This document shows positions 1-62,999 of a DNA stretch of 62,999 bases, piece by piece. Below the pieces are notes generated by a model. The model made no database searches and was not told the DNA's origin. It saw only the letters and a program-made list of their open reading frames with translations. Position 1 is the stretch's first letter, and every line of letters starts with the position of its first letter. The stretch is from an uncultured Bacillota bacterium. Its GTDB lineage: Bacteria > Bacillota_I > Bacilli_A > RF39 > UBA660. Location: contig CAMNJS010000001.1 in the NCBI GenBank assembly GCA_946541645.1, forward strand, positions 1-62,999, in the 5' to 3' direction. The position numbers and the translations under genes were made by a program.

Positions 1-2
1 TA

Positions 3-899
3 ATTTTAATAATTTTAGAATATTTTACATACTACATAATCTCATTAAAACTCAAAAAACCGAATTTTATTATATTATTTTCAATCTTAAAAACTATATT
101 TATAATAACTTTAATGAAAAGTGTAAACTATCAAATAATAATTAGTGGAATAGTATTTCTTGTAATTTCTTTTTTTGCGACATACTTATTAGAAAAAACA
201 GAAGATATGTTAAAACTACATAAAAGTATTAAAGAAATAGAAAATGATAAACAAATAAAAACATCACTTTTCAAGGTTACACACGAAATTAAAAATCCGA
301 TAGCCGTATGTAAAGGATATTTAGATATGTATGATGAAAATAAAGAAGATATAAAAAGATATATTCCAATATTAAAAGAGGAAATAGATAGAACTTTAGT
401 TCTTTTGGAAGATTTCTTATCAATGAATAAACTAAAAATAAATAAAGATATATTAGATATTAATTTATTATTAGAAGAAGTAACAGATAATATGAATCTA
501 CTTTTTTTAAAAAATAAGATTCAATTAGATATAAAAATTGATGATGATGAAATATATATAAATGGTGATTACAATAGATTAACCCAAGTACTAATTAATT
601 TATTTAAAAATAGCATTGAAGCTTTAGAAAAAAAGAAAAATAAAAAAATTAGTCTATGGACTAAAACCGAAAAAAACAAAATAAAAATATTTATTAAAGA
701 CAATGGAGAAGGGATACCAAAAGACATAATGGAAAAAATAAAAGAACCATTTTATACAACTAAAGCAAAAGGAACAGGATTAGGCGTAGCTTTATCAGAC
801 GAAATAATAAAAGCTCATGATGGTAGTCTAAAGTATACTTCAAAATATAAAGATGGCACTTTAGTTACCGTAACTTTGCCAATAGAAAAAGCCATCTAA
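3..899 (+). CDS. Sensor histidine kinase (HisKA + HATPase_c), probably 5-prime truncated by the window edge
   Basis: H-box FKVTHEIKNPIAV, N-box LINLFKNSIEA, G1 DNGEGIP, G2 GTGLGVALS. The frame is open and hydrophobic from base 3 up to the first in-window ATG (114), so the gene may start upstream of the window. Confidence 0.8.
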   Translation: MLIILEYFTYYIISLKLKKPNFIILFSILKTIFIITLMKSVNYQIIISGIVFLVISFFATYLLEKTEDMLKLHKSIKEIENDKQIKTSLFKVTHEIKNPIAVCKGYLDMYDENKEDIKRYIPILKEEIDRTLVLLEDFLSMNKLKINKDILDINLLLEEVTDNMNLLFLKNKIQLDIKIDDDEIYINGDYNRLTQVLINLFKNSIEALEKKKNKKISLWTKTEKNKIKIFIKDNGEGIPKDIMEKIKEPFYTTKAKGTGLGVALSDEIIKAHDGSLKYTSKYKDGTLVTVTLPIEKAI

Positions 900-1819
900 T
901 GGCTTATTTCTGGATAATATTCGTTATTAAAATTATGCCCCTCTGAATCTAATTTTAACAAAGTATCGGTATCAATCAAGAAAAATTTATAAAGCAAAAG
1001 ATTTTGACCTGTACTAGTAACTGGATCATCCCATGTCAAATCTAAATGTAACCATTTATTATCAACATTTACTAAATTCCAAATGTGATTTGCATTAGCA
1101 ATTTTATAGTTAGAAACATTAAGTTTATCCAAATAAATTTTCATTGCGTCACTATATCCACTACATAAAGATATTCCATCTATTAAAGGGCCAATAGCTT
1201 TATGAGAATTAGAAATAGATAAGTCAGTTCCATTTTCTATAGCCGAAGCTCTATCTTTATCATAAACACTATTATTTATTAAATAATCATGAAAAGCTTT
1301 AATCTTTTGCGTAATATTCATGTCATCAGTTATATTTGCAGCCATAAATTCATCTATTTTATTTCCTATAAGATAAGCTTCATCATTAGAATAAAGCTTA
1401 TCGACACTAACGGTTATTTTTCCATAAGAATTAAACTTAAAATAAATTTTAGAATAACTATTATAAGGTGAAACCATATTGTTTATCGTTGATAATAATG
1501 ACTGATTTTGGGATAAAGCCTCAAAATCATTTAGACAATTATCATACGAAACATCGCAGTAAAAAGAAAATTCATCAGAACCATTATCTAATATAGTATA
1601 TATGGCATCAAGCATGCCCTGGTAACTTTTAACATGAAAGTCATCAGTTTTTTTTACAAACATAAAGCTAAAATCATCAGAATAAATATTAGAATTTGGT
1701 AAATTAATTTCCTCGTGCTGCATATAAGTTTTTACTACAGTTTCAACAATATCTTCCCTATAAATAAAAACTAAAATAAAAAATATTAAAAAAGCAAAAG
1801 TTTTAAATATCTTTTTCAT
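896..1819 (-). CDS. Transglutaminase-like (cysteine protease fold) domain protein with N-terminal membrane anchor
   Basis: Core motif CSGYSDAMKIY...HIWNLV...WLHLDLTWDDP (Cys-His-Asp transglutaminase core). ATG at 1819 follows AAGGGG; the track start at 1825 is a GTG. Confidence 0.7.
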   Translation of the reverse strand: MKKIFKTFAFLIFFILVFIYREDIVETVVKTYMQHEEINLPNSNIYSDDFSFMFVKKTDDFHVKSYQGMLDAIYTILDNGSDEFSFYCDVSYDNCLNDFEALSQNQSLLSTINNMVSPYNSYSKIYFKFNSYGKITVSVDKLYSNDEAYLIGNKIDEFMAANITDDMNITQKIKAFHDYLINNSVYDKDRASAIENGTDLSISNSHKAIGPLIDGISLCSGYSDAMKIYLDKLNVSNYKIANANHIWNLVNVDNKWLHLDLTWDDPVTSTGQNLLLYKFFLIDTDTLLKLDSEGHNFNNEYYPEISH

Positions 1820-1845
1820 AGACACCCCTTATTAAAAAAAGTAAA

Positions 1846-2109
1846 TTACTCCATCGCATTTACTTTCTTAGTTAATCTAGATTTTTTTCTTGCAGATGTA
1901 TTTTTGTTTAATACATTAGCGCCTGTAGCCTTATCAATTCTTTTAATGGCAATTTTTAAATTAGTTTCAGCTTCTTTTTTATCTTTTTTAGCAATTGCTC
2001 TTTCTACGTTTTTAACTGCAGTTTTTGTACTAGCTAAATAATTATTATTACGTTCTTGTTTCTTTTCATTAACTAAAACTCTTTTCTTTGCATTTTTTAA
2101 GTTGGCCAT
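1846..2109 (-). CDS. rpsT: 30S ribosomal protein S20
   Basis: MANLKNAKKRVLVNEKKQERN... is a typical S20 N-terminus. ATG at 2109 is preceded by GGAGGTGAAAT; the longer track ORF is an upstream extension. Confidence 0.93.
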   Translation of the reverse strand: MANLKNAKKRVLVNEKKQERNNNYLASTKTAVKNVERAIAKKDKKEAETNLKIAIKRIDKATGANVLNKNTSARKKSRLTKKVNAME

Positions 2110-2212
2110 AATTTCACCTCCAAAGCCCATTCGTATATACATTTTAGCAAATTTCCTATAAAAAATCAATAAAAAGTTGATTTTTTGTTAAAAATAAAAA
2201 AGAGGTGATAAT

Positions 2213-3211
2213 ATGAGTCATGAAATAGATTTAAAAAACAGTGGGGTAAGAACAGACCTTGCGATTGAACTTACAACCAACCATAGTCAAATAGAGGAAG
2301 ATGGCGTTAAAATTACTAGTATAATATTGGATGAAAGCGAAGCAAAAAAAATAAACAAAAAAGAAGGCACCTATATCACCATTGAATTTGCTGATATTAC
2401 AGATTATGAAAATAGAAACAAAGTTAAAACAATTTTTGCTAAAGAACTAAAAAAAATGTTAAAAAAATCAAACATAAAAGATACTGATTTATGCTTAATA
2501 ATAGGACTTGGAAATGAAAAATCAACACCAGATTCCCTGGGACCACTTACAATATCTAAAACCATAGTTACTAATCACTTATACTTATATGGAAACTTAG
2601 AAGAAGGCTTTAGAAGAGTATGTGCTATTTCCCCAGGGGTTATGGGTGAAACAGGAATTGAAACAAGCGACTTAATAAAAGAAATAACAAACTCTATAAA
2701 ACCAGATTTTATTATTGTAGTTGATGCTCTAGCAAGCTCATCAGTAGAAAGAGTGAATAAAACAATTCAAATAACCGATAGTGGGATAAATCCAGGTAGT
2801 GGAATCGGAAATAAAAGAAAAGAAATTAGTAAAGATATATTAAAAATCCCAGTAATTGCCATAGGCGTTCCAACCGTGGTTGATGCTGCATCAATAGTAA
2901 ATGATACTATTAAATACATGTATTATAATTTTGCCTATCAAAAAGAAAACTATAACAATCCCAAAAACAAATTGTCTTTTAACGTTAACTATTTAAAATA
3001 TAGTTTCAAAATAAAAAAAGAAGATAAACAAAAACTATTAGGAATAGTAGGTTCATTAACCGAAGAAGAAACCAAATCACTCATATATGAAATATTAAAC
3101 CCTATAGGATATAATTTAATGGTAACCCCAAAAGAAGAAGACTTTATTATTGAAAAACTTTCAGAATTAATTAGTGGCGGAATTAATAACGCCCTTCATG
3201 AAAATGTATAA
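2213..3211 (+). CDS. gpr: Germination protease (GPR endopeptidase)
   Basis: N-terminal TDLAIE motif, 332 aa, sits in rpsT-gpr-spoIIP order as in Bacillus. RBS AAGAGGTGA. Confidence 0.88.
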   Translation: MSHEIDLKNSGVRTDLAIELTTNHSQIEEDGVKITSIILDESEAKKINKKEGTYITIEFADITDYENRNKVKTIFAKELKKMLKKSNIKDTDLCLIIGLGNEKSTPDSLGPLTISKTIVTNHLYLYGNLEEGFRRVCAISPGVMGETGIETSDLIKEITNSIKPDFIIVVDALASSSVERVNKTIQITDSGINPGSGIGNKRKEISKDILKIPVIAIGVPTVVDAASIVNDTIKYMYYNFAYQKENYNNPKNKLSFNVNYLKYSFKIKKEDKQKLLGIVGSLTEEETKSLIYEILNPIGYNLMVTPKEEDFIIEKLSELISGGINNALHENV

Positions 3212-3299
3212 AAAATTTTAAAGCTAAATTATTATTTTAAAAAAATAAAAAGGAAATCATGCTTTCTCCAGTATATATAATATAGAGGAAGATACTTAG

Positions 3300-3748
3300 T
3301 ATGAAATATTACTCTAAGAATAAAAAGCGGCAAGGAAGTAGAAAAATATGATAAAAAAAGATATGAGAACAGCCAAATTAAAAAAGAAAAATAATCCTTC
3401 TAAATTTTGATTATGAGTTTTCAGGAATATTTAATGATAGTAACAACCTAATAATAGTAGAAAACTTTATTGCCATATATTTAAATGTAAACATTGAAAA
3501 AATAAGAGAACACTTAACCATAAAATCAAGATATTAATAAAAAGAATAAAAACAAACAAGAAGATCTATTATTATAATTAGATGGAGAAAAGATAAATAT
3601 AGAACTATCAAATAAAAATTCAGAAGTGATAAAAGAAAGAAATGTAGTATATGTATCAGAAATACACGGGATGTTAAAAGAAAATATTGATATAGAACTA
3701 ATTTCCAAAACTACAGGGCTTTCAAAGAAAAAAAGTGAACTATTGTGA
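3300..3748 (+). pseudogene. Decayed fragment of an Rpn-family (PD-(D/E)XK nuclease / transposase-like) gene
   Basis: The stop-riddled region ends in the frame ...DGEKINIELSNKNSEVIKERNVVYVSEIHGMLKENIDIELISKTTGLSKKKSELL*. This resembles the conserved C-terminal tail of Rpn/YhgA-like proteins (IA..MLK.....e.I...TGLS.eEi..L). No ATG-started ORF exists, and a terminator follows directly. Confidence 0.4.
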
Positions 3749-3767
3749 AAAAACACAATAGTTTTTA
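3739..3767 (+). terminator. Rho-independent terminator
   Basis: ACTATTGTG-aaaaaa-CACAATAGT followed by TTTTT. Confidence 0.7.
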
Positions 3768-3833
3768 TTATAAAAATATATTTTTCTACATTTAATTTAA
3801 ATACAAAAAAATATAATGTATTTGGTGATTATT

Positions 3834-4790
3834 ATGAAAAAAATAAAAATTAAAAAAAGAAGATTCAAATATCGTATACTAGGCTATGCATTTATTGCCT
3901 TTTTAGGTTATCAAATATCATTTAATATAATAATGAATTTTAAATTAGCAAATGACAATGAATCGTTTGTAAAAGCCTTATTAATAGATTCTAATTATCA
4001 TATGTTATATGAAAAAAAATCCAGCAATTTACTTACAAAAGCATTTTCAAAGATAATAAACGTAAATGAACCGGTTACAATACTAGATAATTTATTTCAC
4101 TTAAAAGAAAACAAAGTGAATCCAAGCATGGCATATGTAAGTAACCCAAATAAAGAGATAAATAATGTTGATAAAAATCCTGAGGTATATTTATATAATA
4201 CCCACCAAGGAGAAGCGTACGAAGGAAAAGCCTTAGAAGGCTATAATATAACGCCAGGGGTTATGATGGCATCATATATATTTCAAAAAAAGTTTTCTGA
4301 AATAAATATAAAGGCCTTAGTCATGGAAGACAATATTTCAGATTATCTAAACTTAAATAACATGAAATATAGTAAAAGCTATAATGCAAGTAGAGTTTTT
4401 CTAAAAGAAGCTTTAAATAAAAATCAAAATCTAAAATTAATTATAGATATCCATAGAGATTCAATTGAAAAAAATAATTCAACAGTCATAATTAACAATA
4501 AACCGTGTGCAAAAATATTATTTGTAGTTGGTGAAGAATATGAAACATATGAAGAAAATTTAAGAATGACAAACTATATAAACGAAAAAATAAAAGAAAA
4601 ATATCCACAAATAACAAGAGGTGTAATAACCAAAGGTGGCAAAGGAAGTAACGGCATATATAATCAAGATCTAAATAATAAAATAACACTAATGGAAATA
4701 GGCGGACATCAAAACACTATAGATGAAGTTTTAAATACAATAGACCTTATTACCCCGATAATAGGAGAGTATATAAATGAAGCACGCTAA
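3834..4790 (+). CDS. spoIIP: Stage II sporulation protein P (SpoIIP amidase/peptidase)
   Basis: N-terminal TM segment, YLYNTHQGEAY and IIDIHRDS motifs typical of SpoIIP. Located downstream of gpr. ATG at 3834 follows GGTGA. Confidence 0.85.
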   Translation: MKKIKIKKRRFKYRILGYAFIAFLGYQISFNIIMNFKLANDNESFVKALLIDSNYHMLYEKKSSNLLTKAFSKIINVNEPVTILDNLFHLKENKVNPSMAYVSNPNKEINNVDKNPEVYLYNTHQGEAYEGKALEGYNITPGVMMASYIFQKKFSEINIKALVMEDNISDYLNLNNMKYSKSYNASRVFLKEALNKNQNLKLIIDIHRDSIEKNNSTVIINNKPCAKILFVVGEEYETYEENLRMTNYINEKIKEKYPQITRGVITKGGKGSNGIYNQDLNNKITLMEIGGHQNTIDEVLNTIDLITPIIGEYINEAR

Positions 4791-5109
4791 AGAAAACAAA
4801 ATTTTTAAATACTTAATACTAACAAGCTTCATCACTTTTTTTGCTCTATACATGTCACAAAGCACGGGATACTATGAGTATAAAAATAGTAAAAAAGTTG
4901 CGTTAACTAACGAACAGATAAAACAGTTTGAAAAAGATGTAAATAATGGTAAAAATATTGATATTACGAAATATATAGAAATTAATAATAAAGATTATCA
5001 AAACAATTTATCAAAAATGGGGTTGACAATTTCTAGCAACCTGGAAAAAGTCGTAAGAAAATTTATAAGTGAAAGTTTCAAAGTTTTAGCAAAATTAGTG
5101 GGCGAATAA
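4777..5109 (+). CDS. Small membrane protein in the yqxA position (DUF3679-like)
   Basis: 110 aa with a single TM helix, overlapping the spoIIP stop. Same position and size as B. subtilis yqxA. Family assignment rests on synteny and architecture only. Confidence 0.45.
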   Translation: MKHAKENKIFKYLILTSFITFFALYMSQSTGYYEYKNSKKVALTNEQIKQFEKDVNNGKNIDITKYIEINNKDYQNNLSKMGLTISSNLEKVVRKFISESFKVLAKLVGE

Positions 5110-5143
5110 TATAAAATGTGGTATTATATCTTTAGGTGATTTG

Positions 5144-6052
5144 ATGAAGTTAATAATAGGAAGCCATGTTTCTTACACGAAAGATGAAGGATTACTCGGA
5201 AGCGTTAAAGAAGCACTAAGCTACGGTGAAAATACATTCATGTTTTATACAGGTGCCCCACAAAACACTTTTAGATCTCCAATTAATAAAGAAAAAACTG
5301 AAGAAGCAAAAAAAATAATGAAAAAAGAAAATATAGATATTAAAGACGTTATTATACACGCTCCATACATAATTAATTTAGCGACAGCAAATGAAGAAAA
5401 ATTTAATTTTGCAGTGAACTTTTTAAAACAAGAGGTTAAAAGGGCCGAACAGTTAAGCATAAACAAAATAGTTCTTCACCCTGGAAGCCACGTAGGAATA
5501 GGTGAGGAAAAAGGATTAGAAAATATAATAAAAGGATTAAATCTAGTCTTAACTGAAAAAGAAGGACCAATTATTTGTCTTGAAACAATGGCTGGGAAAG
5601 GAACAGAGCTTGGAACCACTTTCAAGCAGCTAAACAGTATTATTAAAAATGTTAAGAATAATAATAGAGTGATGGTCTGTCTCGATACATGTCATTTAAA
5701 TGATGCTGGATATGATGTCAAAAAATTTGATAATCTATTAGAAGAATTTGATAAAATAGTTGGACTAGATAAAATCGCCTGCATTCACATAAACGATAGT
5801 AAAAACGAAATTGCCGCGCATAAAGATAGACACGAAAATATTGGAATAGGAACAATAGGCTTTGATAATCTAATAAAAATTATTTATCATGAAAAATTAA
5901 AAGAAATTCCTAAAATATTAGAAACTCCATATATAAGCATAGATGGTGGCAAAGACAGAACTTATCCACCATATAAATTTGAAATCGAAATGATTAAAGA
6001 CAAAAAATATAATGAACACCTTTTAGAAGAAATAAGAAATTACTACAAATAA
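5144..6052 (+). CDS. nfo: Deoxyribonuclease IV (endonuclease IV)
   Basis: Xylose-isomerase-like TIM barrel AP endonuclease motifs: IHAPYIINL, VLHPGSH, LETMAGKG, CLDTCH, HINDSK. ATG at 5144 follows AGGTGA. Confidence 0.9.
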   Translation: MKLIIGSHVSYTKDEGLLGSVKEALSYGENTFMFYTGAPQNTFRSPINKEKTEEAKKIMKKENIDIKDVIIHAPYIINLATANEEKFNFAVNFLKQEVKRAEQLSINKIVLHPGSHVGIGEEKGLENIIKGLNLVLTEKEGPIICLETMAGKGTELGTTFKQLNSIIKNVKNNNRVMVCLDTCHLNDAGYDVKKFDNLLEEFDKIVGLDKIACIHINDSKNEIAAHKDRHENIGIGTIGFDNLIKIIYHEKLKEIPKILETPYISIDGGKDRTYPPYKFEIEMIKDKKYNEHLLEEIRNYYK

Positions 6053-6303
6053 TCTTTATATCTTTCCTTATATATAAAAAATAAATTAATAATTTTCTCG
6101 CCTTTAGCTTTACCAAATTTATTTTCTATTTTACGAATAATTGGGTGGGAATCTCCATAAAGCAATTCCTCCCAATTATTTTTTAAATAAAAGTGTAAAA
6201 GTTCTCCCTCATCTTTACTTAAAATAATATCATTTTCCAAGCCAAAATTTAAAATATCTTGAACAGATATCTTGTCAATGTAATTTTTAATAAAAAAACG
6301 CAT
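6043..6303 (-). CDS. DUF2624 (YqfT-like) small protein
   Basis: 86 aa, convergent with and overlapping nfo, as for B. subtilis yqfS(nfo)/yqfT. RBS GGAGGGG. Confidence 0.5.
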   Translation of the reverse strand: MRFFIKNYIDKISVQDILNFGLENDIILSKDEGELLHFYLKNNWEELLYGDSHPIIRKIENKFGKAKGEKIINLFFIYKERYKDYL

Positions 6304-6355
6304 AACCCCTCCTTATAAAATTGTATGAATAAAAGAAAGCCGAGGTGATAAAAGC

Positions 6356-8494
6356 ATGATAAAAATTTTAAAAAAAAGAAGCATATATACTCCAAAAAAG
6401 AAAAAGAAAAGAAAAATTCAAAAAAGAAAAGCATCCTTAAAAATAAACACAAAAAGCAAAAAACAAGGATATAACTTTAGCATATATAAACAATCTAAAG
6501 ACATAAAACTAGAAATAGAAAAACGTTACAACATTCTTACTTTTATCATTATACTAGCTTTATTAGTATTAACAATTTTTTTATTCTTTATTCAAATAAT
6601 TAAAAGTGAAAGCTACACTAAACAGTTAAAAACCTTAACCAAAAAAATAGTGTATGGGCAGTCTGCTCCACGAGGTAGAATTTATGATCGAAATGGCAAA
6701 TTAATAGTCGATAACACACCAGTTAAAGTAATATATTATAAAAAGCCATCAGAAATAACCACTAAAGAAGAAATGAAAATAGCCTATAAACTTGCAGACA
6801 TGATCGACGTAGATGTTAAAATAAACGACTACGATTTAAAAGTATTTTGGATAAAAAATAATAAAGAAAAAGCTAATAGTAAAATAACTAAAAAAGAATG
6901 GAAAAAATTAGAAGAAAGAAAACTGACAAACGACGAAATATATAAATTAAAAATCGAAAGAGTAAGCAGTGAAGATTTAAAAATATATAATGAGCATGAT
7001 AAAAAGGCCGCATACATATATACCCTTATGAATACTGGGTACTCATATGCCGAAAAAATAATAAAGAGTAAAGATGTAACCGATGAAGAGTATGCCTTAG
7101 TATCAGAAAATTTAAGCGATTTAAAAGGCATCAATACAAAACTAGATTGGGATAGAACATATCCATATGGAAATACATTTAAAAGCTTACTTGGAAAGGT
7201 ATCTACCAGCAAAAGTGGAATACCCCTTGAATTAAAAGACTATTATTTAGATAAGGGATACAGTCTAGATGACAGAGTTGGAATTAGCTATCTAGAATAT
7301 CAATATGAAGATATTTTAAAAGGTAAAAAAAACAAATATGAAGTTGAAAATAACGGCGCATATAAACTTATTGAAGAAGGAAAACGCGGCACCGATATAA
7401 CAATTTCAATTGATATTGAGCTTCAAAAAGAACTTGAACAAATATTAGAAGAGGAAGTTTTAAATGCTAAAAAAGAAGCTAATACTCAGTACTATAACAG
7501 ATCATTTGTAATCATCACAAACCCTAAAACCGGCGAAATATTAGCCATGGCCGGCAAACAAGTAAAAGAAGAAAACGGAAACCTAGTTGTCGTTGATTAC
7601 GCACCGGGATTGCTTACTTCATCAGTTGTTGCTGGATCAGTAGTAAAGGGAGCTTCGCAAACAGTAGGCTATAACACAGGAGCCTTAAAAATAGGTGAAG
7701 TAAGATACGATAGCTGCGTAAAAATAGCTGCAACGCCAGAAAAATGTTCATGGAAGCCACTAGGAAAACTAAACGATATAACTGCTATCGCATATTCTTC
7801 AAACACATATCAGTACTATACTGCTATTAAAGTCGGAAAAGGAACATATAAATACAATAAACCACTAGTAATTGACAAAGAAGCTTTTAATACATACCGA
7901 AATACATTTCAAGAATTTGGCCTAGGAGTAAAGACCGAAATAGATTTGCCTAATGAAATTACAGGCTATAAAGGAACTAATACAGCACCAGGACATCTAT
8001 TAGATTTCGCAATAGGACAGTATGATAATTATACACCACTACAACTATCTCAGTACATTGGCACAATTGCGAGCGGTGGAAAAAGAATGAAACTCCACTT
8101 ATTTAAAAACATATATGGAGAAAAAGAAGATAAAAATGAAAAAGAACTAAACACAGTAAATACTAGTGCAGAATATATGGCTAGGATAAAAGAAGGGTTT
8201 AAAGCCGTAACTAGCTATGGAACCGGAGTGGGTTATATAGATCAAGTATTTAATGCCGCTGGTAAAACCGGAACAAGTCAAAGCTTTGTCGACACCAATA
8301 ACGATGGAAAAGTTGACACAGAAACCATCAGTACCACCTTTGCAGCTTACGCTCCAGCCGACGATCCAATAGTTACATTCACAATTATTTCGCCAGATAT
8401 ATCACATAATAATGGCACCCTGCACTATCAATCACAGATAAATAAAAGATTAGCTGATAGAGTTTCTAAAAAATACTTTGAAATTTTCAAGTAA
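6356..8494 (+). CDS. Class B penicillin-binding protein (PBP2-type transpeptidase)
   Basis: Dimerisation domain plus transpeptidase motifs SVVK (SxxK), SSN and KTGT. Long polybasic cytoplasmic tail followed by one TM helix. Confidence 0.88.
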   Translation: MIKILKKRSIYTPKKKKKRKIQKRKASLKINTKSKKQGYNFSIYKQSKDIKLEIEKRYNILTFIIILALLVLTIFLFFIQIIKSESYTKQLKTLTKKIVYGQSAPRGRIYDRNGKLIVDNTPVKVIYYKKPSEITTKEEMKIAYKLADMIDVDVKINDYDLKVFWIKNNKEKANSKITKKEWKKLEERKLTNDEIYKLKIERVSSEDLKIYNEHDKKAAYIYTLMNTGYSYAEKIIKSKDVTDEEYALVSENLSDLKGINTKLDWDRTYPYGNTFKSLLGKVSTSKSGIPLELKDYYLDKGYSLDDRVGISYLEYQYEDILKGKKNKYEVENNGAYKLIEEGKRGTDITISIDIELQKELEQILEEEVLNAKKEANTQYYNRSFVIITNPKTGEILAMAGKQVKEENGNLVVVDYAPGLLTSSVVAGSVVKGASQTVGYNTGALKIGEVRYDSCVKIAATPEKCSWKPLGKLNDITAIAYSSNTYQYYTAIKVGKGTYKYNKPLVIDKEAFNTYRNTFQEFGLGVKTEIDLPNEITGYKGTNTAPGHLLDFAIGQYDNYTPLQLSQYIGTIASGGKRMKLHLFKNIYGEKEDKNEKELNTVNTSAEYMARIKEGFKAVTSYGTGVGYIDQVFNAAGKTGTSQSFVDTNNDGKVDTETISTTFAAYAPADDPIVTFTIISPDISHNNGTLHYQSQINKRLADRVSKKYFEIFK

Positions 8495-8536
8495 TTTGGT
8501 ATAATATAGCTAGAAATGTGAAAAGGAGGGATATTC

Positions 8537-8704
8537 ATGGCTAAAAAAGGAGAAGCTAGAGAAAATATTACTTTAGTTTGTTCTGTGTGTAAAAACGAAA
8601 ATTACCGTGTAGAAAAAAACAAAAGGAACACACCAGAACGTTTAAAATTGAATAAATATTGCCCTACATGTATGAAACATACAGAGCACAATGAAAAAAA
8701 ATAG
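8537..8704 (+). CDS. rpmG: 50S ribosomal protein L33 (zinc-ribbon C+ form)
   Basis: Absent from the ORF track (55 aa). My translation: MAKKGEARENITLVCSVCKNENYRVEKNKRNTPERLKLNKYCPTCMKHTEHNEKK*. RBS AAAGGAGGG, upstream TGgTATAAT. Confidence 0.9.
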   Translation: MAKKGEARENITLVCSVCKNENYRVEKNKRNTPERLKLNKYCPTCMKHTEHNEKK

Positions 8705-8724
8705 TTCGTAGAGAGGTATAAAGT

Positions 8725-9282
8725 ATGATAAATATTAATGATATTAAAAATGGCATGACTGTCATAATTGATGGGAATATCTATTTAATTTTAGAATTCC
8801 AACACGTTAAGCCTGGGAAAGGCCCTGCTTTTGTTAGAATAAAATTAAAAAACCTACGTACAGGTTCAACTATTGAGCAAACATTCAATACAAATATAAA
8901 ATTTGAAAAAGCTATCATTGAAAAAAAACCAATGCAATTCTTATATGGCAGCGGAGATACTTATAATTTCATGAATATGGAAACTTATGAACAAATAGAT
9001 TTAACTAATGAACAGCTTGGGGAAGATGCAAAATTTTTAAAAGAAGGCTTAAATCTAGAAGTTACTTTCTATAAAGGAGAAGTTTTAGGCATAACATTAC
9101 CTGAAAAAATCGAATATGAAATATCTCATACTGAACCAGCAGTTAAAGGAAACACTGCAACAAATGCGACAAAAGAGGCAACCCTTGAAAATGGTTTAAC
9201 GATTAAAGTACCATTATTCATAAATGAAAATGATAAGGTAATTGTTTCAACTAAAGACGGGAAATATGATTCTAGAGCCTAA
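8725..9282 (+). CDS. efp: Elongation factor P
   Basis: 185 aa with FQHVKPGKGPAFVRIKLKNLRTG, the hallmark EF-P loop. Confidence 0.95.
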   Translation: MININDIKNGMTVIIDGNIYLILEFQHVKPGKGPAFVRIKLKNLRTGSTIEQTFNTNIKFEKAIIEKKPMQFLYGSGDTYNFMNMETYEQIDLTNEQLGEDAKFLKEGLNLEVTFYKGEVLGITLPEKIEYEISHTEPAVKGNTATNATKEATLENGLTIKVPLFINENDKVIVSTKDGKYDSRA

Positions 9283-9306
9283 TAAAAGAATAAAGAGGTG
9301 GAAAAA

Positions 9307-10221
9307 ATGTTAGAAAAAGAAAGATTTTTAGCAATAAAAAAATTGGCTAGGAACATTAGAGAAGAAAATAAAGATTTATTTAAAAAGCTTGAAAAAAAGT
9401 CCGTTGACACCGCAGTAAAAGAAAAGGAAAAATTCATTGATTCTATAATGCGTGAAATGTCTGTAGCTTTTAGTGATGGTGAACAAGGAAGAGAAGAAAA
9501 ACAAATTTTTAGAGCTAATATTTTAATGCCCGATGATGAAGAATTTTATAATAGTTACTCAAAAGATAAAAATATTAGAAGTCTAATGAAAAAATATGCG
9601 GTAAATATTGAGGATATTATGAGTAAAATAACAGAATTAAACATTTATGGAAAATATTTGGATGAAAAAGATGACGACTTTGTCGATGAGATGGAAAAAA
9701 TATCAAAAGAAGAAGCTGAAGACCTACTAGACGAAATAGATGATTTATCAAACACCTTAACTAACTTAGATATAACGCAAGATAAAGAATCTAAGCCAAA
9801 AAAAGAAGCTAGATTTATAAAACCAGATATTGAAGAAGTTGTCCCTGAAATAGAAAAAGAAGAAATAGCTGATGATGATTTTCTAGATGAATCATTTGAA
9901 AATATTAATAACGCCATATCCGGTTTTGTTGATGACTACAACAGTTTAAAAGACGAAATAAAAACAAAAAATTCTGAAATAAACTCATTACAAATAAAAA
10001 TTGAAAAACTATCTACTGAAAATGATAGACTTACCGCTTCACATGAAGATCTTAAATCACTTAATGATAGATTAAAAGCTAATTATGAAAGTTTAAAAGC
10101 AAATAATGATCATTTAAAAGATGAAAACGAAGAAATGAGCAAAAGAATGAGCATCCTAGAAGATAAACTTTATAAAAGTGCAACTCTTCTTAAAAAATTA
10201 TATAAAGGAATAAAAGGATAA
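9307..10221 (+). CDS. Acidic coiled-coil protein, unknown function
   Basis: ATG at 9307 lies 6 nt after AAGAGGTG (the track start at 9298 is a GTG). D/E-rich centre and a heptad-like C-terminus: LKSLNDRLKANYESLKANNDHLKDENEE. Confidence 0.55.
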   Translation: MLEKERFLAIKKLARNIREENKDLFKKLEKKSVDTAVKEKEKFIDSIMREMSVAFSDGEQGREEKQIFRANILMPDDEEFYNSYSKDKNIRSLMKKYAVNIEDIMSKITELNIYGKYLDEKDDDFVDEMEKISKEEAEDLLDEIDDLSNTLTNLDITQDKESKPKKEARFIKPDIEEVVPEIEKEEIADDDFLDESFENINNAISGFVDDYNSLKDEIKTKNSEINSLQIKIEKLSTENDRLTASHEDLKSLNDRLKANYESLKANNDHLKDENEEMSKRMSILEDKLYKSATLLKKLYKGIKG

Positions 10222-10247
10222 AACAGCTTAAAAATAAGCTGTTTTTT
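10221..10247. terminator. Bidirectional rho-independent terminator
   Basis: AACAGCTTA-aaaa-TAAGCTGTT flanked by A and T runs, between convergent genes. Confidence 0.75.
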
Positions 10248-10500
10248 ACATTATCTGATAATTAGAAGAATTGTAGTTAGAACCATTATTCACAATACTT
10301 TCAAGCCTTCTAACTCTTTGTTCTAAAGAGTTAAGCTGATTTGATAAAGTGCTTATATCTGAAGTATTATTAGGCATTTGTGTAGGAACATTTACCATAT
10401 AATTACCAGGCATTGGAACCATTTCACCCGGCATAACCATTCCATTAAAACTAGGCATCATCTGTGGATATACCCCCATACAATTACGATCTTTTTTCAA
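10246..10500 (-). CDS. Small Met/Pro/Asn-rich protein with C-terminal helix, unknown function
   Basis: 84 aa. TTG start 9 nt after AAAGGAG. Sequence GVYPQMMPSFNGMVMPGEMVPMPGNYMVNVPTQMP followed by LSNQLNSLEQRVRRLESIV. Confidence 0.5.
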   Translation of the reverse strand: MKKDRNCMGVYPQMMPSFNGMVMPGEMVPMPGNYMVNVPTQMPNNTSDISTLSNQLNSLEQRVRRLESIVNNGSNYNSSNYQIM

Positions 10501-10624
10501 AATAAATTACTCCTTTCACATCTAATAAATTATATGCTTTTATCTATTTTTGGTGTCTAAATATATAAATACAAAATTTGTAGACTAAAATAAACAATTC
10601 TGATACAATTAAGGTGGTGAAATT

Positions 10625-11251
10625 ATGCGATTAAAAAACGTTAAAGGTGCTAAAGAGATCATAGAAAAGTCAGATTATATAATAAAAAATCCAGAAGAAA
10701 TTAAAGGAAGTTATGATAAAATATTTAAAAATGAAAACGATATTCACATAGAAATAGGTATGGGTAAAGGCGACTTCATAATTGAAATGGCTCAAAAATA
10801 TCCAAACATTAATTTTATTGGAATAGAAATGTTTGACAGCGTAATTGTAAGAGCTGTTCAAAAACTAGAAAATTTAAAATTACAAAACTTAAAACTAATA
10901 AGATTTGATGCAACAAACATCGAAAAAATATTTGAAAAAGAAATAACAACAATATATTTAAATTTTTCAGATCCTTGGCCAAAAAACAGACACGAACACA
11001 GAAGACTTACAAGTGAAATTTTCTTAAAGCGATATGATAAAATATTTAAAGAAAATAATCATATTATTCAAAAAACAGATAACCGAAAATTATTTGAATT
11101 TTCAGTAATTTCTTACACAAATTATGGGTATAAAATTAAAGCTATATCACTTAACTTACATGAAGATGATTTTGACAGCGTTGAAACAGAATATGAAAAA
11201 AAATATGTAAGTCAAGGACTACCTATATATATGATAGAAGTATATAAGTAG
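10625..11251 (+). CDS. trmB: tRNA (guanine46-N7)-methyltransferase
   Basis: IEIGMGKGDF (SAM-binding site) and NFSDPWPK motifs, 208 aa. Confidence 0.9.
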   Translation: MRLKNVKGAKEIIEKSDYIIKNPEEIKGSYDKIFKNENDIHIEIGMGKGDFIIEMAQKYPNINFIGIEMFDSVIVRAVQKLENLKLQNLKLIRFDATNIEKIFEKEITTIYLNFSDPWPKNRHEHRRLTSEIFLKRYDKIFKENNHIIQKTDNRKLFEFSVISYTNYGYKIKAISLNLHEDDFDSVETEYEKKYVSQGLPIYMIEVYK

Positions 11252-11332
11252 ACATTTTTTTACATGTAAAGTTATTGTTTTTCTATCAAAATAAAACAAT
11301 ATTTGATATAATCAAAGTAAGCAGGTGCATAT

Positions 11333-11935
11333 ATGAAGAGAAATATAATTATAATAAGTATTGCCATTATACTGCTGACAGGCTGTACTATAGTTAGAAT
11401 CGACACAACATCTATTGATAATATAGTGCGCGTAATAACATCTAAAGAAGGCTCTTTATATAACCATGTGGGAAGAGGATATAAGTATTACGTACCTAAA
11501 GGCGTAACTTATATTGACAGTAGTGGTTCTAATGATAAACTTTATTCAAATGGCGTGTACTATTATCTGTTTTTAGATGAAGTAAGTTACTACTATAAAA
11601 AAGCTATCAGCTACAAAGAAGATTCATCAAAAATATATTCTAAAAAGATTGAAAATGGTAGTAAAGTGGGATACTTAGAAATATCTAAAAAAAACGACCT
11701 ATATTTAGTTGAGTTTGTTTATAACTATGCTAAAATAGAAGCCTTAGTTCCGGAAAAGAAACTAAATGATACAGTTTTAAACTGCTCATACATTTTATCG
11801 ACAATAAAGTACAACAGTAATATAGTAAAATTATCATTAGAAGAAGACTTTTTAAAAAATAAAGAAGAAAAATATAACGTATTCACCCAGAAAACTAAAG
11901 ATGAAAATAGTTTCTTACGTTATGAAGAAAAGTAG
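11333..11935 (+). CDS. Putative lipoprotein, unknown function
   Basis: Signal peptide with lipobox ILLTGC. Confidence 0.55.
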   Translation: MKRNIIIISIAIILLTGCTIVRIDTTSIDNIVRVITSKEGSLYNHVGRGYKYYVPKGVTYIDSSGSNDKLYSNGVYYYLFLDEVSYYYKKAISYKEDSSKIYSKKIENGSKVGYLEISKKNDLYLVEFVYNYAKIEALVPEKKLNDTVLNCSYILSTIKYNSNIVKLSLEEDFLKNKEEKYNVFTQKTKDENSFLRYEEK

Positions 11936-11946
11936 AGGTGCTAAAA

Positions 11947-12708
11947 ATGGGTTTACTAGATAAAGTAAAAAATTTATTCACTGAAGAAGTAGAAGTTGAA
12001 GTAAAAGAACCAGAGAAAAAAGAAAAAAAGCATAAAGAAAAAAAAGAAGAAATTCAAAAAGAAGTTATTCAAGTAGAAATACCATCACCAGTTGAAATAG
12101 AAGAAGAAATGGAACCACTAGAAAAGAAAGAAGACTATAAATTTCCATTTTTTGATGACGATGATTTTGGAATGATTGATCTGGAAGCGAAAGAAAAAGA
12201 AGAAAAACCAAAAACATATCATGAGGTTTATAATCCTCCAAAAGAAGAAAAGAAAGTATTCAAACCATCACCAATCATATCACCAGTTTATGGATTTCTG
12301 GACAAAAATTATCAAAAAGAAGAACTTATCCAAAAAACTAATGAATATAATCCAAGAAAAGCTAGTGTTGATGAGATAAGAGATAGAGCTTATGGCAGCT
12401 TAGAGTCGGATATTGAAACAACCCTATTTGGAAACAATCGTGTATTATTTGAAGAGAAAAATGATAAAGATGAAACCGAAAAAATAAAAGAAGAAAAAGC
12501 TATTGATGAAGTAACAAATGATTATAATTCAAAAACTATTGAAGAAAAGCCGAGACACCAAAGTCTAAAAGAAGAAGACGATTTAACAGAATTAATAGAA
12601 GCTGAAATGACTAAACCCGAAAAGAAAGAAAATAGAAAACCACGAAAAATCAGCGATAAAGAATTGTTTAATCTAATTGATTCAATGTATGAAGGGGAGA
12701 TAAAATGA
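11947..12708 (+). CDS. Highly charged E/K-rich protein, unknown function
   Basis: ATG at 11947 follows AGAGGTG (the track start is a GTG). Sequence is MGLLDKVKNLF..., long E/K-rich tracts, and a conserved-looking island KPSPIISPVYGFLDKNY. Confidence 0.5.
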   Translation: MGLLDKVKNLFTEEVEVEVKEPEKKEKKHKEKKEEIQKEVIQVEIPSPVEIEEEMEPLEKKEDYKFPFFDDDDFGMIDLEAKEKEEKPKTYHEVYNPPKEEKKVFKPSPIISPVYGFLDKNYQKEELIQKTNEYNPRKASVDEIRDRAYGSLESDIETTLFGNNRVLFEEKNDKDETEKIKEEKAIDEVTNDYNSKTIEEKPRHQSLKEEDDLTELIEAEMTKPEKKENRKPRKISDKELFNLIDSMYEGEIK

Positions 12709-12989
12709 TAGTAGATATTTCGGAATTATTTACAGTATTATTTTATATATTATTAATGGTGCTAGTAATTGCTTTAATTGTCTTGGTTATTAATGCAATA
12801 AAAACACTAGGCAAGGTTGACCGACTAGTTGATGATATTAGTCAAAAATCTACCAAGTTAAATGGCGTATTTAATGTCATTGATGGTGCCACCGACGCAG
12901 TTGTCGGCTTTAGTGACAGTATAGTTGGCCTAGTAAGTGGCGCTATTGGAAAAGTATTTCATAGAAAGAAGGAAAAGGAAAATGAGTAA
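12705..12989 (+). CDS. DUF948-like membrane protein
   Basis: 94 aa with an N-terminal TM helix then a helical region. Overlaps both neighbours, so translationally coupled. Confidence 0.5.
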   Translation: MIVDISELFTVLFYILLMVLVIALIVLVINAIKTLGKVDRLVDDISQKSTKLNGVFNVIDGATDAVVGFSDSIVGLVSGAIGKVFHRKKEKENE

Positions 12990-13386
12990 AAAAGGATTTG
13001 GAAAATTTTTAGCCGGTGCAGGTATCGGCGCAGCCTTAGGACTGCTATTTGCTCCTAAAAAAGGAGACGAAACGAGGCAGGACGTTAAACAAGCATTTGA
13101 TGATTTAGTTACTAAAGTAAAAAATACTGATGCTGATGAAGTGCGTGAGACTGTTGAATTAAAAATAGCAGAATTAAAAGAAGGAATTGCAAACCTAGAT
13201 AAAGAAACTGTTTTAGAAGAAGCTAAAAAACAAGCAAAAAAATTACAAGACGCGGCTTCAGAACTAGTCGAATATGCTATTGAAAAAGGAACACCAGTAA
13301 TCGAAAAATCAGCAAATGCCATCAAGAAAAAAGTTGTAGAGGTATCTAAAGAAGTAACAAAAAAATTAGAAAAAGAAGAAAAATAG
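12982..13386 (+). CDS. YtxH domain protein
   Basis: MSKKGFGKFLAGAGIGAALGLLFAPKKGDETR is the YtxH signature. ATG at 12982 follows GGAAAAGGAAA. Confidence 0.7.
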   Translation: MSKKGFGKFLAGAGIGAALGLLFAPKKGDETRQDVKQAFDDLVTKVKNTDADEVRETVELKIAELKEGIANLDKETVLEEAKKQAKKLQDAASELVEYAIEKGTPVIEKSANAIKKKVVEVSKEVTKKLEKEEK

Positions 13387-13419
13387 TCACACAAGTGATT
13401 ATTTTTCATAGGTAAAAAT

Positions 13420-14037
13420 ATGGATTTATGGAAATATGAAAAAGAACTTTATAACCAAAATATAAAATATATTGGTGGGACAGATGAAGCCGGAAGAGGG
13501 CCACTTTATGGACCTGTAGTTGCTGCTTGTGTAGTTTTACCCAAAAAATTTAAACTAGAAGGCTTAAATGATTCTAAAAAATTAAGTGAAAAAAAGAGAA
13601 ACATTTTCTACGAGTATTTAATAAATAACGTCATATACGGTATTGGCATAGTAGACAATAAAAAAATAGATGAGATAAATATTTACGAGGCTAGCAGAGA
13701 AGCTATGAAAATAGCTATTGAAAAAGTTCGAAAACAAGTTAAACTACAATACGTCTTAACTGATGCCATGCCAATAGATTTAGATATCCCAGTTATGCCT
13801 ATTATCAAAGGAGACTCCAAAAGCATAACCATTGCAGCCGCCAGTGTAATTGCAAAAGTGACGAGAGATAAAATACTTTATGAAATAGATAAAAAATATC
13901 CAGAATATGGCTTTAAAAATCATAAAGGATATCCTACTAAGAAACATTTGGAAGCAATTAACAAAAACGGGCTTATAGACGGATACCGCTTAACTTATGG
14001 CCCTATAAAAAATTATATAGAAAAAGGAAAATGTTAA
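13420..14037 (+). CDS. rnhB: Ribonuclease HII
   Basis: GTDEAGRGPLYGPVVAA and DSK motifs, 205 aa. Confidence 0.92.
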   Translation: MDLWKYEKELYNQNIKYIGGTDEAGRGPLYGPVVAACVVLPKKFKLEGLNDSKKLSEKKRNIFYEYLINNVIYGIGIVDNKKIDEINIYEASREAMKIAIEKVRKQVKLQYVLTDAMPIDLDIPVMPIIKGDSKSITIAAASVIAKVTRDKILYEIDKKYPEYGFKNHKGYPTKKHLEAINKNGLIDGYRLTYGPIKNYIEKGKC

Positions 14038-14246
14038 ATATGATAATAAATGAAAACAATAAAGATAACATTTTAAAAGGAATAGTCAAAAGAGGTTTTA
14101 ATCAAACCCCAAACGAATTAAAAGAAAAAATTTTTAATGAACAATTAAAACAGAAAAAAGCAGATGAATCAAATAAAAATGACATAATAAATTACGAAAA
14201 AACAAGACTAAGCGAAGTAATAAATAATTTAAAAAGAATGAAATAA
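14031..14246 (+). CDS. Hypothetical small basic protein
   Basis: 71-aa ORF overlapping the rnhB stop; no recognisable motif. Confidence 0.35.
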   Translation: MLNMIINENNKDNILKGIVKRGFNQTPNELKEKIFNEQLKQKKADESNKNDIINYEKTRLSEVINNLKRMK

Positions 14247-14289
14247 TATTAAAAACATGTTATAATTAAAAATAGGAAGGTGGGGCAAA

Positions 14290-14964
14290 ATGTTTGAAGG
14301 AACAGGTAAATATTTTTTCCTAATATTCTTAATCACTATAGTAGTTTACACAACCGTTAAAATTTGTCTGGCGCATATTTTCAAAACAGCTAAAATACCA
14401 AGCTGGAAAGCCTTCATACCATTTTATAATAAACTATTATTAGTAGATAAATTAGATTTAAAACGAGAAGTTTTTTATATGACACTTATTCCATTCATCA
14501 ATCTATACTACTACTATATAATAATCGGAAAACTATTAGAAGCCTATAATATGAATGCCAAAGAAGCAATTTATTTCATTTTAATTCCAATGTATAAATT
14601 TCCAGAATTAGTCTTTAAAAGACCACAATTCATGCTCCACATGTATGATAATACTGAAGCATTCATAATAAATGAAAAAATGTTATATGAAAAAGAATCA
14701 CCGAATCAAACCAACATAGAAAATTATAATCCAGAAGTAAATAAAATAAGTGATAAACTTTACACCCAAGATAATGTATTTTCGAATAGTAGTTTAGAGC
14801 CAGACGAACGTAAAGAAACTATAGTTGAAGCCAAAGAAGAAATAAAAGAAGAAGAAAAACCAATCAATATACAAGATGGAAAACCAAAAGTTTGCCCAAA
14901 ATGCGGAACAAAACTAGAGCCATCAGCTCAAATTTGTTTTTTCTGTGGGACTCAGGTTCCTTGA
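14290..14964 (+). CDS. Membrane protein (DUF5684-like) with C-terminal zinc ribbon
   Basis: IPSWKAFIPFYN membrane motif and C-terminal CPKCGTKLEPSAQICFFCG. RBS AGGAAGGTGGGG. Confidence 0.55.
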   Translation: MFEGTGKYFFLIFLITIVVYTTVKICLAHIFKTAKIPSWKAFIPFYNKLLLVDKLDLKREVFYMTLIPFINLYYYYIIIGKLLEAYNMNAKEAIYFILIPMYKFPELVFKRPQFMLHMYDNTEAFIINEKMLYEKESPNQTNIENYNPEVNKISDKLYTQDNVFSNSSLEPDERKETIVEAKEEIKEEEKPINIQDGKPKVCPKCGTKLEPSAQICFFCGTQVP

Positions 14965-14989
14965 CAATCTAATTAGTATCCACTATAAT
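14961..14989 (+). promoter_or_regulatory. Sigma-A type promoter for the Val T-box leader
   Basis: TTGACA (14961-14966), 17-nt spacer, TATAAT (14984-14989). The -35 element overlaps the upstream stop codon. Confidence 0.75.
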
Positions 14990-14995
14990 ACTAGA

Positions 14996-15211
14996 AAAGC
15001 TTAAACAAGAGGAGTAAATATAAAACAGTTTAAAGAGAGTCAGTAGATGGTGTAAACTGATAACTGCTAATATTGAAGGTAGCTTGCTAGCTGATTTTCC
15101 GAAATAATAGTAAGAAAATACGGACTGCCCGTTAGAGCTTATAAGGTAAGAATACTTACGAATTAAGGTGGTACCACGTTCAAAACGTCCTTATATAAGG
15201 ACGCTTTTTTA
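14996..15211 (+). promoter_or_regulatory. T-box leader (tRNA-responsive riboswitch), most likely Val (GUA) specifier
   Basis: AGUA/GAA specifier loop (GAAGGUAG at 15075-15082), AGAGAG box, F-box CCCGTTAG and T-box AATTAAGGTGGTACCACG (15161-15178). The terminator ACGTCCTTA-tat-AAGGACGC + T6 shares its 5-prime arm with the antiterminator. Confidence 0.9.
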
Positions 15212-15940
15212 ATGAAAGAAAGTGTAAATATGGAAGAATTTACTAAATTTGCTGAAAAATTTAATTTAAATGATCCGATGATAAAACTAAAGTATAATCA
15301 TTCCATGCGGGTCCAAAAACTATGTGAACAAATTGCTAGATCAGAAAATGAAAACATAAAACTTGCATCAATAATTGGGCTCCTTCATGATTATGGAAGA
15401 TTTTATCAGTGGCAAGATTACCACACCTATAATGACCTTGTTTCAATTGATCATGGAGATTATGGCGTCCAAAAATTATTTGAGGAAAATGAAATAAAAT
15501 CTTTTTATCAAGAGGAAAAAATTTATAAAATAATATATGAAGCTATTAAATATCACAACAAATATTCCGTACCTAAAGAAGTAGAATCTAAAATAATGTG
15601 CGATATTGTAAGAGACGCAGATAAATTAGACATTCTATATTTATATAAAATTGGCGAATTAAAAATTAAAGAGTTAGGAAGTGTATCTGAAAAAGTAAAA
15701 GATAGTTTCTACAAACATAATCTTATAAACAACAAAGATATAAAATCAGAAATAGATATAACCATAAGAACATTAGGATTAATATACAAATTAAACTTCC
15801 TATATTCTTATAAATATCTAGATAAAAACAATATAATAAAAGAAATATTTAATAAACTTAAAGACAAAGAAAAATTAAAACCATATTTTGACGAAATAGA
15901 AAAATATATTAAAGAAAAACTAGAGGTGAAAACATGTTAG
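15212..15940 (+). CDS. HD-domain metal-dependent phosphohydrolase
   Basis: H..R...LLHDYGRF and RDADKLD motifs. Possible alternative start at 15230. Overlaps the valS start by 7 nt. Confidence 0.7.
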
Positions 15941-18462
15941 AAAAAAAATATAATCATAAAGAAGTTGAAAAAGATAAATACAAAACATGGCTTGATAAAG
16001 GCTATTTTAAAAGCGGCGATAAAACAAAGAAAGCTTATACAATAGTATGCCCACCGCCAAACGTAACAGGCGTTCTTCATATTGGACATGCTTGGGACAT
16101 GACCCTTCAAGATACAATAATCAGATTTAAAAAAATGCAGGGATACGACACATTATGGCTTCCAGGAATGGATCATGCCGCAATAGCTACTGAAGCCAAA
16201 GTAGTTAAAAGAATAAAAGAAGAAGGTAAAACAAAAACAAGTATAGGAAGAGAAGAATTCTTAAAAGAATGCTGGAAATGGACCCATGAACATGCTGATA
16301 TCATAAGAAAGCAGTGGGGCAAATTAGGCTTAGCTTTAGACTATGATAAAGAAAGATTTACCTTAGATGAAGGACTAACCAAAGCCGTAAAAAAAGTCTT
16401 TGTCGATTTGTATAATGAAGGTTTAATTTATAGAGGTGAAAAAATAATAAATTGGGATCCTGTAGCCAAAACAGCCTTATCAACAGAAGAGGTTATATAT
16501 CAAGATGACCCAGGAGCCTTTTATCATTTAAAATACATAATTGATGGCACAGATGAGTATCTAGATATAGCAACCACAAGACCAGAAACTTTATTTGGGG
16601 ATACTGCAGTAGCTGTCAATCCAAATGATAAAAGGTATCAAAAATATATTGGTAAAAATGTAATTTTACCAATTGTAAATAAAAAAATTCCTATTATCGC
16701 GGATGAACACGCTGATCCAGAATTTGGAACAGGCTGCGTTAAAATAACCCCGGCTCATGATCCAAACGATTTTGAAGTTGGAAATAGGCATAACCTAGAA
16801 AGAGTAGTAGTCATGAACGAAGATGCAACGATGAATGAAAATGCTGGCAAATATGAGGGTATGACTAGAGAAAAATGCAGAGAAGAATTGCTTAAAGATT
16901 TAGAAAAAGAAGGACTACTTTTAAACATTGAAAAAATGACCCACTCTGTAGGACACTCAGAAAGAACAGGGGCTGTCATCGAACCATATCTTTCAAAACA
17001 ATGGTTTGTCAAAATGAGACCACTAGCTGATAGAGTATTAAGTAACCAAAAAAATAAAGAAGGTAAAGTAAATTTTGTTCCTGCAAGATATGAAAAAACT
17101 ATGAATCACTGGATGGAAATAACTTACGACTGGTGCATATCAAGACAATTATGGTGGGGTCATAGAATCCCTGCTTGGTATAAAAATGATGAAATTTACG
17201 TTGGTATAGAACCTCCTAAAAGCGATGGCTGGACGCAAGATGAAGATGTATTAGATACCTGGTTTTCATCAGCCCTATGGCCATTTGCTACCTTAGGGTG
17301 GCCAGAAAGTACAGATTTACTAAAAAGGTACTATCCAAACGATGTTTTAGTAACCGGTTATGATATTATCCCGTTTTGGGTAAATAGAATGACTTTCCAA
17401 GGGTTACACTTTACAGACTCAAGGCCATTTAAAGATTGCCTAATTCATGGGCTTATCCGAGATAAAGAAGGAAGAAAAATGAGTAAATCCTTAGGTAACG
17501 GTGTAGATCCAATGGACGTTATCGATAATTATGGAGCAGATTCATTAAGGTTTTTCCTACTTAAAAGTTCCGCACCAGGCATGGATTTAAGATACGATGA
17601 AGACAAAGTAAAAGCATCTTGGAATTTCATAAATAAACTTTGGAACGCGTCAAGATATGTTCTAATGAACATTGAAGATTTAAACGTAAGTAAATATAAC
17701 AAAGATGAACTAACTATATCAGATAAATGGATATTAACTGAAAAAAACAACCTTATAAAAAACGTAACTAGAAATATGAATAATTATAATTTCCACAATG
17801 CTGGAAATCAAATATATGATTTTACATGGTCTAAATTCTGTGACTGGTATATAGAACTTTCTAAAAATAACATGAATACAACCACTAAAACAGTATTGTT
17901 AGATGTTCTTACAACAATATTAAAACTACTTCATCCATTTATGCCATACGTTACTGAAGAAATATATAGAAAACTACCTATAAAAGAACAAGAATCAATT
18001 ATGATTTCTCCATATCCAAAATATAATAAAGATGAAATATTTACTAAAGAAGAAGAAAAGCTAGATAAAATAATTAACGATATCATATCTATAAGAACCC
18101 TAAAACTAAATAACAATATTAAAAAAGACGCTTTAGTAAAAATAAACTGTCTACCAGAGACTTATAGTATATATAAAAGTTCATTAAAAATAAATGATGA
18201 AAATATAGTCACCGAAAAACAAGATTTAAACAGTATAAACTATAAATCAACTATGATTGATATTACATACTATTTCAAAACAGAGGAAGTAGATGAATCA
18301 GCAAAACAAAAAGAAATAGAAGACTTAAAAGTATCAATAGAAAGAAGACAAAAACTACTTTCAAATGCAAACTATGTAAATAAAGCGCCAAAACAAATAG
18401 TTGATAATGAAAGGAAAAAATTAGAAGAAGAAAAAACAAAACTAGAAAGTTTACAAAAATAA
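15934..18462 (+). CDS. valS: Valine--tRNA ligase
   Basis: HIGH ([12 protein letters not shown]) and KMSKS ([10 protein letters not shown]) motifs, C-terminal coiled coil, 842 aa. Confidence 0.97.
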
Positions 18463-18473
18463 AATCACTGCTA

Positions 18474-18502
18474 TTGATTTATCAAAAAAAATATGGTATA
18501 TT
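18474..18502 (+). promoter_or_regulatory. Sigma-A type promoter with extended -10
   Basis: TTGATT (18474-18479), 17-nt spacer, TGgTATATT (18494-18502). Confidence 0.6.
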
Positions 18503-18537
18503 AAATTTAAAGTAAGGGGCGAGGAGGTGATACATAT

Positions 18538-18969
18538 ATGAAACAAAATCAAAAAGGTTTTACACTTATCGAACTTTTAGCCGTAATTGTTATCTTAGCT
18601 ATTATCGCCTTAATCGCTACTCCAATTGTCATGAATGTTATTAATAAATCTAGACAAAAGGCAGCTGAAGATAGTGCATATGGTGTCATTGAAGCTATAA
18701 AAGCAAAGCATGCCGAAAGAATGCTAGATACATCTAGTGATATTAGTGAAAGTATCGAAGTTACATGGAGTGATGGCGTAGGTACAATTACAAATTCAAC
18801 TGAAACAGTTACTGTTAGTGGAACTAAACCAACTGCCGGAAAAGTTTCAATATCTTCAAATGGTACAGTTAATGTAGAAGGATTAAAGATTAACGGCTAT
18901 ACATGTAATGGTAGTGATACTGTAACATGTTCAAATGCTGCTGATGCCGCTAACAATGGTGGTAATTAA
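18538..18969 (+). CDS. Prepilin-type N-terminal cleavage/methylation domain protein (type IV pilin-like), P1
   Basis: MKQNQKG|FTLIELLAVIVILAIIALIATP class III signal peptide with Glu at +5. C-terminal Cys pair YTCNGSDTVTC. Strong RBS GAGGAGGTGA. Confidence 0.85.
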   Translation: MKQNQKGFTLIELLAVIVILAIIALIATPIVMNVINKSRQKAAEDSAYGVIEAIKAKHAERMLDTSSDISESIEVTWSDGVGTITNSTETVTVSGTKPTAGKVSISSNGTVNVEGLKINGYTCNGSDTVTCSNAADAANNGGN

Positions 18970-18994
18970 AAACGGAAAATATTTCCGTTTTTTT
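18969..18994 (+). terminator. Rho-independent terminator
   Basis: AAACGGAAA-ata-TTTCCGTTT followed by TTTT. Confidence 0.8.
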
Positions 18995-18999
18995 AAATC

Positions 19000-19028
19000 T
19001 TGAATAAATAAAACTATTATGCTATTAT
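19000..19028 (+). promoter_or_regulatory. Candidate sigma-A promoter
   Basis: TTGAAT (19000-19005), 17-nt spacer, TATTAT (19023-19028). A TATAAT also sits at 19029-19034. Confidence 0.45.
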
Positions 19029-19047
19029 TATAATAGAGGCTGATAGT

Positions 19048-19473
19048 ATGGAAGATAATTTTAAGGAAATTAAAATGGTTGAAAATGGTTTAGTTATTAT
19101 TTTGCTTTTTGTTATTATAATTATTTTGCTTCCATCTGTTACTGCAGTAATTTCAAAATCCATGCAAATGTCAGCTAAAACAAATACCAAAGGCACAGTA
19201 GAAATTGTAAAAGAATTATATATAAACATAAATTTAACTGATGACGTAATTTTGCCATTTAAAGTAATTTACAATAAAAAAGGATATGAAATATATAGTG
19301 GTGGAGAAAAATATACTCCAGTAAAAACAATTAAGATAAAAAATGAAGGGAAACTTCCCACAAGTGGAAGTGTTGAAATAGATTCAGAAGGCTACACAAC
19401 AGTTAAAAATTTAAAATTTGGTCTATACAAATGTAATCAAATTAAAGATGGAGATATAGTTTGCGAAATATAA
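19048..19473 (+). CDS. Degenerate pilin-like paralog of P1 (P2)
   Basis: Hydrophobic N-terminal helix (ENGLVIILLFVIIIILLP) without the FTLxE motif. The C-terminus GKLPTSGSVEIDSEGYTTVKNLKFGLYKCNQIKDGDIVC aligns with P1 GTKPTAGKVSISSNGTVNVEGLKINGYTCNGSDTVTC. Alternative start at 19075. Confidence 0.5.
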   Translation: MEDNFKEIKMVENGLVIILLFVIIIILLPSVTAVISKSMQMSAKTNTKGTVEIVKELYININLTDDVILPFKVIYNKKGYEIYSGGEKYTPVKTIKIKNEGKLPTSGSVEIDSEGYTTVKNLKFGLYKCNQIKDGDIVCEI

Positions 19474-19499
19474 CGGTTATTGCATAAAAACCGTTTTTT
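19472..19499 (+). terminator. Rho-independent terminator
   Basis: AACGGTT-attgcataa-AACCGTT followed by TTTT. Confidence 0.7.
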
Positions 19500-19525
19500 A
19501 TTTATAATAAAATTAGGTGATGAAC

Positions 19526-21325
19526 ATGAATCAAGAAAACATCCGAAATTTTTCAATAATTGCCCATATAGACCATGGCAAAAGCACAATAGCTGATAGA
19601 ATACTAGAACTTACTGGCGCAATTACTGAAAGGGAAAAACAAGATCAATTATTAGATAGTATGGAACTTGAAAGAGAAAGAGGAATTACTATTAAATTAA
19701 ATGCAGTACAGTTAAAATATAATTATAAAAATAATGAATATGTTATGCATTTAATTGATACCCCAGGACATGTCGATTTTTCATATGAAGTATCTAGAAG
19801 TTTAGCTGCCTGTGAAGGGGCTGTTTTAGTCGTAGATGCAGCTCAAGGAATAGAGGCTCAAACTCTTGCTAACGTATATTTAGCTTTAGAAAATGATTTA
19901 ACAATAATTCCTGTTATAAATAAAATAGACCTTCCTAATGCCGACGTTCCAAAAGTAAAAGAAGAATTAATAAACACATTAGGCTTTAAAGAAGAAGAAA
20001 TAATTTTAACAAGTGCCAAAACAGGAGAAGGAATAAAAGAACTAATTGAAGCTATAATTGATAGAGTTCCTGCGCCTAACGGAAATCCAAGCGGTAAATT
20101 ACGCGCCCTAGTTTTTGACAGCTTCTTTGATCCATATAGAGGAGTAGTCGCTTTAGTTAGAATAGTTGACGGTAAAATAAGAGTAAAAGATAAAATAAAA
20201 TTAATGGAGTCAGGAGCATCTCATGATGTGACGGAACTTGGTATAAATAATCCCAAAGAACAAATAAAAGATGAACTAACTACAGGAGAAGTTGGATATA
20301 TATGTGGAAGTATTAAAAGTATAAGAGATATTAAAGTAGGGGATACAATTACCCTAGAAAATAATCCTGCAGATGAAAAACTACCTGGCTATAAGCCAAT
20401 GAAACCAATGGTATTTTGCGGTCTATATCCAGTCGAATCAAACAGATATGCAGATTTAAGAGAGGCGCTAGAAAAATTAAAACTAAATGATGCAGCCTTA
20501 GAATTTATACCAGAGACATCAGAAGCATTAGGCTTTGGTTTTAGATGCGGATTTTTAGGACTATTACATATGGAAATAATTGAAGAAAGAATTGAAAGAG
20601 AATTTAACATAGACTTAATTGCTACAAGCCCATCAGTAGTTTATAAAATCACTAAAACAGATAATGAAGTAATTAATATAGATAGTCCTGCCAAAATGCC
20701 AGATAGACAAAAAATAAAAATCATCGAAGAACCATATATAAGAACTAATATATATGTACCAGCAGAATATATCGGACAAATTATGGAATTATGCCAAAAT
20801 AAAAGAGGAACATATATAAATATAGAATATATAAATACTGAAAGAGTAAATATTCATTATGAAATACCACTTTCAGAAATTGTCTACGATTTTTTTGATA
20901 AACTAAAAGGCGTAACTAGAGGATATGCTTCATTTGACTACGACCTAATAGGATATAAACCAAGTGATTTAGTAAAAATGGACATCTTATTAAATGGAAA
21001 TTCAATAGATGCTCTAAGCTTAATTGTTCATAAAGATTTTGCATATAAAAGAGGAAAAGCCATTGTTGAAGCTCTAAGAAAATTAATACCAAGACAGCTA
21101 TTCGAAGTTCCAATCCAAGCCGTTATTGGTTCCAAAGTAATAGCTAGAACAGACATTAAAGCCCTAAGAAAAAATGTTTTAGCTAAATGCTATGGCGGAG
21201 ACATAACAAGAAAAAGAAAATTACTAGAAAAACAAAAAGAAGGCAAAAAAAGGATGAAAATGGTGGGAAATGTTGAAGTGCCACAAGAAGCATTCTTAGC
21301 CGTCTTAAGTATGGAGGAAGAATAA
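19526..21325 (+). CDS. lepA: Elongation factor 4 (translational GTPase LepA)
   Basis: [16 protein letters not shown] and DTPGHVDF motifs plus the LepA C-terminal domain. ATG at 19526 follows AGGTGA; the track start at 19517 is a GTG. Confidence 0.96.
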
Positions 21326-21327
21326 TT

Positions 21328-21588
21328 ATGAATGGACCATCAGGAGAAAAAAAACAAGAAAGTATAAGTAGAGCTAAAGCTTATGAAAATGGGAATCTAG
21401 AATTTAAATATCTTCATCCAGTTGACTTACTATACGTAAGAAAAAATGGCAAAAGAATTTTGAAAATTGAAAGAGCAAGACGAATTTTATTTGCCGTTGT
21501 TCTAGCAGGCGCTAGTGATTATGATATTGAAGATAGGACAATTATAGACATATATGAAGAATATAAGAAAAAAGGAAAAACAATATGA
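21328..21588 (+). CDS. Hypothetical 86-aa protein, translationally coupled between lepA and hemW
   Basis: Starts 2 nt after the lepA stop behind GGAGGAAG; its stop overlaps the hemW ATG (ATGA). Confidence 0.5.
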   Translation: MNGPSGEKKQESISRAKAYENGNLEFKYLHPVDLLYVRKNGKRILKIERARRILFAVVLAGASDYDIEDRTIIDIYEEYKKKGKTI

Positions 21589-22664
21589 GTATATATATTC
21601 ATATTCCTTTTTGTACAAGTATATGTACATACTGCGATTTTCCTAAAATATTAAAAAACGAAGAGTTTATAGACAAATATTTACTGGAATTAGAAAAAGA
21701 AATCAAAAAAAACTATAAAAATGAAAAAATAGATACACTCTATATCGGCGGAGGTACTCCTACATCATTAAGCATAAAAAAATTAAATAAACTATTTGAA
21801 ATAGTAAAAACTTTTAATTTAAATAAAAACGCTGAAATAACCATAGAAGCAAACTCCGAAGATCTAACAGATGAAAAATTAAAACTACTAAAAAGACACG
21901 TAAACAGATTAAGCATTGGTATTGAAACATTTAATAAAGAAATATTAAAAAAATTAAATAGAACTATAAATATAGATAATTTAAAAAATGCTTTCAAATA
22001 TTTTGATAACGTTAATCTTGACCTAATGTATGGTTTTGAAAATGAAACTATAGAAGACTTAAAAAAAGATTTAGAAAAATTAGTTAAGCTAAATCCCACT
22101 CATATTTCAACATATAGTCTTATTATCGAACCGAACACAAAATTATACATAAATAACTATTCCAAAATAGATGAAGACCTAGATAGAAAAATGTATGACT
22201 ATATAATTAAATATCTAAAAGAAAATAATTATAAACACTATGAAATAAGCAATTTTTCTAAGCCAAATTACGAATCAAAACATAATTTAGTATACTGGAA
22301 TAACAACCACTATTACGGTTTTGGGTTAGGTGCAGGAGGTTATATTGAAAACACAAGATATGAAAACACAAGAAGCTTAACAGAATATTTAAAAGGAAAT
22401 CACAAATTAAATTATCATAATTTAAATAAAAATGAGATAATTCAAAACGAATTTATGCTAGGATTTAGAAAAATAAAAGGAATAAATAAAGAAAGCTTTA
22501 AACAAAGATACAACATAAACATAGATGACATTAAAGAAATCAAAGAATTATTAAAACAAAACCTTTTAAAAGAAGATAAAAAAAACATATACATCAGCAA
22601 AAAATATCTATATACATCAAACGAAATACTTATTAAATTAATTGATTTCGAAGAAAAGTTATGA
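21585..22664 (+). CDS. hemW: Radical SAM heme chaperone HemW (HemN-like)
   Basis: IHIPFCTSICTYCDF (CxxxCxxC) motif and HemN C-terminal domain. lepA-hemN adjacency as in Bacillus. Confidence 0.85.
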   Translation: MSIYIHIPFCTSICTYCDFPKILKNEEFIDKYLLELEKEIKKNYKNEKIDTLYIGGGTPTSLSIKKLNKLFEIVKTFNLNKNAEITIEANSEDLTDEKLKLLKRHVNRLSIGIETFNKEILKKLNRTINIDNLKNAFKYFDNVNLDLMYGFENETIEDLKKDLEKLVKLNPTHISTYSLIIEPNTKLYINNYSKIDEDLDRKMYDYIIKYLKENNYKHYEISNFSKPNYESKHNLVYWNNNHYYGFGLGAGGYIENTRYENTRSLTEYLKGNHKLNYHNLNKNEIIQNEFMLGFRKIKGINKESFKQRYNINIDDIKEIKELLKQNLLKEDKKNIYISKKYLYTSNEILIKLIDFEEKL

Positions 22665-22686
22665 TATATTTATAATAGGTGATGAT

Positions 22687-24363
22687 ATGAAAAATAAAGG
22701 ATTCACATTAGCAGAAATATTAGGAGTAATAGTAATAATAGGATTGTTACTACTATTAGTCGCACCAAACATAATAAATAGAATAAGTTCAAATAAAGAA
22801 AAGGTAAGTAAAACAACTGAAAAAATAATCTATAATGCCGCAAGCACATATGTCGACGAAAATAGTGAAAAATATAAATTAGGAAAAAGATATTGTGTAG
22901 CTATTAAAGACTTAATAAAAGAAGGTAAACTAGCAAGCCCATTAAAAGATCCAGTAACTGGAGATGATTATGAGCCAAAAACATTACTTGTAACAATTTA
23001 TAATAATGGAACAAAAGAGTATGAATTATATGATAATATTGCGGAGTGTGAAACATATTCAAAACTTCCATTTATTCAAATATATGCAGATAACAGTAAA
23101 TGGGAAAAATCAAAAACAGTAACAATAACATATCCAAAGGTAGGAAATGAAGAGTATCCACTAGTAGGAAAAAACTATGCATATCAAGTGCCAGGAAAAA
23201 CGTTAGTAGAAAAAGAAACTGCCTTTGAAAATAATACACAAACAATTACGGGTGTAATGTCAAATGGAGAAGTAACAGCCAGTATGCTATATGGAAATAA
23301 AATAATAACAGCAACAAAAAAAATAAATAAAATTGATAATACTGCGCCAACATGTGATGGTCAAACTGGTGGAAAAACAACATGCACAAAAGATCAAAAT
23401 GTAACGGTAGGTGCAAAGTGTAAAGATGAGCAAAGCGGCTGCACTCAAGATGAATTTACTGCTGTAATTAGTGGTGAAGGAGATACCCAAAAAAAAGAGA
23501 TAACAATATCAGATAATGCCGGAAACACTAATACATGTAATTATACATATAGCAAAAATATAGACACAACAGCCCCAGACATACCACAAATAACAAATCC
23601 TACAAACGGAAACTGGACAAATAGTAATATTAAGCTAACTTTAAAATCAAAAGATACTGGATGCGCTGGAATAGCAAATTATCAGTATACTTATTCAAAT
23701 AGTGCAACAGAAGTAGGAAACAACCACAATACATATTGGGTGAAATATAGTGGAGATTCAGCAAAAGAAACATTTGTAAGTTCAGACTTTAGTGCAGAAC
23801 GTAATCAATATGTCTATGTAAGAGCTTGTGATAGTTTAGGAAATTGCTCAGGCAAATCACAAACAATGATAAAAATTGATAAAACGAGACCAACATGTAG
23901 TACCTCGAAATCAAGTATTGGTTCAGCAAGCGGTGTAAATGTAGCAATAAGTTGCAAAGATGATAGTCATGCGACGACTAATAGCGGTGTTAAAACATGC
24001 GCAGGCACAAATGGCGCATCATCTAGCAAAACAGGTGTCAAAACTACAACCTCATATACGGTAACAGACAAAGCTGGGAATAGTAATACATGTAGTGCGT
24101 CAGTGACCTACGATAGCTGCTATCATGTAGGTTATACATGCGCTTATGGCTGCGATACATGTGGCGGAGATGCATATTCCTGCCCAGAAACAAAATGTGT
24201 AACCACATCTAGCATGAATACATACTGTCCTAACGGTGGAGTATTTGTTGCCGGTCGAGGATGTTGCTATGAAATACCAAAAACATGCTATCATGACACT
24301 TATAGATGTAACTGCAGTAGTTGTCACCATTATGTTAATACATGCAGTGGAGGTTACAAATAG
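22687..24363 (+). CDS. Large modular prepilin-type protein (P3): pilin module + Ig-like repeats + Cys-rich C-terminal module
   Basis: MKNKG|FTLAEILGVIVIIGLLLLLVAP, then a GspG/ComGC-like LIKEGKLASPLKDPVTGDDY. Repeated ID(N/T/K)T(A/R)P...D.AGN..TC modules follow. 14 Cys in the last 81 residues. ATG at 22687 follows AGGTGA. Confidence 0.8.
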   Translation: MKNKGFTLAEILGVIVIIGLLLLLVAPNIINRISSNKEKVSKTTEKIIYNAASTYVDENSEKYKLGKRYCVAIKDLIKEGKLASPLKDPVTGDDYEPKTLLVTIYNNGTKEYELYDNIAECETYSKLPFIQIYADNSKWEKSKTVTITYPKVGNEEYPLVGKNYAYQVPGKTLVEKETAFENNTQTITGVMSNGEVTASMLYGNKIITATKKINKIDNTAPTCDGQTGGKTTCTKDQNVTVGAKCKDEQSGCTQDEFTAVISGEGDTQKKEITISDNAGNTNTCNYTYSKNIDTTAPDIPQITNPTNGNWTNSNIKLTLKSKDTGCAGIANYQYTYSNSATEVGNNHNTYWVKYSGDSAKETFVSSDFSAERNQYVYVRACDSLGNCSGKSQTMIKIDKTRPTCSTSKSSIGSASGVNVAISCKDDSHATTNSGVKTCAGTNGASSSKTGVKTTTSYTVTDKAGNSNTCSASVTYDSCYHVGYTCAYGCDTCGGDAYSCPETKCVTTSSMNTYCPNGGVFVAGRGCCYEIPKTCYHDTYRCNCSSCHHYVNTCSGGYK

Positions 24364-24385
24364 ATGTCAATTTTGACATCTTTTC
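24363..24385 (+). terminator. Rho-independent terminator
   Basis: GATGTC-aatttt-GACATC followed by TTTTC. Confidence 0.6.
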
Positions 24386-24441
24386 TTATGCTTTAAAAAA
24401 CTATAAATAGATGATATAATGTAATTAAAGTGGTGAATGGC

Positions 24442-25011
24442 ATGAAAGAAAATATTTTTGAAAAAGAAATTTCTTATATAAAAAATAATCATTACAAGGA
24501 AAACATTAAAATATTAATAAATTTACTTCCAGACTATTTTTTCAAAGTTGCTGCATCATCAACAGGAAAGTATCATCCAAAATTTGCCTTAGGAGATGGC
24601 GGACTAGTTAGGCATACTAAAGCTGCTGTAAGAATAGCCAACGAACTATTTTTAGATAAGGCATTAAATGATTTTACAGATGATGAAAAAGACATGATTA
24701 TTATGGCACTAATAATGCACGACGGACTAAAACACGGAATAGAAGAAGAAAAATACACAAAATTTGAACATCCTGTGATTATGGCAAACTACATCGAAGA
24801 AAAGAAACATTTATTAACACTTTCAAACGAAGAAATAGAGTTTTTAAAAAATGCTATTATAAGCCATATGGGCCCATGGTGTACAAATCCTTATAGTAAT
24901 ATAATTTTGCCACTACCACAAAATAAATATCAAAAATTTGTCCATTTATGTGATTATCTAGCCAGCAGAAAATTTTTAGATATCACATTTGAAAACAATG
25001 ACATAAAGTAA
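24442..25011 (+). CDS. HD-domain phosphohydrolase (second HD protein in window)
   Basis: GKYHP...LVRHTKAAV...ALIMHDGLKHG motifs. ATG at 24442 follows GTGGTGAA, with upstream TGaTATAAT (24412-24420). Confidence 0.65.
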   Translation: MKENIFEKEISYIKNNHYKENIKILINLLPDYFFKVAASSTGKYHPKFALGDGGLVRHTKAAVRIANELFLDKALNDFTDDEKDMIIMALIMHDGLKHGIEEEKYTKFEHPVIMANYIEEKKHLLTLSNEEIEFLKNAIISHMGPWCTNPYSNIILPLPQNKYQKFVHLCDYLASRKFLDITFENNDIK

Positions 25012-25024
25012 GGGGGAATATATA

Positions 25025-25921
25025 ATGTCAAAATGGGATATAGAATATTTAAAACTATGCAAAGAAATATTAAATGAAGGAGTAAAAAGTCCAAATAGAA
25101 CAGGAATAGACACCTACAAGATACCATCTTATCATTTTAAATTAGATGTAGGTGAAGAATTTCCAATACTTACTACTAAACAAACATATTCAAGACAAGC
25201 ATTCTTAGAAATGCTGTGGATTTACCAAGAAGCTTCAAATGACGTTAGAGATTTACAAAAAGTTGGAGTTCATATATGGGATGAATGGGAAATAGCTGAA
25301 GATGGATACTGGTATGCTAGGCAATATAAAACAGATAAAGATGGGAAGCAAGTATTAGATTTTGACAAAAAATTCTTTGGTAAAGAATATGCTCACACAA
25401 TAGGCACGGCTTATGGATACGTTGTAAAAAAATATGATTTAGCTAACAGAGCAATTAAATTAATAAAGGAAGATCCATTTAATAGAAGAAATGTTATAAG
25501 CCTATGGCAGGAAGCAGATATAGAAAAAGGTGTACTAAAGCCATGTGTTTGGTCAAGTGAATGGGATGTTACTAAAGGCAAACTTAATGCCTGGGTTCAC
25601 CAGCGAAGCTGCGATGTGCCATTAGGGTTACCATTCAATGTTACCCAATATGCAGCCTTACTATATTTATTCGCCAAAGAAGCAAATTTAAAACCAGGGA
25701 CTTTAGATTGGTCAATAAAAGATGCCCAAATATATGAAAACCAAGTATATGGCATAATAACCCAAATTGAAAGAGAAAGCCTTGAACCATTAGAAGCCCC
25801 AACATTATGGATAAATCCTGAAAAACATTTTGGCGAATATGACTTTTCAAAAGAGTGTAAAGATATAAAAGTATTAAATTATAAACACCATGGCCCAATA
25901 AAATTTAAAATAGCTAAATAA
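25025..25921 (+). CDS. thyA: Thymidylate synthase (ThyA, B. subtilis ThyA/ThyP3-like)
   Basis: PILTTKQ, HIWDEW, LKPCVW (catalytic Cys), HQRSCDVPLGLPFNVTQYA (Asn retained) and APTLWINPE...NYKHH motifs. RBS AAGGGGGA. Confidence 0.88.
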   Translation: MSKWDIEYLKLCKEILNEGVKSPNRTGIDTYKIPSYHFKLDVGEEFPILTTKQTYSRQAFLEMLWIYQEASNDVRDLQKVGVHIWDEWEIAEDGYWYARQYKTDKDGKQVLDFDKKFFGKEYAHTIGTAYGYVVKKYDLANRAIKLIKEDPFNRRNVISLWQEADIEKGVLKPCVWSSEWDVTKGKLNAWVHQRSCDVPLGLPFNVTQYAALLYLFAKEANLKPGTLDWSIKDAQIYENQVYGIITQIERESLEPLEAPTLWINPEKHFGEYDFSKECKDIKVLNYKHHGPIKFKIAK

Positions 25922-26400
25922 TGTCTATAAATATTATTGCCGCAGTTGGCAAAAATAACGAATTAGGTAAGGATGGTGATTTGATTTGGAAAATTTCTGA
26001 AGATCTTAAGTTTTTCAAGCAAAAAACAATGGGCCAAGATATAATAATGGGAAGAAAAACATTTGAATCTTTACCTAGAATATTACCAGGAAGAAAACAC
26101 ATAGTTATTACACGAAAACCAGAAATAATACCAGAAGTAGCCGTTTGTGATAATATCCAAGAATTAATAGAAAAATACCAAACCAAAGAAGGATTTATTA
26201 TCGGTGGTGCATCAATCTATAGCCAGTTTATCGAAAATGCATATAAAATATATTTGACAGAAATTGATGCTGAGTGTAAAAAGGCTGACGTATTTTTCCC
26301 GGAATTTAATAAAGAAAATTATATTAGAACAGTATTAGATGAACAATATGATGATGAGCAAAAATTAGAATATAAACACGTTTTATATAAAAGGAGGTAA
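25921..26400 (+). CDS. folA: Dihydrofolate reductase
   Basis: IIAAVGKNNELGKDGDLIW, IMGRKTFESLP and GGASIY motifs. Start overlaps the thyA stop (TAATG). Confidence 0.92.
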   Translation: MSINIIAAVGKNNELGKDGDLIWKISEDLKFFKQKTMGQDIIMGRKTFESLPRILPGRKHIVITRKPEIIPEVAVCDNIQELIEKYQTKEGFIIGGASIYSQFIENAYKIYLTEIDAECKKADVFFPEFNKENYIRTVLDEQYDDEQKLEYKHVLYKRR

Positions 26401-26403
26401 TAT

Positions 26404-27087
26404 ATGAAAGGAAAATTAATAGCCATTGAAGGAACAGACTGTTCAGGAAAAGAAACCCAAACTAATTTACTTATAAAAAAGTTAAGAGAAGATGGGTATT
26501 CTGTACAAAACTTTAGTTTTCCAAACTATAATTCACCAACAGGCAAAATTATTGGAGGGCCATATTTAGGCAAAGAATATATTGAAAAAAGCTATTTTGA
26601 AGAAGGCGCTGTTAATGTTGATCCAAAAGTTGCATCATTATACTATGCAGCAGATAGAAAATATAATATAGATAAAATAATCTTTTTATTAGAAAACGGC
26701 TATAATATCATATTAGATAGATATATTTATTCCAATATGGCTCATCAAGGAGGAAAGATAAAAGAAAAAAACGCAAGAGAAGAAATGTACAATTTTCTTG
26801 AAAAGCTAGAATTTGATTTAATGGAACTTCCAAAACCAGATATTACCATATTCCTTCATATGCCATTAGAAGCTGCAAAAGAACTGAAAAAAAACAGAAA
26901 AGAAGCTCCAGATGAGCATGAAAAAGACGAAAACCACCTAAAAATGGCCGAAGACTCATACTTAGAATTAGCCAAAAGATATAACTTTGAGGTCATTGAA
27001 TGTGCGCATGAAAATAAACCGAAAACAATTGAAGAAATTCATAAAAAAGTATACGAAAAAATAAAACCACTTCTTGTTCATAAATAG
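26404..27087 (+). CDS. tmk: Thymidylate (dTMP) kinase family protein, divergent P-loop
   Basis: IAIEGTDCSGKETQ P-loop and ILDRYIYSN (DRY) motif, 227 aa. Confidence 0.7.
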   Translation: MKGKLIAIEGTDCSGKETQTNLLIKKLREDGYSVQNFSFPNYNSPTGKIIGGPYLGKEYIEKSYFEEGAVNVDPKVASLYYAADRKYNIDKIIFLLENGYNIILDRYIYSNMAHQGGKIKEKNAREEMYNFLEKLEFDLMELPKPDITIFLHMPLEAAKELKKNRKEAPDEHEKDENHLKMAEDSYLELAKRYNFEVIECAHENKPKTIEEIHKKVYEKIKPLLVHK

Positions 27088-27111
27088 CCTATTAAAAAAT
27101 AGGCTTTTTTA
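27086..27111 (+). terminator. Rho-independent terminator
   Basis: AGCCTATT-aaaa-AATAGGCT followed by TTTTTT. Confidence 0.8.
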
Positions 27112-27155
27112 ATAATTTAGATATAAAAACAAACGTATATTATCATGGTGATAAT

Positions 27156-27767
27156 ATGAAAATAATTGCGCACCGAGGTAATGATAAAGTCAATAAAGAA
27201 AACAGTAAAAAAGCTATATTAAATAGTTTAAACAAAAAATATATAGACGGCGTAGAATTTGACATAAGGCTCACTAAAGATAATAAATTTATTATAAACC
27301 ACGATCCGTTTTACGGTGGATATTATATTAAAAATACAAACTCTAAAACTCTTCAAAAACTAGGATTAAACACATTAGAAGAAGTATTATCAAAAATAAA
27401 CGAAAATAAAATTTTACTAATAGAAATTAAAGAAGAAAACAACATAAAAAAAACAGCCAAACACCTGTACAATACTATATCAAAATACAAGCTTAACATA
27501 TACATATGTAGCTTCAATTATACGTTTCTAAAATATTTCCATGAAAAATATAAAAATATTAAATGTGGACTAATTATAGGAGCTAAAATAAATAAAAAAT
27601 ATATTGTAAATGATTTTGAATTTAATTCAATAAGCTATAAATATAAAGGAAATATTCCAAATAAAGAAACGTTCATATGGACCGTAAACAAGCCAGAATA
27701 TATAAAAAATAAAGATGAAAACATTATTACCGATAATGCTGAAGAAATATATGAATATTTAAAATAA
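27156..27767 (+). CDS. Glycerophosphodiester phosphodiesterase family protein
   Basis: IAHRG...EN and GVEFDIRLTKDNKFIINHD motifs. Confidence 0.75.
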   Translation: MKIIAHRGNDKVNKENSKKAILNSLNKKYIDGVEFDIRLTKDNKFIINHDPFYGGYYIKNTNSKTLQKLGLNTLEEVLSKINENKILLIEIKEENNIKKTAKHLYNTISKYKLNIYICSFNYTFLKYFHEKYKNIKCGLIIGAKINKKYIVNDFEFNSISYKYKGNIPNKETFIWTVNKPEYIKNKDENIITDNAEEIYEYLK

Positions 27768-28229
27768 TTTTATTTTTTCACAAAATATTAAAGCCTCACT
27801 ATCTACAGAATTAATAATAGCAATAATCTTCTTAGTTATTTTACGCTTCCCAATAGCAATTATAACACTTCCACTTGAAGTAAAAACCTTATAACAAATT
27901 AAATTATTACGCTTAAATTTATAAATTAAAGAAGAAGTATTTTCTTCTTTTACTTTAATTACAAATAGATTAGTTCCTAAAGCAATCTTTTCTTCAATAA
28001 ACGAGCCTAAATACGAGCCCACTAAAGCACCTAAAGCAAAAGCAATAACCTTTCCAAAATCATTAAAAAAATCTATTAATACACTACCAGAAAGTATAAC
28101 CCAAATAATTGTGCATATAAATTGTAATATAGCTCCAAGCACCTTCTTACCATTACTCACAACAATTAATCTCAATGTGGCTAGTGCATCTTCAATAATC
28201 TTAAAAACAAAAATAGCAGTATACACCAT
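27759..28229 (-). CDS. UPF0316 / DUF2179 membrane protein
   Basis: Three TM helices plus a C-terminal DUF2179-like domain. ATG at 28229 follows TAGGTGA. Confidence 0.55.
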   Translation of the reverse strand: MVYTAIFVFKIIEDALATLRLIVVSNGKKVLGAILQFICTIIWVILSGSVLIDFFNDFGKVIAFALGALVGSYLGSFIEEKIALGTNLFVIKVKEENTSSLIYKFKRNNLICYKVFTSSGSVIIAIGKRKITKKIIAIINSVDSEALIFCEKIKLF

Positions 28230-28328
28230 CTTGAAATCACCTAACAATATTGTGTTTAAAAGAAATAAAAAATATACAAATTTGCCTTAAAAAAGAAAAT
28301 AATATATAATTTAAAAAGGAGGCACAGT

Positions 28329-28757
28329 ATGATAATAGATTTAATGCCGCTAAATTCCGGACTTACAGAGGAAATATATATAAATGAAAATCTTTCATTT
28401 TCAAAAGAAGATTTAAAAGACACAGATATCATTGAGTTAAAAGATGTAAATGTAAAAGGAACCATATATAATGGAAGTTTAAATGAGTATAATTTAAATT
28501 TAAATGTAAAAGGTAAAATGATTCTTCCATGTTCTAGAACCTTAAAACCAACACAGCACGATTTTGATATCGAAATTACCGAGAATATAGAAGAAAACGA
28601 AGAAAATTTTAAAAAAAGCCAAAAAAGTATTGATATTTTTCCAATAATATGGGAAAATATACTAATGGAAATTCCCATTAGAATTATTAATCCCGAAGCT
28701 CAAAATATTGAAATAAAAGGTGATGGATGGGAACTTATAACTGATAGCGAAAAATAA
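28329..28757 (+). CDS. YceD-family (DUF177) protein
   Basis: Size, the C..R...P pattern (LPCSRTLKP) and its position immediately upstream of rpmF. Confidence 0.7.
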   Translation: MIIDLMPLNSGLTEEIYINENLSFSKEDLKDTDIIELKDVNVKGTIYNGSLNEYNLNLNVKGKMILPCSRTLKPTQHDFDIEITENIEENEENFKKSQKSIDIFPIIWENILMEIPIRIINPEAQNIEIKGDGWELITDSEK

Positions 28758-28807
28758 AGGCCACTTGCCTTAGCTAAGTTAAAAGATAAATAATAGGAGG
28801 TGTTAAA

Positions 28808-28993
28808 ATGGCTGTACCAGCTAGAAAAGTTAGTAAAACTAGTGGAAGAATGCGTCGTACTCATTATAAAATAAGTGAAAAAACTGTTACTGTATGTCCA
28901 AAATGTGGCGCACCAGTAAAACCACACAGAGTATGTAAAAAATGCGGAACTTATAAAGGAAAAGAAATAATAAAAAAAGAAACAGCTGAATAA
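28808..28993 (+). CDS. rpmF: 50S ribosomal protein L32 (zinc-ribbon form)
   Basis: MAVPARKVSKTSGRMRRTH... and CPKCG...CKKCG motifs. Confidence 0.95.
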   Translation: MAVPARKVSKTSGRMRRTHYKISEKTVTVCPKCGAPVKPHRVCKKCGTYKGKEIIKKETAE

Positions 28994-29013
28994 TTTATTC
29001 AAGCTGTTTTTTT
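28982..29013 (+). terminator. Rho-independent terminator
   Basis: ACAGCTGAA...TTCAAGCTGT followed by T7. Confidence 0.65.
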
Positions 29014-29139
29014 ATATAAATTATTATATTTAAAAACTATAACATAAATCAATACGAATTTTTCTAAAATAATATTTCAAAAAATAGCCATTAAAATAGT
29101 TAAAATATTCGTTTATACATAAAGATAAAATATAATGTT

Positions 29140-29300
29140 TGCCATCTAGAGGAGGAAACTACACAAAGAAATGATCAAACGACTAGAGAGAAACATCATA
29201 ATAAAAGAAGTAACCAAGCAAGGTTTAAAAAGTAAAGAAATATAAATAGCAAGGCAAATGTTAAAAGACAATATATACAATATTAAACAAACTATTTATC
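29140..29300 (+). pseudogene. Second decayed Rpn-family C-terminal fragment
   Basis: One frame reads ...KEMIKRLERNIIIKEVTKQGLKSKEI*IARQMLKDNIYNIKQTIYL*, with in-frame stops. It shows the same IA..MLKdN tail pattern as the 3300-3748 relic. Confidence 0.35.
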
Positions 29301-29301
29301 T

Positions 29302-30432
29302 TTAATTAGTATAACGCATATTTTCATTAGAAATATTAAATATTAATCCCATAGCAAGCATATAACTAAGTAAACTAGATCCCCCATAGGAAATAAATGG
29401 AAGAGTAATTCCTGTAATAGGAAGCAGTCCAAAAGTCATTCCGATATTTTGTACTTGCTGATAAATAAGCATCCCTACAACACCAGCAATAATATATTTA
29501 TCAATTAATTTGTTAGTCTTTAAAGCTACCGTTATAAGCTTGATATCAAAAAAAGTAAGTAAAGCGATTAATAAAGTAGAACCGATAAAACCAAAATGAC
29601 TAGAATAAACAGCAAAAATAAAGTCAGTTTGTGCTTCTGGAAAATATATAGGATTAGTTTTAAAACCGTGGCCATATAAACCGGCAGAACCAATTGAACT
29701 CAAACTATTTTCAAGCTGATATCCACTTTGATTAGACCAGTCTAAAAGACGATCAACTCTTAAGAAAAAACTAGTTCCAAATATTTTAATAAATAAGTCT
29801 TTATTAGCAAAATAAACTATTAAAACACTTCCAACAAACAAAAGTATAAGGCCAAAAACTAGAACAAACCACCTATATCTAACTCCTGATATAAAAAGCA
29901 TAACAAAAGTAATAAGCAGATATATTAAAACTACTCCAGTATCTGGTTGCATAAATGTAAGCGCACTAGGAATAAGTACAACGATAAAAACTTTTATTAA
30001 AAACAAAAATTCCTCACGAACACTAGGATTAGGGTATTCATCATTGAATTTAGATATCATCGAAGCGTTCATAATTATCAAAATTATTTTCATAAATTCA
30101 GACGGTTGTATTGTTCCAATACCTTTTATTTCGTACCAGCATTTAGCATCGTTTATTGAAACTCCAAAGAAAAAAAGCCCAATTAATGATAAAATACCAA
30201 GCACATATAAAAAAGTACTTATCCTATACACATATGTGTTTCCAATTGTCATAACTACATATATTAATATAAAACCTATTACATACCAAATACCTTGATT
30301 AATAACAAGATGTCTCATAGAAGTAGGCAGTATACTTTTTGCTCCATAAAGAGTAATTAAACTAATTATAAAAAACAAAATAATAGGAATTAAAATAGAC
30401 TTATCTAACTTATATTTAGAAATATTTTTCAT
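29302..30432 (-). CDS. SEDS-family peptidoglycan glycosyltransferase (FtsW/RodA/SpoVE)
   Basis: About 10 TM helices with QPSEFMKI and LPFISYGGSS motifs. ATG at 30432 follows GGTGAGGA. Confidence 0.88.
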   Translation of the reverse strand: MKNISKYKLDKSILIPIILFFIISLITLYGAKSILPTSMRHLVINQGIWYVIGFILIYVVMTIGNTYVYRISTFLYVLGILSLIGLFFFGVSINDAKCWYEIKGIGTIQPSEFMKIILIIMNASMISKFNDEYPNPSVREEFLFLIKVFIVVLIPSALTFMQPDTGVVLIYLLITFVMLFISGVRYRWFVLVFGLILLFVGSVLIVYFANKDLFIKIFGTSFFLRVDRLLDWSNQSGYQLENSLSSIGSAGLYGHGFKTNPIYFPEAQTDFIFAVYSSHFGFIGSTLLIALLTFFDIKLITVALKTNKLIDKYIIAGVVGMLIYQQVQNIGMTFGLLPITGITLPFISYGGSSLLSYMLAMGLIFNISNENMRYTN

Positions 30433-30541
30433 ATTCCTCACCATTAAATATAATACACTAAAGAAAATAAATATACAAACATTTAAAAAAAGTTTTAAAA
30501 AAAACTCAAATTATAGTATAATAAAAATAGGTGATGAAGTA

Positions 30542-30850
30542 ATGTGGCAATATATAATAATAATCATAATTTTATTGTTGATAGCTTTTGCTATTTTAAA
30601 AGCTAGAAGCAAAGATTTTAAACTAGAGGCAAACAAACTAATTGAGTATCTAGGTGGCAGCGCCAACATCATTAATTATGAAGTTAACAATTCAAGGTTT
30701 GTTGTTAATCTTCATAACATAACGCTAGTCAATAAAGAAGCAATTCAAAAAATGGGCGCTCAAGGCATCGTCGAAATAGATAATCAACTAAAAATTATTT
30801 TTGGCCCTGACGCAAAACAATTAAAAAAGAATATTGACGATTTAAAATAA
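30542..30850 (+). CDS. Membrane-anchored PTS EIIB-like domain protein lacking the phospho-Cys
   Basis: One TM helix, then LIEYLGGSANIINYEVNNSRFVVNL...GIVEIDNQLKIIFGP. This matches the glucose-family EIIB fold, with CxTRLR replaced by NNSRFV. Confidence 0.6.
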   Translation: MWQYIIIIIILLLIAFAILKARSKDFKLEANKLIEYLGGSANIINYEVNNSRFVVNLHNITLVNKEAIQKMGAQGIVEIDNQLKIIFGPDAKQLKKNIDDLK

Positions 30851-30872
30851 TGTAGTTAAAAACTACATTTTT
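30851..30872 (+). terminator. Rho-independent terminator
   Basis: TGTAGTT-aaa-AACTACA followed by TTTTT. Confidence 0.7.
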
Positions 30873-30907
30873 ATTATGTAAAATTATCCACAGCTTAAAG
30901 AGATTCA

Positions 30908-30936
30908 TTGACTTTGCCTTATAATTAATCTATAAT
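30908..30936 (+). promoter_or_regulatory. Sigma-A type promoter for pyk
   Basis: TTGACT (30908-30913), 17-nt spacer, TATAAT (30931-30936). Confidence 0.7.
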
Positions 30937-30959
30937 TTAATTAGAATAGGAATGGTAAA

Positions 30960-32378
30960 ATGGAAAAAACAAAATTAATTGCCACAATATGTGCAAATCC
31001 AAATGAAGAAAGACAAATTGACGAATTTATTAAACAAGGAATTGACGTAATTAGAATAAACATGAGTTATACAACTAGAGAAGACTGCAAAAGACTTATG
31101 AAATTAATAGATGATACAAATAAACGCTACGACACTCATGTTGCCACTATGATAGATTTAGAAGGACCATGTATAAGAACAGGAGAATTTACAGACGGCA
31201 AAGCAATTTTAAAAACCGGTGACAAAATTAGAATTTATATGAACAAAATTAAGGGCAATATGACCGGATTTTCAGTTAACTATCCAAACCTTATTGATGA
31301 TTTAAAATACAAGACAAGAGTTAAACTAAGTAAAGGAAATGTAGAGCTTGAAGTCTTAGAAAAAGGACTAGACTATGCTGTGTGTGAAGTTTTAAAAGGT
31401 GGAGTAGTTACAAACAACTCAAAAATGTATTTGCCAGAGATAAAAATAAATAAAAAATTTTTAAGTAATAAAGATTATCAAGACATTTTATTTGCCCATG
31501 AAAACAATGTCGATTTTATTGTCGCTTCAGCCATTTCTTCATCAGAAGACGTGCTAGAAATTAATGATTTATTAATTGAACTTAAAAATGAACACATAGC
31601 ATTACTTACAAAAATAGAAAATAAAAGAGCCTATGAAGATCTAGAAAACATTGTAAATGTAGCTGACGGTATTATATTAGATAGAGGTGACATAGGAATC
31701 GAACTTCCTATTGAAATGATACCAAGTGTTCAAAAGAAAATTATAAACAAATGCTACGAAAATGGAAAACTTGCAATTATTACTGCAGAGTTTAATAGCT
31801 TCTTAACAAAAAAAGTTGTACCAAATAGATCTGAAGTATCAGATTTAGCAACATTAGTATCTGAAGCTGTTGACGGTATAATGCTTACCAGTGAAACATC
31901 AGTAGGAAGTCATCCAATTGAAACTGTCAAGACTGTTAAGAAAATAGTTGAAGCATCAGAAGACAGCATTGATTATAGCTACTTTTTCAGAAGATCATTG
32001 AACAAAGAATCGGACGGAATAACTTCAACCGTATGTTCAAGCGTTGTTTTAGGTGCGAATGAATTAGAATGTAAAGCAATTATTGTAGCTACAAACCAAG
32101 GCAAAACAGCCAAAATAATAAGTAGATTAAAGCCACCTTGTCCAGTAATCGCAGCTGCGGAAACTGAAGAAATCGTAAAAAGTATGCAATTATACTTCGG
32201 AGTCCTTCCAATTATTGCTAAAGGCGATAACTTAGAAGAAATAACCGAAATTGCCAAAGCTAAAATTAGAAACATATTAGATATAAAACCAACAGACAAA
32301 ATTATTGTCACCGGCGGTTTTCCATTTAGAAAAGTAAAATATACAAATTTCATGGAGATTATCGAAATAAAAGAATAA
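30960..32378 (+). CDS. pyk: Pyruvate kinase
   Basis: KLIATI, VIRINMSY, DLEGPCIRTG, ILDRGDIGIELP and MLTSETSVG motifs, 472 aa. Confidence 0.93.
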   Translation: MEKTKLIATICANPNEERQIDEFIKQGIDVIRINMSYTTREDCKRLMKLIDDTNKRYDTHVATMIDLEGPCIRTGEFTDGKAILKTGDKIRIYMNKIKGNMTGFSVNYPNLIDDLKYKTRVKLSKGNVELEVLEKGLDYAVCEVLKGGVVTNNSKMYLPEIKINKKFLSNKDYQDILFAHENNVDFIVASAISSSEDVLEINDLLIELKNEHIALLTKIENKRAYEDLENIVNVADGIILDRGDIGIELPIEMIPSVQKKIINKCYENGKLAIITAEFNSFLTKKVVPNRSEVSDLATLVSEAVDGIMLTSETSVGSHPIETVKTVKKIVEASEDSIDYSYFFRRSLNKESDGITSTVCSSVVLGANELECKAIIVATNQGKTAKIISRLKPPCPVIAAAETEEIVKSMQLYFGVLPIIAKGDNLEEITEIAKAKIRNILDIKPTDKIIVTGGFPFRKVKYTNFMEIIEIKE

Positions 32379-32390
32379 GGAGGAATCATC

Positions 32391-34787
32391 ATGTACAACC
32401 TAGGGGACTATTTTAAAATAGATAAAAAAAGAGCCAAAGCTAATGAAAAAAGCATCATCAAAGGAGAAAAATTTAGATTTACTGTTTTAACCGAAAGACT
32501 AATCAGATTAGAATACAATGATAAAGGGACATTCGTCGATGACCCAACTGAACTAGTTTTATATCGAGATTTAGAAACCCCTAAGTTTGATTTAATAGAT
32601 AATGCTAACTTTGTAAGCATAACAACAAAATATTTTAAGCTAACATATATAAAAGGAAAATCATTCATAGGAGGAAAAGCTAGCCCAGCCAACAACCTAA
32701 AAGTTGAATTATTAAACACTCAAAGTTACTGGTATTATGGACACCCAGAGATTAGAAACTTTGGCATACCAAACAGCAATATAACCCAAGGTGGAGTAAA
32801 AGGAAAAGGACTATATTCAGCCGATGGCATGGCCAGCATTGACGATTCAACAACGCCAATTTTAAATGAAGACGGAACTGTAACCTCAAATAATGATGTA
32901 AAGATAGACACGTATTTATTCATGTATAATAATGATTTCGAACTTGCTTTAAAAGACTATTATAAAATAACTGGCTATCCAGCCTTAATACCAAGATATG
33001 CTCTAGGAAACTGGTGGAGTAGTAACGAAGACTATGATGATTTAAAATTAAAAACATTAGTTGACACTTTTGAAAAAGAAAACATACCGCTTTCAATAAT
33101 CGTTTTAGATAAAGACTGGCATAAAAGAAAAAAAAGAGGCAAAGAACTCTTAAAGACAGGTTTCACATTTAATGAACAGTATTTTAAAAACCCCAAAGCC
33201 ATGATAGACTATCTTCACAGCAAAAAAATAAAACTTGGGTTAAGCATAAACCCTTTAGAAGGGATAAATGAAGAAGATTTATATTATAGTGAGGCAATAA
33301 AATATTTAAAACCAGATGGAGAAGGGAAAATCCCATACAATATTATTGATCCTAAATTTGTCGATGTATATTTAAAACTATTTATTCATCCACTAGATAA
33401 TTTAGGGGCTGACTTTTATTGGCTAGATAATACCGACGGCAAATACAATTTAACCATGCAAAAACACTATCAATTTTATGATATGATGAGAGATTTCAAA
33501 AGAAGACCACTTATCCTATCTGAAGGTGACAGTCTAGCGCCACATAGATATCCAGTTTTGTACTCTGGAAAATCAGAAGTAAGCTGGAACACATTAAGAA
33601 AAATTCCATTTTACATAAATAGAAGCTTTAATAATGGCGCACCGTTTTGGGCCCATGATATAAGTGGATATTTTAAAGGAACAGAAGATAACGAACTATA
33701 CATTAGATCCCTCCAGCTAGGCGTCTTTTCACCTATTTTAAAATTTGGTGTAGATAAAGGAAAATACTATAAAAGAGAGCCATGGAAATGGGATATTAAA
33801 ACATATACAATTGCCAAAGATTACTTAAATTTAAGACATAAATTAGTTCCATATATCTATAGTGAAGCCTATAAATATCACAAATTTGGAAACCAATTAA
33901 TAATTCCACTATATTATAAAAAACCGGAGTATTATGACGATGCCTTATTTAGTAATGAATATTCATTTGGTGAAGAATTATTTATTGCGCCAATAATCAC
34001 ACCAAAAGATGTGGTCATGAATAGAGTTGTACATAAATTTTATCTTCCGGATGGTATGTGGTATGATTTTGTTACTGGTAAAAAATTTCCAGGAGGAAAA
34101 GTTTACACCAACTTCTTTAGAGATGAAGACTATCCAGTATTTGTAAAATCCGGGTCAATTATCCCACTCGCACATCCAAAAACAATAAATGATATGACAC
34201 CGCCAGAAGATATGGAAATAAATATTTTTCCAGGGCAAAGCAATTCTTATACCTTATTTGAAGATGATGGAGAAAGCGATTTATACCGCAAAGACTATTA
34301 TCTTCTAACCCAAATTGATTACACATACGTTCCAAGCAATTATAGCGTAGTTATCAGAGCTACTGAAGGTAAAAGCGGGATCATTCCAGAAAAAAGAAAT
34401 TATAAAATAGTATTTAGAAATACCAAACGCACCGAAGAAGTCACCGCCCACAGTAACATGACAAGCGTTTCATTAAAAACGTATGTTGACGGTCCTAACT
34501 TTGTCGTCGAAATAAAAGATGTTCCAACAGTAGGCCAATTAACCGTAACATGTAAAGGAAAAGATATTGAAATAGATGCCGTAAGACTTATAAACGAAGA
34601 TATTGAAAGAATTATAAGTGATTTACAAATACCTACTGAAATGAAAGAAAAAATAGATAAAATATTATTTGGCAATTTAGAAGTAAAGAAGAAAAGAATT
34701 GAAATAAGAAAACTATCTAGATCCGGCCTTGACAAAAAATTTGTTAAAATGTTCTTAAGATTATTAGAATATATTGATGAAATATAA
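32391..34787 (+). CDS. Glycoside hydrolase family 31-like protein with atypical catalytic acid/base position
   Basis: GH31 nucleophile region DFYWLDNTD (D346, 33426-33428). RPLILSEGDSLAPHRYPVLYSGKSEVSWNTL aligns with the RPF..SRS.....RY..HWTGD...SW..L block, and HDISGY is present. Confidence 0.75.
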   Translation: MYNLGDYFKIDKKRAKANEKSIIKGEKFRFTVLTERLIRLEYNDKGTFVDDPTELVLYRDLETPKFDLIDNANFVSITTKYFKLTYIKGKSFIGGKASPANNLKVELLNTQSYWYYGHPEIRNFGIPNSNITQGGVKGKGLYSADGMASIDDSTTPILNEDGTVTSNNDVKIDTYLFMYNNDFELALKDYYKITGYPALIPRYALGNWWSSNEDYDDLKLKTLVDTFEKENIPLSIIVLDKDWHKRKKRGKELLKTGFTFNEQYFKNPKAMIDYLHSKKIKLGLSINPLEGINEEDLYYSEAIKYLKPDGEGKIPYNIIDPKFVDVYLKLFIHPLDNLGADFYWLDNTDGKYNLTMQKHYQFYDMMRDFKRRPLILSEGDSLAPHRYPVLYSGKSEVSWNTLRKIPFYINRSFNNGAPFWAHDISGYFKGTEDNELYIRSLQLGVFSPILKFGVDKGKYYKREPWKWDIKTYTIAKDYLNLRHKLVPYIYSEAYKYHKFGNQLIIPLYYKKPEYYDDALFSNEYSFGEELFIAPIITPKDVVMNRVVHKFYLPDGMWYDFVTGKKFPGGKVYTNFFRDEDYPVFVKSGSIIPLAHPKTINDMTPPEDMEINIFPGQSNSYTLFEDDGESDLYRKDYYLLTQIDYTYVPSNYSVVIRATEGKSGIIPEKRNYKIVFRNTKRTEEVTAHSNMTSVSLKTYVDGPNFVVEIKDVPTVGQLTVTCKGKDIEIDAVRLINEDIERIISDLQIPTEMKEKIDKILFGNLEVKKKRIEIRKLSRSGLDKKFVKMFLRLLEYIDEI

Positions 34788-34828
34788 AATAGTATGATAT
34801 ACTTAAATTAAGAGAGGAGATGCAGTAT

Positions 34829-35377
34829 ATGGTATTAGGAATCATTATTGTTGTACTAGTTGTTATAGCCTCATTTATAGTTTCTAACTATAATGGATTA
34901 GTTCAGGCTAGAAATAAAGTGAGAGATCAGTTTAGTCAAATTGATGTACAATTAAAGAAAAGAGCTGACTTAATCCCTAATCTAGTAGAAACCGTTAAAG
35001 GTTACGCTAAACACGAAGAAGGAACTTTAGAAAAAGTCATCCAAGCTAGAAACACTTATCTATCTGCTGGAAGCGTAGACGATAAAGTAAAAGCCAGTAG
35101 TGAGATGAGCAGTGCAATCAGCAAACTATTTGCTTTAGCTGAAAATTATCCAGATTTAAAAGCCAATACTAATTTCTTAGATTTGCAAGAACAACTTAAA
35201 GAAATAGAAGATAAAATTGGTTATGCTAGACAATTTTATAATGACGCTGTACTTATGTACAATAATAAAACTGAAATGTTCCCTAGCAATATCATAGCTT
35301 CTTTATTTGGATTTAAAGGTGAAACATTCTTTAAAGTCGATGAAGAAGATAGAAAAAACGTTGAAGTTAAATTTTAA
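34829..35377 (+). CDS. lemA: LemA family protein
   Basis: N-terminal TM helix with YNGLVQARNKV, RADLIPNLVETVKGYAKHE and FYNDAV motifs. ATG at 34829 lies 9 nt after AGAGGAG. Confidence 0.88.
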   Translation: MVLGIIIVVLVVIASFIVSNYNGLVQARNKVRDQFSQIDVQLKKRADLIPNLVETVKGYAKHEEGTLEKVIQARNTYLSAGSVDDKVKASSEMSSAISKLFALAENYPDLKANTNFLDLQEQLKEIEDKIGYARQFYNDAVLMYNNKTEMFPSNIIASLFGFKGETFFKVDEEDRKNVEVKF

Positions 35378-35378
35378 T

Positions 35379-35404
35379 GGGATTAAGTTTTAATCCCTTT
35401 TTTA
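35379..35404 (+). terminator. Rho-independent terminator
   Basis: GGGATTAA-gttt-TAATCCC followed by TTTTTT. Confidence 0.75.
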
Positions 35405-35418
35405 TTAGGAGATAAGAT

Positions 35419-37092
35419 ATGAAAAAAATATTATTTACACTACTAACATTTTTTTGCCTTATGAGTGTCACCCATGCTGATAGTATTTACAATATTGACA
35501 TGGATATCTACCTTGATGAAAATGGAACCGCCAATATAACAGAAGTTTGGGATGTAAAAGCCGATGGTGGAACAGAATGGTATAAACAGTTATATAATTT
35601 AGGAAACGAGGAACTATTTGATTTTAAAGTTTCGATGGATGGAAATGATTTGCAATATAAAAACTGGAATATCGATGAATCATTGACTGCCAAAAGAGGA
35701 TACTATGGTATAAATTATGTAAGTGAGGGACTTGAACTATGCTTTGGCAAAGGTGATATGAATAGACACGAATTTACCCTTAATTATAAACTTTCAAATT
35801 TTATTATTAATACAGATGACGCCCAAGGACTATATCAAACATTACTTCCAAATGTAACCCTAGATAATTTTAATGTAACAGTAAGATCTTTTTACGAATT
35901 TCCAAATAGTTTAGAAGTATGGGGATTTGGATATCAAGGGTTAGCATATGTGGAAGACGGAAAAATTAAAATGACTAATGACGGCTACCCAGTTAATAAT
36001 AACTACGTTGTACTACTTGCTAAATTCCCCCCAAATACATTTAGTACCGAAAATCGCAGTGATAATTTTAAAACCTTTAATGACCTTCTTAGTACAGCTA
36101 AAGAAGGTTCATATGAATACGATTATGGAACGAAAGAAACCATACTTGAAAAAATATTTAATTTCATCAGTTTTCTAATTTCAGTTATCTTTCCATTAGG
36201 AATTTTTGGGATAGCTGTAGCAGTCGCCCAAAATAGCGGGTATGGATACAAAGACAACAAAACAATTGATAAGAAAAACACCCCAATGTTTAGAGAAATA
36301 CCATGTAATAAAGACATATATTATGCAAACGCTTTAATTAATTTAAACAGTTTTGACTATAAAGATACAAATATTTTTGGCGCAATTATTTTAAAATGGC
36401 TAAGGCAAGGGAAAATTAGTATCAAAAATCAAAATAGCGGAATATTTGATAAAAATTCAACCATGATTGACTTAAGCTCAAATCCAACATTTGATCTAGA
36501 CATTGAAGAAAAACTTTTTAATATGATGTATGAAGCCAGCAAAGATGGAATGTTACAGCCCAAGGAATTAGAAAGATGGGCAAAAAAGCACTATCAAAAG
36601 TTTTTAAATTTATTTGATAAGATTAAAAATAGTAAGATTGATGAACTTGAATCTAACGGTCATATATATAAACGCACAAGTAAACAAGAATGTAAAAAGA
36701 AACACGTTATGGATGATATGATATATAATGACAGCAAAGAGTTATATGGTCTAAAACTATTTTTAAAAGAGTTTTCCGATATGAATAGCAAAGAAGCGAT
36801 TGAAGTAAAACTTTGGGATGAATACTTAATGTTTGCTTACTTATTTGGAATGGCTGCCAAAGTAGCTAAACAATTTAAAAACTTATATCCAGAAATAGTT
36901 AGAGAAATGGAAATTAACAATTTAGATTACGACACTTTCCTTTATATTAACAATTTCTCAGTAAACACTGTCCACGCAGCTAGCGCAGCAAGAAGTGCAG
37001 CACAATCATATAACTCAGGTGGAGGCGGATTTTCATCTGGCGGCGGCGGAGGAGGCTCCTTCGGCGGTGGCGGATCTATGGGCGGCAGATAA
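35419..37092 (+). CDS. DUF2207 membrane protein with Gly-rich C-terminal tail
   Basis: Signal peptide, extracellular domain, TM segment, and the tail SGGGGFSSGGGGGGSFGGGGSMGGR. Pairing with LemA is typical. Confidence 0.7.
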   Translation: MKKILFTLLTFFCLMSVTHADSIYNIDMDIYLDENGTANITEVWDVKADGGTEWYKQLYNLGNEELFDFKVSMDGNDLQYKNWNIDESLTAKRGYYGINYVSEGLELCFGKGDMNRHEFTLNYKLSNFIINTDDAQGLYQTLLPNVTLDNFNVTVRSFYEFPNSLEVWGFGYQGLAYVEDGKIKMTNDGYPVNNNYVVLLAKFPPNTFSTENRSDNFKTFNDLLSTAKEGSYEYDYGTKETILEKIFNFISFLISVIFPLGIFGIAVAVAQNSGYGYKDNKTIDKKNTPMFREIPCNKDIYYANALINLNSFDYKDTNIFGAIILKWLRQGKISIKNQNSGIFDKNSTMIDLSSNPTFDLDIEEKLFNMMYEASKDGMLQPKELERWAKKHYQKFLNLFDKIKNSKIDELESNGHIYKRTSKQECKKKHVMDDMIYNDSKELYGLKLFLKEFSDMNSKEAIEVKLWDEYLMFAYLFGMAAKVAKQFKNLYPEIVREMEINNLDYDTFLYINNFSVNTVHAASAARSAAQSYNSGGGGFSSGGGGGGSFGGGGSMGGR

Positions 37093-37093
37093 A

Positions 37094-37119
37094 AAAGTAA
37101 CTAGTAAAGTTACTTTTTT
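37094..37119 (+). terminator. Rho-independent terminator
   Basis: AAAGTAAC-tagtaaa-GTTACTTT followed by TTT. Confidence 0.7.
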
Positions 37120-37176
37120 ACTAAAAAACTTTCTAAAACCCAAAAATAATGATATACTATTAAAGGAGGGCGAAAA

Positions 37177-37824
37177 ATGACAAATAAAATAATGCCAAAA
37201 GTATTTTTATGGATGTTTATAGGCTTATTAATTACATTTCTAACAGGATATTATGTTGCCGGACACGAGTATACAGCCATGAAACTTTTAGGGGGATATA
37301 AGTATCTTATATTAGCTATTATTGAATTAGCCCTAGTTATATTTCTATCTGCTAGAATTACAAAAATGAGCGCGACTACAGCTAAAATAAGCTTTCTTCT
37401 ATACTCCATAATAAGTGGGCTTACATTTTGTGGAATATTTCTTGTATATCAAATATCTTCAGTTATATACGTGTTTTTAATAACCGCCGTAATATTTGCT
37501 ATATTCGCATTTATTGGCTATATAACAAAAGTTGATCTAACTAAAATAGGAGTATATTTAGTAATGGCTTTAATCGCCGTTATAATTTGTTCCATTGTAA
37601 ACATGTTTATAAATAGTGAAACATTTGAATTTATTATGTCAATAATTTCGATACTAGTATTCATAGGATTTACTGCCTATGATGTCCAAAAAATACAAAA
37701 AATGGCAAATTACAATCTCATCCCAGAAGAAAATTTAGCTATATATGGTGCTTTAGAATTATATTTAGATTTTATTAATCTATTTATTGATTTATTAAGA
37801 ATATTTGGAAAAAATAATAATTAA
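37177..37824 (+). CDS. Bax inhibitor-1/YccA family membrane protein
   Basis: Seven TM helices with GFTAYDVQKI and the C-terminal pattern typical of BI-1. Confidence 0.8.
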   Translation: MTNKIMPKVFLWMFIGLLITFLTGYYVAGHEYTAMKLLGGYKYLILAIIELALVIFLSARITKMSATTAKISFLLYSIISGLTFCGIFLVYQISSVIYVFLITAVIFAIFAFIGYITKVDLTKIGVYLVMALIAVIICSIVNMFINSETFEFIMSIISILVFIGFTAYDVQKIQKMANYNLIPEENLAIYGALELYLDFINLFIDLLRIFGKNNN

Positions 37825-37825
37825 G

Positions 37826-38035
37826 CAATGATTAGGAGTAGTAATAATTAAAAGCTATTTAGAAAGAAAGTGGCTTGATGAAAACTTTTTAGCTAACATT
37901 ATGAACTTACCTATGAGCTTCTTATATGATAAGTATAAGACGGATAGCCCGTTAAAGCCATAAAGATAATCAAAGTATTATGAATTAGGGTGGTACCACG
38001 TTTAATACGTCCCTAAAACCATAATACTTTTTATA
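37826..38035 (+). promoter_or_regulatory. T-box leader, Leu (CUU) specifier
   Basis: UAGG-AGUA ... GAA CUU A-CCUA specifier loop (CUU at 37906-37908), F-box CCCGTTAA, and T-box AATTAGGGTGGTACCACG (37983-38000) with a UGGU bulge. The leader starts immediately after the upstream stop codon. Confidence 0.85.
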
Positions 38036-38047
38036 ATAGGAGGAATT

Positions 38048-38392
38048 ATGAAGTATATATACACATTTATATTTTTCTTTACATTTATTTATTTAGTATA
38101 TTTTATCGTAATAGTTAATAGAAAAAAAGGACTAGAAAGTTTAAAAAATGGCAAACAATTAGAATTTTTCAAAAAAGCCTACAATTTAGATTTTAGAAAA
38201 ATAAATATTAAAAGATTTGCTAGTTCATTAGGCTTAACCAATGCCTTTATCATGGCACTAACTATTACAATTATCGAAGTTTTTGATAACCTTGTAATAA
38301 AATTATTAATAGGATTCTTAATTATAATTCCACTTATGCTGATAATGTACAAAATATTAGGAAACACATATAAAAAGAAAGAAGGTAACTGA
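38048..38392 (+). CDS. Small membrane protein, unknown function, between the Leu T-box and leuS
   Basis: 114 aa with 3 predicted TM helices. Strong RBS TAGGAGGA. The stop is 1 nt before the leuS ATG. Confidence 0.5.
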   Translation: MKYIYTFIFFFTFIYLVYFIVIVNRKKGLESLKNGKQLEFFKKAYNLDFRKINIKRFASSLGLTNAFIMALTITIIEVFDNLVIKLLIGFLIIIPLMLIMYKILGNTYKKKEGN

Positions 38393-38393
38393 C

Positions 38394-40790
38394 ATGTACG
38401 ATTTTAAAAAAATAGAAAAAAAGTGGCAAGAATACTGGGAAAAAGAAAATTGCTTTAAAGCAACCGATGATTTTTCAAAACCCAAATTTTACGCTTTAGT
38501 AGAATTTCCTTATCCATCAGGAGTAGGTATGCATTTAGGACATATAAAGGCTTATTCAGGGCTTGAAGTTATTACTAGAAAAAGAAGACTAGAAGGATAC
38601 AATGTATTATTCCCAATTGGATATGATGCCTTTGGTTTACCAACTGAAAACTCAGCAATTAAGCAAAACATCCATCCACGAACACTAACAGACAGAAACA
38701 TTGAAGTTTTTGCAGGTCAGCTTAAAAAAGTGGGCTTTTCATTTGACTGGTCAAGAGTAATTGACACAACAGATGAAAAATACTATAAATGGACTCAATG
38801 GATATTTTTAAAAATGTTTGAAAAGGGATTAGCATTTAGAGATAAAACACTTGTTAACTATTGCCCTAGTTGTAGAGTAGTTTTGTCAAATGAAGATTCA
38901 CAAGGTGGTAAATGTGACATATGCCATTCACAAGTAATTCAAAAAGAAAAAGACGTTTGGTATCTAAGAATTACTGAATATGCTGACAAACTATTAGAAG
39001 GATTAAAAGAAGTAGATTATTTGCCTAACATAAAATTACAACAAGAAAATTGGATAGGTAAATCAGAAGGAGCATTTGTAGATTTTAATGTTAAAGAAAT
39101 AGATGAAAAAATTACAATATATACAACAAGACCAGACACATTATTTGGCGTAACTTTTATGGTGCTCGCCCCAGAACACCCAATTATTGATAAAAATAAA
39201 AATATAATATCTAATATCGAAGAAATAGAATCTTATAGAGAAAAGGCTAAAGAAAAAACTGAATTTGAAAGAGTACAACTAGCCAAAGAAAAAACCGGCG
39301 TAAAAATAGAAGGTATGACCGCAATTAATCCAGTAAACGGTAAAGAAATTCCAATATACATATCAGACTATGTAATGATGGGTTACGGAACAGGAGCTAT
39401 TATGGCTGTACCAGCTCATGACAATAGAGATTATGAATTTGCCAAAAAATTTGATATCGACATTATTCCCGTAATAGAAGGTGGCGATATAGAAAAAGAA
39501 GCCTATACTGGAGACGGCATCCACATTAATTCATCCTACCTAGATGGACTTAACAAAGAAGAAGCAATAAACAAAATAATAAAGAAATTAACTGAACAAA
39601 AGCAAGGCCAAAAAGGCGTACAATATAAAATGAAAGACTGGGCCTTTAATAGACAAAGATATTGGGGAGAGCCAATACCTATAGTTAAGTGTCAACACTG
39701 CGGGGACGTTGCTGTACCTTATGACGAACTACCTTTAAAACTTCCAGAAGTCGAGAACTTCGAAGTTGGAAAAGATGGTGAAAGTCCACTTGCTAAAATT
39801 GAATCATTTGTCAACTGCAAATGTCCAAAATGCGGAAGAGACGCCAAAAGAGAAACAGACACGATGCCACAGTGGGCAGGCTCATCATGGTACTTTTTAA
39901 GATACATTGATCCGCATAACGATAACGAATTTGCCAGTCTAGAAAAACTAAAATATTGGATGCCAGTTGACTGGTATAATGGTGGAATGGAACACGTTAC
40001 AAGACATGTTATTTATTCAAGATTTTGGTATCACTTCTTATATGATTTAGGACTAGTACCAACTAAAGAACCTTATAAAAAAAGAACCGCTCAAGGTTTA
40101 ATTTTGGGACCTGATGGTGAAAAAATGAGCAAATCACGTGGTAATACCATTGACCCAAATACTTTAGTAGACGAGTATGGTGCGGACACACTTAGAACCT
40201 ATGTTCTATTCCTTGGAGACTACGGCTTAGAAGCCCCATGGAATGATCAAGGCTTTAAAGGAATTAGTAGATTTTTAGACAGGATAGAACGTTTGAATGA
40301 AAAAGTAACAAGTTCCATGGAATATTCTAAAGAACTTGAAACAACTATTCATAAAGCCATAAAAAAAGTGTCAAATGACATAGAAAATATGAAATTTAAC
40401 ACCGCAATATCAGAACTCATGAAATTATTAAACGAGTATTCTACTAAAGAAAAAATAACAAAAAAAGACTATAGTTTATTACTTACTCTTTTATATCCAT
40501 TCGCCCCACATTTAGCAGAGGAGCTTAATGAAAGATTAGGGCTTACTCCTATATGTAAATCAAATTGGCCAGAATATGATGAAGTAAAAACCATCGAAGA
40601 TAATGTAACAATAGGCGTTCAGGTAAATGGAAAACTAAGAGGGACAATTGATATAGCTGTAGATACTCCTAAAGAAGAAATCCTTAAAATTGCCAAAGAA
40701 AATGAAAATGTAAAAAAACATTTTGAAGGAAAACAGATAATTAAAGAAATAGTAATTCCAAACAAAATTGTAAACTTTGTTTTAAAATAA
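38394..40790 (+). CDS. leuS: Leucine--tRNA ligase
   Basis: HIGH-like PYPSGVGMHLGH, KMSKS (GEKMSKSRGN) and a CP1 editing domain, 798 aa. Confidence 0.97.
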   Translation: MYDFKKIEKKWQEYWEKENCFKATDDFSKPKFYALVEFPYPSGVGMHLGHIKAYSGLEVITRKRRLEGYNVLFPIGYDAFGLPTENSAIKQNIHPRTLTDRNIEVFAGQLKKVGFSFDWSRVIDTTDEKYYKWTQWIFLKMFEKGLAFRDKTLVNYCPSCRVVLSNEDSQGGKCDICHSQVIQKEKDVWYLRITEYADKLLEGLKEVDYLPNIKLQQENWIGKSEGAFVDFNVKEIDEKITIYTTRPDTLFGVTFMVLAPEHPIIDKNKNIISNIEEIESYREKAKEKTEFERVQLAKEKTGVKIEGMTAINPVNGKEIPIYISDYVMMGYGTGAIMAVPAHDNRDYEFAKKFDIDIIPVIEGGDIEKEAYTGDGIHINSSYLDGLNKEEAINKIIKKLTEQKQGQKGVQYKMKDWAFNRQRYWGEPIPIVKCQHCGDVAVPYDELPLKLPEVENFEVGKDGESPLAKIESFVNCKCPKCGRDAKRETDTMPQWAGSSWYFLRYIDPHNDNEFASLEKLKYWMPVDWYNGGMEHVTRHVIYSRFWYHFLYDLGLVPTKEPYKKRTAQGLILGPDGEKMSKSRGNTIDPNTLVDEYGADTLRTYVLFLGDYGLEAPWNDQGFKGISRFLDRIERLNEKVTSSMEYSKELETTIHKAIKKVSNDIENMKFNTAISELMKLLNEYSTKEKITKKDYSLLLTLLYPFAPHLAEELNERLGLTPICKSNWPEYDEVKTIEDNVTIGVQVNGKLRGTIDIAVDTPKEEILKIAKENENVKKHFEGKQIIKEIVIPNKIVNFVLK

Positions 40791-40801
40791 AGGAGAAAAT
40801 T

Positions 40802-41458
40802 ATGGAAATAGGAAAATATATTGATCACACAAATCTAAAAATGGATGCAAAAACCGAAGATATAACAAAGTTATGTGCGGAAGCCATAGAAAATGGTTTT
40901 GAAACTGTGTGCGTTCACCCGTGTTACGTATCACTAGCCAAAAATTTGTTAAAAAATACTAATATTGGAGTATGTACTGTTATCGGATTTCCACTTGGTA
41001 TGAACACACCTAAAGTAAAATCATTTGAAGCAATTGATGCAGTAGAAAATGGCGCTGATGAAATTGATATGGTTATTAACGTCGGAGCATTAAAAGATAA
41101 AGACTATGATTATGTTAAAAAAGAAATAGAACTAATAAGAGACGATATTGATGGAAAAACATTAAAAGTAATTATTGAAACGTCGCTACTTACTGAAGCT
41201 GAAATAATAAAAATGACTGAAATTTGCAACGAAACATTTGTCCACTATATAAAAACAAATACTGGATTTGGAAGCAGAGGAGTTTCTTTAGAAGATGTTG
41301 AAATCATAAATAAACATAAAAATGACGTGCTAGAAATAAAAGCTAGTGGCGGAATTAAAACATTTGAGCAAATGAATAAATTAATAGAAGCAGGGGCTAC
41401 TAGAATAGGTACAAGTAGTGGTGTTGAAATAGTAAAAAATATTAATAATGAAAAATAG
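40802..41458 (+). CDS. deoC: Deoxyribose-phosphate aldolase
   Basis: IDHTNLK, EIDMVIN and IKASGGI (Schiff-base Lys region) motifs, 218 aa. Confidence 0.9.
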   Translation: MEIGKYIDHTNLKMDAKTEDITKLCAEAIENGFETVCVHPCYVSLAKNLLKNTNIGVCTVIGFPLGMNTPKVKSFEAIDAVENGADEIDMVINVGALKDKDYDYVKKEIELIRDDIDGKTLKVIIETSLLTEAEIIKMTEICNETFVHYIKTNTGFGSRGVSLEDVEIINKHKNDVLEIKASGGIKTFEQMNKLIEAGATRIGTSSGVEIVKNINNEK

Positions 41459-41465
41459 CATTAAA

Positions 41466-41496
41466 CAAAAAAATTGGGAAACTTTCCCAATTTTTT
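41466..41496. terminator. Bidirectional rho-independent terminator
   Basis: A6-TTGGGA-aactt-TCCCAA-T6 between the convergent deoC and rpsD. Confidence 0.8.
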
Positions 41497-42097
41497 ATCT
41501 GTTGTAATATTCGATAATTAATGCTTCGTCGATGTCCGCATTTAATTCACTACGTTCAGGCATTCTAACATAAGTTGCTTCCATTTTTTTATCATCATAT
41601 GTAACATATTCAACTCTAGTATGTAAAGCTTCTAAAGATTCTCTAACAATCTTAAGTTCTTTATCATTTTCTGGTAAACCAATAACATCTCCAGGTTTAA
41701 CTTGATAAGATGGAATATTAACTTTTTTACCATTAACAGTTATATGACCATGATTAACTAATTGTCTAGCACCTTTTCTTGTAGTTGCAAACCCAATTCT
41801 GTAAACTAAGTTGTCCAAACGGCTTTCTAATAACTTAAGTAAGTTTTCACCATTGACACCCTTCATTTTTACAGCTTTTTCAAACGCTCTATGCATTTGC
41901 TTTTCAGAAATACCGTACATAAATCTGACTTTTTGTTTTTCTTGTAATTGGATACCATAGTTAGATAATTTTTTTCTTCTATCTTGTCCATGATCACCAG
42001 GGGCGTAAGGTCTCTTAGCAAGTTCCTTACCGTTTTCTAAAGTGGAAAAACCAAAACGTCTAGATTTTTTATAAATAGGTCCAGTATATCTTGCCAT
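41495..42097 (-). CDS. rpsD: 30S ribosomal protein S4
   Basis: [16 protein letters not shown]..., S4 domain, 200 aa. Confidence 0.96.
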
Positions 42098-42205
42098 ATC
42101 TTTATCCTCCTTTCACACGTGGAAAGGTTATTTTGATAAATTATAGGGTGGACTAAATCAATATTAGATCTAGCAGCGATAGCTCTAATAACCCCTATAG
42201 GGAAT
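42098..42205 (-). promoter_or_regulatory. Structured rpsD 5-prime leader (candidate S4 autoregulatory element)
   Basis: A -10 TATAAT lies on the minus strand at 42212-42217. The leader contains the palindrome CCCTATAGGG and the hairpin CCUUUC-cacgugu-GAAAGG (42109-42127), which pairs half of the GAAAGGAGG Shine-Dalgarno sequence. Confidence 0.3.
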
Positions 42206-42412
42206 AACCACATTATAATCCTCAAAATAACGCTGCTTCAAACACGTCTTAATAATTATATTATGTTTGCCCTTTAAAGTCAATACTTTTTTATTAAAAA
42301 CCAATCATTAAAGAATATGATTGAAAATGCATTTTATATCATCAATTTAAAACTTTTACAAAATTTTACAAAAACAGACAAAAATATGTTATTATTATAA
42401 TAGGTGGTTTAC

Positions 42413-44134
42413 ATGGATGACATATTAATCATAGTTGGTATTGTTGCACTAGCAGCTATAATTTCTATAATTTTAGTTATACATTTAATGAGAAAAAGCA
42501 AAAAAAACAAATATAAAAAAATCATTGATAACTTAGACTATCAAAAAAATGAATTAGATACTTCACCAGTAGGGCCAGAACTTGCGAAATTACAAAACTA
42601 CACAAATAACGAAAAATTAAACGTTATGTACAATAACTGGAAAGAAAGACTAGATGATATAAAAGAAGTAAAAATACCTAAAATAACTGATATGCTTATT
42701 GAAGCTGAATACTTACTTTCTAAAAAAGACTATAAAAGTACAATGTATAAAATAGCTAAACTAGAAATGGAAATATATAAAGTAAGGACAACTTCCGAAT
42801 TCTTATTAGACGAAATTAGAGAAGTTACTAATAGTGAAGAACGAAATAGAGGAAATATAACCAAGCAAAAAGCTCACTATAGAAAGCTATATTTAAAATT
42901 TAAGGAAACTGAATCTGAATATGGAGAGTTTAGTGAAAAAGTTGAAAATGAATTTCAAATAATAGCCAAAAGATTTGAAGACTTCGAAACACTAATGGAA
43001 AACAAAGAATTTACAGAAATTCCTAAAATACTAAAAGTCATTGATGAACTTCTAAACCATTTAGAAGTAGTTACTGATGAACTTCCATCAATTGTCTTAA
43101 TAGCCCAAAATATTTTGCCCAAAAAAATAGAAGAGATTTCAAAAATATATAATAAAATGGACGAAGAAGGATACCCCCTTGATTACCTAAACATTGAATA
43201 TAATATAAAAGAAGCTAAAAATAAAATATCTGATATCTTAGAAAGAGCTAAAGTTTTAAATATTGAAGACAGTTTATTTGATTTAAAAGTGCTTGCTGAA
43301 TACTTTGAAAAATTATTTACTGATTTCGAAAAAGAAAAAGTAATCAAAGTAGATTATGAAGATGCCAATGCAACTTTTAAAAACAAACTAAATAAGACAA
43401 ACAAATTAGTGGAAGAAATATTTGAACAAATGAACTATTTAAAAGAAATGTATAATTTATCAGAAGCAGATATTAAGAATTTCTATGAAGTAAAAACAGA
43501 AGTAGATGAACTTAACGAAGATTATAATACACTCCTAAGTCATACTAGTAATGGCAGTTTCGCTTACTCAAAACTGACTGATAGTATAGATGAACTTTTT
43601 AATAGATTATCTAAAACAGAGTCAAAGCTTGATAGCTCATTAAATATTTTAGGAAACATGCATGATGATGAAATGCGTGCAAAAGAACAGTTAAACGAAG
43701 TAAAAGAATTATTAAAAGATGCTCAAAATAAACTAAGAACATATAATCTTCCAGTAATTCCTAACAAATACTATACAGAACTAAGAGAAGCTAAAGAGGC
43801 CATGAATGAAATAATAAAAGAGCTAGAAAAAAAACCGATAACTATTGAAACCTTAAATACTAGAGTAGATACAGCAAGAGACCTAGCTATAAAACTATCA
43901 GGAAAAACTAAAGAAATGATGCATATGGCAAAATTTGCTGAAATGGCGATCGTTTATGGTAATCGTTATCGCTCTAGAGAAAAAGACCTAGATCGTAATT
44001 TAAAATATTCTGAAAGTCTATTTTATAAAGGAGAATATAAAAAATCACTAGAACTTACCATTAATTCATTAAATAAAATAGAACCAGGAATTTATGAAAA
44101 ATTACTAGAATTATCCGAAAAAAAGTCAAATTAA
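42413..44134 (+). CDS. ezrA: Septation ring formation regulator EzrA
   Basis: N-terminal TM helix, a roughly 550-aa coiled-coil body and the C-terminal conserved patch IVYGNRYR. ATG at 42413 follows TAGGTGG. Confidence 0.78.
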   Translation: MDDILIIVGIVALAAIISIILVIHLMRKSKKNKYKKIIDNLDYQKNELDTSPVGPELAKLQNYTNNEKLNVMYNNWKERLDDIKEVKIPKITDMLIEAEYLLSKKDYKSTMYKIAKLEMEIYKVRTTSEFLLDEIREVTNSEERNRGNITKQKAHYRKLYLKFKETESEYGEFSEKVENEFQIIAKRFEDFETLMENKEFTEIPKILKVIDELLNHLEVVTDELPSIVLIAQNILPKKIEEISKIYNKMDEEGYPLDYLNIEYNIKEAKNKISDILERAKVLNIEDSLFDLKVLAEYFEKLFTDFEKEKVIKVDYEDANATFKNKLNKTNKLVEEIFEQMNYLKEMYNLSEADIKNFYEVKTEVDELNEDYNTLLSHTSNGSFAYSKLTDSIDELFNRLSKTESKLDSSLNILGNMHDDEMRAKEQLNEVKELLKDAQNKLRTYNLPVIPNKYYTELREAKEAMNEIIKELEKKPITIETLNTRVDTARDLAIKLSGKTKEMMHMAKFAEMAIVYGNRYRSREKDLDRNLKYSESLFYKGEYKKSLELTINSLNKIEPGIYEKLLELSEKKSN

Positions 44135-44289
44135 TTTACTTTTTATTATATAATCGCAAGTCATATTAACTTAAAAAGTGCCATTAATAAATTTTATAAA
44201 CATTCAAAAGATGACATCTTTTGGGTGTTTTTCTTTACAATAAAATCAAATTTTGATAGAATTGATTTGACTTTAAAAGAGGTGAAAAT

Positions 44290-45456
44290 ATGGATGAATT
44301 AATAATGATTAAATATGGTGAGCTTACTACAAAAAAAGATAACAGAAAAATGTTTATCAAAATATTAACTCAAAATATTGAAAGACTAATTAAAGAAAAC
44401 TACGAAATAGTTAAAGATAACTCTAGAATGTATATAAAATGTAGTAACGCGTTAAAAATATCAAAAAAATTACAAAAAATATTTGGAATTCACGGTATAT
44501 CTATAGTTTATAAAGTAAATAATAATTATAAAGATGTTTTAAACAAATCATTAAACATTATGGATAAAACAAAAAAAACATTTAAAGTGGTAACTAAAAG
44601 AGCAGACAAAGATTTTGAAATAAGTTCAATGGATTATAGTAGAAAATTAGGTGGACTAATTTTGAAAAATTCTGATTTTAAAGTAGACGTCCATAACCCA
44701 GATATAACCTTAAATATTGAAATTAGAAAAGAAGGAACATATATTTATACTGATGAGTTAAAAGGAGCAGGTGGCTATCCAGTAGGCGTACAAGGCAAAG
44801 GATTATTAATGTTAAGTGGCGGCATTGATAGCCCAGTAGCTGGATATTTGGCTATGAAAAGAGGTGTAAATGTAGAATGTCTATATTTTGAATCCCCACC
44901 ACATACATCTATTGAAGCCAAAAACAAAGTAAAAACTTTAGCTAGTATAATCAACGAATATTCAGGGAAAGTGAAATTGCACATAGTTCCATTTACTAAA
45001 ATTCAAGAGGCTATATATAGAAATTGCCCTGATAATTATATGATAACCATTATGCGCAGAATGATGTATAGAATATCTGAAAAATATGCAAAAAAAATAA
45101 ATGCTAAAATATTAATAAATGGAGAAAGTATTGGACAAGTGGCTAGTCAAACATTAGACAGCATGGTTTGTATCAACGAAGTTACAAATATGCCAGTAAT
45201 AAGACCAGTTGCCACATACGATAAACTAGAAATAATTGATATTGCAAAAAAAATAAATACATATGAAACTAGCATATTACCATATGAAGATTGCTGCACG
45301 ATCTTTGTTCCACCACATCCTGTAATTAATCCAGATATAGAAAAAGCAAGGACATATGAAACCGCATTCGACTATGAAAAATTAATAGATGAATGTCTAG
45401 ATAATATAGAAACAATAACTAATTTTGAAGAAGAAAAATATGAGGATATGCTTTAA
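44290..45456 (+). CDS. thiI: tRNA 4-thiouridine synthase ThiI
   Basis: THUMP domain and PP-loop LLMLSGGIDSPVA, 388 aa. Confidence 0.9.
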   Translation: MDELIMIKYGELTTKKDNRKMFIKILTQNIERLIKENYEIVKDNSRMYIKCSNALKISKKLQKIFGIHGISIVYKVNNNYKDVLNKSLNIMDKTKKTFKVVTKRADKDFEISSMDYSRKLGGLILKNSDFKVDVHNPDITLNIEIRKEGTYIYTDELKGAGGYPVGVQGKGLLMLSGGIDSPVAGYLAMKRGVNVECLYFESPPHTSIEAKNKVKTLASIINEYSGKVKLHIVPFTKIQEAIYRNCPDNYMITIMRRMMYRISEKYAKKINAKILINGESIGQVASQTLDSMVCINEVTNMPVIRPVATYDKLEIIDIAKKINTYETSILPYEDCCTIFVPPHPVINPDIEKARTYETAFDYEKLIDECLDNIETITNFEEEKYEDML

Positions 45457-45531
45457 CAAAAATTACCAGCGAAAAAAAAGTATTATTTTGCCAAATGTAC
45501 ACACTATATAAATGTACAGGAGGTGAAACAC

Positions 45532-45744
45532 ATGACTAGTAATAAAAGTAATCGTTTAGTTGTTCCTGGTGCTAAACAAGCAATTGAACAAATGAAATAT
45601 GAAATTGCTAACGAATTAGGTGTTAATATGGGACCAGATGCAACAAGTAGAGCTAATGGCTCTGTTGGTGGCGAAATTACTAAAAGACTTGTACAAATGG
45701 GTCAACAACATCTTTCAGGTAATTATTCAAATTTCTCTAAATAA
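45532..45744 (+). CDS. Alpha/beta-type small acid-soluble spore protein
   Basis: [23 protein letters not shown] and GGEITKRLV motifs. ATG at 45532 follows GGAGGTGA. Confidence 0.92.
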
Positions 45745-45757
45745 TTATTAAAAATAA

Positions 45758-45784
45758 AAGTAACTTAAATTAAGTTGCTTTTTA
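45758..45784 (+). terminator. Rho-independent terminator
   Basis: AGTAACTTA-aat-TAAGTTGCT followed by TTTTT. Confidence 0.7.
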
Positions 45785-45879
45785 ATATGGGAGGTTTATG
45801 GGGCTTTTATGACTACCTTGTGGAAAGATTATAGTAGTAAAACATTTACTAATAAAGTATAATGTACAAGGTGATAAAA

Positions 45880-47046
45880 ATGCAAACGGTTGTATTGAAA
45901 TTTGGTGGTAGCTCATTAGCCGATAATGAAAAAATAAAACAAGTAGTTAATAAAATTATTGAATATAAAAAGGATAAAAAGCTAGTAGTAGTTGTTTCCG
46001 CCCAAGGAAATACAACTACTAACTTAACCAAAGAAGCTTTAGACCTTGTAAAAGTTCCAAATGATAGAGAAATGGACACTTTACTTTCTGTAGGTGAACA
46101 GATATCTGCATCTAAATTAAGTATTTTATTAAATGATTATGGCTATAAAGCCATATCTTTAACAGGCTGGCAAGCAGGCATTGTGACAAATGAAATGTAT
46201 CAAAATGCAAAAATAAAGCAAATAAATATAGGAAGAATAAAAAAAGAATTAAATGAAAACAAAATAGTAATAGTTACTGGTTTTCAAGGAGTAGACGAAA
46301 ACGGTAACATCACTACGCTAGGAAGAGGTGGATCAGATACAACAGCTGTATCCATCGCTGCTGCATTAAATGCAGACAAATGCTATATATTTTCTGACGT
46401 TGACGGAGTATATACAGCAGATCCAAAGCTTATAAAAAATGCTAAAAAATTATCAAAAATATCATATGAAGAAATGAATGAAATTGCAGATTCGGGAGCA
46501 AAAGTCTTACACAATAGATGCATAAAAATCGGCAATGAATTTGACTGTAATATCATTGCCGCAGGCACATTTACTAATGATAAAGGAACAAAAATATGTA
46601 GAGAAATCGAAAAACCTGGTGTAAAAGGTATTGTTAAAAATTCAAATGTGGTACTATTTGAATTAAAAAAAGATAAAACTATTGAAAAGCAAGAACCCTA
46701 TAAAATTTATAATACCTTATTAAAACATAATATCATTGTTGATAAATTTAAATGTAATGGCAAAATTACATTTAATATTGAAAACAGTCAAATAAACAAA
46801 GTAGAAAAAATAATGAATGAATATTTTAAAGACTATAAAATAACTAAAATAAAAGTCACCAAAATTGCCATCATAGGTTATGGAATAACAGGAGATAATA
46901 AGATATTAATTGAAGTAATGAAAATACTAAACGAACATAGACTAGAAATATCGTCCATTGATTTAACTAAATCTAAAATAGAAATTACTGTAAAAAAAAT
47001 AGATAATATAGTTATTAACAAATTACACGAAGCACTAATTAAATAA
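45880..47046 (+). CDS. Aspartate kinase
   Basis: VVLKFGGSSLA, GRGGSDTTA and C-terminal ACT repeats. ATG at 45880 follows AAGGTGA. Confidence 0.88.
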   Translation: MQTVVLKFGGSSLADNEKIKQVVNKIIEYKKDKKLVVVVSAQGNTTTNLTKEALDLVKVPNDREMDTLLSVGEQISASKLSILLNDYGYKAISLTGWQAGIVTNEMYQNAKIKQINIGRIKKELNENKIVIVTGFQGVDENGNITTLGRGGSDTTAVSIAAALNADKCYIFSDVDGVYTADPKLIKNAKKLSKISYEEMNEIADSGAKVLHNRCIKIGNEFDCNIIAAGTFTNDKGTKICREIEKPGVKGIVKNSNVVLFELKKDKTIEKQEPYKIYNTLLKHNIIVDKFKCNGKITFNIENSQINKVEKIMNEYFKDYKITKIKVTKIAIIGYGITGDNKILIEVMKILNEHRLEISSIDLTKSKIEITVKKIDNIVINKLHEALIK

Positions 47047-47059
47047 ATAGTGCTTTTTA
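47031..47059. terminator. Rho-independent terminator overlapping the aspartate kinase stop codon
   Basis: AGCACTA-attaaataaa-TAGTGCT followed by TTTTT, between convergent genes. Confidence 0.65.
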
Positions 47060-47086
47060 TGTAAAAAAATATAAATAGAATAATAG

Positions 47087-47650
47087 TTATAATATTTCAT
47101 CAATTAATCCATATTCTAAAGCTTCTGGTGCTGTCAAAAAATAATCCCTCTCAGTATCACTTTCTATTTTTTTAATATCTTGACCAGTTTTTTCACTCAA
47201 AATTAAATTTAATTTTTCTTTTAACCTAATTATCCTTTCCGCAGCTATTTTAATCTCCGTAGCTTGTCCTTGTGCCCCACCAAGAGGCTGATGAATCATT
47301 ACCTCACTGTTAGGAAGCGCATACCTCATACCTTTTTCACCAGATGCAAGTAAAAAAGCTGCCATACTAGCTGCCATACCAACACATACCGTTGAAACCT
47401 TACTCTTAGTAAAATTCATCGTATCATATATAGCAGTACCGCTAGTAATACTCCCACCAGGCGAATTAATATATATACTAATAGGATCATGATTCAAAGA
47501 ATCCAAGTATAAAAGTTCGGCAACAACTATATTAGACAAATTATCATCTATTTCTCCACTAAGAATAATAATTCTATCCTTTAAAAGTCTAGAATATATG
47601 TCATAAACACGCTCACCATCACTGCTTTTCTCAAGAACACTTGGTACCAT
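47087..47650 (-). CDS. clpP: ATP-dependent Clp protease proteolytic subunit
   Basis: [23 protein letters not shown] (Ser) and MIHQPLGG (His) motifs. ATG at 47650 follows GAGGGGTGA. Confidence 0.95.
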
Positions 47651-47763
47651 ATTTATCACCCCTCTAATATTTATAATAGGTGTAAACTAAAAATAATATG
47701 CATTAAAATAAATGACAAAATTATATATTTTTGGTAAACTAATAATAGATAGTAGGGGATAAA

Positions 47764-49425
47764 ATGAAAAAACTAAAATTAAAATATAAAGATAGATACA
47801 TTGAAAACGTTGAATATGAAACGCCACTATATGAGATATTAAAAGAAATAAAAGAAGATTATAAATATTCAGTAGTAGGTGCAAGCCTAGATGGGTATCT
47901 AGTAGATTTAAATACCAAAATAACTGAAAATGAAAAAGTAGAGTTTTATGATACATCTTCAGTTATTGGAAATAGAATATATGCCCGAAGTTTAGAATTT
48001 TTAATAACAGTAGCCTGCAAAAAAGTTTTAGATAATGATTCTGAAGTTTTAATAAATTACTCCTTAGAAAATGGTGTATGTATTGAAATAACTGGCAAAA
48101 AAATCAGCACCATAACGATAAAAAAAATAGAAGAAAAAATGAACGAATTAGTAAATAGTGAACTACCAATTAACTATATAATTGTAGATAGATTAGATGC
48201 CATTAAATATTTTAAAAGAAATAACCAAATGGATAAAGTAAATTCCTTAAAATATATGACCAGCAAAACAATTACCTTATATACATTAGATGACGTTTAT
48301 GATTATTTTTATTGGCCACTTGTCTATAATACTAAGTTATTAAACAAATTTGCCATTAGTAACCTAAAAGATAATAAATTTATTTTAAGTTATCCTACTA
48401 GTGCAAACCCAAACAAAGTAAAAGAATATATAAAACACGACCTTACTGCAAAAACATATGAAGATTTTCAAAATTGGGGTAGACTTATAAATATTAAAAC
48501 AGCCTCAGACCTCAATAGACTCTGCGCGCTAGGACAAGATGTTGAAACCGTAAAACTATTTGAAACTCATTATGAAGATCAATTATCAAAAATCGCCGAG
48601 GAAATATCCAAAAGAAAAGATAAAATAAAAATAATTTTACTAGCAGGACCTTCATCAAGCGGTAAAACGACAACTGCCAAAAAACTAGAGTTATATTTAA
48701 AAGTAAAAGGAATGCACACGAAAAAGATTTCTCTTGATAACTATTTTGTAGATAGAATATATGCCCCAAAAGATGATGAAGGAAATTTAGATTATTCAGA
48801 CATTAAATCTCTAGATGTAACCTTATTTCAAAAGCAACTATCTAGAATGTTAAAAGGAAATAAAGTATTAATGCCAACTTATGATTTTGTAAACGGCAAA
48901 AAATATTATAAAGATAACTACATAAAATTAGCAGAAGATGACATTATAATTGTTGAAGGCATTCATACCCTAAACGAAAAGCTCACAAGCATCATACCTA
49001 GAGAAAATAAATATAAAATATTTATAAGCCCACTAGTCAGCTTAAAATTAGATAATCATAATAGAATACATTCAACAGATGTCAGAAAAATAAGAAGAAT
49101 TGTAAGAGATAATCTGTTTAGAGGAACCAGTGCTGAAGAAACACTTGCCATGTGGCCAAACGTCGATAAAGAAGCCATAAAAAATATATATCCATACCAA
49201 GACGATGCCGATTCTATATTAAACTCATCGTTAGGTTACGAACTAAACGTGCTTAGAATATATGCCGAACCATTATTATACGGAATTGAAAGTACAAGTA
49301 AAGAATATGTAGAGGCTGTAAGACTTTTAAATTTATTACACAATTTTTTAACGATTACCAGTGAAGTAGTACCAAAAGATTCAATTTTAAGAGAATTTAT
49401 TGGTGGAAGTAGTTTTAAAGATTAG
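47764..49425 (+). CDS. Nucleoside/uridine kinase family protein with N-terminal TGS-like domain
   Basis: P-loop LLAGPSSSGKTTTAKKL in a PRK/uridine-kinase-like C-terminal half, 553 aa. Confidence 0.6.
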   Translation: MKKLKLKYKDRYIENVEYETPLYEILKEIKEDYKYSVVGASLDGYLVDLNTKITENEKVEFYDTSSVIGNRIYARSLEFLITVACKKVLDNDSEVLINYSLENGVCIEITGKKISTITIKKIEEKMNELVNSELPINYIIVDRLDAIKYFKRNNQMDKVNSLKYMTSKTITLYTLDDVYDYFYWPLVYNTKLLNKFAISNLKDNKFILSYPTSANPNKVKEYIKHDLTAKTYEDFQNWGRLINIKTASDLNRLCALGQDVETVKLFETHYEDQLSKIAEEISKRKDKIKIILLAGPSSSGKTTTAKKLELYLKVKGMHTKKISLDNYFVDRIYAPKDDEGNLDYSDIKSLDVTLFQKQLSRMLKGNKVLMPTYDFVNGKKYYKDNYIKLAEDDIIIVEGIHTLNEKLTSIIPRENKYKIFISPLVSLKLDNHNRIHSTDVRKIRRIVRDNLFRGTSAEETLAMWPNVDKEAIKNIYPYQDDADSILNSSLGYELNVLRIYAEPLLYGIESTSKEYVEAVRLLNLLHNFLTITSEVVPKDSILREFIGGSSFKD

Positions 49426-49438
49426 GAAGGATGATAAA

Positions 49439-50458
49439 ATGATTAAAGTAGCAATTAATGGTTTTGGTAGAATAGGAAGGCTAGTATTTAGAATAATGGA
49501 AGAAGATTCTGATTTTGACGTTATAGCCATAAACGACTTAACGGATCCTGAACAGCTCGCATACCTATTAAAATATGATACATCCCATAGAAGATACTTA
49601 GAAAATGAAATAACTTACGATGATGAAAATTTAATTGTCAAAGGTCGAAAAATTAAAGTTTACAAAGAAATGGATCCAAATAACCTTCCATGGAAAGAAC
49701 TAGATATAGATGCTGTCTATGAATGTACAGGTAAATTTACAGAAAAAGAAAAAGCTCAAGCCCATATAAATGCCGGAGCCAAAAAAGTTATTATTTCAGC
49801 CCCAGCCAAAGGAGACTTAAAAACCATAGTTTATGGTGTTAACGAGGACATACTAGACGCAAATGATACCATTATAAGTGCCGCTTCATGTACAACAAAC
49901 TGCCTAGCTCCAGTAGTTAATATACTAAATAAAGAATTTGGTATAAATAAAGGCTACATGACCACTGTTCACGCCTATACAAACGATCAGTCAATACTAG
50001 ATTTATCACATAAAAAAGGCGCAAAATCAAGAAGAGGAAGAGCTGCTGCAGCTAATATAATTCCATCATCAACAGGGGCCGCAAGTGCTCTAGGAAAAGT
50101 AATACCAGATTTAGGCGGAAAACTAGACGGTAGCGCTTTAAGAGTGCCTGTAACCACAGGCTCAGTTGTAGACTTAACACTAGAACTAGCGAGAAAAGTT
50201 ACAAAAGAAGAAATAAACGAAGCGTTCAAAAAAAATGTAAGTGACACCTTAGAATATACTATAGATCCAATAGTTTCAAGCGACGTTATAGGAAATACCC
50301 ATGGAGCTATAATCGATAGCTTACTTACTGACATATTAGAAACAGAAAACGGAGATTTAGTCAAAGTAGTAGCTTGGTATGACAACGAAATGGGCTATAG
50401 CGCTCAAATGGTAAGAACTGTCAAACATTTATGTCAAAAAACAAGAATTGATAATTAA
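49439..50458 (+). CDS. gap: Glyceraldehyde-3-phosphate dehydrogenase
   Basis: MIKVAINGFGRIGR, SCTTNCLAP and WYDNEMGYS motifs. ATG at 49439 follows AGGAAGG. Confidence 0.96.
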   Translation: MIKVAINGFGRIGRLVFRIMEEDSDFDVIAINDLTDPEQLAYLLKYDTSHRRYLENEITYDDENLIVKGRKIKVYKEMDPNNLPWKELDIDAVYECTGKFTEKEKAQAHINAGAKKVIISAPAKGDLKTIVYGVNEDILDANDTIISAASCTTNCLAPVVNILNKEFGINKGYMTTVHAYTNDQSILDLSHKKGAKSRRGRAAAANIIPSSTGAASALGKVIPDLGGKLDGSALRVPVTTGSVVDLTLELARKVTKEEINEAFKKNVSDTLEYTIDPIVSSDVIGNTHGAIIDSLLTDILETENGDLVKVVAWYDNEMGYSAQMVRTVKHLCQKTRIDN

Positions 50459-50486
50459 ATTTTATAATAAAAAAATAAATATATTT

Positions 50487-50514
50487 AACTTTAGAATTCT
50501 TCTAAAGTTTTTTA
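50487..50514 (+). terminator. Rho-independent terminator after gap
   Basis: AACTTTAGA-attct-TCTAAAGTT followed by TTTTT. Confidence 0.75.
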
Positions 50515-50595
50515 ATATATTACCAGCCCTTTTAAATTTAAAATACCTTGTTATTATAAAAAAAATGTTATAAAATAATATTAGGTGATTATAAT

Positions 50596-50937
50596 ATGAA
50601 AAATGGATTCACACTCGTTGAATTACTTGCTGTCCTAGTTGTCCTAGGCGTAATTACACTAGTATCTGTCCCAAGTATTATTACTACTAATAAAAAATCA
50701 ATTGAAAATGACTATAATGAATTTAAAAGAACAGTTGAAAATGCAGCTGAGATCTATATTGAAACTCACCCAGATAAAAAGCCATCAAACCAAACTCAAG
50801 TTTCTGTATCAATGTTAAAACATAGTGGCTACTTAGAAACTGGGCTAGTAAATCCTAAAAATGGCGAAATTAGTGAAAACGCATACGTCCTTGTAAGCAA
50901 AACCGGAAACAGTTATACATATGAATATAAGGAGTGA
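50596..50937 (+). CDS. Prepilin-type pseudopilin-like protein (P4), first gene of the pgk operon
   Basis: MKNG|FTLVELLAVLVVLGVITLVSVP and the GspG/ComGC-like MLKHSGYLETGLVNPKNGE. Upstream TGtTATAAA (50566-50574). The stop is 4 nt before the pgk ATG. Confidence 0.85.
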   Translation: MKNGFTLVELLAVLVVLGVITLVSVPSIITTNKKSIENDYNEFKRTVENAAEIYIETHPDKKPSNQTQVSVSMLKHSGYLETGLVNPKNGEISENAYVLVSKTGNSYTYEYKE

Positions 50938-50941
50938 TAAT

Positions 50942-52126
50942 ATGAAAAAAACAATCAAAGATTATGACTTAAAAGGTAAAAAAGTAATTATAAGATGTGA
51001 CTTCAACGTTCCAATAGAAGGCGGAGTAATAAAAGATGATAACCGAATTAGACAAAGCTTAAAGACTATTAGATATGCAAGAAAAATGGGCGCAAAAGTC
51101 ATTTTACTTTCACATTTGGGAAGAGTAAAAACCGAAGAAGATAAAGAAAAATATACCTTAAGACCAGTAGCTGAAGCATTATCAAAACTCTTAAGAAAGA
51201 AAGTTATATTTATAAATAAAACAAGAGGAAAAGAAGTAGAAGAAACCATAAAAAACATGAAGGAAAAAGATGTTATCCTACTAGAAAACACTAGATTTGA
51301 AGACTTAGAAAAGCAAAAAGAAAGTAAGAATGATAAAAGACTAGGAAAATACTGGGCTAGTTTAGGTGATATTTATATTAATGATGCCTTTGGAACTATT
51401 CATAGATCACACGCCTCAAATTTAGGAATAGCAAAACATCTAAAAAGTGGCGTTGGATTTCTTGTGGAAAAAGAAATAAAAGAACTTGAAAAACTTACTA
51501 AAAACCCTAAAAAACCATATACAATTATTCTAGGTGGTTCAAAAGTAAGTGACAAAATAAATTTGCTTAAAAATTTAAGTAAAAAAGCTGATTATATTTT
51601 AATAGGAGGCGGCATGGCCTTTACATTTTTAAATGCTGCTGGCTTCAATATAGGATCATCACTATGTGAAAAAGAAGAAATTCCATTTTGCAAGCAACTA
51701 TTAGAAGACTATCCAGACAAAATCATTTTACCAATTGATATAATTACAGCTAAAGAAATAAAACAAAATGTTAAAACTAAAAATCGCTTTGTAAACGAAA
51801 TAGAAGAAGATGAGATAGGGTTAGACATTGGTAAGAAAACTCTAGAAGTATTCAAACAATATATTGACGACAGTAAAACCATCTTTTGGAATGGGCCTAT
51901 GGGATACTTTGAAATAAAAGATTTCTCTAAAGGGACAAAAGGGTTATGTGAAGTTATAGCAAATTCAAAGGCTTATAAAATAATAGGTGGCGGTGACACC
52001 GCAAGAGCTGTAACTGAAATGGGATATGAAAAGAAAGTAAACCATATATCAACTGGCGGAGGAGCAAGCCTTACATTTCTGGAAGGAGTAAAGCTCAAAG
52101 CTTTAGATAGTATTAATGAAAAATAA
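50942..52126 (+). CDS. pgk: Phosphoglycerate kinase
   Basis: VIIRCDFNVP, SHLGR and GGGDTA motifs. ATG at 50942 follows AAGGAG. Confidence 0.95.
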   Translation: MKKTIKDYDLKGKKVIIRCDFNVPIEGGVIKDDNRIRQSLKTIRYARKMGAKVILLSHLGRVKTEEDKEKYTLRPVAEALSKLLRKKVIFINKTRGKEVEETIKNMKEKDVILLENTRFEDLEKQKESKNDKRLGKYWASLGDIYINDAFGTIHRSHASNLGIAKHLKSGVGFLVEKEIKELEKLTKNPKKPYTIILGGSKVSDKINLLKNLSKKADYILIGGGMAFTFLNAAGFNIGSSLCEKEEIPFCKQLLEDYPDKIILPIDIITAKEIKQNVKTKNRFVNEIEEDEIGLDIGKKTLEVFKQYIDDSKTIFWNGPMGYFEIKDFSKGTKGLCEVIANSKAYKIIGGGDTARAVTEMGYEKKVNHISTGGGASLTFLEGVKLKALDSINEK

Positions 52127-53117
52127 CAAAAGAAATTACATAATTATACTTCTTTTAACTGCCATAATCTTATATTTAGTTTTTAAAGATAATTTCACAG
52201 AAAAAATAAAATACTTATTTTCATTTGATATAAAATGGTTACTATTTGCTTTTATTCTAATGATTTCGTATTGGGTTTTAAAAGGCATAGTTTTATACTA
52301 TTGTGTAAAAAAAATTGATAAAACATACACTAGAAAAAAAGGAATTAATTTAATGCTAACAACCCAATTTTTTCACGCTATAACCCCATTTTCAACCGGT
52401 GGACAGCCCTGGCAAATATACAAGTTAAAAAAAGAAGGACTTACACTAGGAGAAAGTACAACTATAATAGTAGAAGACTTTATCGTATACCAAATTGCCC
52501 TAGTGTCTTTAGGACTAATTGCCGTTGTTGTAAATAACACATTTAATATACTATCAAAAGACAGTTTTTTAAAATATCTAGTTACGATCGGCTTTATAAT
52601 AAATGCTTTAATAATAGTACTTTTATTTTTAGTCGCCTTTAATAAAAAATGGAACAAAAAGATAATAAATGGAACAATAAATTTTGGAGCCAAAATTAAG
52701 GTCATAAAAGATAAAGAAAGCCTATTAAAAAAGGCAGAAAATTTTATAAATAATTTTCACAAAAGTGCAGATATACTATTCAAGCACAAATTAAATTTTA
52801 TAAAAATTATACTGCTAAATTTTTTTGCTCTTTCACTACTATACTTAATTCCTTATGCCCTTATGCGAGGATTAAACATAAATGCAAATCCATTTATTGT
52901 CGTAATAACATCAGCATATGTTATGTTGATAGGTGGAGTAGTTCCAGTTCCAGGCGCAGCGGGAGGCCTTGAATATAGTTTTATGTCATTTTTTAAAAAT
53001 TTCATCAAAGGCCCAAAACTATCCATTATAATGATTGTTTGGAGAATAATAACTTACTATTTTGGACTTATAATTGGATTATTCATTTTAAGCTTTTGCG
53101 AGGAGGATAATAAATGA
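52116..53117 (+). CDS. UPF0104 / MprF-like flippase-domain membrane protein
   Basis: About 8 TM helices with TPFSTGGQPWQIY and VPVPGAAGGLE motifs. Overlaps the pgk stop by 11 nt. Confidence 0.7.
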   Translation: MKNNKRNYIIILLLTAIILYLVFKDNFTEKIKYLFSFDIKWLLFAFILMISYWVLKGIVLYYCVKKIDKTYTRKKGINLMLTTQFFHAITPFSTGGQPWQIYKLKKEGLTLGESTTIIVEDFIVYQIALVSLGLIAVVVNNTFNILSKDSFLKYLVTIGFIINALIIVLLFLVAFNKKWNKKIINGTINFGAKIKVIKDKESLLKKAENFINNFHKSADILFKHKLNFIKIILLNFFALSLLYLIPYALMRGLNINANPFIVVITSAYVMLIGGVVPVPGAAGGLEYSFMSFFKNFIKGPKLSIIMIVWRIITYYFGLIIGLFILSFCEEDNK

Positions 53118-54346
53118 GAATAGGAATTTTTACTGAGACATATACTCCTTATATCAGTGGACTAGTAACCAGTGAACTCATGCTAAAAAAAGCTCTAGAA
53201 AAAAAAGGACACGAAGTTTATGTCGTTACAGCCAACTTAGATAGTTTTGAATATGAATATGATGAAAAAGAAAAGGTACTTAGAATTCCAGGAATTCCAA
53301 CTGGAATATATAACGCGAGACTAACCAGTATTTATCCAATTCAATCATTAAATAAAATAAAAAGCTGGCATCTTGACATTATTCACTCACAAACAGAGTT
53401 TGGAATCGGTTCATTTGCCAGATTATTTGCTAAACAATATAACATTCCCATAGTGCATACATATCACACTATGTATGAAGATTATGTACACTATATAACC
53501 AAAGGCCACTTCAATCGATCAAGTAAAAAAATAGTTGAATATTTAACAAAATTTTATTGCGATAAAACCATAAGTGAACTAATTGTACCCACAAAAAAAG
53601 CATATGACCTGTTCAAAGAAAAATACAATGTTAAAAGAAACATTCACATAATTCCAACCGGAATTGAAGTTGATAGATTTTACAGAGAAAATCAAGACAT
53701 CAAGAAAATCCAAGAATTAAAAAAGAAATACAACATAAAAAAAACAGACTTTACCTTGATTTTTGTAGGCAGAATAGCTGAAGAAAAAAATATACCATTT
53801 ATAATTGACGTAGTTTCAAATATAGCTGAAAAAAATAAAAATTTAAAATTATTAATAATTGGAGATGGTCCTGATAAAGCAAAATACGAAACATACGTTA
53901 AAGAAAAAAAAGCCGAAAAAAACATACTATTTACTGGAAAAGTATCGTGGGAAGATATTCCGGCCTACTACGCAATAGGAAATGTCTTTATTTCGGCCTC
54001 AACCACAGAAACCCAAGGTCTCACAATTATTGAAGCCATGGCCTCATCACTTCCAGCCTTATGCATTGATGATGAAAGTTTTAATGGAACTGTTATTGAT
54101 GATCTAAATGGCTACCTATTTAAAGATAAAGCAGAATGCGAAAAGACAATATTAAGAATTATAAATAAGCAAAAAGATTTAGAAAGGTTAAGTAAAGGCG
54201 CTAGAAACAGTGCTGACAAACATTCATCAAAATATTTTGCTGAAAGAGTATTAGACGTGTATAGAATAGCTATAAAAAATAAAAAACCAAGTTATAAAGA
54301 AAAAATAAGTAAATTCTTTAAAAAGGTGATACCATGGAAAAAATGA
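53114..54346 (+). CDS. GT4 glycosyltransferase, diacylglycerol glucosyltransferase (alMGS)-like
   Basis: MRIGIFTETYTPYISGLVTS N-terminus and the E..G....EAMA motif (TETQGLTIIEAMAS). ATGA overlap with the upstream gene. Confidence 0.75.
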   Translation: MRIGIFTETYTPYISGLVTSELMLKKALEKKGHEVYVVTANLDSFEYEYDEKEKVLRIPGIPTGIYNARLTSIYPIQSLNKIKSWHLDIIHSQTEFGIGSFARLFAKQYNIPIVHTYHTMYEDYVHYITKGHFNRSSKKIVEYLTKFYCDKTISELIVPTKKAYDLFKEKYNVKRNIHIIPTGIEVDRFYRENQDIKKIQELKKKYNIKKTDFTLIFVGRIAEEKNIPFIIDVVSNIAEKNKNLKLLIIGDGPDKAKYETYVKEKKAEKNILFTGKVSWEDIPAYYAIGNVFISASTTETQGLTIIEAMASSLPALCIDDESFNGTVIDDLNGYLFKDKAECEKTILRIINKQKDLERLSKGARNSADKHSSKYFAERVLDVYRIAIKNKKPSYKEKISKFFKKVIPWKK

Positions 54347-55014
54347 TATTTGTAAATCAAAAAATGTATTTAGATAGTATAAGTGACATAAAAAAGTTTC
54401 AAAACGAAACAATTGATTATAAAGATAAATTTATTATCTTTCCGTCTGATATATACCTAAGTGATTATATAAGCAAAGGATTTACTGTTGGTAGTCAAAA
54501 CATATCACCAGAAGATAGTGGGGCCCATACTGGGCAAATATCTGGAAAGGCCTTAAAAGATTTAGATGTTAGTTATGTAATGATTGGCCACTATGAAGTT
54601 TGTAAACATTATAAGGAAAAATGTGTCAGGATTCAAGAAAGAATAAATCAAGCGATAAAAAACAATCTAAAAGTAGTTTTATGTGTTGGTGAGAATATTG
54701 AAGAAAAAACAAACGGCCAAACAAAAGAAACAATAAAAAGAAAACTAGAAAATTTAGATTTAAATGAAAATATAATTATTTCCTATGAACCAGTATGGTC
54801 CATAGGTACAGATCTTACCCCAACAAATGAAGAAATAGAAGATATTGTAAATTACATAAAAACATTTAAAAACGTAAAAGTCCTATATGGTGGAAGCGTT
54901 GGCCCAAACAATATTGATATATTAAATAAAATCCCAAATTTAAATGGATTTTTACTAGGTAGTCACGCCTTACAAAGTAGTAATTTAAAAAAAATAATAG
55001 AAGTTGTACAATAA
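54334..55014 (+). CDS. tpiA: Triose-phosphate isomerase, short and divergent
   Basis: Asn/Lys (VNQKMY), His (IGHYE) and Glu (YEPVWSIGT) catalytic positions are present, plus YGGSV. Several phosphate-loop positions deviate from consensus. Overlaps the GT4 stop. Confidence 0.7.
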   Translation: MEKMIFVNQKMYLDSISDIKKFQNETIDYKDKFIIFPSDIYLSDYISKGFTVGSQNISPEDSGAHTGQISGKALKDLDVSYVMIGHYEVCKHYKEKCVRIQERINQAIKNNLKVVLCVGENIEEKTNGQTKETIKRKLENLDLNENIIISYEPVWSIGTDLTPTNEEIEDIVNYIKTFKNVKVLYGGSVGPNNIDILNKIPNLNGFLLGSHALQSSNLKKIIEVVQ

Positions 55015-55115
55015 CTTCTTTTTAATTAATAAAAAATCGACAAAATTAGCTATTTTTTACTCTAGAAAACAGTGTAAAGATTTTGTATAATTTGAATAGT
55101 AAAGGAGAATAAAAC

Positions 55116-55877
55116 ATGAAAACAAATATTTTAATGATTGATGACAATAAAAATCTAATTGACATGGTGAAGGAGTATTTTAAGAATAATGAAAATATAA
55201 ACATAGTCTTCGAAGCCTATGACGGAGAAGAAGGTATAGAACAATTAGAAAAAAATAGTGAAAACATAGATTTAATACTCTTAGACTTAATAATGCCAAA
55301 TAAAGATGGATTTTACGTTTTAAACGAAATGAAAAAAAGAGGCATGAATAAAAAAGTAATTGTAGCGACAAGTTATAATGCCGCCGAAGTAATTAGAGAA
55401 GTATCAGAATATGGTGTTAGTTATTATGTTTTAAAACCTTTTGATCTAAATATATTAGAAAAGAGAATACACGACATTACAAATAAAAAAGAAGAAACAG
55501 AAGACATCGACTTTTATGCAAGCAACCTTCAAGTTTCTATTACTAAAATGCTACATGAACTTGGAATTCCATCACACATAAAAGGATATGGATACATCAG
55601 AGAAGCTGTTTGTATTATATTTGAAAATCCTGAAATAATAGGTGGAATAACAAAAGAGTTATATCCTGCACTAGCTTCAAAATTCAACACAACTGTGTCG
55701 CGAGTAGAAAGAGCAATTCGTCATGCTATTGAAGTGAGCTGGAATAGGGGTAACTTAGATTTCATGGAAGAATTATTCGGCTATAGTGTAGATATAGATA
55801 AAGCAAAACCGACAAATTCAGAATTTATGGTTACCATTGCCGACAAATTAAGATTAGATTTTCATAAAGTAAGCTAA
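55116..55877 (+). CDS. spo0A: Sporulation master regulator Spo0A
   Basis: Receiver domain (DDN..., LDLIMP) plus the Spo0A-specific C-terminus: [19 protein letters not shown] and [15 protein letters not shown]. Confidence 0.95.
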
Positions 55878-55921
55878 TCTTTTTTTTCTATAAAAAATAT
55901 GTTAAAATTATATTAGGTGAT

Positions 55922-56263
55922 ATGATGAAAAATAAAGGATTTACTCTAATGGAACTTTTAGGAAGCATTACTATACTAGCCTTAATTGCTCTAATAGTTT
56001 TTCCAGCCATATTAAATATGCTAGGTGATTCACAAAGTAAAATAGATAAAGCAAAGCAAGACTATGTAATAAGCGCAGCTAGAGAATATGTAAAAGATAA
56101 TGATTTAGAAGTTAATACAACCATTAGCATTGACGTAGATATATTAATTAAAAAAAATTATTTAAAAGAAAACATGATTGATGAAGAAATGACAAACGAT
56201 AGCGTTACATGTACTAAAATTGATGGTACTATAACTTATAAGTATAATGAAGAAAGTGATTAA
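55922..56263 (+). CDS. Prepilin-type pseudopilin-like protein (P5)
   Basis: MMKNKG|FTLMELLGSITILALIALIVFP and AAREYV...LIKKNYL. Upstream TGtTAAAAT (55900-55908). Confidence 0.85.
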   Translation: MMKNKGFTLMELLGSITILALIALIVFPAILNMLGDSQSKIDKAKQDYVISAAREYVKDNDLEVNTTISIDVDILIKKNYLKENMIDEEMTNDSVTCTKIDGTITYKYNEESD

Positions 56264-56275
56264 TTCACTTTTTTC
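56254..56275 (+). terminator. Rho-independent terminator overlapping the P5 stop
   Basis: AAGTGA-ttaat-TCACTT followed by TTTT. Confidence 0.6.
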
Positions 56276-56304
56276 TTGATAAAAAAAGAATATTATAATA
56301 TAAT
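56276..56304 (+). promoter_or_regulatory. Sigma-A type promoter for dus
   Basis: TTGATA (56276-56281), 17-nt spacer, TATAAT (56299-56304). Confidence 0.65.
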
Positions 56305-56320
56305 GTTCCTGGTGATTTTC

Positions 56321-57280
56321 ATGTGGAAAATTGGAAATGTAGAAATAAAAAATCAAGTAGTTCTAGCCCCAATGGCTGGAATTTCTAATAGTGCCTTTAG
56401 AACTATTGCTAAAGAAATGGGATGCGGCCTAGTAGTTGCCGAAATGGTTAGCGATAAAGCCATATGCTATGGCAGCAGAAAAACAATAGATATGCTTTAT
56501 ATGACTGATTTCGAAAGACCCATTTCCCAGCAAATATTTGGTTCAGATAAAGAATCATTTGTTAAAGCAGCTAAATTCATTGAAAAAAATATGCACCCAG
56601 ACATTATTGATATTAATATGGGCTGCCCAGTACCCAAAGTAGCCATATCTGCTCAAGCCGGAAGTGCTTTACTTAAAAATACAGAAAAAGTAGGAGAAAT
56701 AGTAAAAGCTATAGTAGAAACAGTGAACATCCCAGTCACAGTAAAAATAAGAAGCGGATGGGATACAAATAGTATAAATGCCGTAGAAATCGCTAAAATA
56801 TGCGAAAAATCTGGCGCTAAGGCAATAACCGTTCACGGTAGAACTAGAAGTCAAGGATATAGTGGAAGGGCAGATTTAGACATAATAAAAAAAGTAAAAG
56901 AAAGTGTCCATATTCCAGTTATAGGAAACGGTGATATTAAATCAGAAGAAGACGCAAAATACATGTTAGATTATACAGGATGTGACGCTATCATGATTGG
57001 AAGAGGTGTACTAGGAAATCCATGGCTTATAAAAAACACGATTGACTACTTAAAAAATGGTAAAAAAAATGAAAAGCCTTCAGTTCAAGACATAAAAAAT
57101 ATGATTAAAAAACATTTCAAATACTTACTGAAAATCAAAGCAGAAAAAACAGCTTTATTAGAAATGCGCACTCAAACTGCATATTATTTAAAAGGCCTTC
57201 CTAATACAGCAAAAATAAAAGAAAAGATATTTAAAACAAAAACAAAAGATGAATTTCTAAAAATTATAGATGAAATTTAA
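56321..57280 (+). CDS. dus: tRNA-dihydrouridine synthase
   Basis: VVLAPMAGISN, IDINMGCP and HGRTR motifs. ATG at 56321 follows GGTGA; the track start is a TTG inside the promoter. Confidence 0.9.
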   Translation: MWKIGNVEIKNQVVLAPMAGISNSAFRTIAKEMGCGLVVAEMVSDKAICYGSRKTIDMLYMTDFERPISQQIFGSDKESFVKAAKFIEKNMHPDIIDINMGCPVPKVAISAQAGSALLKNTEKVGEIVKAIVETVNIPVTVKIRSGWDTNSINAVEIAKICEKSGAKAITVHGRTRSQGYSGRADLDIIKKVKESVHIPVIGNGDIKSEEDAKYMLDYTGCDAIMIGRGVLGNPWLIKNTIDYLKNGKKNEKPSVQDIKNMIKKHFKYLLKIKAEKTALLEMRTQTAYYLKGLPNTAKIKEKIFKTKTKDEFLKIIDEI

Positions 57281-57303
57281 GTGAATAATTCATTCACTTT
57301 TAA
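57279..57303 (+). terminator. Rho-independent terminator
   Basis: AAGTGAAT-aatt-CATTCACTT followed by TT. Confidence 0.65.
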
Positions 57304-57370
57304 TTTATAAATTTTCTTGAGTTAATTAGAAAAAATATTGTATAATAAAAACATAGAAAGTGTGATTTAA

Positions 57371-58342
57371 ATGTTTTTTAAACAAAGTATATATAAACAA
57401 ATATATAATAAAATAAAAAAAGCAGATACAATTATTTTAGCTCGTCATGTAGGGCCGGATCCTGATGCCCTAGGCAGCTCATTAGGATTAAAACAAATAA
57501 TATTAGATAACTTTCCTAATAAAAAAGTATATTCAATTGGCTCACCAGCTGCCAAATTTAATTATCTAGGTAAAGTAGACAAACTGCCTGAAGATATAAA
57601 CAATAATAATGTATTGTTAATAGTAACAGATACCCCTGATCATCGTAGGGTAGATGGCGTAGACCCAAGAAATTTCCCGAATTCTATAAAAATAGATCAT
57701 CACCCATTTGTTGAAAAAATTTGTGATTTAGAATGGATTGATGATACAGCATCTAGTGCTTCACAAATGGTTTTAGAATTAGTTTTTGAAGCAGGATTAC
57801 GCTTAAGAACCGAAGCTGCTGAGAAACTATATGCTGGCATTGTTGCTGACACGGAAAGATTTATGTTTTCTTATTCAGATTCAAAAACATTTGCCCTTAT
57901 AAGTAGAATGCTAAATGAAACAAAACTTGATATTACAAAAGTATATAATAATATGTATTTAAGGGAATATAAAGAAATAAAATTTCATGGTTTCATGTCT
58001 CAAAACTATAGTATTACCGAAAATAAAGTTGGTTATATTATTATAAACGAAGAAATATTAAAAGAATATGACGTTGATGCAGCAACACCTGGCAATATGA
58101 TTAACAGTTTCAATTATATAAATGAAATGCTTGTATGGGTAACCGCAACATTAGATAAAGAATTAGGGAGTTTTCGCGTCTCAATTAGATCAAGAGGTCC
58201 AATTATAAATGAAGTCGCCGTAAAACATGGAGGCGGAGGCCACATATACGCAAGTGGAACAAGACTAAAAACTGAAGAAGAAATAAAGAATCTTATTAAA
58301 GATTTAGATAAAGTTACAAGTGATTACATAAAAAATCTCTAA
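57371..58342 (+). CDS. nrnA: DHH/DHHA1 phosphoesterase (NrnA-type oligoribonuclease/pAp phosphatase)
   Basis: ARHVGPDPDALGSS, TDTPD, IDHH and GGGGHIYASG motifs. Confidence 0.82.
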   Translation: MFFKQSIYKQIYNKIKKADTIILARHVGPDPDALGSSLGLKQIILDNFPNKKVYSIGSPAAKFNYLGKVDKLPEDINNNNVLLIVTDTPDHRRVDGVDPRNFPNSIKIDHHPFVEKICDLEWIDDTASSASQMVLELVFEAGLRLRTEAAEKLYAGIVADTERFMFSYSDSKTFALISRMLNETKLDITKVYNNMYLREYKEIKFHGFMSQNYSITENKVGYIIINEEILKEYDVDAATPGNMINSFNYINEMLVWVTATLDKELGSFRVSIRSRGPIINEVAVKHGGGGHIYASGTRLKTEEEIKNLIKDLDKVTSDYIKNL

Positions 58343-58357
58343 AATAGAGATTTTTTT
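58331..58357. terminator. Bidirectional rho-independent terminator
   Basis: AAATCTCT-aaaat-AGAGATTT flanked by A and T runs, between convergent genes. Confidence 0.7.
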
Positions 58358-58541
58358 ATCTGTAATAAAAGCCTCCATAATAAGGATAATATGGATAATA
58401 AGTAGGTCTATTATAAAATATTGGTGATATTAAGCCACCCGTAATGCCGCCTAATAAAAAAGGACCCCAAAAACCATTTTGATTGTTGAAACCCGGTCTT
58501 CCAAACCCAGGTCTAAAATTAGGCCTAAAACCCTGATTCAT
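58356..58541 (-). CDS. Small Gly/Pro/Tyr/Phe-rich protein, unknown function
   Basis: 61 aa with strong RBS GAAGGAGGAG. Sequence: MNQGFRPNFRPGFGRPGFNNQNGFWGPFLLGGITGGLISPIFYNRPTYYPYYPYYGGFYYR. Confidence 0.6.
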   Translation of the reverse strand: MNQGFRPNFRPGFGRPGFNNQNGFWGPFLLGGITGGLISPIFYNRPTYYPYYPYYGGFYYR

Positions 58542-58630
58542 TTTACTCCTCCTTCATAAGTATGATATGAGATTCTAAAAAAATAGTTAAAATAAATTAT
58601 ATATACACATATAATTTTTTAGGTGATAAA

Positions 58631-59476
58631 ATGAAAAAATTTTTTCAAAGCATCGGTATAATCACCCTAATGATAGGTAGTTTTATGTTAACAAGTAAAG
58701 TTGAAACTGCATCAAAATTAAGTGATTCATTATTAAATGAAATAAAAAGTAAAAAAGACGGATACAAAGAAAACGCCATCGAGCCATTAATCAAAAATAA
58801 CACCATAATTCCAGGCATAAACGGAAAAGAAGTAGATGTTCAAAAAAGCTACGAAGAAATGAGTAAAATAGGCTATTTTGATGATAAATTTTTGATATAT
58901 AAAACTCTTAAAGTTGAAAATACACTAGATAAAAATAAAGATAAATACATAATAAGTCTAAACAATAGTAAGATGGAAATAAGCTTAATATTTAAACTAA
59001 GTAAGGACGACGATATAAACAACATAATAAATAAATTAGAAGAAAAAGACATAAAAGCCACTTTTTTTATAAATAGTGCTTATCTAGAAAAACACCACAA
59101 TCAAATAATTAAACTAATTCAAAAAGGCCATACAGTAGGGAATTTATCAAATAATGAAGATTACCTTGACAGCGATTTTGTTTGGATGAAAACTATAATA
59201 ACTAATATTGGTCCACAAAAATATAACTACTGCTACACCGAAAAAGAAAATAAAGAAATTATAAATAACTGTAAACTTCAAGATTCATTTACTATAATTC
59301 CGACTGTAATAATAAAAGAAAATGAATTAATAAATATAAAAAAACACCTAAAACCTGGTTACATTATTTCCATAGAAGTAAATAAAAACACAAACAAAGA
59401 AATTGAATTAATTTTAAACTATATAATAGCAAAAGGATACAGCATCGAGCCACTAGAAGAAGGGTTAAAAGAATAA
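58631..59476 (+). CDS. Polysaccharide deacetylase (NodB homology)-like protein with degenerate metal site
   Basis: Signal/anchor helix, then KLSKDDD...KATFFINSAYL...GHTVGNLSNNE. NodB-like order of motifs, but without the H(S/T)xxH histidines. Confidence 0.55.
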   Translation: MKKFFQSIGIITLMIGSFMLTSKVETASKLSDSLLNEIKSKKDGYKENAIEPLIKNNTIIPGINGKEVDVQKSYEEMSKIGYFDDKFLIYKTLKVENTLDKNKDKYIISLNNSKMEISLIFKLSKDDDINNIINKLEEKDIKATFFINSAYLEKHHNQIIKLIQKGHTVGNLSNNEDYLDSDFVWMKTIITNIGPQKYNYCYTEKENKEIINNCKLQDSFTIIPTVIIKENELINIKKHLKPGYIISIEVNKNTNKEIELILNYIIAKGYSIEPLEEGLKE

Positions 59477-59508
59477 AGCCAAAAAAACAAAATACTTGAC
59501 ACAATTTG

Positions 59509-59539
59509 CCGTTTTTATTTGTTTTTAAACGGTTTTTTT
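59509..59539 (+). terminator. Rho-independent terminator
   Basis: CCGTTT-12-nt loop-AAACGG followed by T7. Confidence 0.55.
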
Positions 59540-59562
59540 GATACAATTATAAAGGTGATAAC

Positions 59563-61470
59563 ATGGCAAAATATGATGAAAACTCGATAAAAATATTAGA
59601 AGGACTCGAAGCTGTACGAAAAAGGCCAGGAATGTACATTGGCTCAACAGATAAAAGAGGACTGCATCACTTAGTATGGGAAATCGTTGATAACAGTATA
59701 GACGAAGTAATAAATGGCTACGGAGATAAAATAACAGTAACCATCCATAAAGATGGTTCTTTAAGTGTCGAAGACTTTGGTAGAGGAGTCCCTGTAGGCA
59801 TGCATCCAAGCGGTAAAAGCACACCAGAAGTAATATATACAATTCTTCATGCTGGAGGAAAATTTGAAACATCTGGTTACAAAGTATCAGGAGGACTTCA
59901 TGGTGTTGGAGGTTCCGTTGTAAACGCTTTATCAAAATGGATGGAAGTAACCATTAAAAGAGATGGCGGTGAGTATTTTATTGCTTTTGAAAATGGCGGG
60001 CATGTAAAAACCCCACTAAAGCAAATAGGAAAATCGCACAAAACAGGAACAACTGTAAGATTTATGCCGGATGACACAATTTTTCAAACAACCTCATTTT
60101 CATATAGCACAATATGTGAAAGAATGCAAGAAAGCGCATTTTTGTTAAAAGAATTAACGATTGAAGTAAAAGATGAAATATCAGACAGAAGTGAAATATA
60201 CCATTATGAAAAAGGCTTAAACTCATTTGCTGAATATTTAAACACTGATAAAAAAGTAATCCATAAGCCATACGACTTTAATGGTACAAAAGATGGAGTT
60301 AACGTTGAAATTGCTTTTCAATACACAGAAGGATACTCAGAAAACATAATATCCTTTGTAAATAATGTCAAAACATCAGACGGAGGTACTCACGAAGTTG
60401 GATTTAAAACAGCTATTACTAGAGTTTTCAATGATTATGCTAGAAATAATGGATATTTAAAAACAAAAGATAAAAATTTTGAAGGGCCAGACACTAGAGA
60501 AGGCCTAACTGCCATTATAAGTTTGCAAATTCCTGAAAAACTACTACAGTTCGAAGGACAAACTAAAGGAAAATTAGGGACCCCAGTAGCTAGAACAATT
60601 GTCGATAGTATTACAACCGAAAACATGCAATTTTTCTTAGAGGAAAATAAAGATATAGCCATTAAAATACTAGAAAAAATGGTTAAATCAAAGCAAGTTA
60701 GAGAAGCCGCAAGAAAAGCCAGAGATGAAGCTAGAAATGGCAAAGGTAAAAATAGAAAAGAAAAATCTATAAGTGATAAATTTACTCCAGCTCAGTCAAA
60801 AGACCCCAAAATAAATGAATTATTCTTAGTCGAAGGAGATTCTGCAGGGGGATCTGCAAAGCAAGGAAGAGATAGAAAATTCCAAGCTATTTTGCCGCTA
60901 AGAGGAAAAGTAATAAATACTGAAAAAGCATCACTAACAGATGTATTAAATAATAATGAAATAAATACCATGATTCAAACAATTGGAGCCGGAATTGGTA
61001 GTGATTTTGAAATTAAAGACTGTAATTATGACAAAGTAATTATTATGACGGATGCTGATGATGATGGGGCACATATTACAATATTATTACTAACATTCTT
61101 CTATAGGTTTATGAAACCACTAATTGAAAATGGACATTTATATATAGCTATGCCACCACTATATGCCTTAAAAAACGGCAATAAAATATATGGCTATGCT
61201 TGGAATGACAGTGAGGCTGAAGAAATAAGAAAAAAACATAAAATAAAACTCGAAAAACAAAGATACAAAGGACTAGGTGAAATGAACGCTGAACAGCTTT
61301 GGGAAACAACCATGGATCCTAATAAAAGAAGTTTAATCAAAGTAAGTCTAACTGATGCATCACTTGCCGAAAGAAGAGTTTCGGTGCTAATGGGCGACAA
61401 TGTTGAGCCTAGAAAACAATGGATTGAAGAAAATATCGAATTTACCTTAGAAGATAATTACACAAAGTAG
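59563..61470 (+). CDS. parE: DNA topoisomerase IV subunit B
   Basis: GHKL ATPase (LEGLEAVRKRPGMYIGS, GLHHLVWEIVDNSIDE) and Toprim (LVEGDSAGGSAKQGRDR, PLRGKVINTEKA, IMTDADDDGAHI) domains. Called parE rather than gyrB because the downstream partner is ParC-like. Confidence 0.85.
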   Translation: MAKYDENSIKILEGLEAVRKRPGMYIGSTDKRGLHHLVWEIVDNSIDEVINGYGDKITVTIHKDGSLSVEDFGRGVPVGMHPSGKSTPEVIYTILHAGGKFETSGYKVSGGLHGVGGSVVNALSKWMEVTIKRDGGEYFIAFENGGHVKTPLKQIGKSHKTGTTVRFMPDDTIFQTTSFSYSTICERMQESAFLLKELTIEVKDEISDRSEIYHYEKGLNSFAEYLNTDKKVIHKPYDFNGTKDGVNVEIAFQYTEGYSENIISFVNNVKTSDGGTHEVGFKTAITRVFNDYARNNGYLKTKDKNFEGPDTREGLTAIISLQIPEKLLQFEGQTKGKLGTPVARTIVDSITTENMQFFLEENKDIAIKILEKMVKSKQVREAARKARDEARNGKGKNRKEKSISDKFTPAQSKDPKINELFLVEGDSAGGSAKQGRDRKFQAILPLRGKVINTEKASLTDVLNNNEINTMIQTIGAGIGSDFEIKDCNYDKVIIMTDADDDGAHITILLLTFFYRFMKPLIENGHLYIAMPPLYALKNGNKIYGYAWNDSEAEEIRKKHKIKLEKQRYKGLGEMNAEQLWETTMDPNKRSLIKVSLTDASLAERRVSVLMGDNVEPRKQWIEENIEFTLEDNYTK

Positions 61471-61479
61471 GTGAAAAAC

Positions 61480-62999
61480 ATGGAAGATACAAATGAAATA
61501 GTAAAAAAAATATACGACTATTCACTCGAATACATCATGGGTGATAGCTTTGGAAGATACGCTAAAACAATTATCCAAGATAGAGCTTTACCTGACGTAA
61601 GAGATGGCTTAAAGCCGGTTCAAAGACGTATTTTATACGCTATGTATAAAGATGGAAACACCTATGATAAGCCAACTAAAAAATCAGCTAAAGCAGTTGG
61701 AAACATAATGGGATTTTATCATCCACATGGCGACTCCAGCATATATGACGCCCTAGTTCGAATGAGTCAGTGGTGGAAAAATAACTTGTGTTATGTTGAA
61801 ATGCAAGGTAATAATGGCTCAATGGATGGCGACGGTGCCGCTGCAATGCGTTACACCGAAGCAAGACTTTCTAAAGTAGCTGGTGAACTTTTAAAAGACA
61901 TAAATAAAGATACGGTTTTAATGAGTTTAAACTATGATGATACATTACTAGAACCAACCGTACTACCTGCAAGATTTCCAAATTTACTCGTAAATGGGGC
62001 AACAGGCATTTCTGCCGGTTATGCTACTAATATACCACCTCATAATTTAGGCGAAATAATTGATGCCACGATTAAAAGAATCGATAGTCCAAACTGTCAT
62101 TTAGATACAATATTAGATATAGTAAAAGGGCCAGATTTCCCAACCGGAGGTGTAGCCGAAGGCATAAATGGTATCAAAGAAGCATTTACTACTGGAAAAG
62201 GTAAAGTAAATGTTAGATGCAAATACGAAGTAGTTACAAATAAAGGAAAAAAACAAATAATTATAAGTGAAATACCATACGAAGTAAATAAAGCTGCTTT
62301 AGTTAAAAAAATAGATGAAATAAGGATTGAAAAAAAAGTTGAAGGAATATCCGAAGTAAGAGATGAAACAGATAGAAACGGACTTCAAATAGCCATTGAC
62401 TTAAAGAAAGATGCCAATGCAGATTTAATAATAAATTATTTATTAAAAAATACTGATATGATGGTTTCCTATAGTTACAATATGGTAGCTATTGTAAACC
62501 GTAGACCAATGGTTTTAGGTATTTTAGAAATATTAGATGCCTATATAGCTCACCAAAAAGAAGTTATTACAAGAAGAACGGAATTTGATTTAAAAGTAGC
62601 TAAAGCTAGAATGCATATTTTAGAAGGATTAATAAAAGCTTTATCAATATTAGATGAAGTTATTAAAGTAATTAGAAGTTCTAAAAACAAAAGCGATGCC
62701 ATAGAAAACTTACAAACAGAATTTGAATTTACTAAAGAGCAAGCTGAAGCTATTGTTAATTTACAATTATATAAATTAACTAATACCGATGTTACTGAAC
62801 TTGAAGAAGAAATGAAACAAAAAGAAAAAGAAATAGCCGTTTGGACTCAAATTCTAGAAAATGAAGAGGCATTAAAGCACGTTATGAAAACAGAGCTAAA
62901 ACTTGTTAAAAAAGAATATGCAACCCCTAGAAAAACAGAAATAAAAGATGAAGTAACTGAAATAAAAATTGATACAACATCTTTAATACCAAAAGAAGA
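61480..62999 (+). CDS. parC: DNA topoisomerase IV subunit A (3-prime truncated by window end)
   Basis: Absent from the track (no stop in the window). My translation: [55 protein letters not shown]...[36 protein letters not shown]...[24 protein letters not shown]. The GRY.K.IIQ, PVQRR, HGDSS and SQ.WK motifs are ParC-type rather than GyrA-type. Confidence 0.88.

Follow-up and report, generated by a model that had tools for sequence, protein, structure and literature searches.

The five genes P1 to P5, found in DNA from an uncultured, spore-forming, low-GC bacterium of the class Bacilli from the gut or rumen, probably encode subunits of a type 4 filament (a type IV pilus-like fibre), forming a dispersed set of pilins whose machinery is encoded elsewhere; we place the probability of this reading at roughly 0.7. 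The pilus system is of an ordinary kind in an unusually scattered form, as relatives encode the motor, the platform and the peptidase elsewhere. An ORF check of the window (the whole stretch of DNA analysed, 63 kb) recovered all five ORFs, at the following coordinates:

18538-18969, + strand: P1, 143 aa, canonical type IV pilin with the leader MKQNQKG, mature Phe1, Glu5 and Pro22, and a C-terminal Cys pair (C123/C131)
19048-19473, + strand: P2, 141 aa, degenerate P1 paralog with Glu in place of the cleavage-site Gly(-1)
22687-24363, + strand: P3, 558 aa from the ATG (the longest ORF begins at 22642)
22687-23058, + strand: pilin module of P3, a small GspG/PilE1/ComGC-like pilin domain
23059-24363, + strand: C-terminal extension of P3, divergent Ig-like repeats and a Cys-rich tail
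50596-50937, + strand: P4, 113 aa, small type IV pilin, first gene of a pgk / LPG-synthase / GT4 / tpiA run
55922-56263, + strand: P5, 113 aa, small type IV pilin in the spo0A-dus interval, paralog of P4

Prepilin signals and pilin architecture

The first-pass annotation had attributed class III (prepilin) signals to four of these five ORFs, and this was confirmed, P2 being a diverged paralog. Short basic leaders precede Gly(-1), Phe(+1) and Glu(+5) in P1 (MKQNQKG/FTLIE), P3 (MKNKG/FTLAE), P4 (MKNG/FTLVE) and P5 (MMKNKG/FTLME). With Pfam N_methyl (PF07963; cut-off 21.2 bits), P1 scored 39.5 bits, P5 28.9, P4 25.0 and P3 21.1 (just under the cut-off), while all four exceeded the TIGR02532 cut-off of 16.3 bits (35.9, 22.3, 28.2 and 17.4, respectively). 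The Pfam and NCBIfam HMM searches returned no match of P2 to either model. A six-frame scan of the window placed the prepilin motif N-terminally in P1, P3, P4 and P5 only; one extra internal match, in a glycosyltransferase, is a chance occurrence. Matches to the T2SS pseudopilin model GspG (TIGR01710) were confined to the N-terminal 50 residues, with the best scores of 35.2 bits (P3) and 31.4 bits (P1) lying far from the cut-off of 88.85, and for Tad/Flp a TadF Pfam match of 15.7 bits fell below its cut-off of 27.3. The pilus of the TANB77 gut clade is encoded by a Tad cluster (PMC11680825), and its "conserved pilin" was rejected as a relative of P1-P5, as it belongs to that unrelated system (PMC11680825). 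Pili are not mentioned in the Tenericutes phylogenomics paper.

P1, a candidate major subunit, has more than 6000 homologs by homology search. In an alignment of 47 of these, G-1, F1, T2, L3, E5 and P22 are invariant and the C-terminal Cys pair is common to all; the N-terminal 29 residues are invariant among homologs and the middle is variable. Between P1 and its counterpart in congener L007, codons 1-29 differ by seven synonymous and no non-synonymous changes, whereas identity over the whole protein is 56%, compared with 87% and 92% for the neighbours valS and lepA. These comparisons demonstrate, at the sequence level, strong purifying selection on the N-terminal signal and helix and fast evolution of the exposed part.

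P2 is related to P1 (BLASTP E value 7e-9). The two N-termini align without gaps, and P2 retains the equivalents of Glu5 and Pro22; its N-terminus (MEDNFKE/IKMVE) has Glu at -1, where the sister-species ortholog (L007) has Gly. AlphaFold2 models of both proteins (mean pLDDT 89.5 for P1, with a helix at 10-63; 91.7 for P2, with a helix at 3-64) combine the helix with a beta-sheet, four to six strands being modelled; these high-confidence models predict the same pilin-like architecture for both. When the P1 model was compared with PDB structures by Foldseek, no pilin was matched significantly; the only hits, to sliding clamps, were insignificant.

P3 is a modular type IV pilin, in that a complete pilin module and further folded modules are predicted in one polypeptide. 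Its residues 1-117 share 29-44% identity with P5, with P6 (a sixth pilin, see below) and with small pilins of relatives. Residues 125-558 match repeated modules in more than 1000 large homologs, 69 of them at E<=1e-30; among the 150 best homologs of the extension, 83 or more begin with the prepilin motif. Weak Pfam matches of the repeats are to HYR, Big_3_2, Big_13 and DUF7743, and most of the 28 Cys residues of the whole protein lie within its last 90 residues. By sequence, P3 belongs to a large family of giant modular pilins.

P5 is 30% identical to P4 (E value 7e-10), and P4 aligns over its full length with PilE1 of Streptococcus sanguinis (8pfb, E value 7e-5). The type IV pili of S. sanguinis (major pilins PilE1/PilE2, modular minor pilins PilB and PilC) are likewise those of a monoderm Firmicute with short-leader class III signals, and P3, with adhesin-like domains grafted onto a pilin module, has the modular-pilin architecture. 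The S. sanguinis minor pilin PilB is presented as a modular pilin in PMC8179133, and modular pilins are widespread, with hundreds of domain architectures (PMC6916266). In contrast with S. sanguinis, each pilin gene here stands by itself with housekeeping genes around it, neither PilT nor PilMNO is seen, relatives included, and the P3 extension consists of Ig-like repeats and a Cys-rich tail.

Assembly machinery in the window and in relatives

No ATPase, platform or peptidase was identified in the window by phmmer, using PilB/T/C/D/M/N seeds against all ORFs of at least 60 aa, and the Pfam check, run on a subset of the other ORFs (labels for most others came from syntenic loci), was also negative, which agrees with the original observation that the window contains no pilus machinery. 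The search rests on phmmer because the Walker A regex is blind to the GATGSGKS motif of this lineage; an L031 ORF taken by this regex for a secretion ATPase is FtsK. Other assemblies of the same species extend the examined DNA leftwards by 7.8 kb and rightwards by about 8.5 kb, to 79 kb in all; these flanks contain no PilB, PilC or PilD, and the left one encodes the sixth pilin, P6.

In five relatives a PilB/GspE-type ATPase is encoded together with two to three divergent minor pilins, always beside holA. This ATPase lacks an N1 domain and scores 502 bits with GspE, 490 with PilB, 270 with ComGA (NF041000; cut-off 300) and about 52 with the TadA-family model. One of the five loci, L100, shares its MAG (GCA_028694645.1) with L025, in which P1-like pilins adjoin genes syntenic with the window. 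On the metagenome contigs L140 and L144, PilB is followed by PilD (A24_N_bact and Peptidase_A24) and PilC (T2SSF), and a Lon-PDZ / Gate / minor-pilin / PilB block is common to L144 and the five relatives. None of the relatives showed PilM/N/O or PilT. In the species studied here, the holA-convergent site that carries PilB in the five relatives holds a histidine kinase preceded by a pilin, so that here the ATPase has been either relocated or lost. Four candidates for its PilB (P0270, P0302, P0316 and P0328) were rejected, all being from other species; all have the PilB/holA arrangement.

It is doubtful that these genes represent a Com-type competence pseudopilus, with P4, P5, P6 and the P3 module as ComGC/ComGD-like DNA-uptake subunits, a minimal ATPase/platform/peptidase set, and the whole being the dispersed relic of a comG-like locus in an ancestor. 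ComGC (NF040999) is the best NCBIfam name for P4 (40.7 bits) and P3 (38.0 bits), and P5 has a partial match to ComGE (NF041013; 27.6 bits). The machinery of the relatives resembles the ComG pseudopilus of Bacilli (ComGA/GB/GC-GG and ComC) in being minimal: it comprises an ATPase, a platform, a peptidase and several small pilins but lacks a retraction ATPase, there being no PilT or PilMNO nearby, and the missing N1 domain of the ATPase points the same way. The comG operon of Erysipelotrichales adjoins efp (PMC12786226), and pilins are located beside nfo-PBP-efp in relatives L021, L041, L047, L048 and L054. Against this, every ComG equivalog cut-off is missed (75 for ComGC, 49 for ComGE, and 300 for ComGA by an ATPase that reaches about 500 bits with GspE/PilB), the window contains no comGA-GG operon, comEA or comEC, and giant P3-type pilins with Ig-like repeats suggest adhesion. 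Moreover, P1 has a predicted beta-sheet globular head and disulfide, features that the solved ComGC fold reportedly lacks.

The first-pass annotation had left two alternatives, of which a dispersed repertoire with remote machinery fits the relatives, and the recruitment of pilin folds without machinery is the less likely. Under the latter, the proteins would be orphan, pilin-like bitopic proteins fixed in the envelope by their N-terminal helix, cleaved or not, in a species that has lost the assembly machine. The 79 kb without machinery, the kinase at the holA-adjacent site and the loss of Gly(-1) from P2 are compatible with this, but we consider it unlikely: five genes retain intact G-1/F1/E5 signals, with only synonymous changes in codons 1-29 of P1 relative to the congener, minor pilins occur at all five inspected PilB loci of relatives, and homology searches recovered more than 80 PilB sequence clusters. 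PilB is also a solo gene in relatives, so that its absence from the 63 kb window is to be expected.

Position of the pilin genes among housekeeping genes

More than ten independent assemblies show the layout of the window. The order valS-P1-P2-lepA is found in L007-9, pilin-pgk and spo0A-pilins-lepA in L005, and gap-pilin-pgk with spo0A-pilin further along in L077. The scattered pilin positions are conserved, those before lepA, before pgk and after spo0A being occupied in genus- to family-level relatives, as a comparison of the valS-lepA, gap-pgk and spo0A junctions, suggested with the original annotation, also established. Although the source is a metagenome-assembled contig, there is next to no chance that assembly or binning mis-joined comG/pil fragments to housekeeping genes, since valS-P1-P2-lepA, gap-P4-pgk and spo0A-P5-dus are identical in many independent assemblies (different samples and assemblers) and the same junctions exist in diverged relatives; the layout is real.

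P1-P5 do not lie in a comG/pil operon, in line with the earlier view of their organisation. The description of the genes as solo units holds for P1 and P2 but not for P3, P4 and P5, which abut housekeeping genes: P3 starts 23 nt past the end of hemW, P5 starts 44 nt past spo0A, and P4, whose stop lies 4 nt from the pgk ATG, heads the pgk-tpiA gene run. P1 and P2 alone look monocistronic because the other three sit 4-44 nt from housekeeping genes. The local signals are as follows:

18474-18502, + strand: promoter-like element 5' of P1, TTGATT-17-TATATT with TG, then the ribosome-binding site GGAGGTGAT; weak, equally common in shuffles
18968-18992, + strand: terminator-like hairpin and U-run after P1 (-9.8 kcal/mol, z -3.6; 0/200 shuffles fold as well)
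24362-24381, + strand: terminator-like hairpin after P3, from a scan (-9.3 kcal/mol, z -5.0)
50487-50513, + strand: terminator-like hairpin and U-run after gap, 5' of P4 (-8.4 kcal/mol, z -4.0)

A further hairpin lies over the P5 stop codon (-12.5 kcal/mol, z -5.2), only a weak one is found 3' of P2, and the P4-pgk gap has none. Promoter scans were discarded as evidence for the promoters previously ascribed to individual genes, matches in this AT-rich DNA being no commoner than in shuffled sequence. The upstream layout said to be shared by P4 and P5 was likewise rejected as a special element; the similarity largely reduces to TAGGTGAT, a ribosome-binding site of general use that occurs 10 times in the window, lepA and nfo being among the genes that it precedes.

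The type IV pili of C. difficile and C. perfringens are, as here, those of Firmicutes with multiple pilin paralogs; clostridial pilins are mostly encoded in or next to pilB/pilC/pilD clusters, whereas here none is. Diderm type IVa pili differ in their secretin and alignment complexes. Scattered pil genes are part of the classical definition of Tfpa (PMC6916266), but in the relatives of this bacterium each core component can stand alone between housekeeping genes, and the pilins lie inside housekeeping runs.

Proposed assembly and significance

A PilD-type peptidase, encoded outside the examined 79 kb, would cut the leaders of P1, P3, P4, P5 and P6 after Gly(-1), and a PilB/PilC motor would polymerise the cleaved pilins via their hydrophobic N-terminal helices. 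The shaft of the fibre may consist of P1-type and/or P4-type small pilins, with P3 as a modular pilin whose Ig-like repeats and Cys-rich knot would be exposed on the fibre to serve adhesion. P2, in which Gly(-1) is missing, is probably uncleaved or may play an accessory role. The placement of pilins within housekeeping gene runs, P4-pgk above all, would give steady, constitutive expression.

It is possible, and we suggest it only tentatively, that a minimal PilB/PilC/PilD machine, together with the class III signal, has become the general surface-display route of this genome-reduced, uncultured Bacilli radiation, two orders of which (RFN20 and ML615J-28) are reported to be without sortases. 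Many pilin-fronted proteins, the smallest being 110-aa subunits and the largest adhesins that exceed 1000 aa and carry Ig-like repeats and Cys-rich knots, would then be encoded singly around the chromosome and wired into housekeeping runs such as pgk-tpiA, not placed under a dedicated pilus regulon.

No principle of pilus biology is overturned by this case. The giant modular pilin family is large and mostly unannotated, and could supply the principal adhesins of uncultured Bacilli that are abundant in the gut and rumen. In this monoderm the genes of the type 4 filament are atomised, the pilins and, in relatives, even the ATPase being single genes amid core genes, and operon-based pilus detection would therefore call such genomes pilus-free.

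Prepilin-type ORFs and their families

A six-frame scan of the window (29% GC) found the prepilin motif at the N-termini of P1, P3, P4 and P5 only, plus one internal chance match in a glycosyltransferase. All five ORFs proposed in the first-pass annotation were confirmed at their coordinates, and the class III signal assigned to four of them holds: P1, P3, P4 and P5 exceed the TIGR02532 cut-off (16.3 bits), with P3 narrowly below that of Pfam N_methyl (21.1 against 21.2 bits). The leaders of these four are basic and 4-7 residues long. With same-species assemblies the region could be followed for another 7.8 kb to the left, where a sixth pilin (P6) was identified, and for ~8.5 kb to the right, where neither a canonical pilin nor machinery was found. 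ENA assemblies ERZ28613016, ERZ28612970 and ERZ12302814 also contain this species.

Prepilin-type ORFs of the window (P1-P5) and of its left flank (P6); ↓, cleavage site
P1, 18538-18969: leader, G↓FTLxE(L/I)L motif and hydrophobic helix; TIGR02532 35.9 bits, N_methyl 39.5 bits
P2, 19048-19473: no HMM match; paralog of P1
P3, 22687-24363: leader, motif and helix; TIGR02532 17.4 bits, N_methyl 21.1 bits
P4, 50596-50937: leader, motif and helix; TIGR02532 28.2 bits, N_methyl 25.0 bits
P5, 55922-56263: leader, motif and helix; TIGR02532 22.3 bits, N_methyl 28.9 bits
P6, L101:7045-7398, ~1.3 kb left of the window start: canonical prepilin of 117 aa (MKNKGFTLIELLAVILIIG...); TIGR02532 32.4 bits

P6 lies between a HIGH_NTase1 gene and a histidine kinase gene, the latter cut by the window edge so that its 3' part forms window 114-899. 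Right of the window in the same species, a protein of 159 aa that starts MKENGFVTSALLYGILSLFLLLILG is encoded at L135:16368-16847. It matches LRR_5 weakly, its N-terminal leader and helix resemble those of pilins although Glu5 is missing, and it may likewise be a surface protein with a pilin-type front.

The family of P1 comprises thousands of pilins of 120-150 aa in uncultured 'Bacilli', 'Firmicutes' and 'Tenericutes' MAGs. Among 47 members there is no variation at G-1, F1, T2, L3, E5, P22 or the C-terminal Cys pair, and the middle part is variable. Identity to the congener L007 is only 56% for P1 and 59% for P2, against 80-95% for housekeeping neighbours, and codons 1-29 of P1 differ at 7 synonymous and 0 non-synonymous sites. 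In an assembled, surface-exposed pilin the signal and polymerisation helix are expected to be constrained and the exposed head to evolve fast, and the pattern in P1 appears to fit such a protein.

P2 is a true paralog of P1 despite the lack of an HMM match, in keeping with its earlier description as degenerate. The two are similar at E 7e-9 and their N-termini align without gaps; P2 retains residues equivalent to Glu5 and Pro22 and, at its C-terminus, the pattern G.K.PT.G...Y.C...C. Its cleavage-site Gly is replaced by Glu (MEDNFKE↓IKMVE), whereas the congeneric ortholog still has Gly (MDDNVKG↓IKMVE). Confident AF2 models of P1 and P2 show a helix of ~55-60 residues and a small beta-sheet; no pilin was among the Foldseek matches. 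In sequence comparisons P1 gave a weak full-length match to Thermus PilA5, and P4 matched S. sanguinis PilE1. One small pilin module is common to P3, P4, P5 and P6.

Beyond this module, P3 carries 434 more residues, which match repeated modules in >1000 large proteins (Pfam gave weak Ig-like similarity only). The 150 best of these include at least 83 that start with a prepilin motif, and many have, like P3, a Cys-rich tail at the C-terminus. P3 is thus a modular pilin, and its family is large and poorly annotated; that modular pilins in general are widespread is already established (PMC6916266). The Cys-rich C-terminus of P3 (window 24130-24363, GRGCCYEIPKTC...) also resembles that of L054:61-1587 (DGRCCSIKNPDIC), a non-pilin surface protein with GLVG-type repeats from an Erysipelotrichia MAG, and the two may share a C-terminal module. 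Five tandem genes in a related MAG (L062:1252-12037) encode pilin-fronted proteins of ~675 aa each.

Assembly machinery in the window and in relatives

On the preferred reading, with a probability of about 0.7, the pilin genes encode subunits of a genuine type 4 filament and are dispersed, some of them wired into runs of housekeeping genes; they would be served by a machine encoded elsewhere and itself fragmented in the clade. PilB, PilT, PilC, PilD and PilM/N were absent from all window ORFs of at least 60 aa (phmmer, seeded from a Paenibacillus operon, L033), which, with the Pfam labels, bears out the claim that the window lacks pilus machinery. The other ORFs were labelled with Pfam, a subset directly and most of the rest through syntenic loci in relatives and in the same species; the labels are those of housekeeping and sporulation genes, including rpsT, gpr, spoIIP, nfo, a PBP, efp, trmB, rnhB, valS, lepA, hemW, thyA, folA, pyk, leuS, rpsD, ezrA, thiI, SASP, clpP, gap, pgk, tpiA, spo0A, dus and parE.

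Three consecutive genes between trmB and ytxH (window 11333-12989) have no passing Pfam match; they encode a 200-aa lipoprotein-like, an acidic 256-aa and a 94-aa membrane protein, with 41-81% identity in relatives (L007, L025, L046). A 61-aa Gly/Pro/Tyr-rich ORF (window 58356-58541, minus strand; MNQGFRPNFRPGFGRPGF...YYPYYPYYGGFYYR) is annotated as a gene in other assemblies, and a small ORF of similar composition occurs in L031 (11137-11415).

Low-GC loci fetched via P1 had no PilB, PilC or PilD within 10 kb, except L054, where a PilB-like ATPase of 397 aa sits upstream of nfo-PBP-efp, in divergent orientation to two minor and four major-like pilins. Searches with this ATPase, and then with a relative (P0233), yielded a highly conserved ATPase of the PilB/GspE type, represented by >80 sequence clusters, without an N1 domain and with an acidic C-terminal tail. 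It scored 502 bits for GspE, 490 for PilB and 270 for ComGA, below the ComGA cut-off of 300; a competence-type function for the filament is considered unlikely. Alignment A4 (L100, L109, L116, L121, L127) showed a Walker A GATGSGKS, four conserved Cys and a conserved terminal DDDDLMNMEF.

All five of these PilB loci share the order gpr, rpsT, transglutaminase-like, Lon-PDZ, Gate, 2-3 divergent minor pilins, PilB and convergent holA, the minor pilins and PilB lying in an rpsT-holA interval of ~6 kb; neither PilC nor PilD adjoins PilB there. Their gpr products are 51-61% identical to that of L121, taken as reference, and those of L100, L109, L116 and L121 are 53-58% identical to window gpr. Two loci from a metagenome scan (L140, L144) have PilB followed by PilD (A24_N_bact and Peptidase_A24) and PilC (two T2SSF domains), then sigA, and L144 shares the Lon-PDZ/Gate/minor-pilin/PilB block with the five. 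The clade thus holds the full core set of ATPase, platform, peptidase and minor pilins, with PilD-PilC kept beside sigA/trmK; PilT and PilMNO were not seen in its loci. In one minor pilin encoded beside PilB (L140:1442-2899, minus strand), the prepilin N-terminus is followed by an ALK/LTK glycine-rich domain (PF12810, E 1e-37).

In the focal species a kinase, not PilB, is convergent with holA, and holA-rpsT-gpr are contiguous, so its own PilB-type ATPase has been either relocated or lost. Loss of the machine in the focal species, which would leave the pilins as orphan membrane proteins, is judged unlikely. L100, with PilB, and L025, with P1-like pilins beside a block syntenic with window 10.6-13.4 kb, come from the same MAG (GCA_028694645.1), and dispersed pilins and ATPase therefore coexist in one genome. 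The contiguity of holA-rpsT-gpr-spoIIP (window 896-3211), with lepA-hemW nearby, matches the B. subtilis gene order.

Placement and transcription of the pilin genes

The valS-P1-P2-lepA, gap-P4-pgk and spo0A-P5-dus junctions are unchanged in >10 independent same-species assemblies, which excludes the assembly artefact raised by the first-pass annotation; the layout recurs in diverged relatives too. Loci L007-9 have valS-P1-P2-lepA and lack P3, L077 has gap-pilin-pgk...spo0A-pilin-pilin, and a more distant relative has pilin-pgk...tpiA-spo0A-pilin346-pilin139-pilin132-lepA. Across 39 low-GC loci of related MAGs, P1-like N-termini adjoin a variety of housekeeping genes (nfo, dus, rpsD, leuS, rnhB, ftsK and valS), about half of these N-termini fronting proteins of 300-1050 aa.

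The suggestion that most of the genes have their own promoter and/or terminator stood in part. Terminator hairpins follow P1 (z -3.6) and P3 (z -5.0), and a weaker one P2. Promoter-like hexamers were equally frequent in shuffled sequence and so carry little evidential weight; P1 is preceded by a TG-extended -10 and a strong GGAGGTGAT ribosome-binding site. The distance from the preceding gene is 23 nt for P3 (hemW) and 44 nt for P5 (spo0A). A terminator-like hairpin (z -4.0) separates gap from P4, whose stop codon lies 4 nt from the pgk ATG without an intervening hairpin; P4 therefore heads the pgk/LPG-synthase/GT4/tpiA run. The upstream layout said to be shared by P4 and P5 was largely discounted, as the similarity ends in TAGGTGAT, the ribosome-binding site in common use here, which occurs 10 times in the window.

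Comparison with known pili and implications

In diderms, type IVa pili are classically characterised by scattered pil genes (PMC6916266). The scattering is shared here, but the host is a monoderm and the degree of atomisation differs. Also distinctive are the conserved positions of pilin genes, immediately ahead of pgk and behind spo0A, and the large number of giant modular pilins. The related, uncultured orders RFN20 and ML615J-28 have been reported to lack sortases (PMC10868615), and we infer a link of the focal genome to RFN20-like lineages from its spore genes, low GC and MAG names. The reported lack of sortases motivates a more novel and purely hypothetical reading, that pilin-type display might substitute for sortase anchoring.

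What the first reader, a model, noticed from the sequence alone, without database searches (positions are those of the whole stretch)
22687..24363. 558-aa modular pilin: class III signal peptide + GspG/ComGC-like head + four Ig-like/Cys-framed modules + 14-Cys terminal knot
Seen: residues 1-30 are a canonical prepilin N-terminus, and residues about 45-120 carry the pseudopilin-like AASTYV...LIKEGKLASPLKDPVTGDDY. Four modules follow, each delimited by ID(N/T/K)T(A/R)P. Two of them (about 217-292 and 400-476) are clear repeats: PTC...V.V/A..CKD(E/D)...C...(I/Y)T(I/V)(S/T)D.AGN(T/S)NTC..(Y/V)TY. The other two look like the common bacterial Ig-like surface module (D.TAP...W.N..I.L...D...G...Y.Y......W..Y......DS.GN). 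The last 81 residues (nt 24115-24363) contain 14 Cys plus several His/Tyr (CYHVGYTCAYGCDTCGGDAYSCPETKC...GCCYEIPKTCYHDTYRCNCSSCHHYVNTC). By my count the protein has 28 Cys. Established: modular pilins, where a pilin module is fused to an adhesive or functional domain, are known in Gram-positive type IV pili. I do not recognise this Cys-rich cap. Inference: a pilus-displayed adhesin, or a metal- or disulfide-stabilised tip module. The gene sits 22 nt after hemW with no terminator, so it may be co-transcribed with lepA-hemW.
Basis: partly seen in the sequence, partly recalled or inferred. Interest (0 to 1): 0.78.

Follow-up and report, generated by a model that had tools for sequence, protein, structure and literature searches.

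The report
Modular type IV pilin with cysteine-rich cap
This gene encodes a long pilus-subunit-like surface protein (pilin base, four antibody-like domains, a previously undescribed cysteine-rich end cap) from an uncultured low-GC gut bacterium; it belongs to a very large, unannotated family that probably serves as a swappable set of adhesins.

Summary
The ORF at 22687-24363 (+) is intact and encodes 558 aa with a prepilin N-terminus (MKNKG|FTLAE; E5, G14, P22), a small pilin head, four beta-sandwich modules and an 82-aa tail holding 14 of the 28 Cys.

AlphaFold models residues 1-478 well: a 50-residue helix, the head, then four modules. Foldseek matches the model to tandem Ig/FnIII arrays. 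The tail stays unmodelled and matches nothing in Pfam, NCBIfam, PDB sequences or Foldseek.

It is not an orphan. 3,773 cluster representatives match at E<=1e-3, nearly all from uncultured low-GC gut 'Bacilli/Tenericutes' genomes. They share the head and first module, and the distal modules and caps are shuffled: ricin lectin, choline-binding, ChW, TSP1-like or Cys-rich.

The tail has conserved N- and C-terminal Cys frames around a variable 38-79 aa core. The same m3-m4-tail cassette also ends a non-pilin exoprotein.

A syntenic relative lacks a gene at this site and carries modular pilins elsewhere. The gene is therefore an accessory insertion, with its own promoter-like site and a terminator-like hairpin.

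Best reading: a minor modular type IV pilin adhesin. This is a new variant of a known kind, of moderate interest. Pilus assembly, ligand and Cys chemistry remain untested.

The parts
22642..22670 (+). Promoter-like site (TTGATT, 17 nt, TATATT, with TG) inside the 3' end of hemW. Its -10 element ends 16 nt before the ATG.
   Evidence: The same hexamers, spacing and TG lie upstream of the small pilin gene at 18474-18502. Across the loci, prepilin genes carry a -35/-10 pair just upstream of the RBS more often than control ORFs (31% vs 15%, p 0.002). This is a consensus match only, in an AT-rich genome.
22677..22682 (+). Ribosome-binding site AGGTGA, 4 nt before the ATG.
   Evidence: Sequence read directly. 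The same TAGGTGAT context precedes the other prepilin genes.
22687..22701 (+). Class III (prepilin) leader peptide MKNKG, with predicted cleavage after Gly5.
   Evidence: TIGR02532 scores 17.4 bits (cut-off 16.3). Pfam N_methyl scores 21.1 bits (cut-off 21.2). F6, T7, L8 and E10 are invariant in 52 relatives.
22702..22860 (+). Alpha1 helix of the mature pilin (aa 6-58), carrying F1, E5, G14 and P22 in mature numbering.
   Evidence: AF2 models a helix at 8-58. The residues were read directly. PDB sequence matches to PilA, GspG, MshA and geopilin cover this part only.
22861..23061 (+). Globular pilin head (aa 59-125) with Cys70 and Cys121. Contains LIKEGKLASPLKDPVTGDDY.
   Evidence: AF2 pLDDT is about 90-96, showing a beta-sheet plus short helices. 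118 of 120 homologues match the head at BLASTP E<=1e-3; the best matches are about 55% identical. The head-only pilins of the window at 50596 and 55922 are paralogues.
23062..23334 (+). Module m1 (aa 126-216), a beta-sandwich next to the head and part of the conserved base of the family.
   Evidence: AF2 strands with pLDDT mostly 82-94 and one 10-residue block at 63. Invariant or near-invariant columns W139, I147, P150 and G154 in alignment A2. Many hits align over residues 1-155 to 1-250.
23335..23562 (+). Module m2 (aa 217-292), a Cys-framed Ig-like module (PTC...CKD...C...AGNTNTC) and a repeat of m4.
   Evidence: m2 vs m4: 29% identity, E 3e-10, z 7.5. 64 of 120 homologues carry copies, often several.
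23563..23877 (+). Module m3 (aa 293-397), an Ig-like module of the Big_13 / OmpL47-type kind.
   Evidence: 89 of 120 homologues carry it, up to 63% identity. In relatives it matches Big_13 and NF047446 (OmpL47-type) near their thresholds. In this protein NF047446 gives only E 0.026.
23878..24114 (+). Module m4 (aa 398-476), a HYR-like, Cys-framed Ig-like module.
   Evidence: Pfam HYR scores 20.9 bits against a cut-off of 21.7, at aa 427-475. AF2 pLDDT is about 75-91. 85 of 120 homologues carry it.
24109..24168 (+). Tail N-frame (aa 475-494, YDSCYHVGYTCAYGCDTCGG). It has 4 Cys, including the unit SC-x6-C-x-YG-C and a CxxC.
   Evidence: Conserved in P0143, P0174, L082, L083, L084, P0039 and P0069. 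The unit occurs 47 times in 23 of 341 proteins and 0 times in shuffles.
24169..24282 (+). Variable tail core (aa 495-532) with 5 Cys, including GRGCC. It is shared with P0002.
   Evidence: In relatives the core is 38-79 aa long with 5-11 Cys. It is the only part of the tail with pLDDT 63-80, modelled as a beta-hairpin, in the tail-only model. P0002 shares it.
24283..24360 (+). Tail C-frame (aa 533-558, TCYHDTYRCNCSSCHHYVNTCSGGYK). It has 5 Cys and forms the protein's C-terminus.
   Evidence: Conserved to the last residues in P0143, P0174, L082 and L083. In L084 the first Cys of the N-frame and the last Cys of the C-frame are both missing.
24362..24391 (+). Terminator-like hairpin (8-bp stem, 4-nt loop) followed by TTTCTTATGC, overlapping the stop codon.
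18538..18969 (+). 143-aa canonical prepilin gene between valS and lepA. It is conserved at this site in a relative.
   Evidence: N_methyl E 3e-10. The orthologue in L086 is 43% identical and syntenic.
19048..19473 (+). 141-aa partner ORF with a degenerate pilin-like N-terminus and no Glu5.
   Evidence: 30% identity to the 143-aa pilin, E 1.5e-8. Conserved in L086 at 46% identity.
50596..50937 (+). 113-aa head-only pilin between gap and pgk, a paralogue of the modular pilin's head.
   Evidence: N_methyl. 32% identity over aa 1-101 of the head, E 1.6e-5.
55922..56263 (+). 113-aa head-only pilin between spo0A and dus.
   Evidence: N_methyl. 44% identity over the first 59 aa of the head, E 3e-8.

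Best explanation
The gene encodes a minor, modular type IV pilin of an uncultured low-GC, spore-forming gut Firmicute.

Proposed mechanism:
1. A prepilin peptidase removes the 5-residue leader (MKNKG). This step is inferred.
2. The alpha1 helix and the small conserved head insert the protein into a type IV filament, at or near its tip. This step is inferred.
3. Four rigid Ig-like beta-sandwich modules act as a stalk.
4. The stalk holds an 82-aa Cys-rich cap away from the filament.
5. In the cap, conserved N- and C-terminal Cys frames clasp together and present a variable Cys-containing core. The core is the likely ligand-binding surface.

The gene is one member of a large paralogous repertoire. 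All members share the pilin base, meaning the head plus the first module, and carry shuffled distal modules and caps. The genes are gained and lost at different intergenic sites of a conserved housekeeping backbone, and each probably has its own promoter.

Shown here: the sequence architecture, the predicted folds of residues 1-478, the size and modularity of the family, the accessory status of the gene, and the anatomy of the cap. Inferred: processing, filament incorporation, adhesion, and the clasp topology.
For: Pilin hallmarks. The protein has G-1, F1, E5, G14 and P22, matches TIGR02532 above its cut-off, and is modelled with a helix at 8-58 and a head at pLDDT above 90.

Stalk. Foldseek matches the model to tandem Ig/FnIII arrays such as NCAM2, titin and SiiE, at E 1e-8 to 1e-5.

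Family. 3,773 cluster representatives match at E<=1e-3 and 126 at 1e-30. 118 of 120 top homologues match the head; the best matches are about 55% identical. The distal modules vary in type and number.

Binding modules in relatives. Downstream of the same head they carry ricin lectin, choline-binding repeats, ChW, TSP1 and Flg_new.

Link to assembly genes. In L043 a pilin with this head and the start of m1 lies directly after a T2SSF platform gene and an A24 prepilin peptidase.

Possible filament partners. Head-only 113-aa paralogues lie in the same window.

Accessory status. L086 (LepA 81% identical) has the same gene order but no pilin after hemW. It carries modular pilins between rpmF and ftsW, where the window has none. 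L085 has them after efp.

Cap anatomy. The frames are conserved and the core is variable in 8 tails. The first and last Cys are lost together in L084.

Native gene. Its GC3 is 18.8%, like its neighbours.
Against: No pilus assembly ATPase, platform protein or prepilin peptidase lies in the 63-kb window. Motif scans for the ATPase and the peptidase found a hit within 6 kb of the pilin in only one of the 81 related loci then held (L043). Whether this genome makes pili is therefore unknown.

Glu5 is present, which does not point specifically to a tip position.

AlphaFold gives no confident model of the cap: pLDDT is below 50 in the full-length model and averages 56 in the tail-only model. The clasp-and-knob picture rests on conservation patterns and one natural variant.

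The same m3-m4-tail cassette ends a Sec-exported non-pilin protein, P0174. The cap is therefore not pilus-specific.

No ligand is known. No experimental data exist for any family member found here; literature searches found none.
Confidence: 0.6

Rival explanations
1. Surface display without a pilus. In this lineage the class III signal peptide and pilin base serve as a general export and anchoring device. The protein stays anchored in the membrane by alpha1N, or sits in a short pseudopilus or bindosome-like assembly. Stalk and cap reach through the wall as a cell-surface adhesin or binding protein.
For: Prepilin genes are unusually many and dispersed among housekeeping genes: 4 in this 63-kb window, 4-5 in 22.7 kb of L085, and 101 in 948 kb of related loci. 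They are rarely next to assembly genes. The same distal cassette is used on a Sec-exported protein. A precedent from my own knowledge: the Sulfolobus sugar-binding proteins with class III signal peptides.
Against: The base keeps the features needed for packing into a filament: E5, G14, P22 and a conserved head. Head-only pilins that could form the filament body are present. One family member is linked to pilC-pilD.
Confidence: 0.22
2. The cap is a metal-binding module rather than a disulfide knot. Cys4 or Cys/His sites, for example Zn held by the two conserved CxxC pairs at 489-492 and 543-546, would tie the N- and C-frames together in the anoxic gut. The cap would then need no oxidative folding machinery.
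For: The CxxC pairs are conserved in all eight frames examined. The tail of this protein has 4 His. Two related tails have odd Cys counts of 17, so not every Cys can be in a disulfide. Firmicutes tend to exclude Cys from exported proteins (PMC2823432). No Dsb-like gene lies in the window.
Against: The Ig-like modules also carry conserved Cys positions (PTC/CKD/NTC), as do both ends of the head (C70, C121). This suggests the organism does form extracytoplasmic disulfides. Other caps of the family lack CxxC and have only C-x6/7-C units. The core has the C...C...CC...C...C spacing typical of small disulfide-rich domains (sequence read directly).
Confidence: 0.3
3. It is a minor pilin of a competence (Com) pseudopilus used for DNA uptake.
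For: The best NCBIfam match is ComGC (E 1.4e-9, aa 4-83), with weaker matches to ComGE, ComGD and ComGF.
Against: All scores are far below the cut-offs (38 vs 75 bits). The gene is not in a comG-like operon. A 430-aa Ig stalk with a Cys cap, and relatives carrying lectin domains, have no counterpart in Com pilins. The one linked assembly cluster is pilC-pilD-pilin, not the comGA-GB-GC order (operon order from my own knowledge).
Confidence: 0.05
4. The ORF is an artefact: a fusion made by a sequencing frameshift or by misassembly.
For: None found.
Against: A separate contig matches the window from m3 through the tail into the downstream gene, with one synonymous difference. Several homologues share the same junctions. 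The reading frame, RBS and terminator are all intact.
Confidence: 0.01

Closest known systems
Streptococcus sanguinis modular minor pilins PilB (vWA module) and PilC (lectin module); 'modular pilins' as defined by Raynaud et al. 2021 (PMC8179133; also PMC9934059)
   Same: The host has a Gram-positive-type cell wall. The protein has a class III signal peptide with Glu5. A small pilin module is followed by modules that are not specific to pilus biology. The proposed role is adhesion, presented by the filament.
   Different: This protein has four Ig-like modules plus an undescribed Cys-rich cap, not a single vWA or lectin module. The gene is not in a pil locus but inserted between housekeeping genes. 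It belongs to a large paralogous repertoire. Nothing about it has been tested experimentally.
CofB (ETEC) and TcpB (Vibrio cholerae) type IVb minor pilins (CofB as summarised in PMC8179133; TcpB from my own knowledge)
   Same: A pilin module carries C-terminal beta-rich domains (a beta-repeat and a beta-sandwich) joined by a linker, and is thought to sit at the pilus tip.
   Different: They belong to type IVb systems of two-membrane bacteria, form trimers, are encoded within the pilus operon, and have no Cys-rich cap. No sequence similarity was found here.
GspG (type II secretion major pseudopilin) and ComGC (competence pilin)
   Same: The N-terminal 55-80 residues align. A motif resembling L..GYL...P.DPWG..Y is present as LIKEGKLASPLKDPVTGDDY; this comparison is from memory, not a test.
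   Different: Scores are far below the equivalog cut-offs. The globular head gives no PDB sequence match. GspG and ComGC carry no C-terminal modules.
Tandem Ig-like surface adhesins: Salmonella SiiE (BIg domains), Leptospira OmpL47-type domains, HYR and Big_13 families
   Same: Foldseek matches modules m1-m4 to such arrays. The modules or their relatives come close to the HYR, Big_13 and OmpL47-type thresholds.
   Different: Those proteins are exported and anchored by other routes, such as type I secretion or lipoprotein anchors, not through a pilin base.
Small disulfide-rich binding domains: TSP1 repeats, knottin or hevein-like domains, and the stalk-and-knob of bovine ultralong CDR H3 (analogy only)
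   Same: Each is a short Cys-dense module. Here the frame is conserved and the core variable. Some family members end in a true TSP1-like repeat instead (P0037: TSP_1 28.6 bits against a cut-off of 21.6).
   Different: The tail of this protein matches none of them by sequence profile or by fold search. The resemblance is one of design, not shown homology.

Membership tests
Type IV pilin (class III signal peptide protein) | Short basic leader ending in Gly, then Phe1 and about 20 hydrophobic residues with Glu5 | tested here: met
   MKNKG|FTLAEILGVIVIIGLLLLLVAP. TIGR02532 scores 17.4 bits (cut-off 16.3). Pfam N_methyl scores 21.1 bits (cut-off 21.2).
Type IV pilin (class III signal peptide protein) | Long N-terminal alpha1 helix packed against a beta-sheet head | tested here: met
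   AF2 models a helix at 8-58 and strands at 67-72, 99-104 and 110-115, with head pLDDT about 90-96. The head could not be fold-searched on its own.
Type IV pilin (class III signal peptide protein) | Matching prepilin peptidase, assembly ATPase and platform protein in the same genome | not testable with these tools
   None lies in the 63-kb window. A relative (L043) has T2SSF and peptidase A24 directly upstream of a pilin of this family. No ATPase was seen in any locus.
Type IV pilin (class III signal peptide protein) | Incorporation into a filament | not testable with these tools
   This needs an experiment.
Modular pilin (as defined by Raynaud et al. 2021, PMC8179133) | An N-terminal pilin module plus at least one further module that is not specific to type IV pilus biology | tested here: met
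   Foldseek finds four Ig/FnIII-like modules. HYR is close to its threshold. Relatives carry Big_13, ricin, ChW, choline-binding and TSP1 modules.
GspG (TIGR01710) / ComGC (NF040999) equivalogs | Whole-protein score above the curated cut-off | tested here: not met
   GspG scores 35.2 bits against a cut-off of 88.85. ComGC scores 38 bits against 75. The matches cover aa 4-58 and 4-83 only.
HYR domain (PF02494), for m4 and m2 | Score above the Pfam gathering threshold | tested here: inconclusive
   20.9 bits against a cut-off of 21.7, at aa 427-475. m2 is related to m4.
OmpL47-type domain (NF047446) / Big_13, for m3 | Score above the curated cut-off | tested here: inconclusive
   This protein scores 15 bits against a cut-off of 40. 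m3-type modules in relatives score 35-39 bits. P0003 matches Big_13 at 35.1 bits, above the cut-off of 27.
Any described Cys-rich domain family (Pfam, NCBIfam, PDB), for the tail | A significant sequence-profile or fold match over aa 477-558 | tested here: not met
   Pfam and NCBIfam gave no tail match for this protein at E<=1, nor for tail-bearing relatives scanned at E<=0.1 and E<=0.05. The PDB profile search found 0 hits at E<=10. Foldseek on the low-confidence tail model found 0 hits.

The most novel reading that the evidence does not exclude
These reduced-genome gut Firmicutes may have turned the type IV pilin base into a combinatorial display platform. In this reading a genome holds dozens of dispersed modular pilin genes, each with its own promoter. 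The Cys-framed cap would be a new 'clasp and variable knob' binding domain, unusual for Firmicutes, which normally avoid Cys in exported proteins.
Probability: 0.3. Interest if true: 0.7.

Novelty: new variant of a known kind. Interest (0 to 1): 0.5.

Why it matters
Modular pilins are a recognised way for type IV pili to gain new functions, but only a few have been studied, and those carry single, recognisable modules.

This gene gives access to a very large family that current databases label only by the 25-residue N-terminal motif. The family lives in abundant but uncultured gut bacteria. It looks like an exchangeable adhesin repertoire built on one pilin base. Among its caps is a Cys-rich domain with a conserved frame and a variable core that no database describes.

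If the proteins are shown to sit on pili, they would be obvious candidates for how these small-genome bacteria attach to host mucus, dietary particles or other microbes. The cap could also be a compact binding scaffold. The high Cys content of an exported Firmicute protein further raises a testable question about oxidative folding or metal use outside the cell in strict anaerobes.

Tried and rejected
Searches that found little or nothing:
- The tail alone in the word-indexed protein database gave no candidates. A 9-sequence tail profile found only the protein's own fragment and P0242.
- The 9-sequence tail alignment was too diverse for the metagenome scan. A 3-sequence alignment worked and gave 3 loci.
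- AlphaFold on the tail with 9 aligned sequences gave mean pLDDT 56. Foldseek with that model gave nothing.
- A PDB profile search with the tail gave nothing.
- PDB sequence searches with the globular head alone and with the family profile matched only alpha1N. The GspG/ComGC-like head could therefore not be confirmed.
- The exact protein is not on record in the contig index.
- A tblastn search of m3-m4-tail against phage genomes found no match.
- There are no silent partial copies of the gene elsewhere in the window.

Ideas considered and set aside:
- A first promoter test using an extended -10 element was not significant once restricted to ORFs with an RBS. A second test using a -35/-10 pair next to the RBS gave 31% vs 15%, p 0.002, which is moderate evidence only.
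- The TANB77 pilin paper (PMC11680825) concerns Tad-type pili of a Clostridia order and is not this family.
- A frameshift fusion was rejected.
- Recent foreign origin was rejected on GC3.
Full report
**Observation.**
The ORF at 22687-24363 (+) is real and intact. It encodes 558 aa with 28 Cys, and 14 of these lie in the last 81 residues. The ATG at 22687 follows an AGGTGA site by 4 nt and gives the leader MKNKG|FTLAE, as in homologues. An upstream in-frame TTG at 22642 overlaps hemW and is not needed.

Two corrections apply:
- ID.T.P occurs three times, at aa 216, 292 and 397, not four.
- Only m2 and m4 are demonstrable repeats: 29% identity, E 3e-10, z 7.5 against shuffles. m1 and m3 show no similarity to each other.

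The protein is a clear Cys outlier, at 5.0% against 0.77% for 42 other proteins of the window. The other exported proteins there have 0.3-0.7%.

The ORF is not a frameshift fusion. A separate low-coverage metagenome contig (L087) matches the window from about nt 23545 through the tail and into the downstream gene, with one synonymous difference. Several homologues share the same module-to-tail junction.

**Anatomy.**
*Pilin base.* Pfam and NCBIfam recognise only the N-terminus. TIGR02532 is above its cut-off. Pfam N_methyl is 0.1 bit below its cut-off. ComGC and GspG score 38 and 35 bits against cut-offs of 75 and 89. In mature numbering the protein has F1, E5, G14 and P22. To my knowledge these are the usual hallmarks of filament-forming type IVa-like pilins.

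*Predicted fold.* AlphaFold2 with 52 aligned relatives gave mean pLDDT 75.5. It shows a helix at 8-58, a small head at pLDDT about 90-96, and four beta-sandwich modules at about 126-216, 217-292, 293-397 and 398-476. The tail at 479-558 is unmodelled, with pLDDT below 50.

*Fold and sequence matches.* Foldseek against the PDB returns tandem Ig/FnIII arrays such as NCAM2, titin and the Salmonella adhesin SiiE, at E 1e-8 to 1e-5. PDB sequence searches match only alpha1N of PilA, GspG, MshA and geopilin. The globular head alone matches nothing. 'GspG/ComGC-like head' is therefore a resemblance and not a membership.

*Module types.* m4 is just below the HYR threshold, at 20.9 against 21.7 bits. 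m3-type modules in relatives approach the OmpL47-type and Big_13 thresholds.

**A very large, unannotated family.**
An exhaustive search found 3,773 cluster representatives at E<=1e-3, 949 at 1e-10 and 126 at 1e-30.

Among the 120 best word-indexed hits, 118 match the head at BLASTP E<=1e-3, and the best matches are about 55% identical. m2-, m3- and m4-type modules occur in 64, 89 and 85 proteins, often in several copies and in different orders. The alignment shows that the head plus m1 form the conserved base.

Downstream of the same base, relatives carry known binding modules:
- a ricin B lectin (P0107);
- choline-binding repeats (P0069);
- ChW (P0016);
- a TSP1 repeat (P0037);
- Flg_new, Big_13 and DUF7743.

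Genome hits come almost entirely from uncultured low-GC 'Bacilli', 'Tenericutes' or Candidatus Coprosoma MAGs from guts. Two are closed chromosomes of about 1.5 Mb. Several loci come from the same genome. The window itself is 29% GC and encodes Spo0A, GPR, SpoIIP, PBPs and FtsW. The host is therefore a walled, probably spore-forming Firmicute.

**The tail.**
No Pfam, NCBIfam, PDB-sequence or Foldseek match was found for the tail of this protein or of its relatives.

Close tail homologues are:
- P0143, a 1,062-aa pilin;
- P0174, 1,832 aa;
- three metagenome loci, L082, L083 and L084, all at 28-30% GC.

More distant relatives are P0039, P0069, P0023, P0144 and the P0066 group.

Aligning eight tails shows three parts:
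- a conserved N-frame of about 22 aa with the pattern Y.SC-x6-C.YGC.TCGG;
- a core that varies from 38 to 79 aa and holds 5-11 Cys;
- a conserved C-frame of about 26 aa, TC.....C.C..C-x6-C..GY(K/Y), which ends the protein.

Both frames contain the unit SC-x6-C-x-[YG]G-[CYF]. It occurs 47 times in 23 of 341 collected proteins and never in shuffled copies.

In L084 the first Cys of the N-frame and the last Cys of the C-frame are both absent. From this I infer, on a single variant, that the two frames pair antiparallel and clasp the base of the core.

The core of this protein (aa 495-532) is shared with P0002. It is the only part of the tail with moderate confidence (pLDDT 63-80), modelled as a beta-hairpin.

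The tail starts immediately after the last strand of m4 (VTY|DSC), with no linker.

P0174 has a Sec-type signal peptide, a metallo-beta-lactamase-like region and beta-helix-like repeats. It ends with the same m3-m4-tail cassette, 45% identical over aa 248-558. The cassette is therefore a general extracellular module and not a pilin-specific one.

**Genomic context.**
*No assembly genes nearby.* The window holds no pilus assembly genes. Motif scans for the ATPase and the peptidase across the 81 related loci then held found only one hit within 6 kb of the pilin. That locus, L043, has a T2SSF platform gene and an A24 prepilin peptidase directly upstream of a pilin that carries this family's head and the start of m1. 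It is the only genetic link to type IV machinery that I could find.

*Other prepilin genes in the window.* There are three more canonical prepilin genes:
- a 143-aa pilin with a degenerate 141-aa partner, between valS and lepA;
- a 113-aa head-only paralogue between gap and pgk;
- a second 113-aa head-only paralogue between spo0A and dus.

*Synteny.* Synteny is informative. L086 (LepA 81%, FtsW 79%, GH31 75% identical) has this gene order: valS, small pilin, partner ORF, lepA, a small ORF, hemW, HD-like gene, thyA, tmk, GDPD, then further backbone genes, rpmF, ftsW, pyk and GH31.
- In L086, hemW is followed directly by the HD-like gene.
- L086 carries modular pilins of 538 and 830 aa between rpmF and ftsW. 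The window has only 309 nt of non-coding DNA there.
- L088 repeats the rpmF site.
- L085 has two modular pilins after efp.

The modular pilin genes are thus accessory insertions in a conserved backbone.

*Native gene.* The GC3 of this gene (18.8%) equals that of its neighbours, so it is native to the lineage.

*Transcription signals.* A promoter-like TTGATT-17-TATATT (TG) lies at 22642-22670. An identical arrangement precedes the 143-aa pilin gene. A terminator-like hairpin overlaps the stop codon. Across all loci, prepilin genes carry a -35/-10 pair next to the RBS twice as often as control ORFs (31% vs 15%, p 0.002). Co-transcription with lepA-hemW is possible but is not the simplest reading.

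**Mechanism.**
The best-supported explanation is a minor modular type IV pilin, with confidence about 0.6. In this reading the pilin base is processed and built into a filament, and the four Ig-like modules form a stalk. The Cys-framed cap presents a variable core for ligand binding.

What is shown: the architecture, the predicted folds of residues 1-478, the structure of the family, the accessory status of the gene, and the anatomy of the cap. What is inferred: processing, filament incorporation, adhesion and the clasp.

Rivals:
- Display on the cell surface without a pilus (about 0.22). The number and dispersal of prepilin genes favours this: 4 in 63 kb here and 101 in 948 kb of loci.
- A metal-stabilised rather than disulfide-stabilised cap (about 0.3, and independent of the first question). 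The conserved CxxC pairs, the odd Cys counts in two tails, and the tendency of Firmicutes to exclude Cys from exported proteins (PMC2823432) favour this.
- A competence pilin (0.05).
- An artefact (0.01).

**Comparison with known systems.**
The closest known kind is the modular pilin described for S. sanguinis PilB and PilC. That work also surveyed more than 1,200 modular pilins with 264 architectures in InterPro, and noted that many more would be missed because their modules lack signatures (PMC8179133). This protein fits that definition.

It differs in four ways:
- It has a four-module Ig stalk.
- Its cap is undescribed.
- Its gene is placed outside any pil locus.
- It belongs to a large shuffled repertoire.

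Literature searches found no description of this family or of the cap. The TANB77 pilin paper concerns Tad-type pili.

**Verdict.**
The finding is a new variant of a known kind, of moderate interest (0.5). The most interesting open possibility is that this lineage uses the pilin base as a combinatorial display platform, with a new clasp-and-knob Cys domain among its caps.

Noticed in passing
window 18538-18969, 19048-19473, 50596-50937, 55922-56263: Three further canonical prepilin genes, plus one degenerate partner ORF, are scattered among housekeeping genes. One splits gap from pgk and one sits between spo0A and dus. The two 113-aa proteins are head-only paralogues of the modular pilin's head. 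This density (4 in 63 kb) is unusual for a Firmicute.
   Followed up: partly
L087:1-45 versus window 23500-23545: The separate 958-bp contig matches the window from the m2/m3 boundary onwards. Its first 32 nt differ, are AT-rich, carry in-frame stops, and do not occur anywhere in the window. This is either a chimeric contig end at about 2x coverage or a strain with a different or truncated upstream part, with the break at a module boundary.
   Followed up: partly
P0174 (1832 aa): A Sec-exported giant protein has a metallo-beta-lactamase-like region, beta-helix-like repeats and Ig modules. It ends in the same m3-m4-tail cassette (45% identity over aa 248-558). The cassette therefore moves between pilin and non-pilin carriers.
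   Followed up: partly
P0020, P0027, P0035, P0052, P0080, P0085, P0106, P0037: Many relatives end in a different Cys-rich cap, CCGY..WS.W..W...C....C.SESR..YY. It resembles a thrombospondin type 1 repeat. P0037 passes the Pfam TSP_1 threshold (28.6 vs 21.6 bits). I have not seen TSP1-like repeats on bacterial pilins described.
   Followed up: partly
L086:11634-12353, L088:4129-4887, L089:7613-8326: Several modular pilin genes in relatives are followed by a gene for a 237-252-aa protein with no Pfam match. The L086 one has an N-terminal membrane anchor. The window's pilin has no such companion.
   Followed up: no
L043:3365-6465: Downstream of dnaG-sigA lie a T2SSF platform gene with a 230-aa N-terminal extension, then an A24 prepilin peptidase, then a modular pilin of this family. 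The 26% GC contig is labelled Sphaerochaetaceae and is probably mis-binned. No assembly ATPase is adjacent.
   Followed up: partly
window 49400-55014: The glycolytic cluster gap-pgk-tpi is interrupted twice. A pilin gene lies between gap and pgk. An MprF-like membrane protein gene and a GT4 glycosyltransferase gene lie between pgk and tpi.
   Followed up: no
window 47764-49425: A 553-aa protein has a uridine kinase/PRK domain only in its C-terminal half (aa 290-487). Its N-terminal half is unassigned. In the mechanical ORF list it overlaps the TTG-extended gap ORF by 26 nt.
   Followed up: no
window 21328-21588; L086:3717-4010: A small ORF (86 aa here, 97 aa in L086) is conserved in position between lepA and hemW. 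It has no family assignment.
   Followed up: no

Follow-up and report, generated by a model that had tools for sequence, protein, structure and literature searches.

In an uncultured Bacillota bacterium of the gut, a prepilin-type (pilin) gene, pgk, a lafC-like gene encoding a flippase-like protein, a lafA-like GT4 glycosyltransferase gene and tpiA follow each other in this order on the plus strand, and this layout is the inherited norm in more than 100 related species. The five genes likely form one sigma-A-driven unit, in which a known glycolipid module, ancient and vertically inherited, is held between pgk and tpiA. The window, which is the whole stretch of DNA analysed, comprises 62,999 nt (GCA_946541645.1 CAMNJS010000001.1:1-62999). 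The unit and its boundaries contain the following features.

50487..50514, + strand: intrinsic terminator of gap, 5' boundary of the unit (AACTTTAGAA/TTCTAAAGTT and T-run)
50548..50576, + strand: sigma-A-type promoter from a promoter scan (-35 TTGTTA, 50548-50553; extended -10 TGtTATAAAAT, 50566-50576)
50596-50937, + strand: prepilin-type gene, 113 aa (Pfam N_methyl)
50942-52126, + strand: pgk, phosphoglycerate kinase (Pfam PGK, 495.8 bits)
52116-53117, + strand: LafC-like UPF0104/LPG_synthase_TM flippase-like protein, 333 aa (Pfam and TIGR00374 above cutoffs)
53114-54346, + strand: LafA/alMGS-like GT4 glycosyltransferase, 410 aa (NF049988, 298 bits; LafA homology)
54334-55014, + strand: tpiA, triose-phosphate isomerase, 226 aa (Pfam TIM, 188.7 bits)
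54999..55025, + strand: terminator hairpin over the tpiA stop, 3' boundary of the unit (AGAAGTTGT...ACAACTTCT and T-run)

Organization of the unit

The junctions, as read from the sequence, are all tight. The pilin gene stops with TGA at 50935-50937 and the pgk ATG follows at 50942 after a gap of 4 nt, with the Shine-Dalgarno sequence AGGAG of pgk (50930-50934) located within the last codons of the pilin gene. Furthermore, pgk overlaps the flippase-like gene by 11 nt (52116-52126), the flippase-like gene shares the 4 nt of ATGA with the GT4 gene (53114-53117), and the GT4 gene overlaps tpiA by 13 nt (54334-54346). An alternative in-frame ATG of tpiA at 54343 would form a second ATGA overlap with the GT4 gene. 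At pilin/pgk and lafC-like/GT4, two of the four junctions, the Shine-Dalgarno sequence lies within the gene before, and together with the three overlaps these sequences probably couple translation along the unit. Downstream of tpiA lie spo0A, a second pilin gene, dusB and nrnA, and profile matches within the window place neither gpmI nor eno there.

Tight packing is not confined to the unit. Nearly half of the same-strand gene pairs in the window (23 of 48) are at most 20 nt apart, so the mosaic packing appears to be a habit of this genome, and unrelated neighbours such as HD-domain gene/valS, hemW-like gene/pilin and pyk/GH31 lie just as close together at other places in the window. An earlier note on this DNA had described the five genes as a single compact unit that starts at a promoter of its own and runs to a terminator behind tpiA. 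All five genes, the 4-nt gap and the three overlaps are found at the coordinates it gave, spo0A indeed takes the place of gpmI and eno behind tpiA, and the comparative data below support the single unit. Its further step to a "hard-wired" regulatory coupling was an inference only, as tight or overlapping junctions of unrelated genes are the rule here.

The flippase-like protein and the glycosyltransferase

The flippase-like protein matches PF03706 with 149.7 bits (cutoff 33.4) over profile positions 3-302 of 302, and TIGR00374 with 95.5 bits (cutoff 43.2). A hydropathy scan locates nine partly overlapping hydrophobic segments, about 7-8 of them distinct, which indicates a polytopic protein, and the motif PGAAGGLE is found at residue 279. 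A sequence search for solved structures of this protein found none. The protein and the LafC orthologues of Listeria share 30-31% identity, with E values from 1e-47 (L. grayi, full length) to 1e-38; the Listeria lafC gene was located with a DNA pattern from primer ANG554.

The GT4 protein possesses the Pfam domains Glyco_transf_4 and Glycos_transf_1 (98 and 127.6 bits) and the EX7E motif (ETQGLTIIE, residues 299-307), which place it in the retaining GT4 family. Its best NCBIfam model is NF049988, alpha-monoglucosyl-DAG synthase, with which it is colinear over the full length (residues 1-391 to profile positions 1-392 of 398). The score of 298 bits lies below the 400-bit equivalog cutoff, so the protein is alMGS-like rather than an equivalog, and its donor and acceptor are not certain. 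The Listeria LafA orthologue, whose top model is the same, reaches 286.7 bits and is likewise under this cutoff. In tblastn searches, the GT4 protein is 37.5% identical along its full length to the LafA orthologues of Listeria farberi, marthii and immobilis (residues 1-389, E 7e-83). By these matches the pair is homologous to Listeria LafC/LafA, which is the closest characterised module and one that the earlier note did not name, and the earlier assignment of a DAG-glucosyltransferase-type GT4 with a flippase-like partner is supported.

In Listeria monocytogenes, the lafA-lafB-lafC operon corresponds to lmo2555-2553; LafA makes Glc-DAG and LafC is an accessory protein with 8 TMs that acts downstream of LafA (Webb et al. 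2009, PMC2764115). The likeness extends beyond the close NF049988 scores. LafC scores 100.1 bits on TIGR00374, near the value obtained here, both proteins contain a PGxxGGxE motif, and in both organisms the genes overlap within one operon. In contrast to Listeria, where the pair has an operon of its own, the lafC-like gene here precedes the lafA-like gene and the two are embedded between pgk and tpiA. The unit contains no LafB-type second glycosyltransferase, which forms the diglycosyl-DAG anchor.

Modules of a GT4, a deacetylase and a UPF0104 "flippase" are also known, namely gpgSDF of P. aeruginosa and hexSDF of C. difficile (PMC12713373). They resemble the present pair in that a cytoplasmic GT4 lipid glycosyltransferase lies beside a polytopic UPF0104/COG0392 protein predicted to flip its product. 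No deacetylase gene of the gpgSDF/hexSDF kind occurs in the unit. A degenerate NodB-like gene (58631-59476) is located 3.6 kb downstream of the unit, with four genes between. The GlcNAc-PG synthase and GlcN-PG flippase models score far under their cutoffs (78.7 vs 480 and 67 vs 320 bits), which makes a neutral glycosyl-DAG, rather than an aminoglycolipid, the probable product. Natural flippase-GT4 fusions were absent among 150 representative homologues, in which the long GT4 proteins are fused to RecX domains, a second GT4, GNAT, a sulfatase domain, an aminotransferase or an aldo-keto reductase.

Taken from homology, the pair most likely makes glucosyl-diacylglycerol. The GT4 enzyme, of the retaining LafA/alMGS type, would transfer glucose from UDP-glucose to diacylglycerol at the inner leaflet, and the LafC-like protein, a putative flippase, would act downstream to translocate or further process the glycolipid. 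The product may be used as bulk lipid of the membrane or to anchor lipoteichoic acid.

Conservation of the layout and its placement between pgk and tpiA

The layout was compared across 127 unique species-level genomes of uncultured gut Bacilli, with evaluable genomes as denominators. Hosts of this clade are humans, ruminants, rabbits, mice and chickens. In 110 of 111 relatives pgk lies upstream of the GT4 gene, and the lafC-like gene adjoins the GT4 gene in 101/111. Directly 3' of the GT4 gene is tpiA in 111/122 relatives, with spo0A next after tpiA in 104/114. The median spacings are 2 nt for pgk/flippase-like, -4 nt for flippase-like/GT4, -11 nt for GT4/tpiA and 105 nt for tpiA/spo0A. The gene order is still seen where GT4 identity has fallen to about 50% (L162 and L163) and TPI identity to about 28%. 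The earlier note had called the coupling unusual. The loci of the relatives do not bear this out, as they have in substance the same layout; being normal across the clade, it is an old inherited gene order and not a mosaic peculiar to this genome. Literature searches found no published description of the arrangement. In an outward search with the representative protein P0126, the matches were mostly from the same clade or very distant GT4s. Inherited across the clade as it is, the arrangement is a known module in an unusual position, and no new kind of molecular system is revealed.

The central glycolytic operon of Bacillus subtilis is cggR-gapA-pgk-tpiA-pgm-eno. The order and orientation of gap, pgk and tpiA are the same here, whereas gap ends in its own terminator, a pilin gene and the glycolipid pair break up the series, and spo0A follows tpiA without gpmI/eno. 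Moreover, a uridine-kinase-family gene, not a CggR-type regulator, is located directly upstream of gap. The locus thus lacks the uninterrupted gap-pgk-tpiA run, followed by pgm and eno and preceded by cggR, of the Firmicute gap operon.

The tpiA product, a short, divergent TPI, matches PF00121 and has 7rgc as its best PDB match (E 4.6e-37). Its catalytic residues N8, K10, H86 and E152 are kept in at least 98% of 115 clade sequences. The median clade identity is 37% for TPI, compared with 70% for gap, 58% for pgk and 60% for GT4, so TPI evolves much faster.

The module may have been kept between pgk and tpiA since glycolipid synthesis must track triose-phosphate flux, DHAP leading through glycerol-3-phosphate to the DAG backbone and glucose-6-phosphate to UDP-glucose. 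Selection would then maintain co-expression, perhaps even a physical association with the divergent TPI. An exact order that outlasts such sequence divergence, a near-universal GT4/tpiA overlap (spacing at most 20 nt in 98% of relatives) and a fast-evolving TPI with intact catalytic residues would all fit. However, overlapping genes are hard to separate, so an order can last without selection for coupling, and the equally tight packing of unrelated genes in the window argues the same way. In addition, tpiA is missing after the GT4 gene in four relatives (L039, L042, L055 and L067), some relatives have unrelated genes inside the block (such as a dUTPase in L054 and two ORFs in L025), the CcpA cre consensus has no match in the window, and control elements of the cre or CggR type were not found. 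We therefore regard such adaptive coupling as unlikely. We give little credence to its specific form in which a shortened, fast-evolving TPI, co-translated with the GT4 enzyme, acts with the LafC-like protein at the membrane to partition DHAP between glycolysis and glycerolipid. If true, pgk-lafC-lafA-tpiA would be a clade-specific, flux-coupled "membrane-building" operon.

Returning to the inherited module, we propose that an ancestor of this clade of low-GC, spore-forming gut Bacilli gained the two genes between pgk and tpiA, and that the order was then passed down vertically to its descendants. The slot 5' of pgk is more variable and is occupied by a pilin gene in many lineages, this one included. 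The placement most likely results from genome compaction and from the usefulness of a strong constitutive promoter, and it need not mean a dedicated regulatory circuit.

Boundaries and transcription of the unit

The gap hairpin folds with -10.8 kcal/mol (z = -4.8), and none of 200 shuffles is as good; most relatives have a matching hairpin and T-run upstream of the promoter. The hairpin over the tpiA stop is weaker (-7.1 kcal/mol, z = -2.75). It is kept together with its T-run, with altered stems, in 13 close relatives, and is followed by a conserved spo0A promoter region, spo0A having a separate conserved promoter. A generic terminator scan misses both hairpins because their stems are AT-rich. 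Of about 40 species, most keep the promoter motif cTTGT(T/A)A - spacer - TGnTATAAAAT - TAGGTGAT - ATG 5' of the pilin gene, even though the pilins of these species are only about 30-50% identical. In relatives without the pilin gene, a TGnTATAAT promoter is located directly before pgk, after the gap terminator. Three elements predicted in the earlier note thus hold: the strong terminator after gap, the extended -10 before the pilin gene, and a next terminator only at the end of tpiA.

In same-sample metatranscriptomes the window's own species is represented by one 197-nt contig with 0 mismatches, lying within pgk (51753-51949), and no RNA spans a junction of this organism. In the relative L031, a single 2283-nt metatranscriptome contig (5536-7818) spans the flippase-like, GT4 and tpiA genes, and a further one crosses the flippase-like/GT4 junction. 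In L001, the closest relative, RNA contigs lie inside the pilin gene and pgk and none crosses a junction. The pilin/pgk and pgk/flippase-like junctions have no RNA coverage in any relative. Contigs of this kind may include DNA, and their depth is not a reliable guide to expression. From the layout and these contigs, we infer co-transcription of the five genes in the window's organism.

The genes may instead be adjacent without forming an operon, with internal promoters in the AT-rich coding sequence driving the flippase-like and GT4 genes and/or tpiA, and with the transcript of a pilin cassette mostly ending before pgk. Promoter-like hexamer pairs are indeed numerous within the unit (for example at 52440-52468), but they are not in excess over shuffled sequence (79 found, 64 +/- 8 expected). 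A GGTGAT ribosome-site context is common to three pilin genes and a TGTTA-type -10 to pilinA and pilinB at the least, which gives each the look of a cassette under its own promoter; the 4-nt pilin/pgk gap and the pgk Shine-Dalgarno sequence inside the pilin gene argue against such a separation. The L031 contigs differ in depth between gap, pgk and flippase-like-GT4-tpiA, a measure of limited value as noted above, whereas one of them covers three genes continuously. Furthermore, the unit has no hairpin with a T-run between neighbouring genes. Separate transcription is, on this evidence, decidedly unlikely.

The pilin gene

The pilin leader MKNG|FTLVE fits the class III signal peptide pattern G|FTLxE, and a hydrophobic helix comes after it (MKNG|FTLVELLAVLVVLGVITLV). 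The protein matches PF07963 (N_methyl) with 25 bits (cutoff 21.2) and TIGR02532 with 28.2 bits (cutoff 16.3). Its score of 40.7 bits on NCBIfam ComGC is below the 75-bit equivalog cutoff. By its profile matches it is a generic small pilin, for which a competence role is not demonstrable. At least four pilin genes, this one among them, are dispersed behind housekeeping genes, and a pilin gene (114-564 aa) lies directly 5' of pgk in 47/105 relatives.

Type IV pilins are often glycosylated, and L163 has a pilin gene and a second GT4 gene between pgk and the flippase-like gene; nevertheless, it is highly improbable that the flippase-like protein and the GT4 enzyme build and flip a lipid-linked sugar for the neighbouring pilin instead of a membrane glycolipid, and we reject this mainly because the two genes are present in 50 of 58 evaluable relatives without a pilin gene beside pgk, while the GT4 enzyme matches a DAG glucosyltransferase family best and has a DAG glucosyltransferase as its nearest characterised homologue, and the unit contains no oligosaccharyltransferase.

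Implications for the clade

The clade very probably makes LafA-type glycosyl-DAG lipids, with the genes expressed from the pgk promoter. For the envelope of these gut Bacilli, a large uncultured group, this is a first clue to function, and the conserved order of the genes can serve as a robust synteny marker of the clade. Moreover, the unit offers a clean natural case of non-glycolytic genes fixed in a core glycolytic operon, useful for understanding operon evolution under compaction.

Gene content and junctions

An ORF listing and profile searches of the window bore out all the genes named in the earlier note. The unit (50487-55025, forward strand) contains five genes, from the pilin gene to tpiA. 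It is preceded by gap and followed by spo0A and a second pilin gene, with dusB and nrnA further downstream.

Genes of the unit and its flanks
49439-50458: gap, type I GAPDH (TIGR01534, 431 bits)
50596-50937, forward: prepilin-type gene, 113 aa, leader MKNG|FTLVE (PF07963 and TIGR02532 above cutoff; ComGC model 40.7 bits, below its 75-bit cutoff)
50942-52126, forward: pgk (PF00162, 495.8 bits)
52116-53117, forward: UPF0104/LPG_synthase_TM flippase-like gene (PF03706, 149.7 bits; TIGR00374, 95.5 bits)
53114-54346, forward: GT4 glycosyltransferase (top model NF049988, alpha-monoglucosyl-DAG synthase, 298 bits; cutoff 400)
54334-55014, forward: tpiA, 226 aa (PF00121, 188.7 bits)
55116-55877: spo0A (TIGR02875, 272 bits)
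55922-56263: second pilin gene (PF07963, 28.9 bits)

The five-gene arrangement and its claimed junctions match the sequence exactly. A 4-nt gap separates the pilin stop from the pgk ATG, and the pgk Shine-Dalgarno sequence (AGGAG) sits within the final pilin codons. The flippase-like gene overlaps pgk by 11 nt and the GT4 gene by ATGA, with GAGGAGG just upstream, while the last 13 nt of GT4 are shared with tpiA. Upstream of the unit, the order clpP (minus strand), a 553-aa uridine-kinase-family fusion gene and gap (47087-50458) is kept in many relatives; in the window 13 nt separate the end of the uridine-kinase-like gene from the gap ATG.

Unit boundaries

A hairpin lies 3' of gap (-10.8 kcal/mol, z = -4.8), and a second one with a T-run spans the tpiA stop (-7.1 kcal/mol, z = -2.75). 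Both were overlooked by a generic terminator scan because their stems are AT-rich; the G+C content of the window is 29%. The motif cTTGT(T/A)A - spacer - TGnTATAAAAT - ~10 nt - TAGGTGAT - ATG leads into the pilin gene in most of ~40 related species, usually directly 3' of a hairpin and T-run, and the pilins behind it are only ~30-50% identical. Pilin-less relatives carry a TGnTATAAT promoter immediately 5' of pgk, after the gap terminator, and gap is therefore a separate unit clade-wide. At the other end, 13 close relatives preserve the tpiA-stop hairpin with differing stem sequences, and downstream of it comes a conserved promoter region for spo0A, TTCGACAAAA-TAGCTATTTTTTACTCTAG...TTTTGTATAAT. 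These comparative data make the predicted unit boundaries credible.

The region upstream of spo0A is itself highly conserved in 13 species (window 55030-55095; tpiA-spo0A spacers of loci L001-L013, L057 and L077). Within it lies TTCGACA, a perfect complement of the 0A box, ~45 nt 5' of TGTATAAT; the window has ATCGACA.

The glycolipid gene pair

A primer of Webb et al. 2009 (PMC2764115), encoding PGGAGGAEY, served as a degenerate pattern that retrieved laf loci from six Listeria species; PGAAGGLE in the window membrane protein resembles the encoded peptide. The window GT4 aligns with LafA orthologues over its full length (37.5% identity, E 7e-83), and the membrane protein with LafC orthologues (30-31% identity, E 1e-47 to 1e-38). 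The NF049988 scores are alike (LafA orthologue 286.7 bits, window GT4 298), as are those for TIGR00374 (LafC orthologue 100.1 bits, window protein 95.5), and the window pair thus carries the family signature of the characterised LafA/LafC pair. The GT4 has an EX7E motif; even its best matches among solved structures are remote GT4s, for example BshA (57 bits). LafA produces Glc-DAG (PMC2764115), and the GT4 product is probably a glycolipid of this kind, with the UPF0104 protein as its putative flippase. The gpgSDF and hexSDF systems also rest on pairs of a GT4 and a UPF0104 'flippase' (PMC12713373), but the window proteins score far under those equivalog cutoffs and the unit lacks a deacetylase.

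Many GT4 homologues (37-46% identity) carry RecX three-helix domains at the C-terminus, an unexpected architecture for a glycolipid synthase. The fusion was checked and seen in two long homologues, P0128 and P0147, and ~30 further representatives match them in length (655-665 aa). Other GT4 fusions involve a sulfatase (LtaS-like) domain, an aminotransferase, an aldo-keto reductase domain and a GNAT domain (P0218).

Conservation of the gene order

Scans with the GT4 query, one genome per species, yielded 178 loci, 157 of them in the first two scans; the synteny counts rest on 127 non-redundant genomes from these 157. Without exception these are gut MAGs of uncultured Bacilli, 'Tenericutes' or 'Erysipelotrichaceae', with humans, ruminants, rabbits, mice and chickens as hosts. 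pgk lies within 1.7 kb 5' of GT4 in 110/111 genomes, the flippase-like gene adjoins GT4 in 101/111, tpiA adjoins it downstream in 111/122, and spo0A comes next after tpiA in 104/114. Median spacings are +2 nt (pgk-flippase), -4 nt (flippase-GT4) and -11 nt (GT4-tpiA), and looser for tpiA-spo0A (105 nt) and gap-pgk (512 nt). The order persists at ~50% GT4 identity (L162, L163).

Variable slots hold lineage-specific inserts, including dUTPase, a second GT4, NUDIX proteins and zinc-ribbon membrane proteins. In 23 genomes (alignment A1, with L031:4500-5006 as one of the loci) an ORF of ~160 aa, absent from the window, separates pgk from the flippase-like gene or takes that gene's place. Most members are without a Pfam match; the AlphaFold model (pLDDT 90) has GNAT acetyltransferases as all of its top 50 Foldseek PDB matches (TM ~0.6), and the protein may decorate the glycolipid. 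An 'Erysipelotrichia' MAG (L163:753-6904) reads gap-pgk-pilin-GT4-flippase-GT4-tpiA-spo0A, with the pilin 3' of pgk and an additional, possibly LafB-like GT4 (28% identity).

Several TPA MAG records with this Bacilli-type locus (L001, L003, L009, L023, L035 and others) are titled 'uncultured Muribaculaceae' or 'Bacteroidaceae', labels that are evidently wrong. The NCBI labels 'Tenericutes' and 'Mollicutes' on relatives would imply a wall-less mollicute, against which stand genes for the germination protease Gpr and for SpoIIP (window 2213-4790), spo0A, and genes for EzrA, a PBP and a protein of the FtsW/RodA family; these show a walled, small, low-GC bacterium that is probably spore-forming.

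Pilin genes

A prepilin gene (114-564 aa) lies immediately 5' of pgk in 47/105 genomes, including 13/13 members of the window's sub-clade, and the trait is strongly clustered on the GT4+pgk tree (11 changes vs 35 in shuffles). Four prepilin genes of the window are dispersed singly beside housekeeping genes: after valS (18538-18969), after a hemW-like gene (22687-24363), ahead of pgk (50596-50937) and after spo0A (55922-56263). Three of them share a GGTGAT ribosome-site context, and the two beside the operon a TGTTA-type -10, which suggests that the pilin genes are cassettes, each with its own promoter.

Transcript evidence

The window's own species is present in one sample, whose metatranscriptomes gave a single 197-nt contig, inside pgk. 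For L031, a human-gut MAG with the order pgk-X-flippase-GT4-tpiA-spo0A, a 2283-nt bovine metatranscriptome contig runs from within the flippase-like gene through GT4 into tpiA (5536-7818). Moreover, a contig from a second run crosses the flippase/GT4 junction, and another extends from gap into pgk. In the closest relative (L001), an RNA contig lies within the pilin gene. Such contigs may contain DNA carry-over; their coverage of the flippase/GT4/tpiA junctions supports co-transcription of these three genes in the clade, and we infer the same for the window's own organism.

Origin of the arrangement

Tight packing is general in the window: 56/67 ORFs are on one strand, and 23/48 same-strand neighbours are ≤20 nt apart, 12 of them overlapping. 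Unrelated genes are packed as closely (HD-domain gene/valS, hemW-like gene/pilin, pyk/GH31, uridine-kinase-like gene/gap). This packing, the scattered pilins and the lack of any cre site in the window make an ancient insertion the most economical reading. The glycolipid genes would have been frozen in place through overlaps and genome compaction, and would ride on a constitutive promoter.

Possibly the link is instead adaptive, tying the glycolipid genes to the triose-phosphate node, where DHAP leads to the glycerol backbone. In line with this, TPI is far more divergent across the clade (median identity 37%, vs gap 70%, pgk 58%, GT4 60% and spo0A 67%). Despite this divergence, at least 98% of sequences keep the catalytic Asn, Lys, His and Glu. 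TPI evolves faster than any other protein of the block (window 54334-55014; tpiA of 114 loci), and in L039, L042, L055 and L067 tpiA is not at its usual position 3' of GT4.

The earlier interpretation of envelope functions unusually hard-wired into glycolysis stands in part: the operon-like unit and the glycolipid module are real, but a large clade has inherited the arrangement as its norm, and the module is of a known kind (LafA/LafC) in an unusual place. Literature searches found no paper describing the layout.
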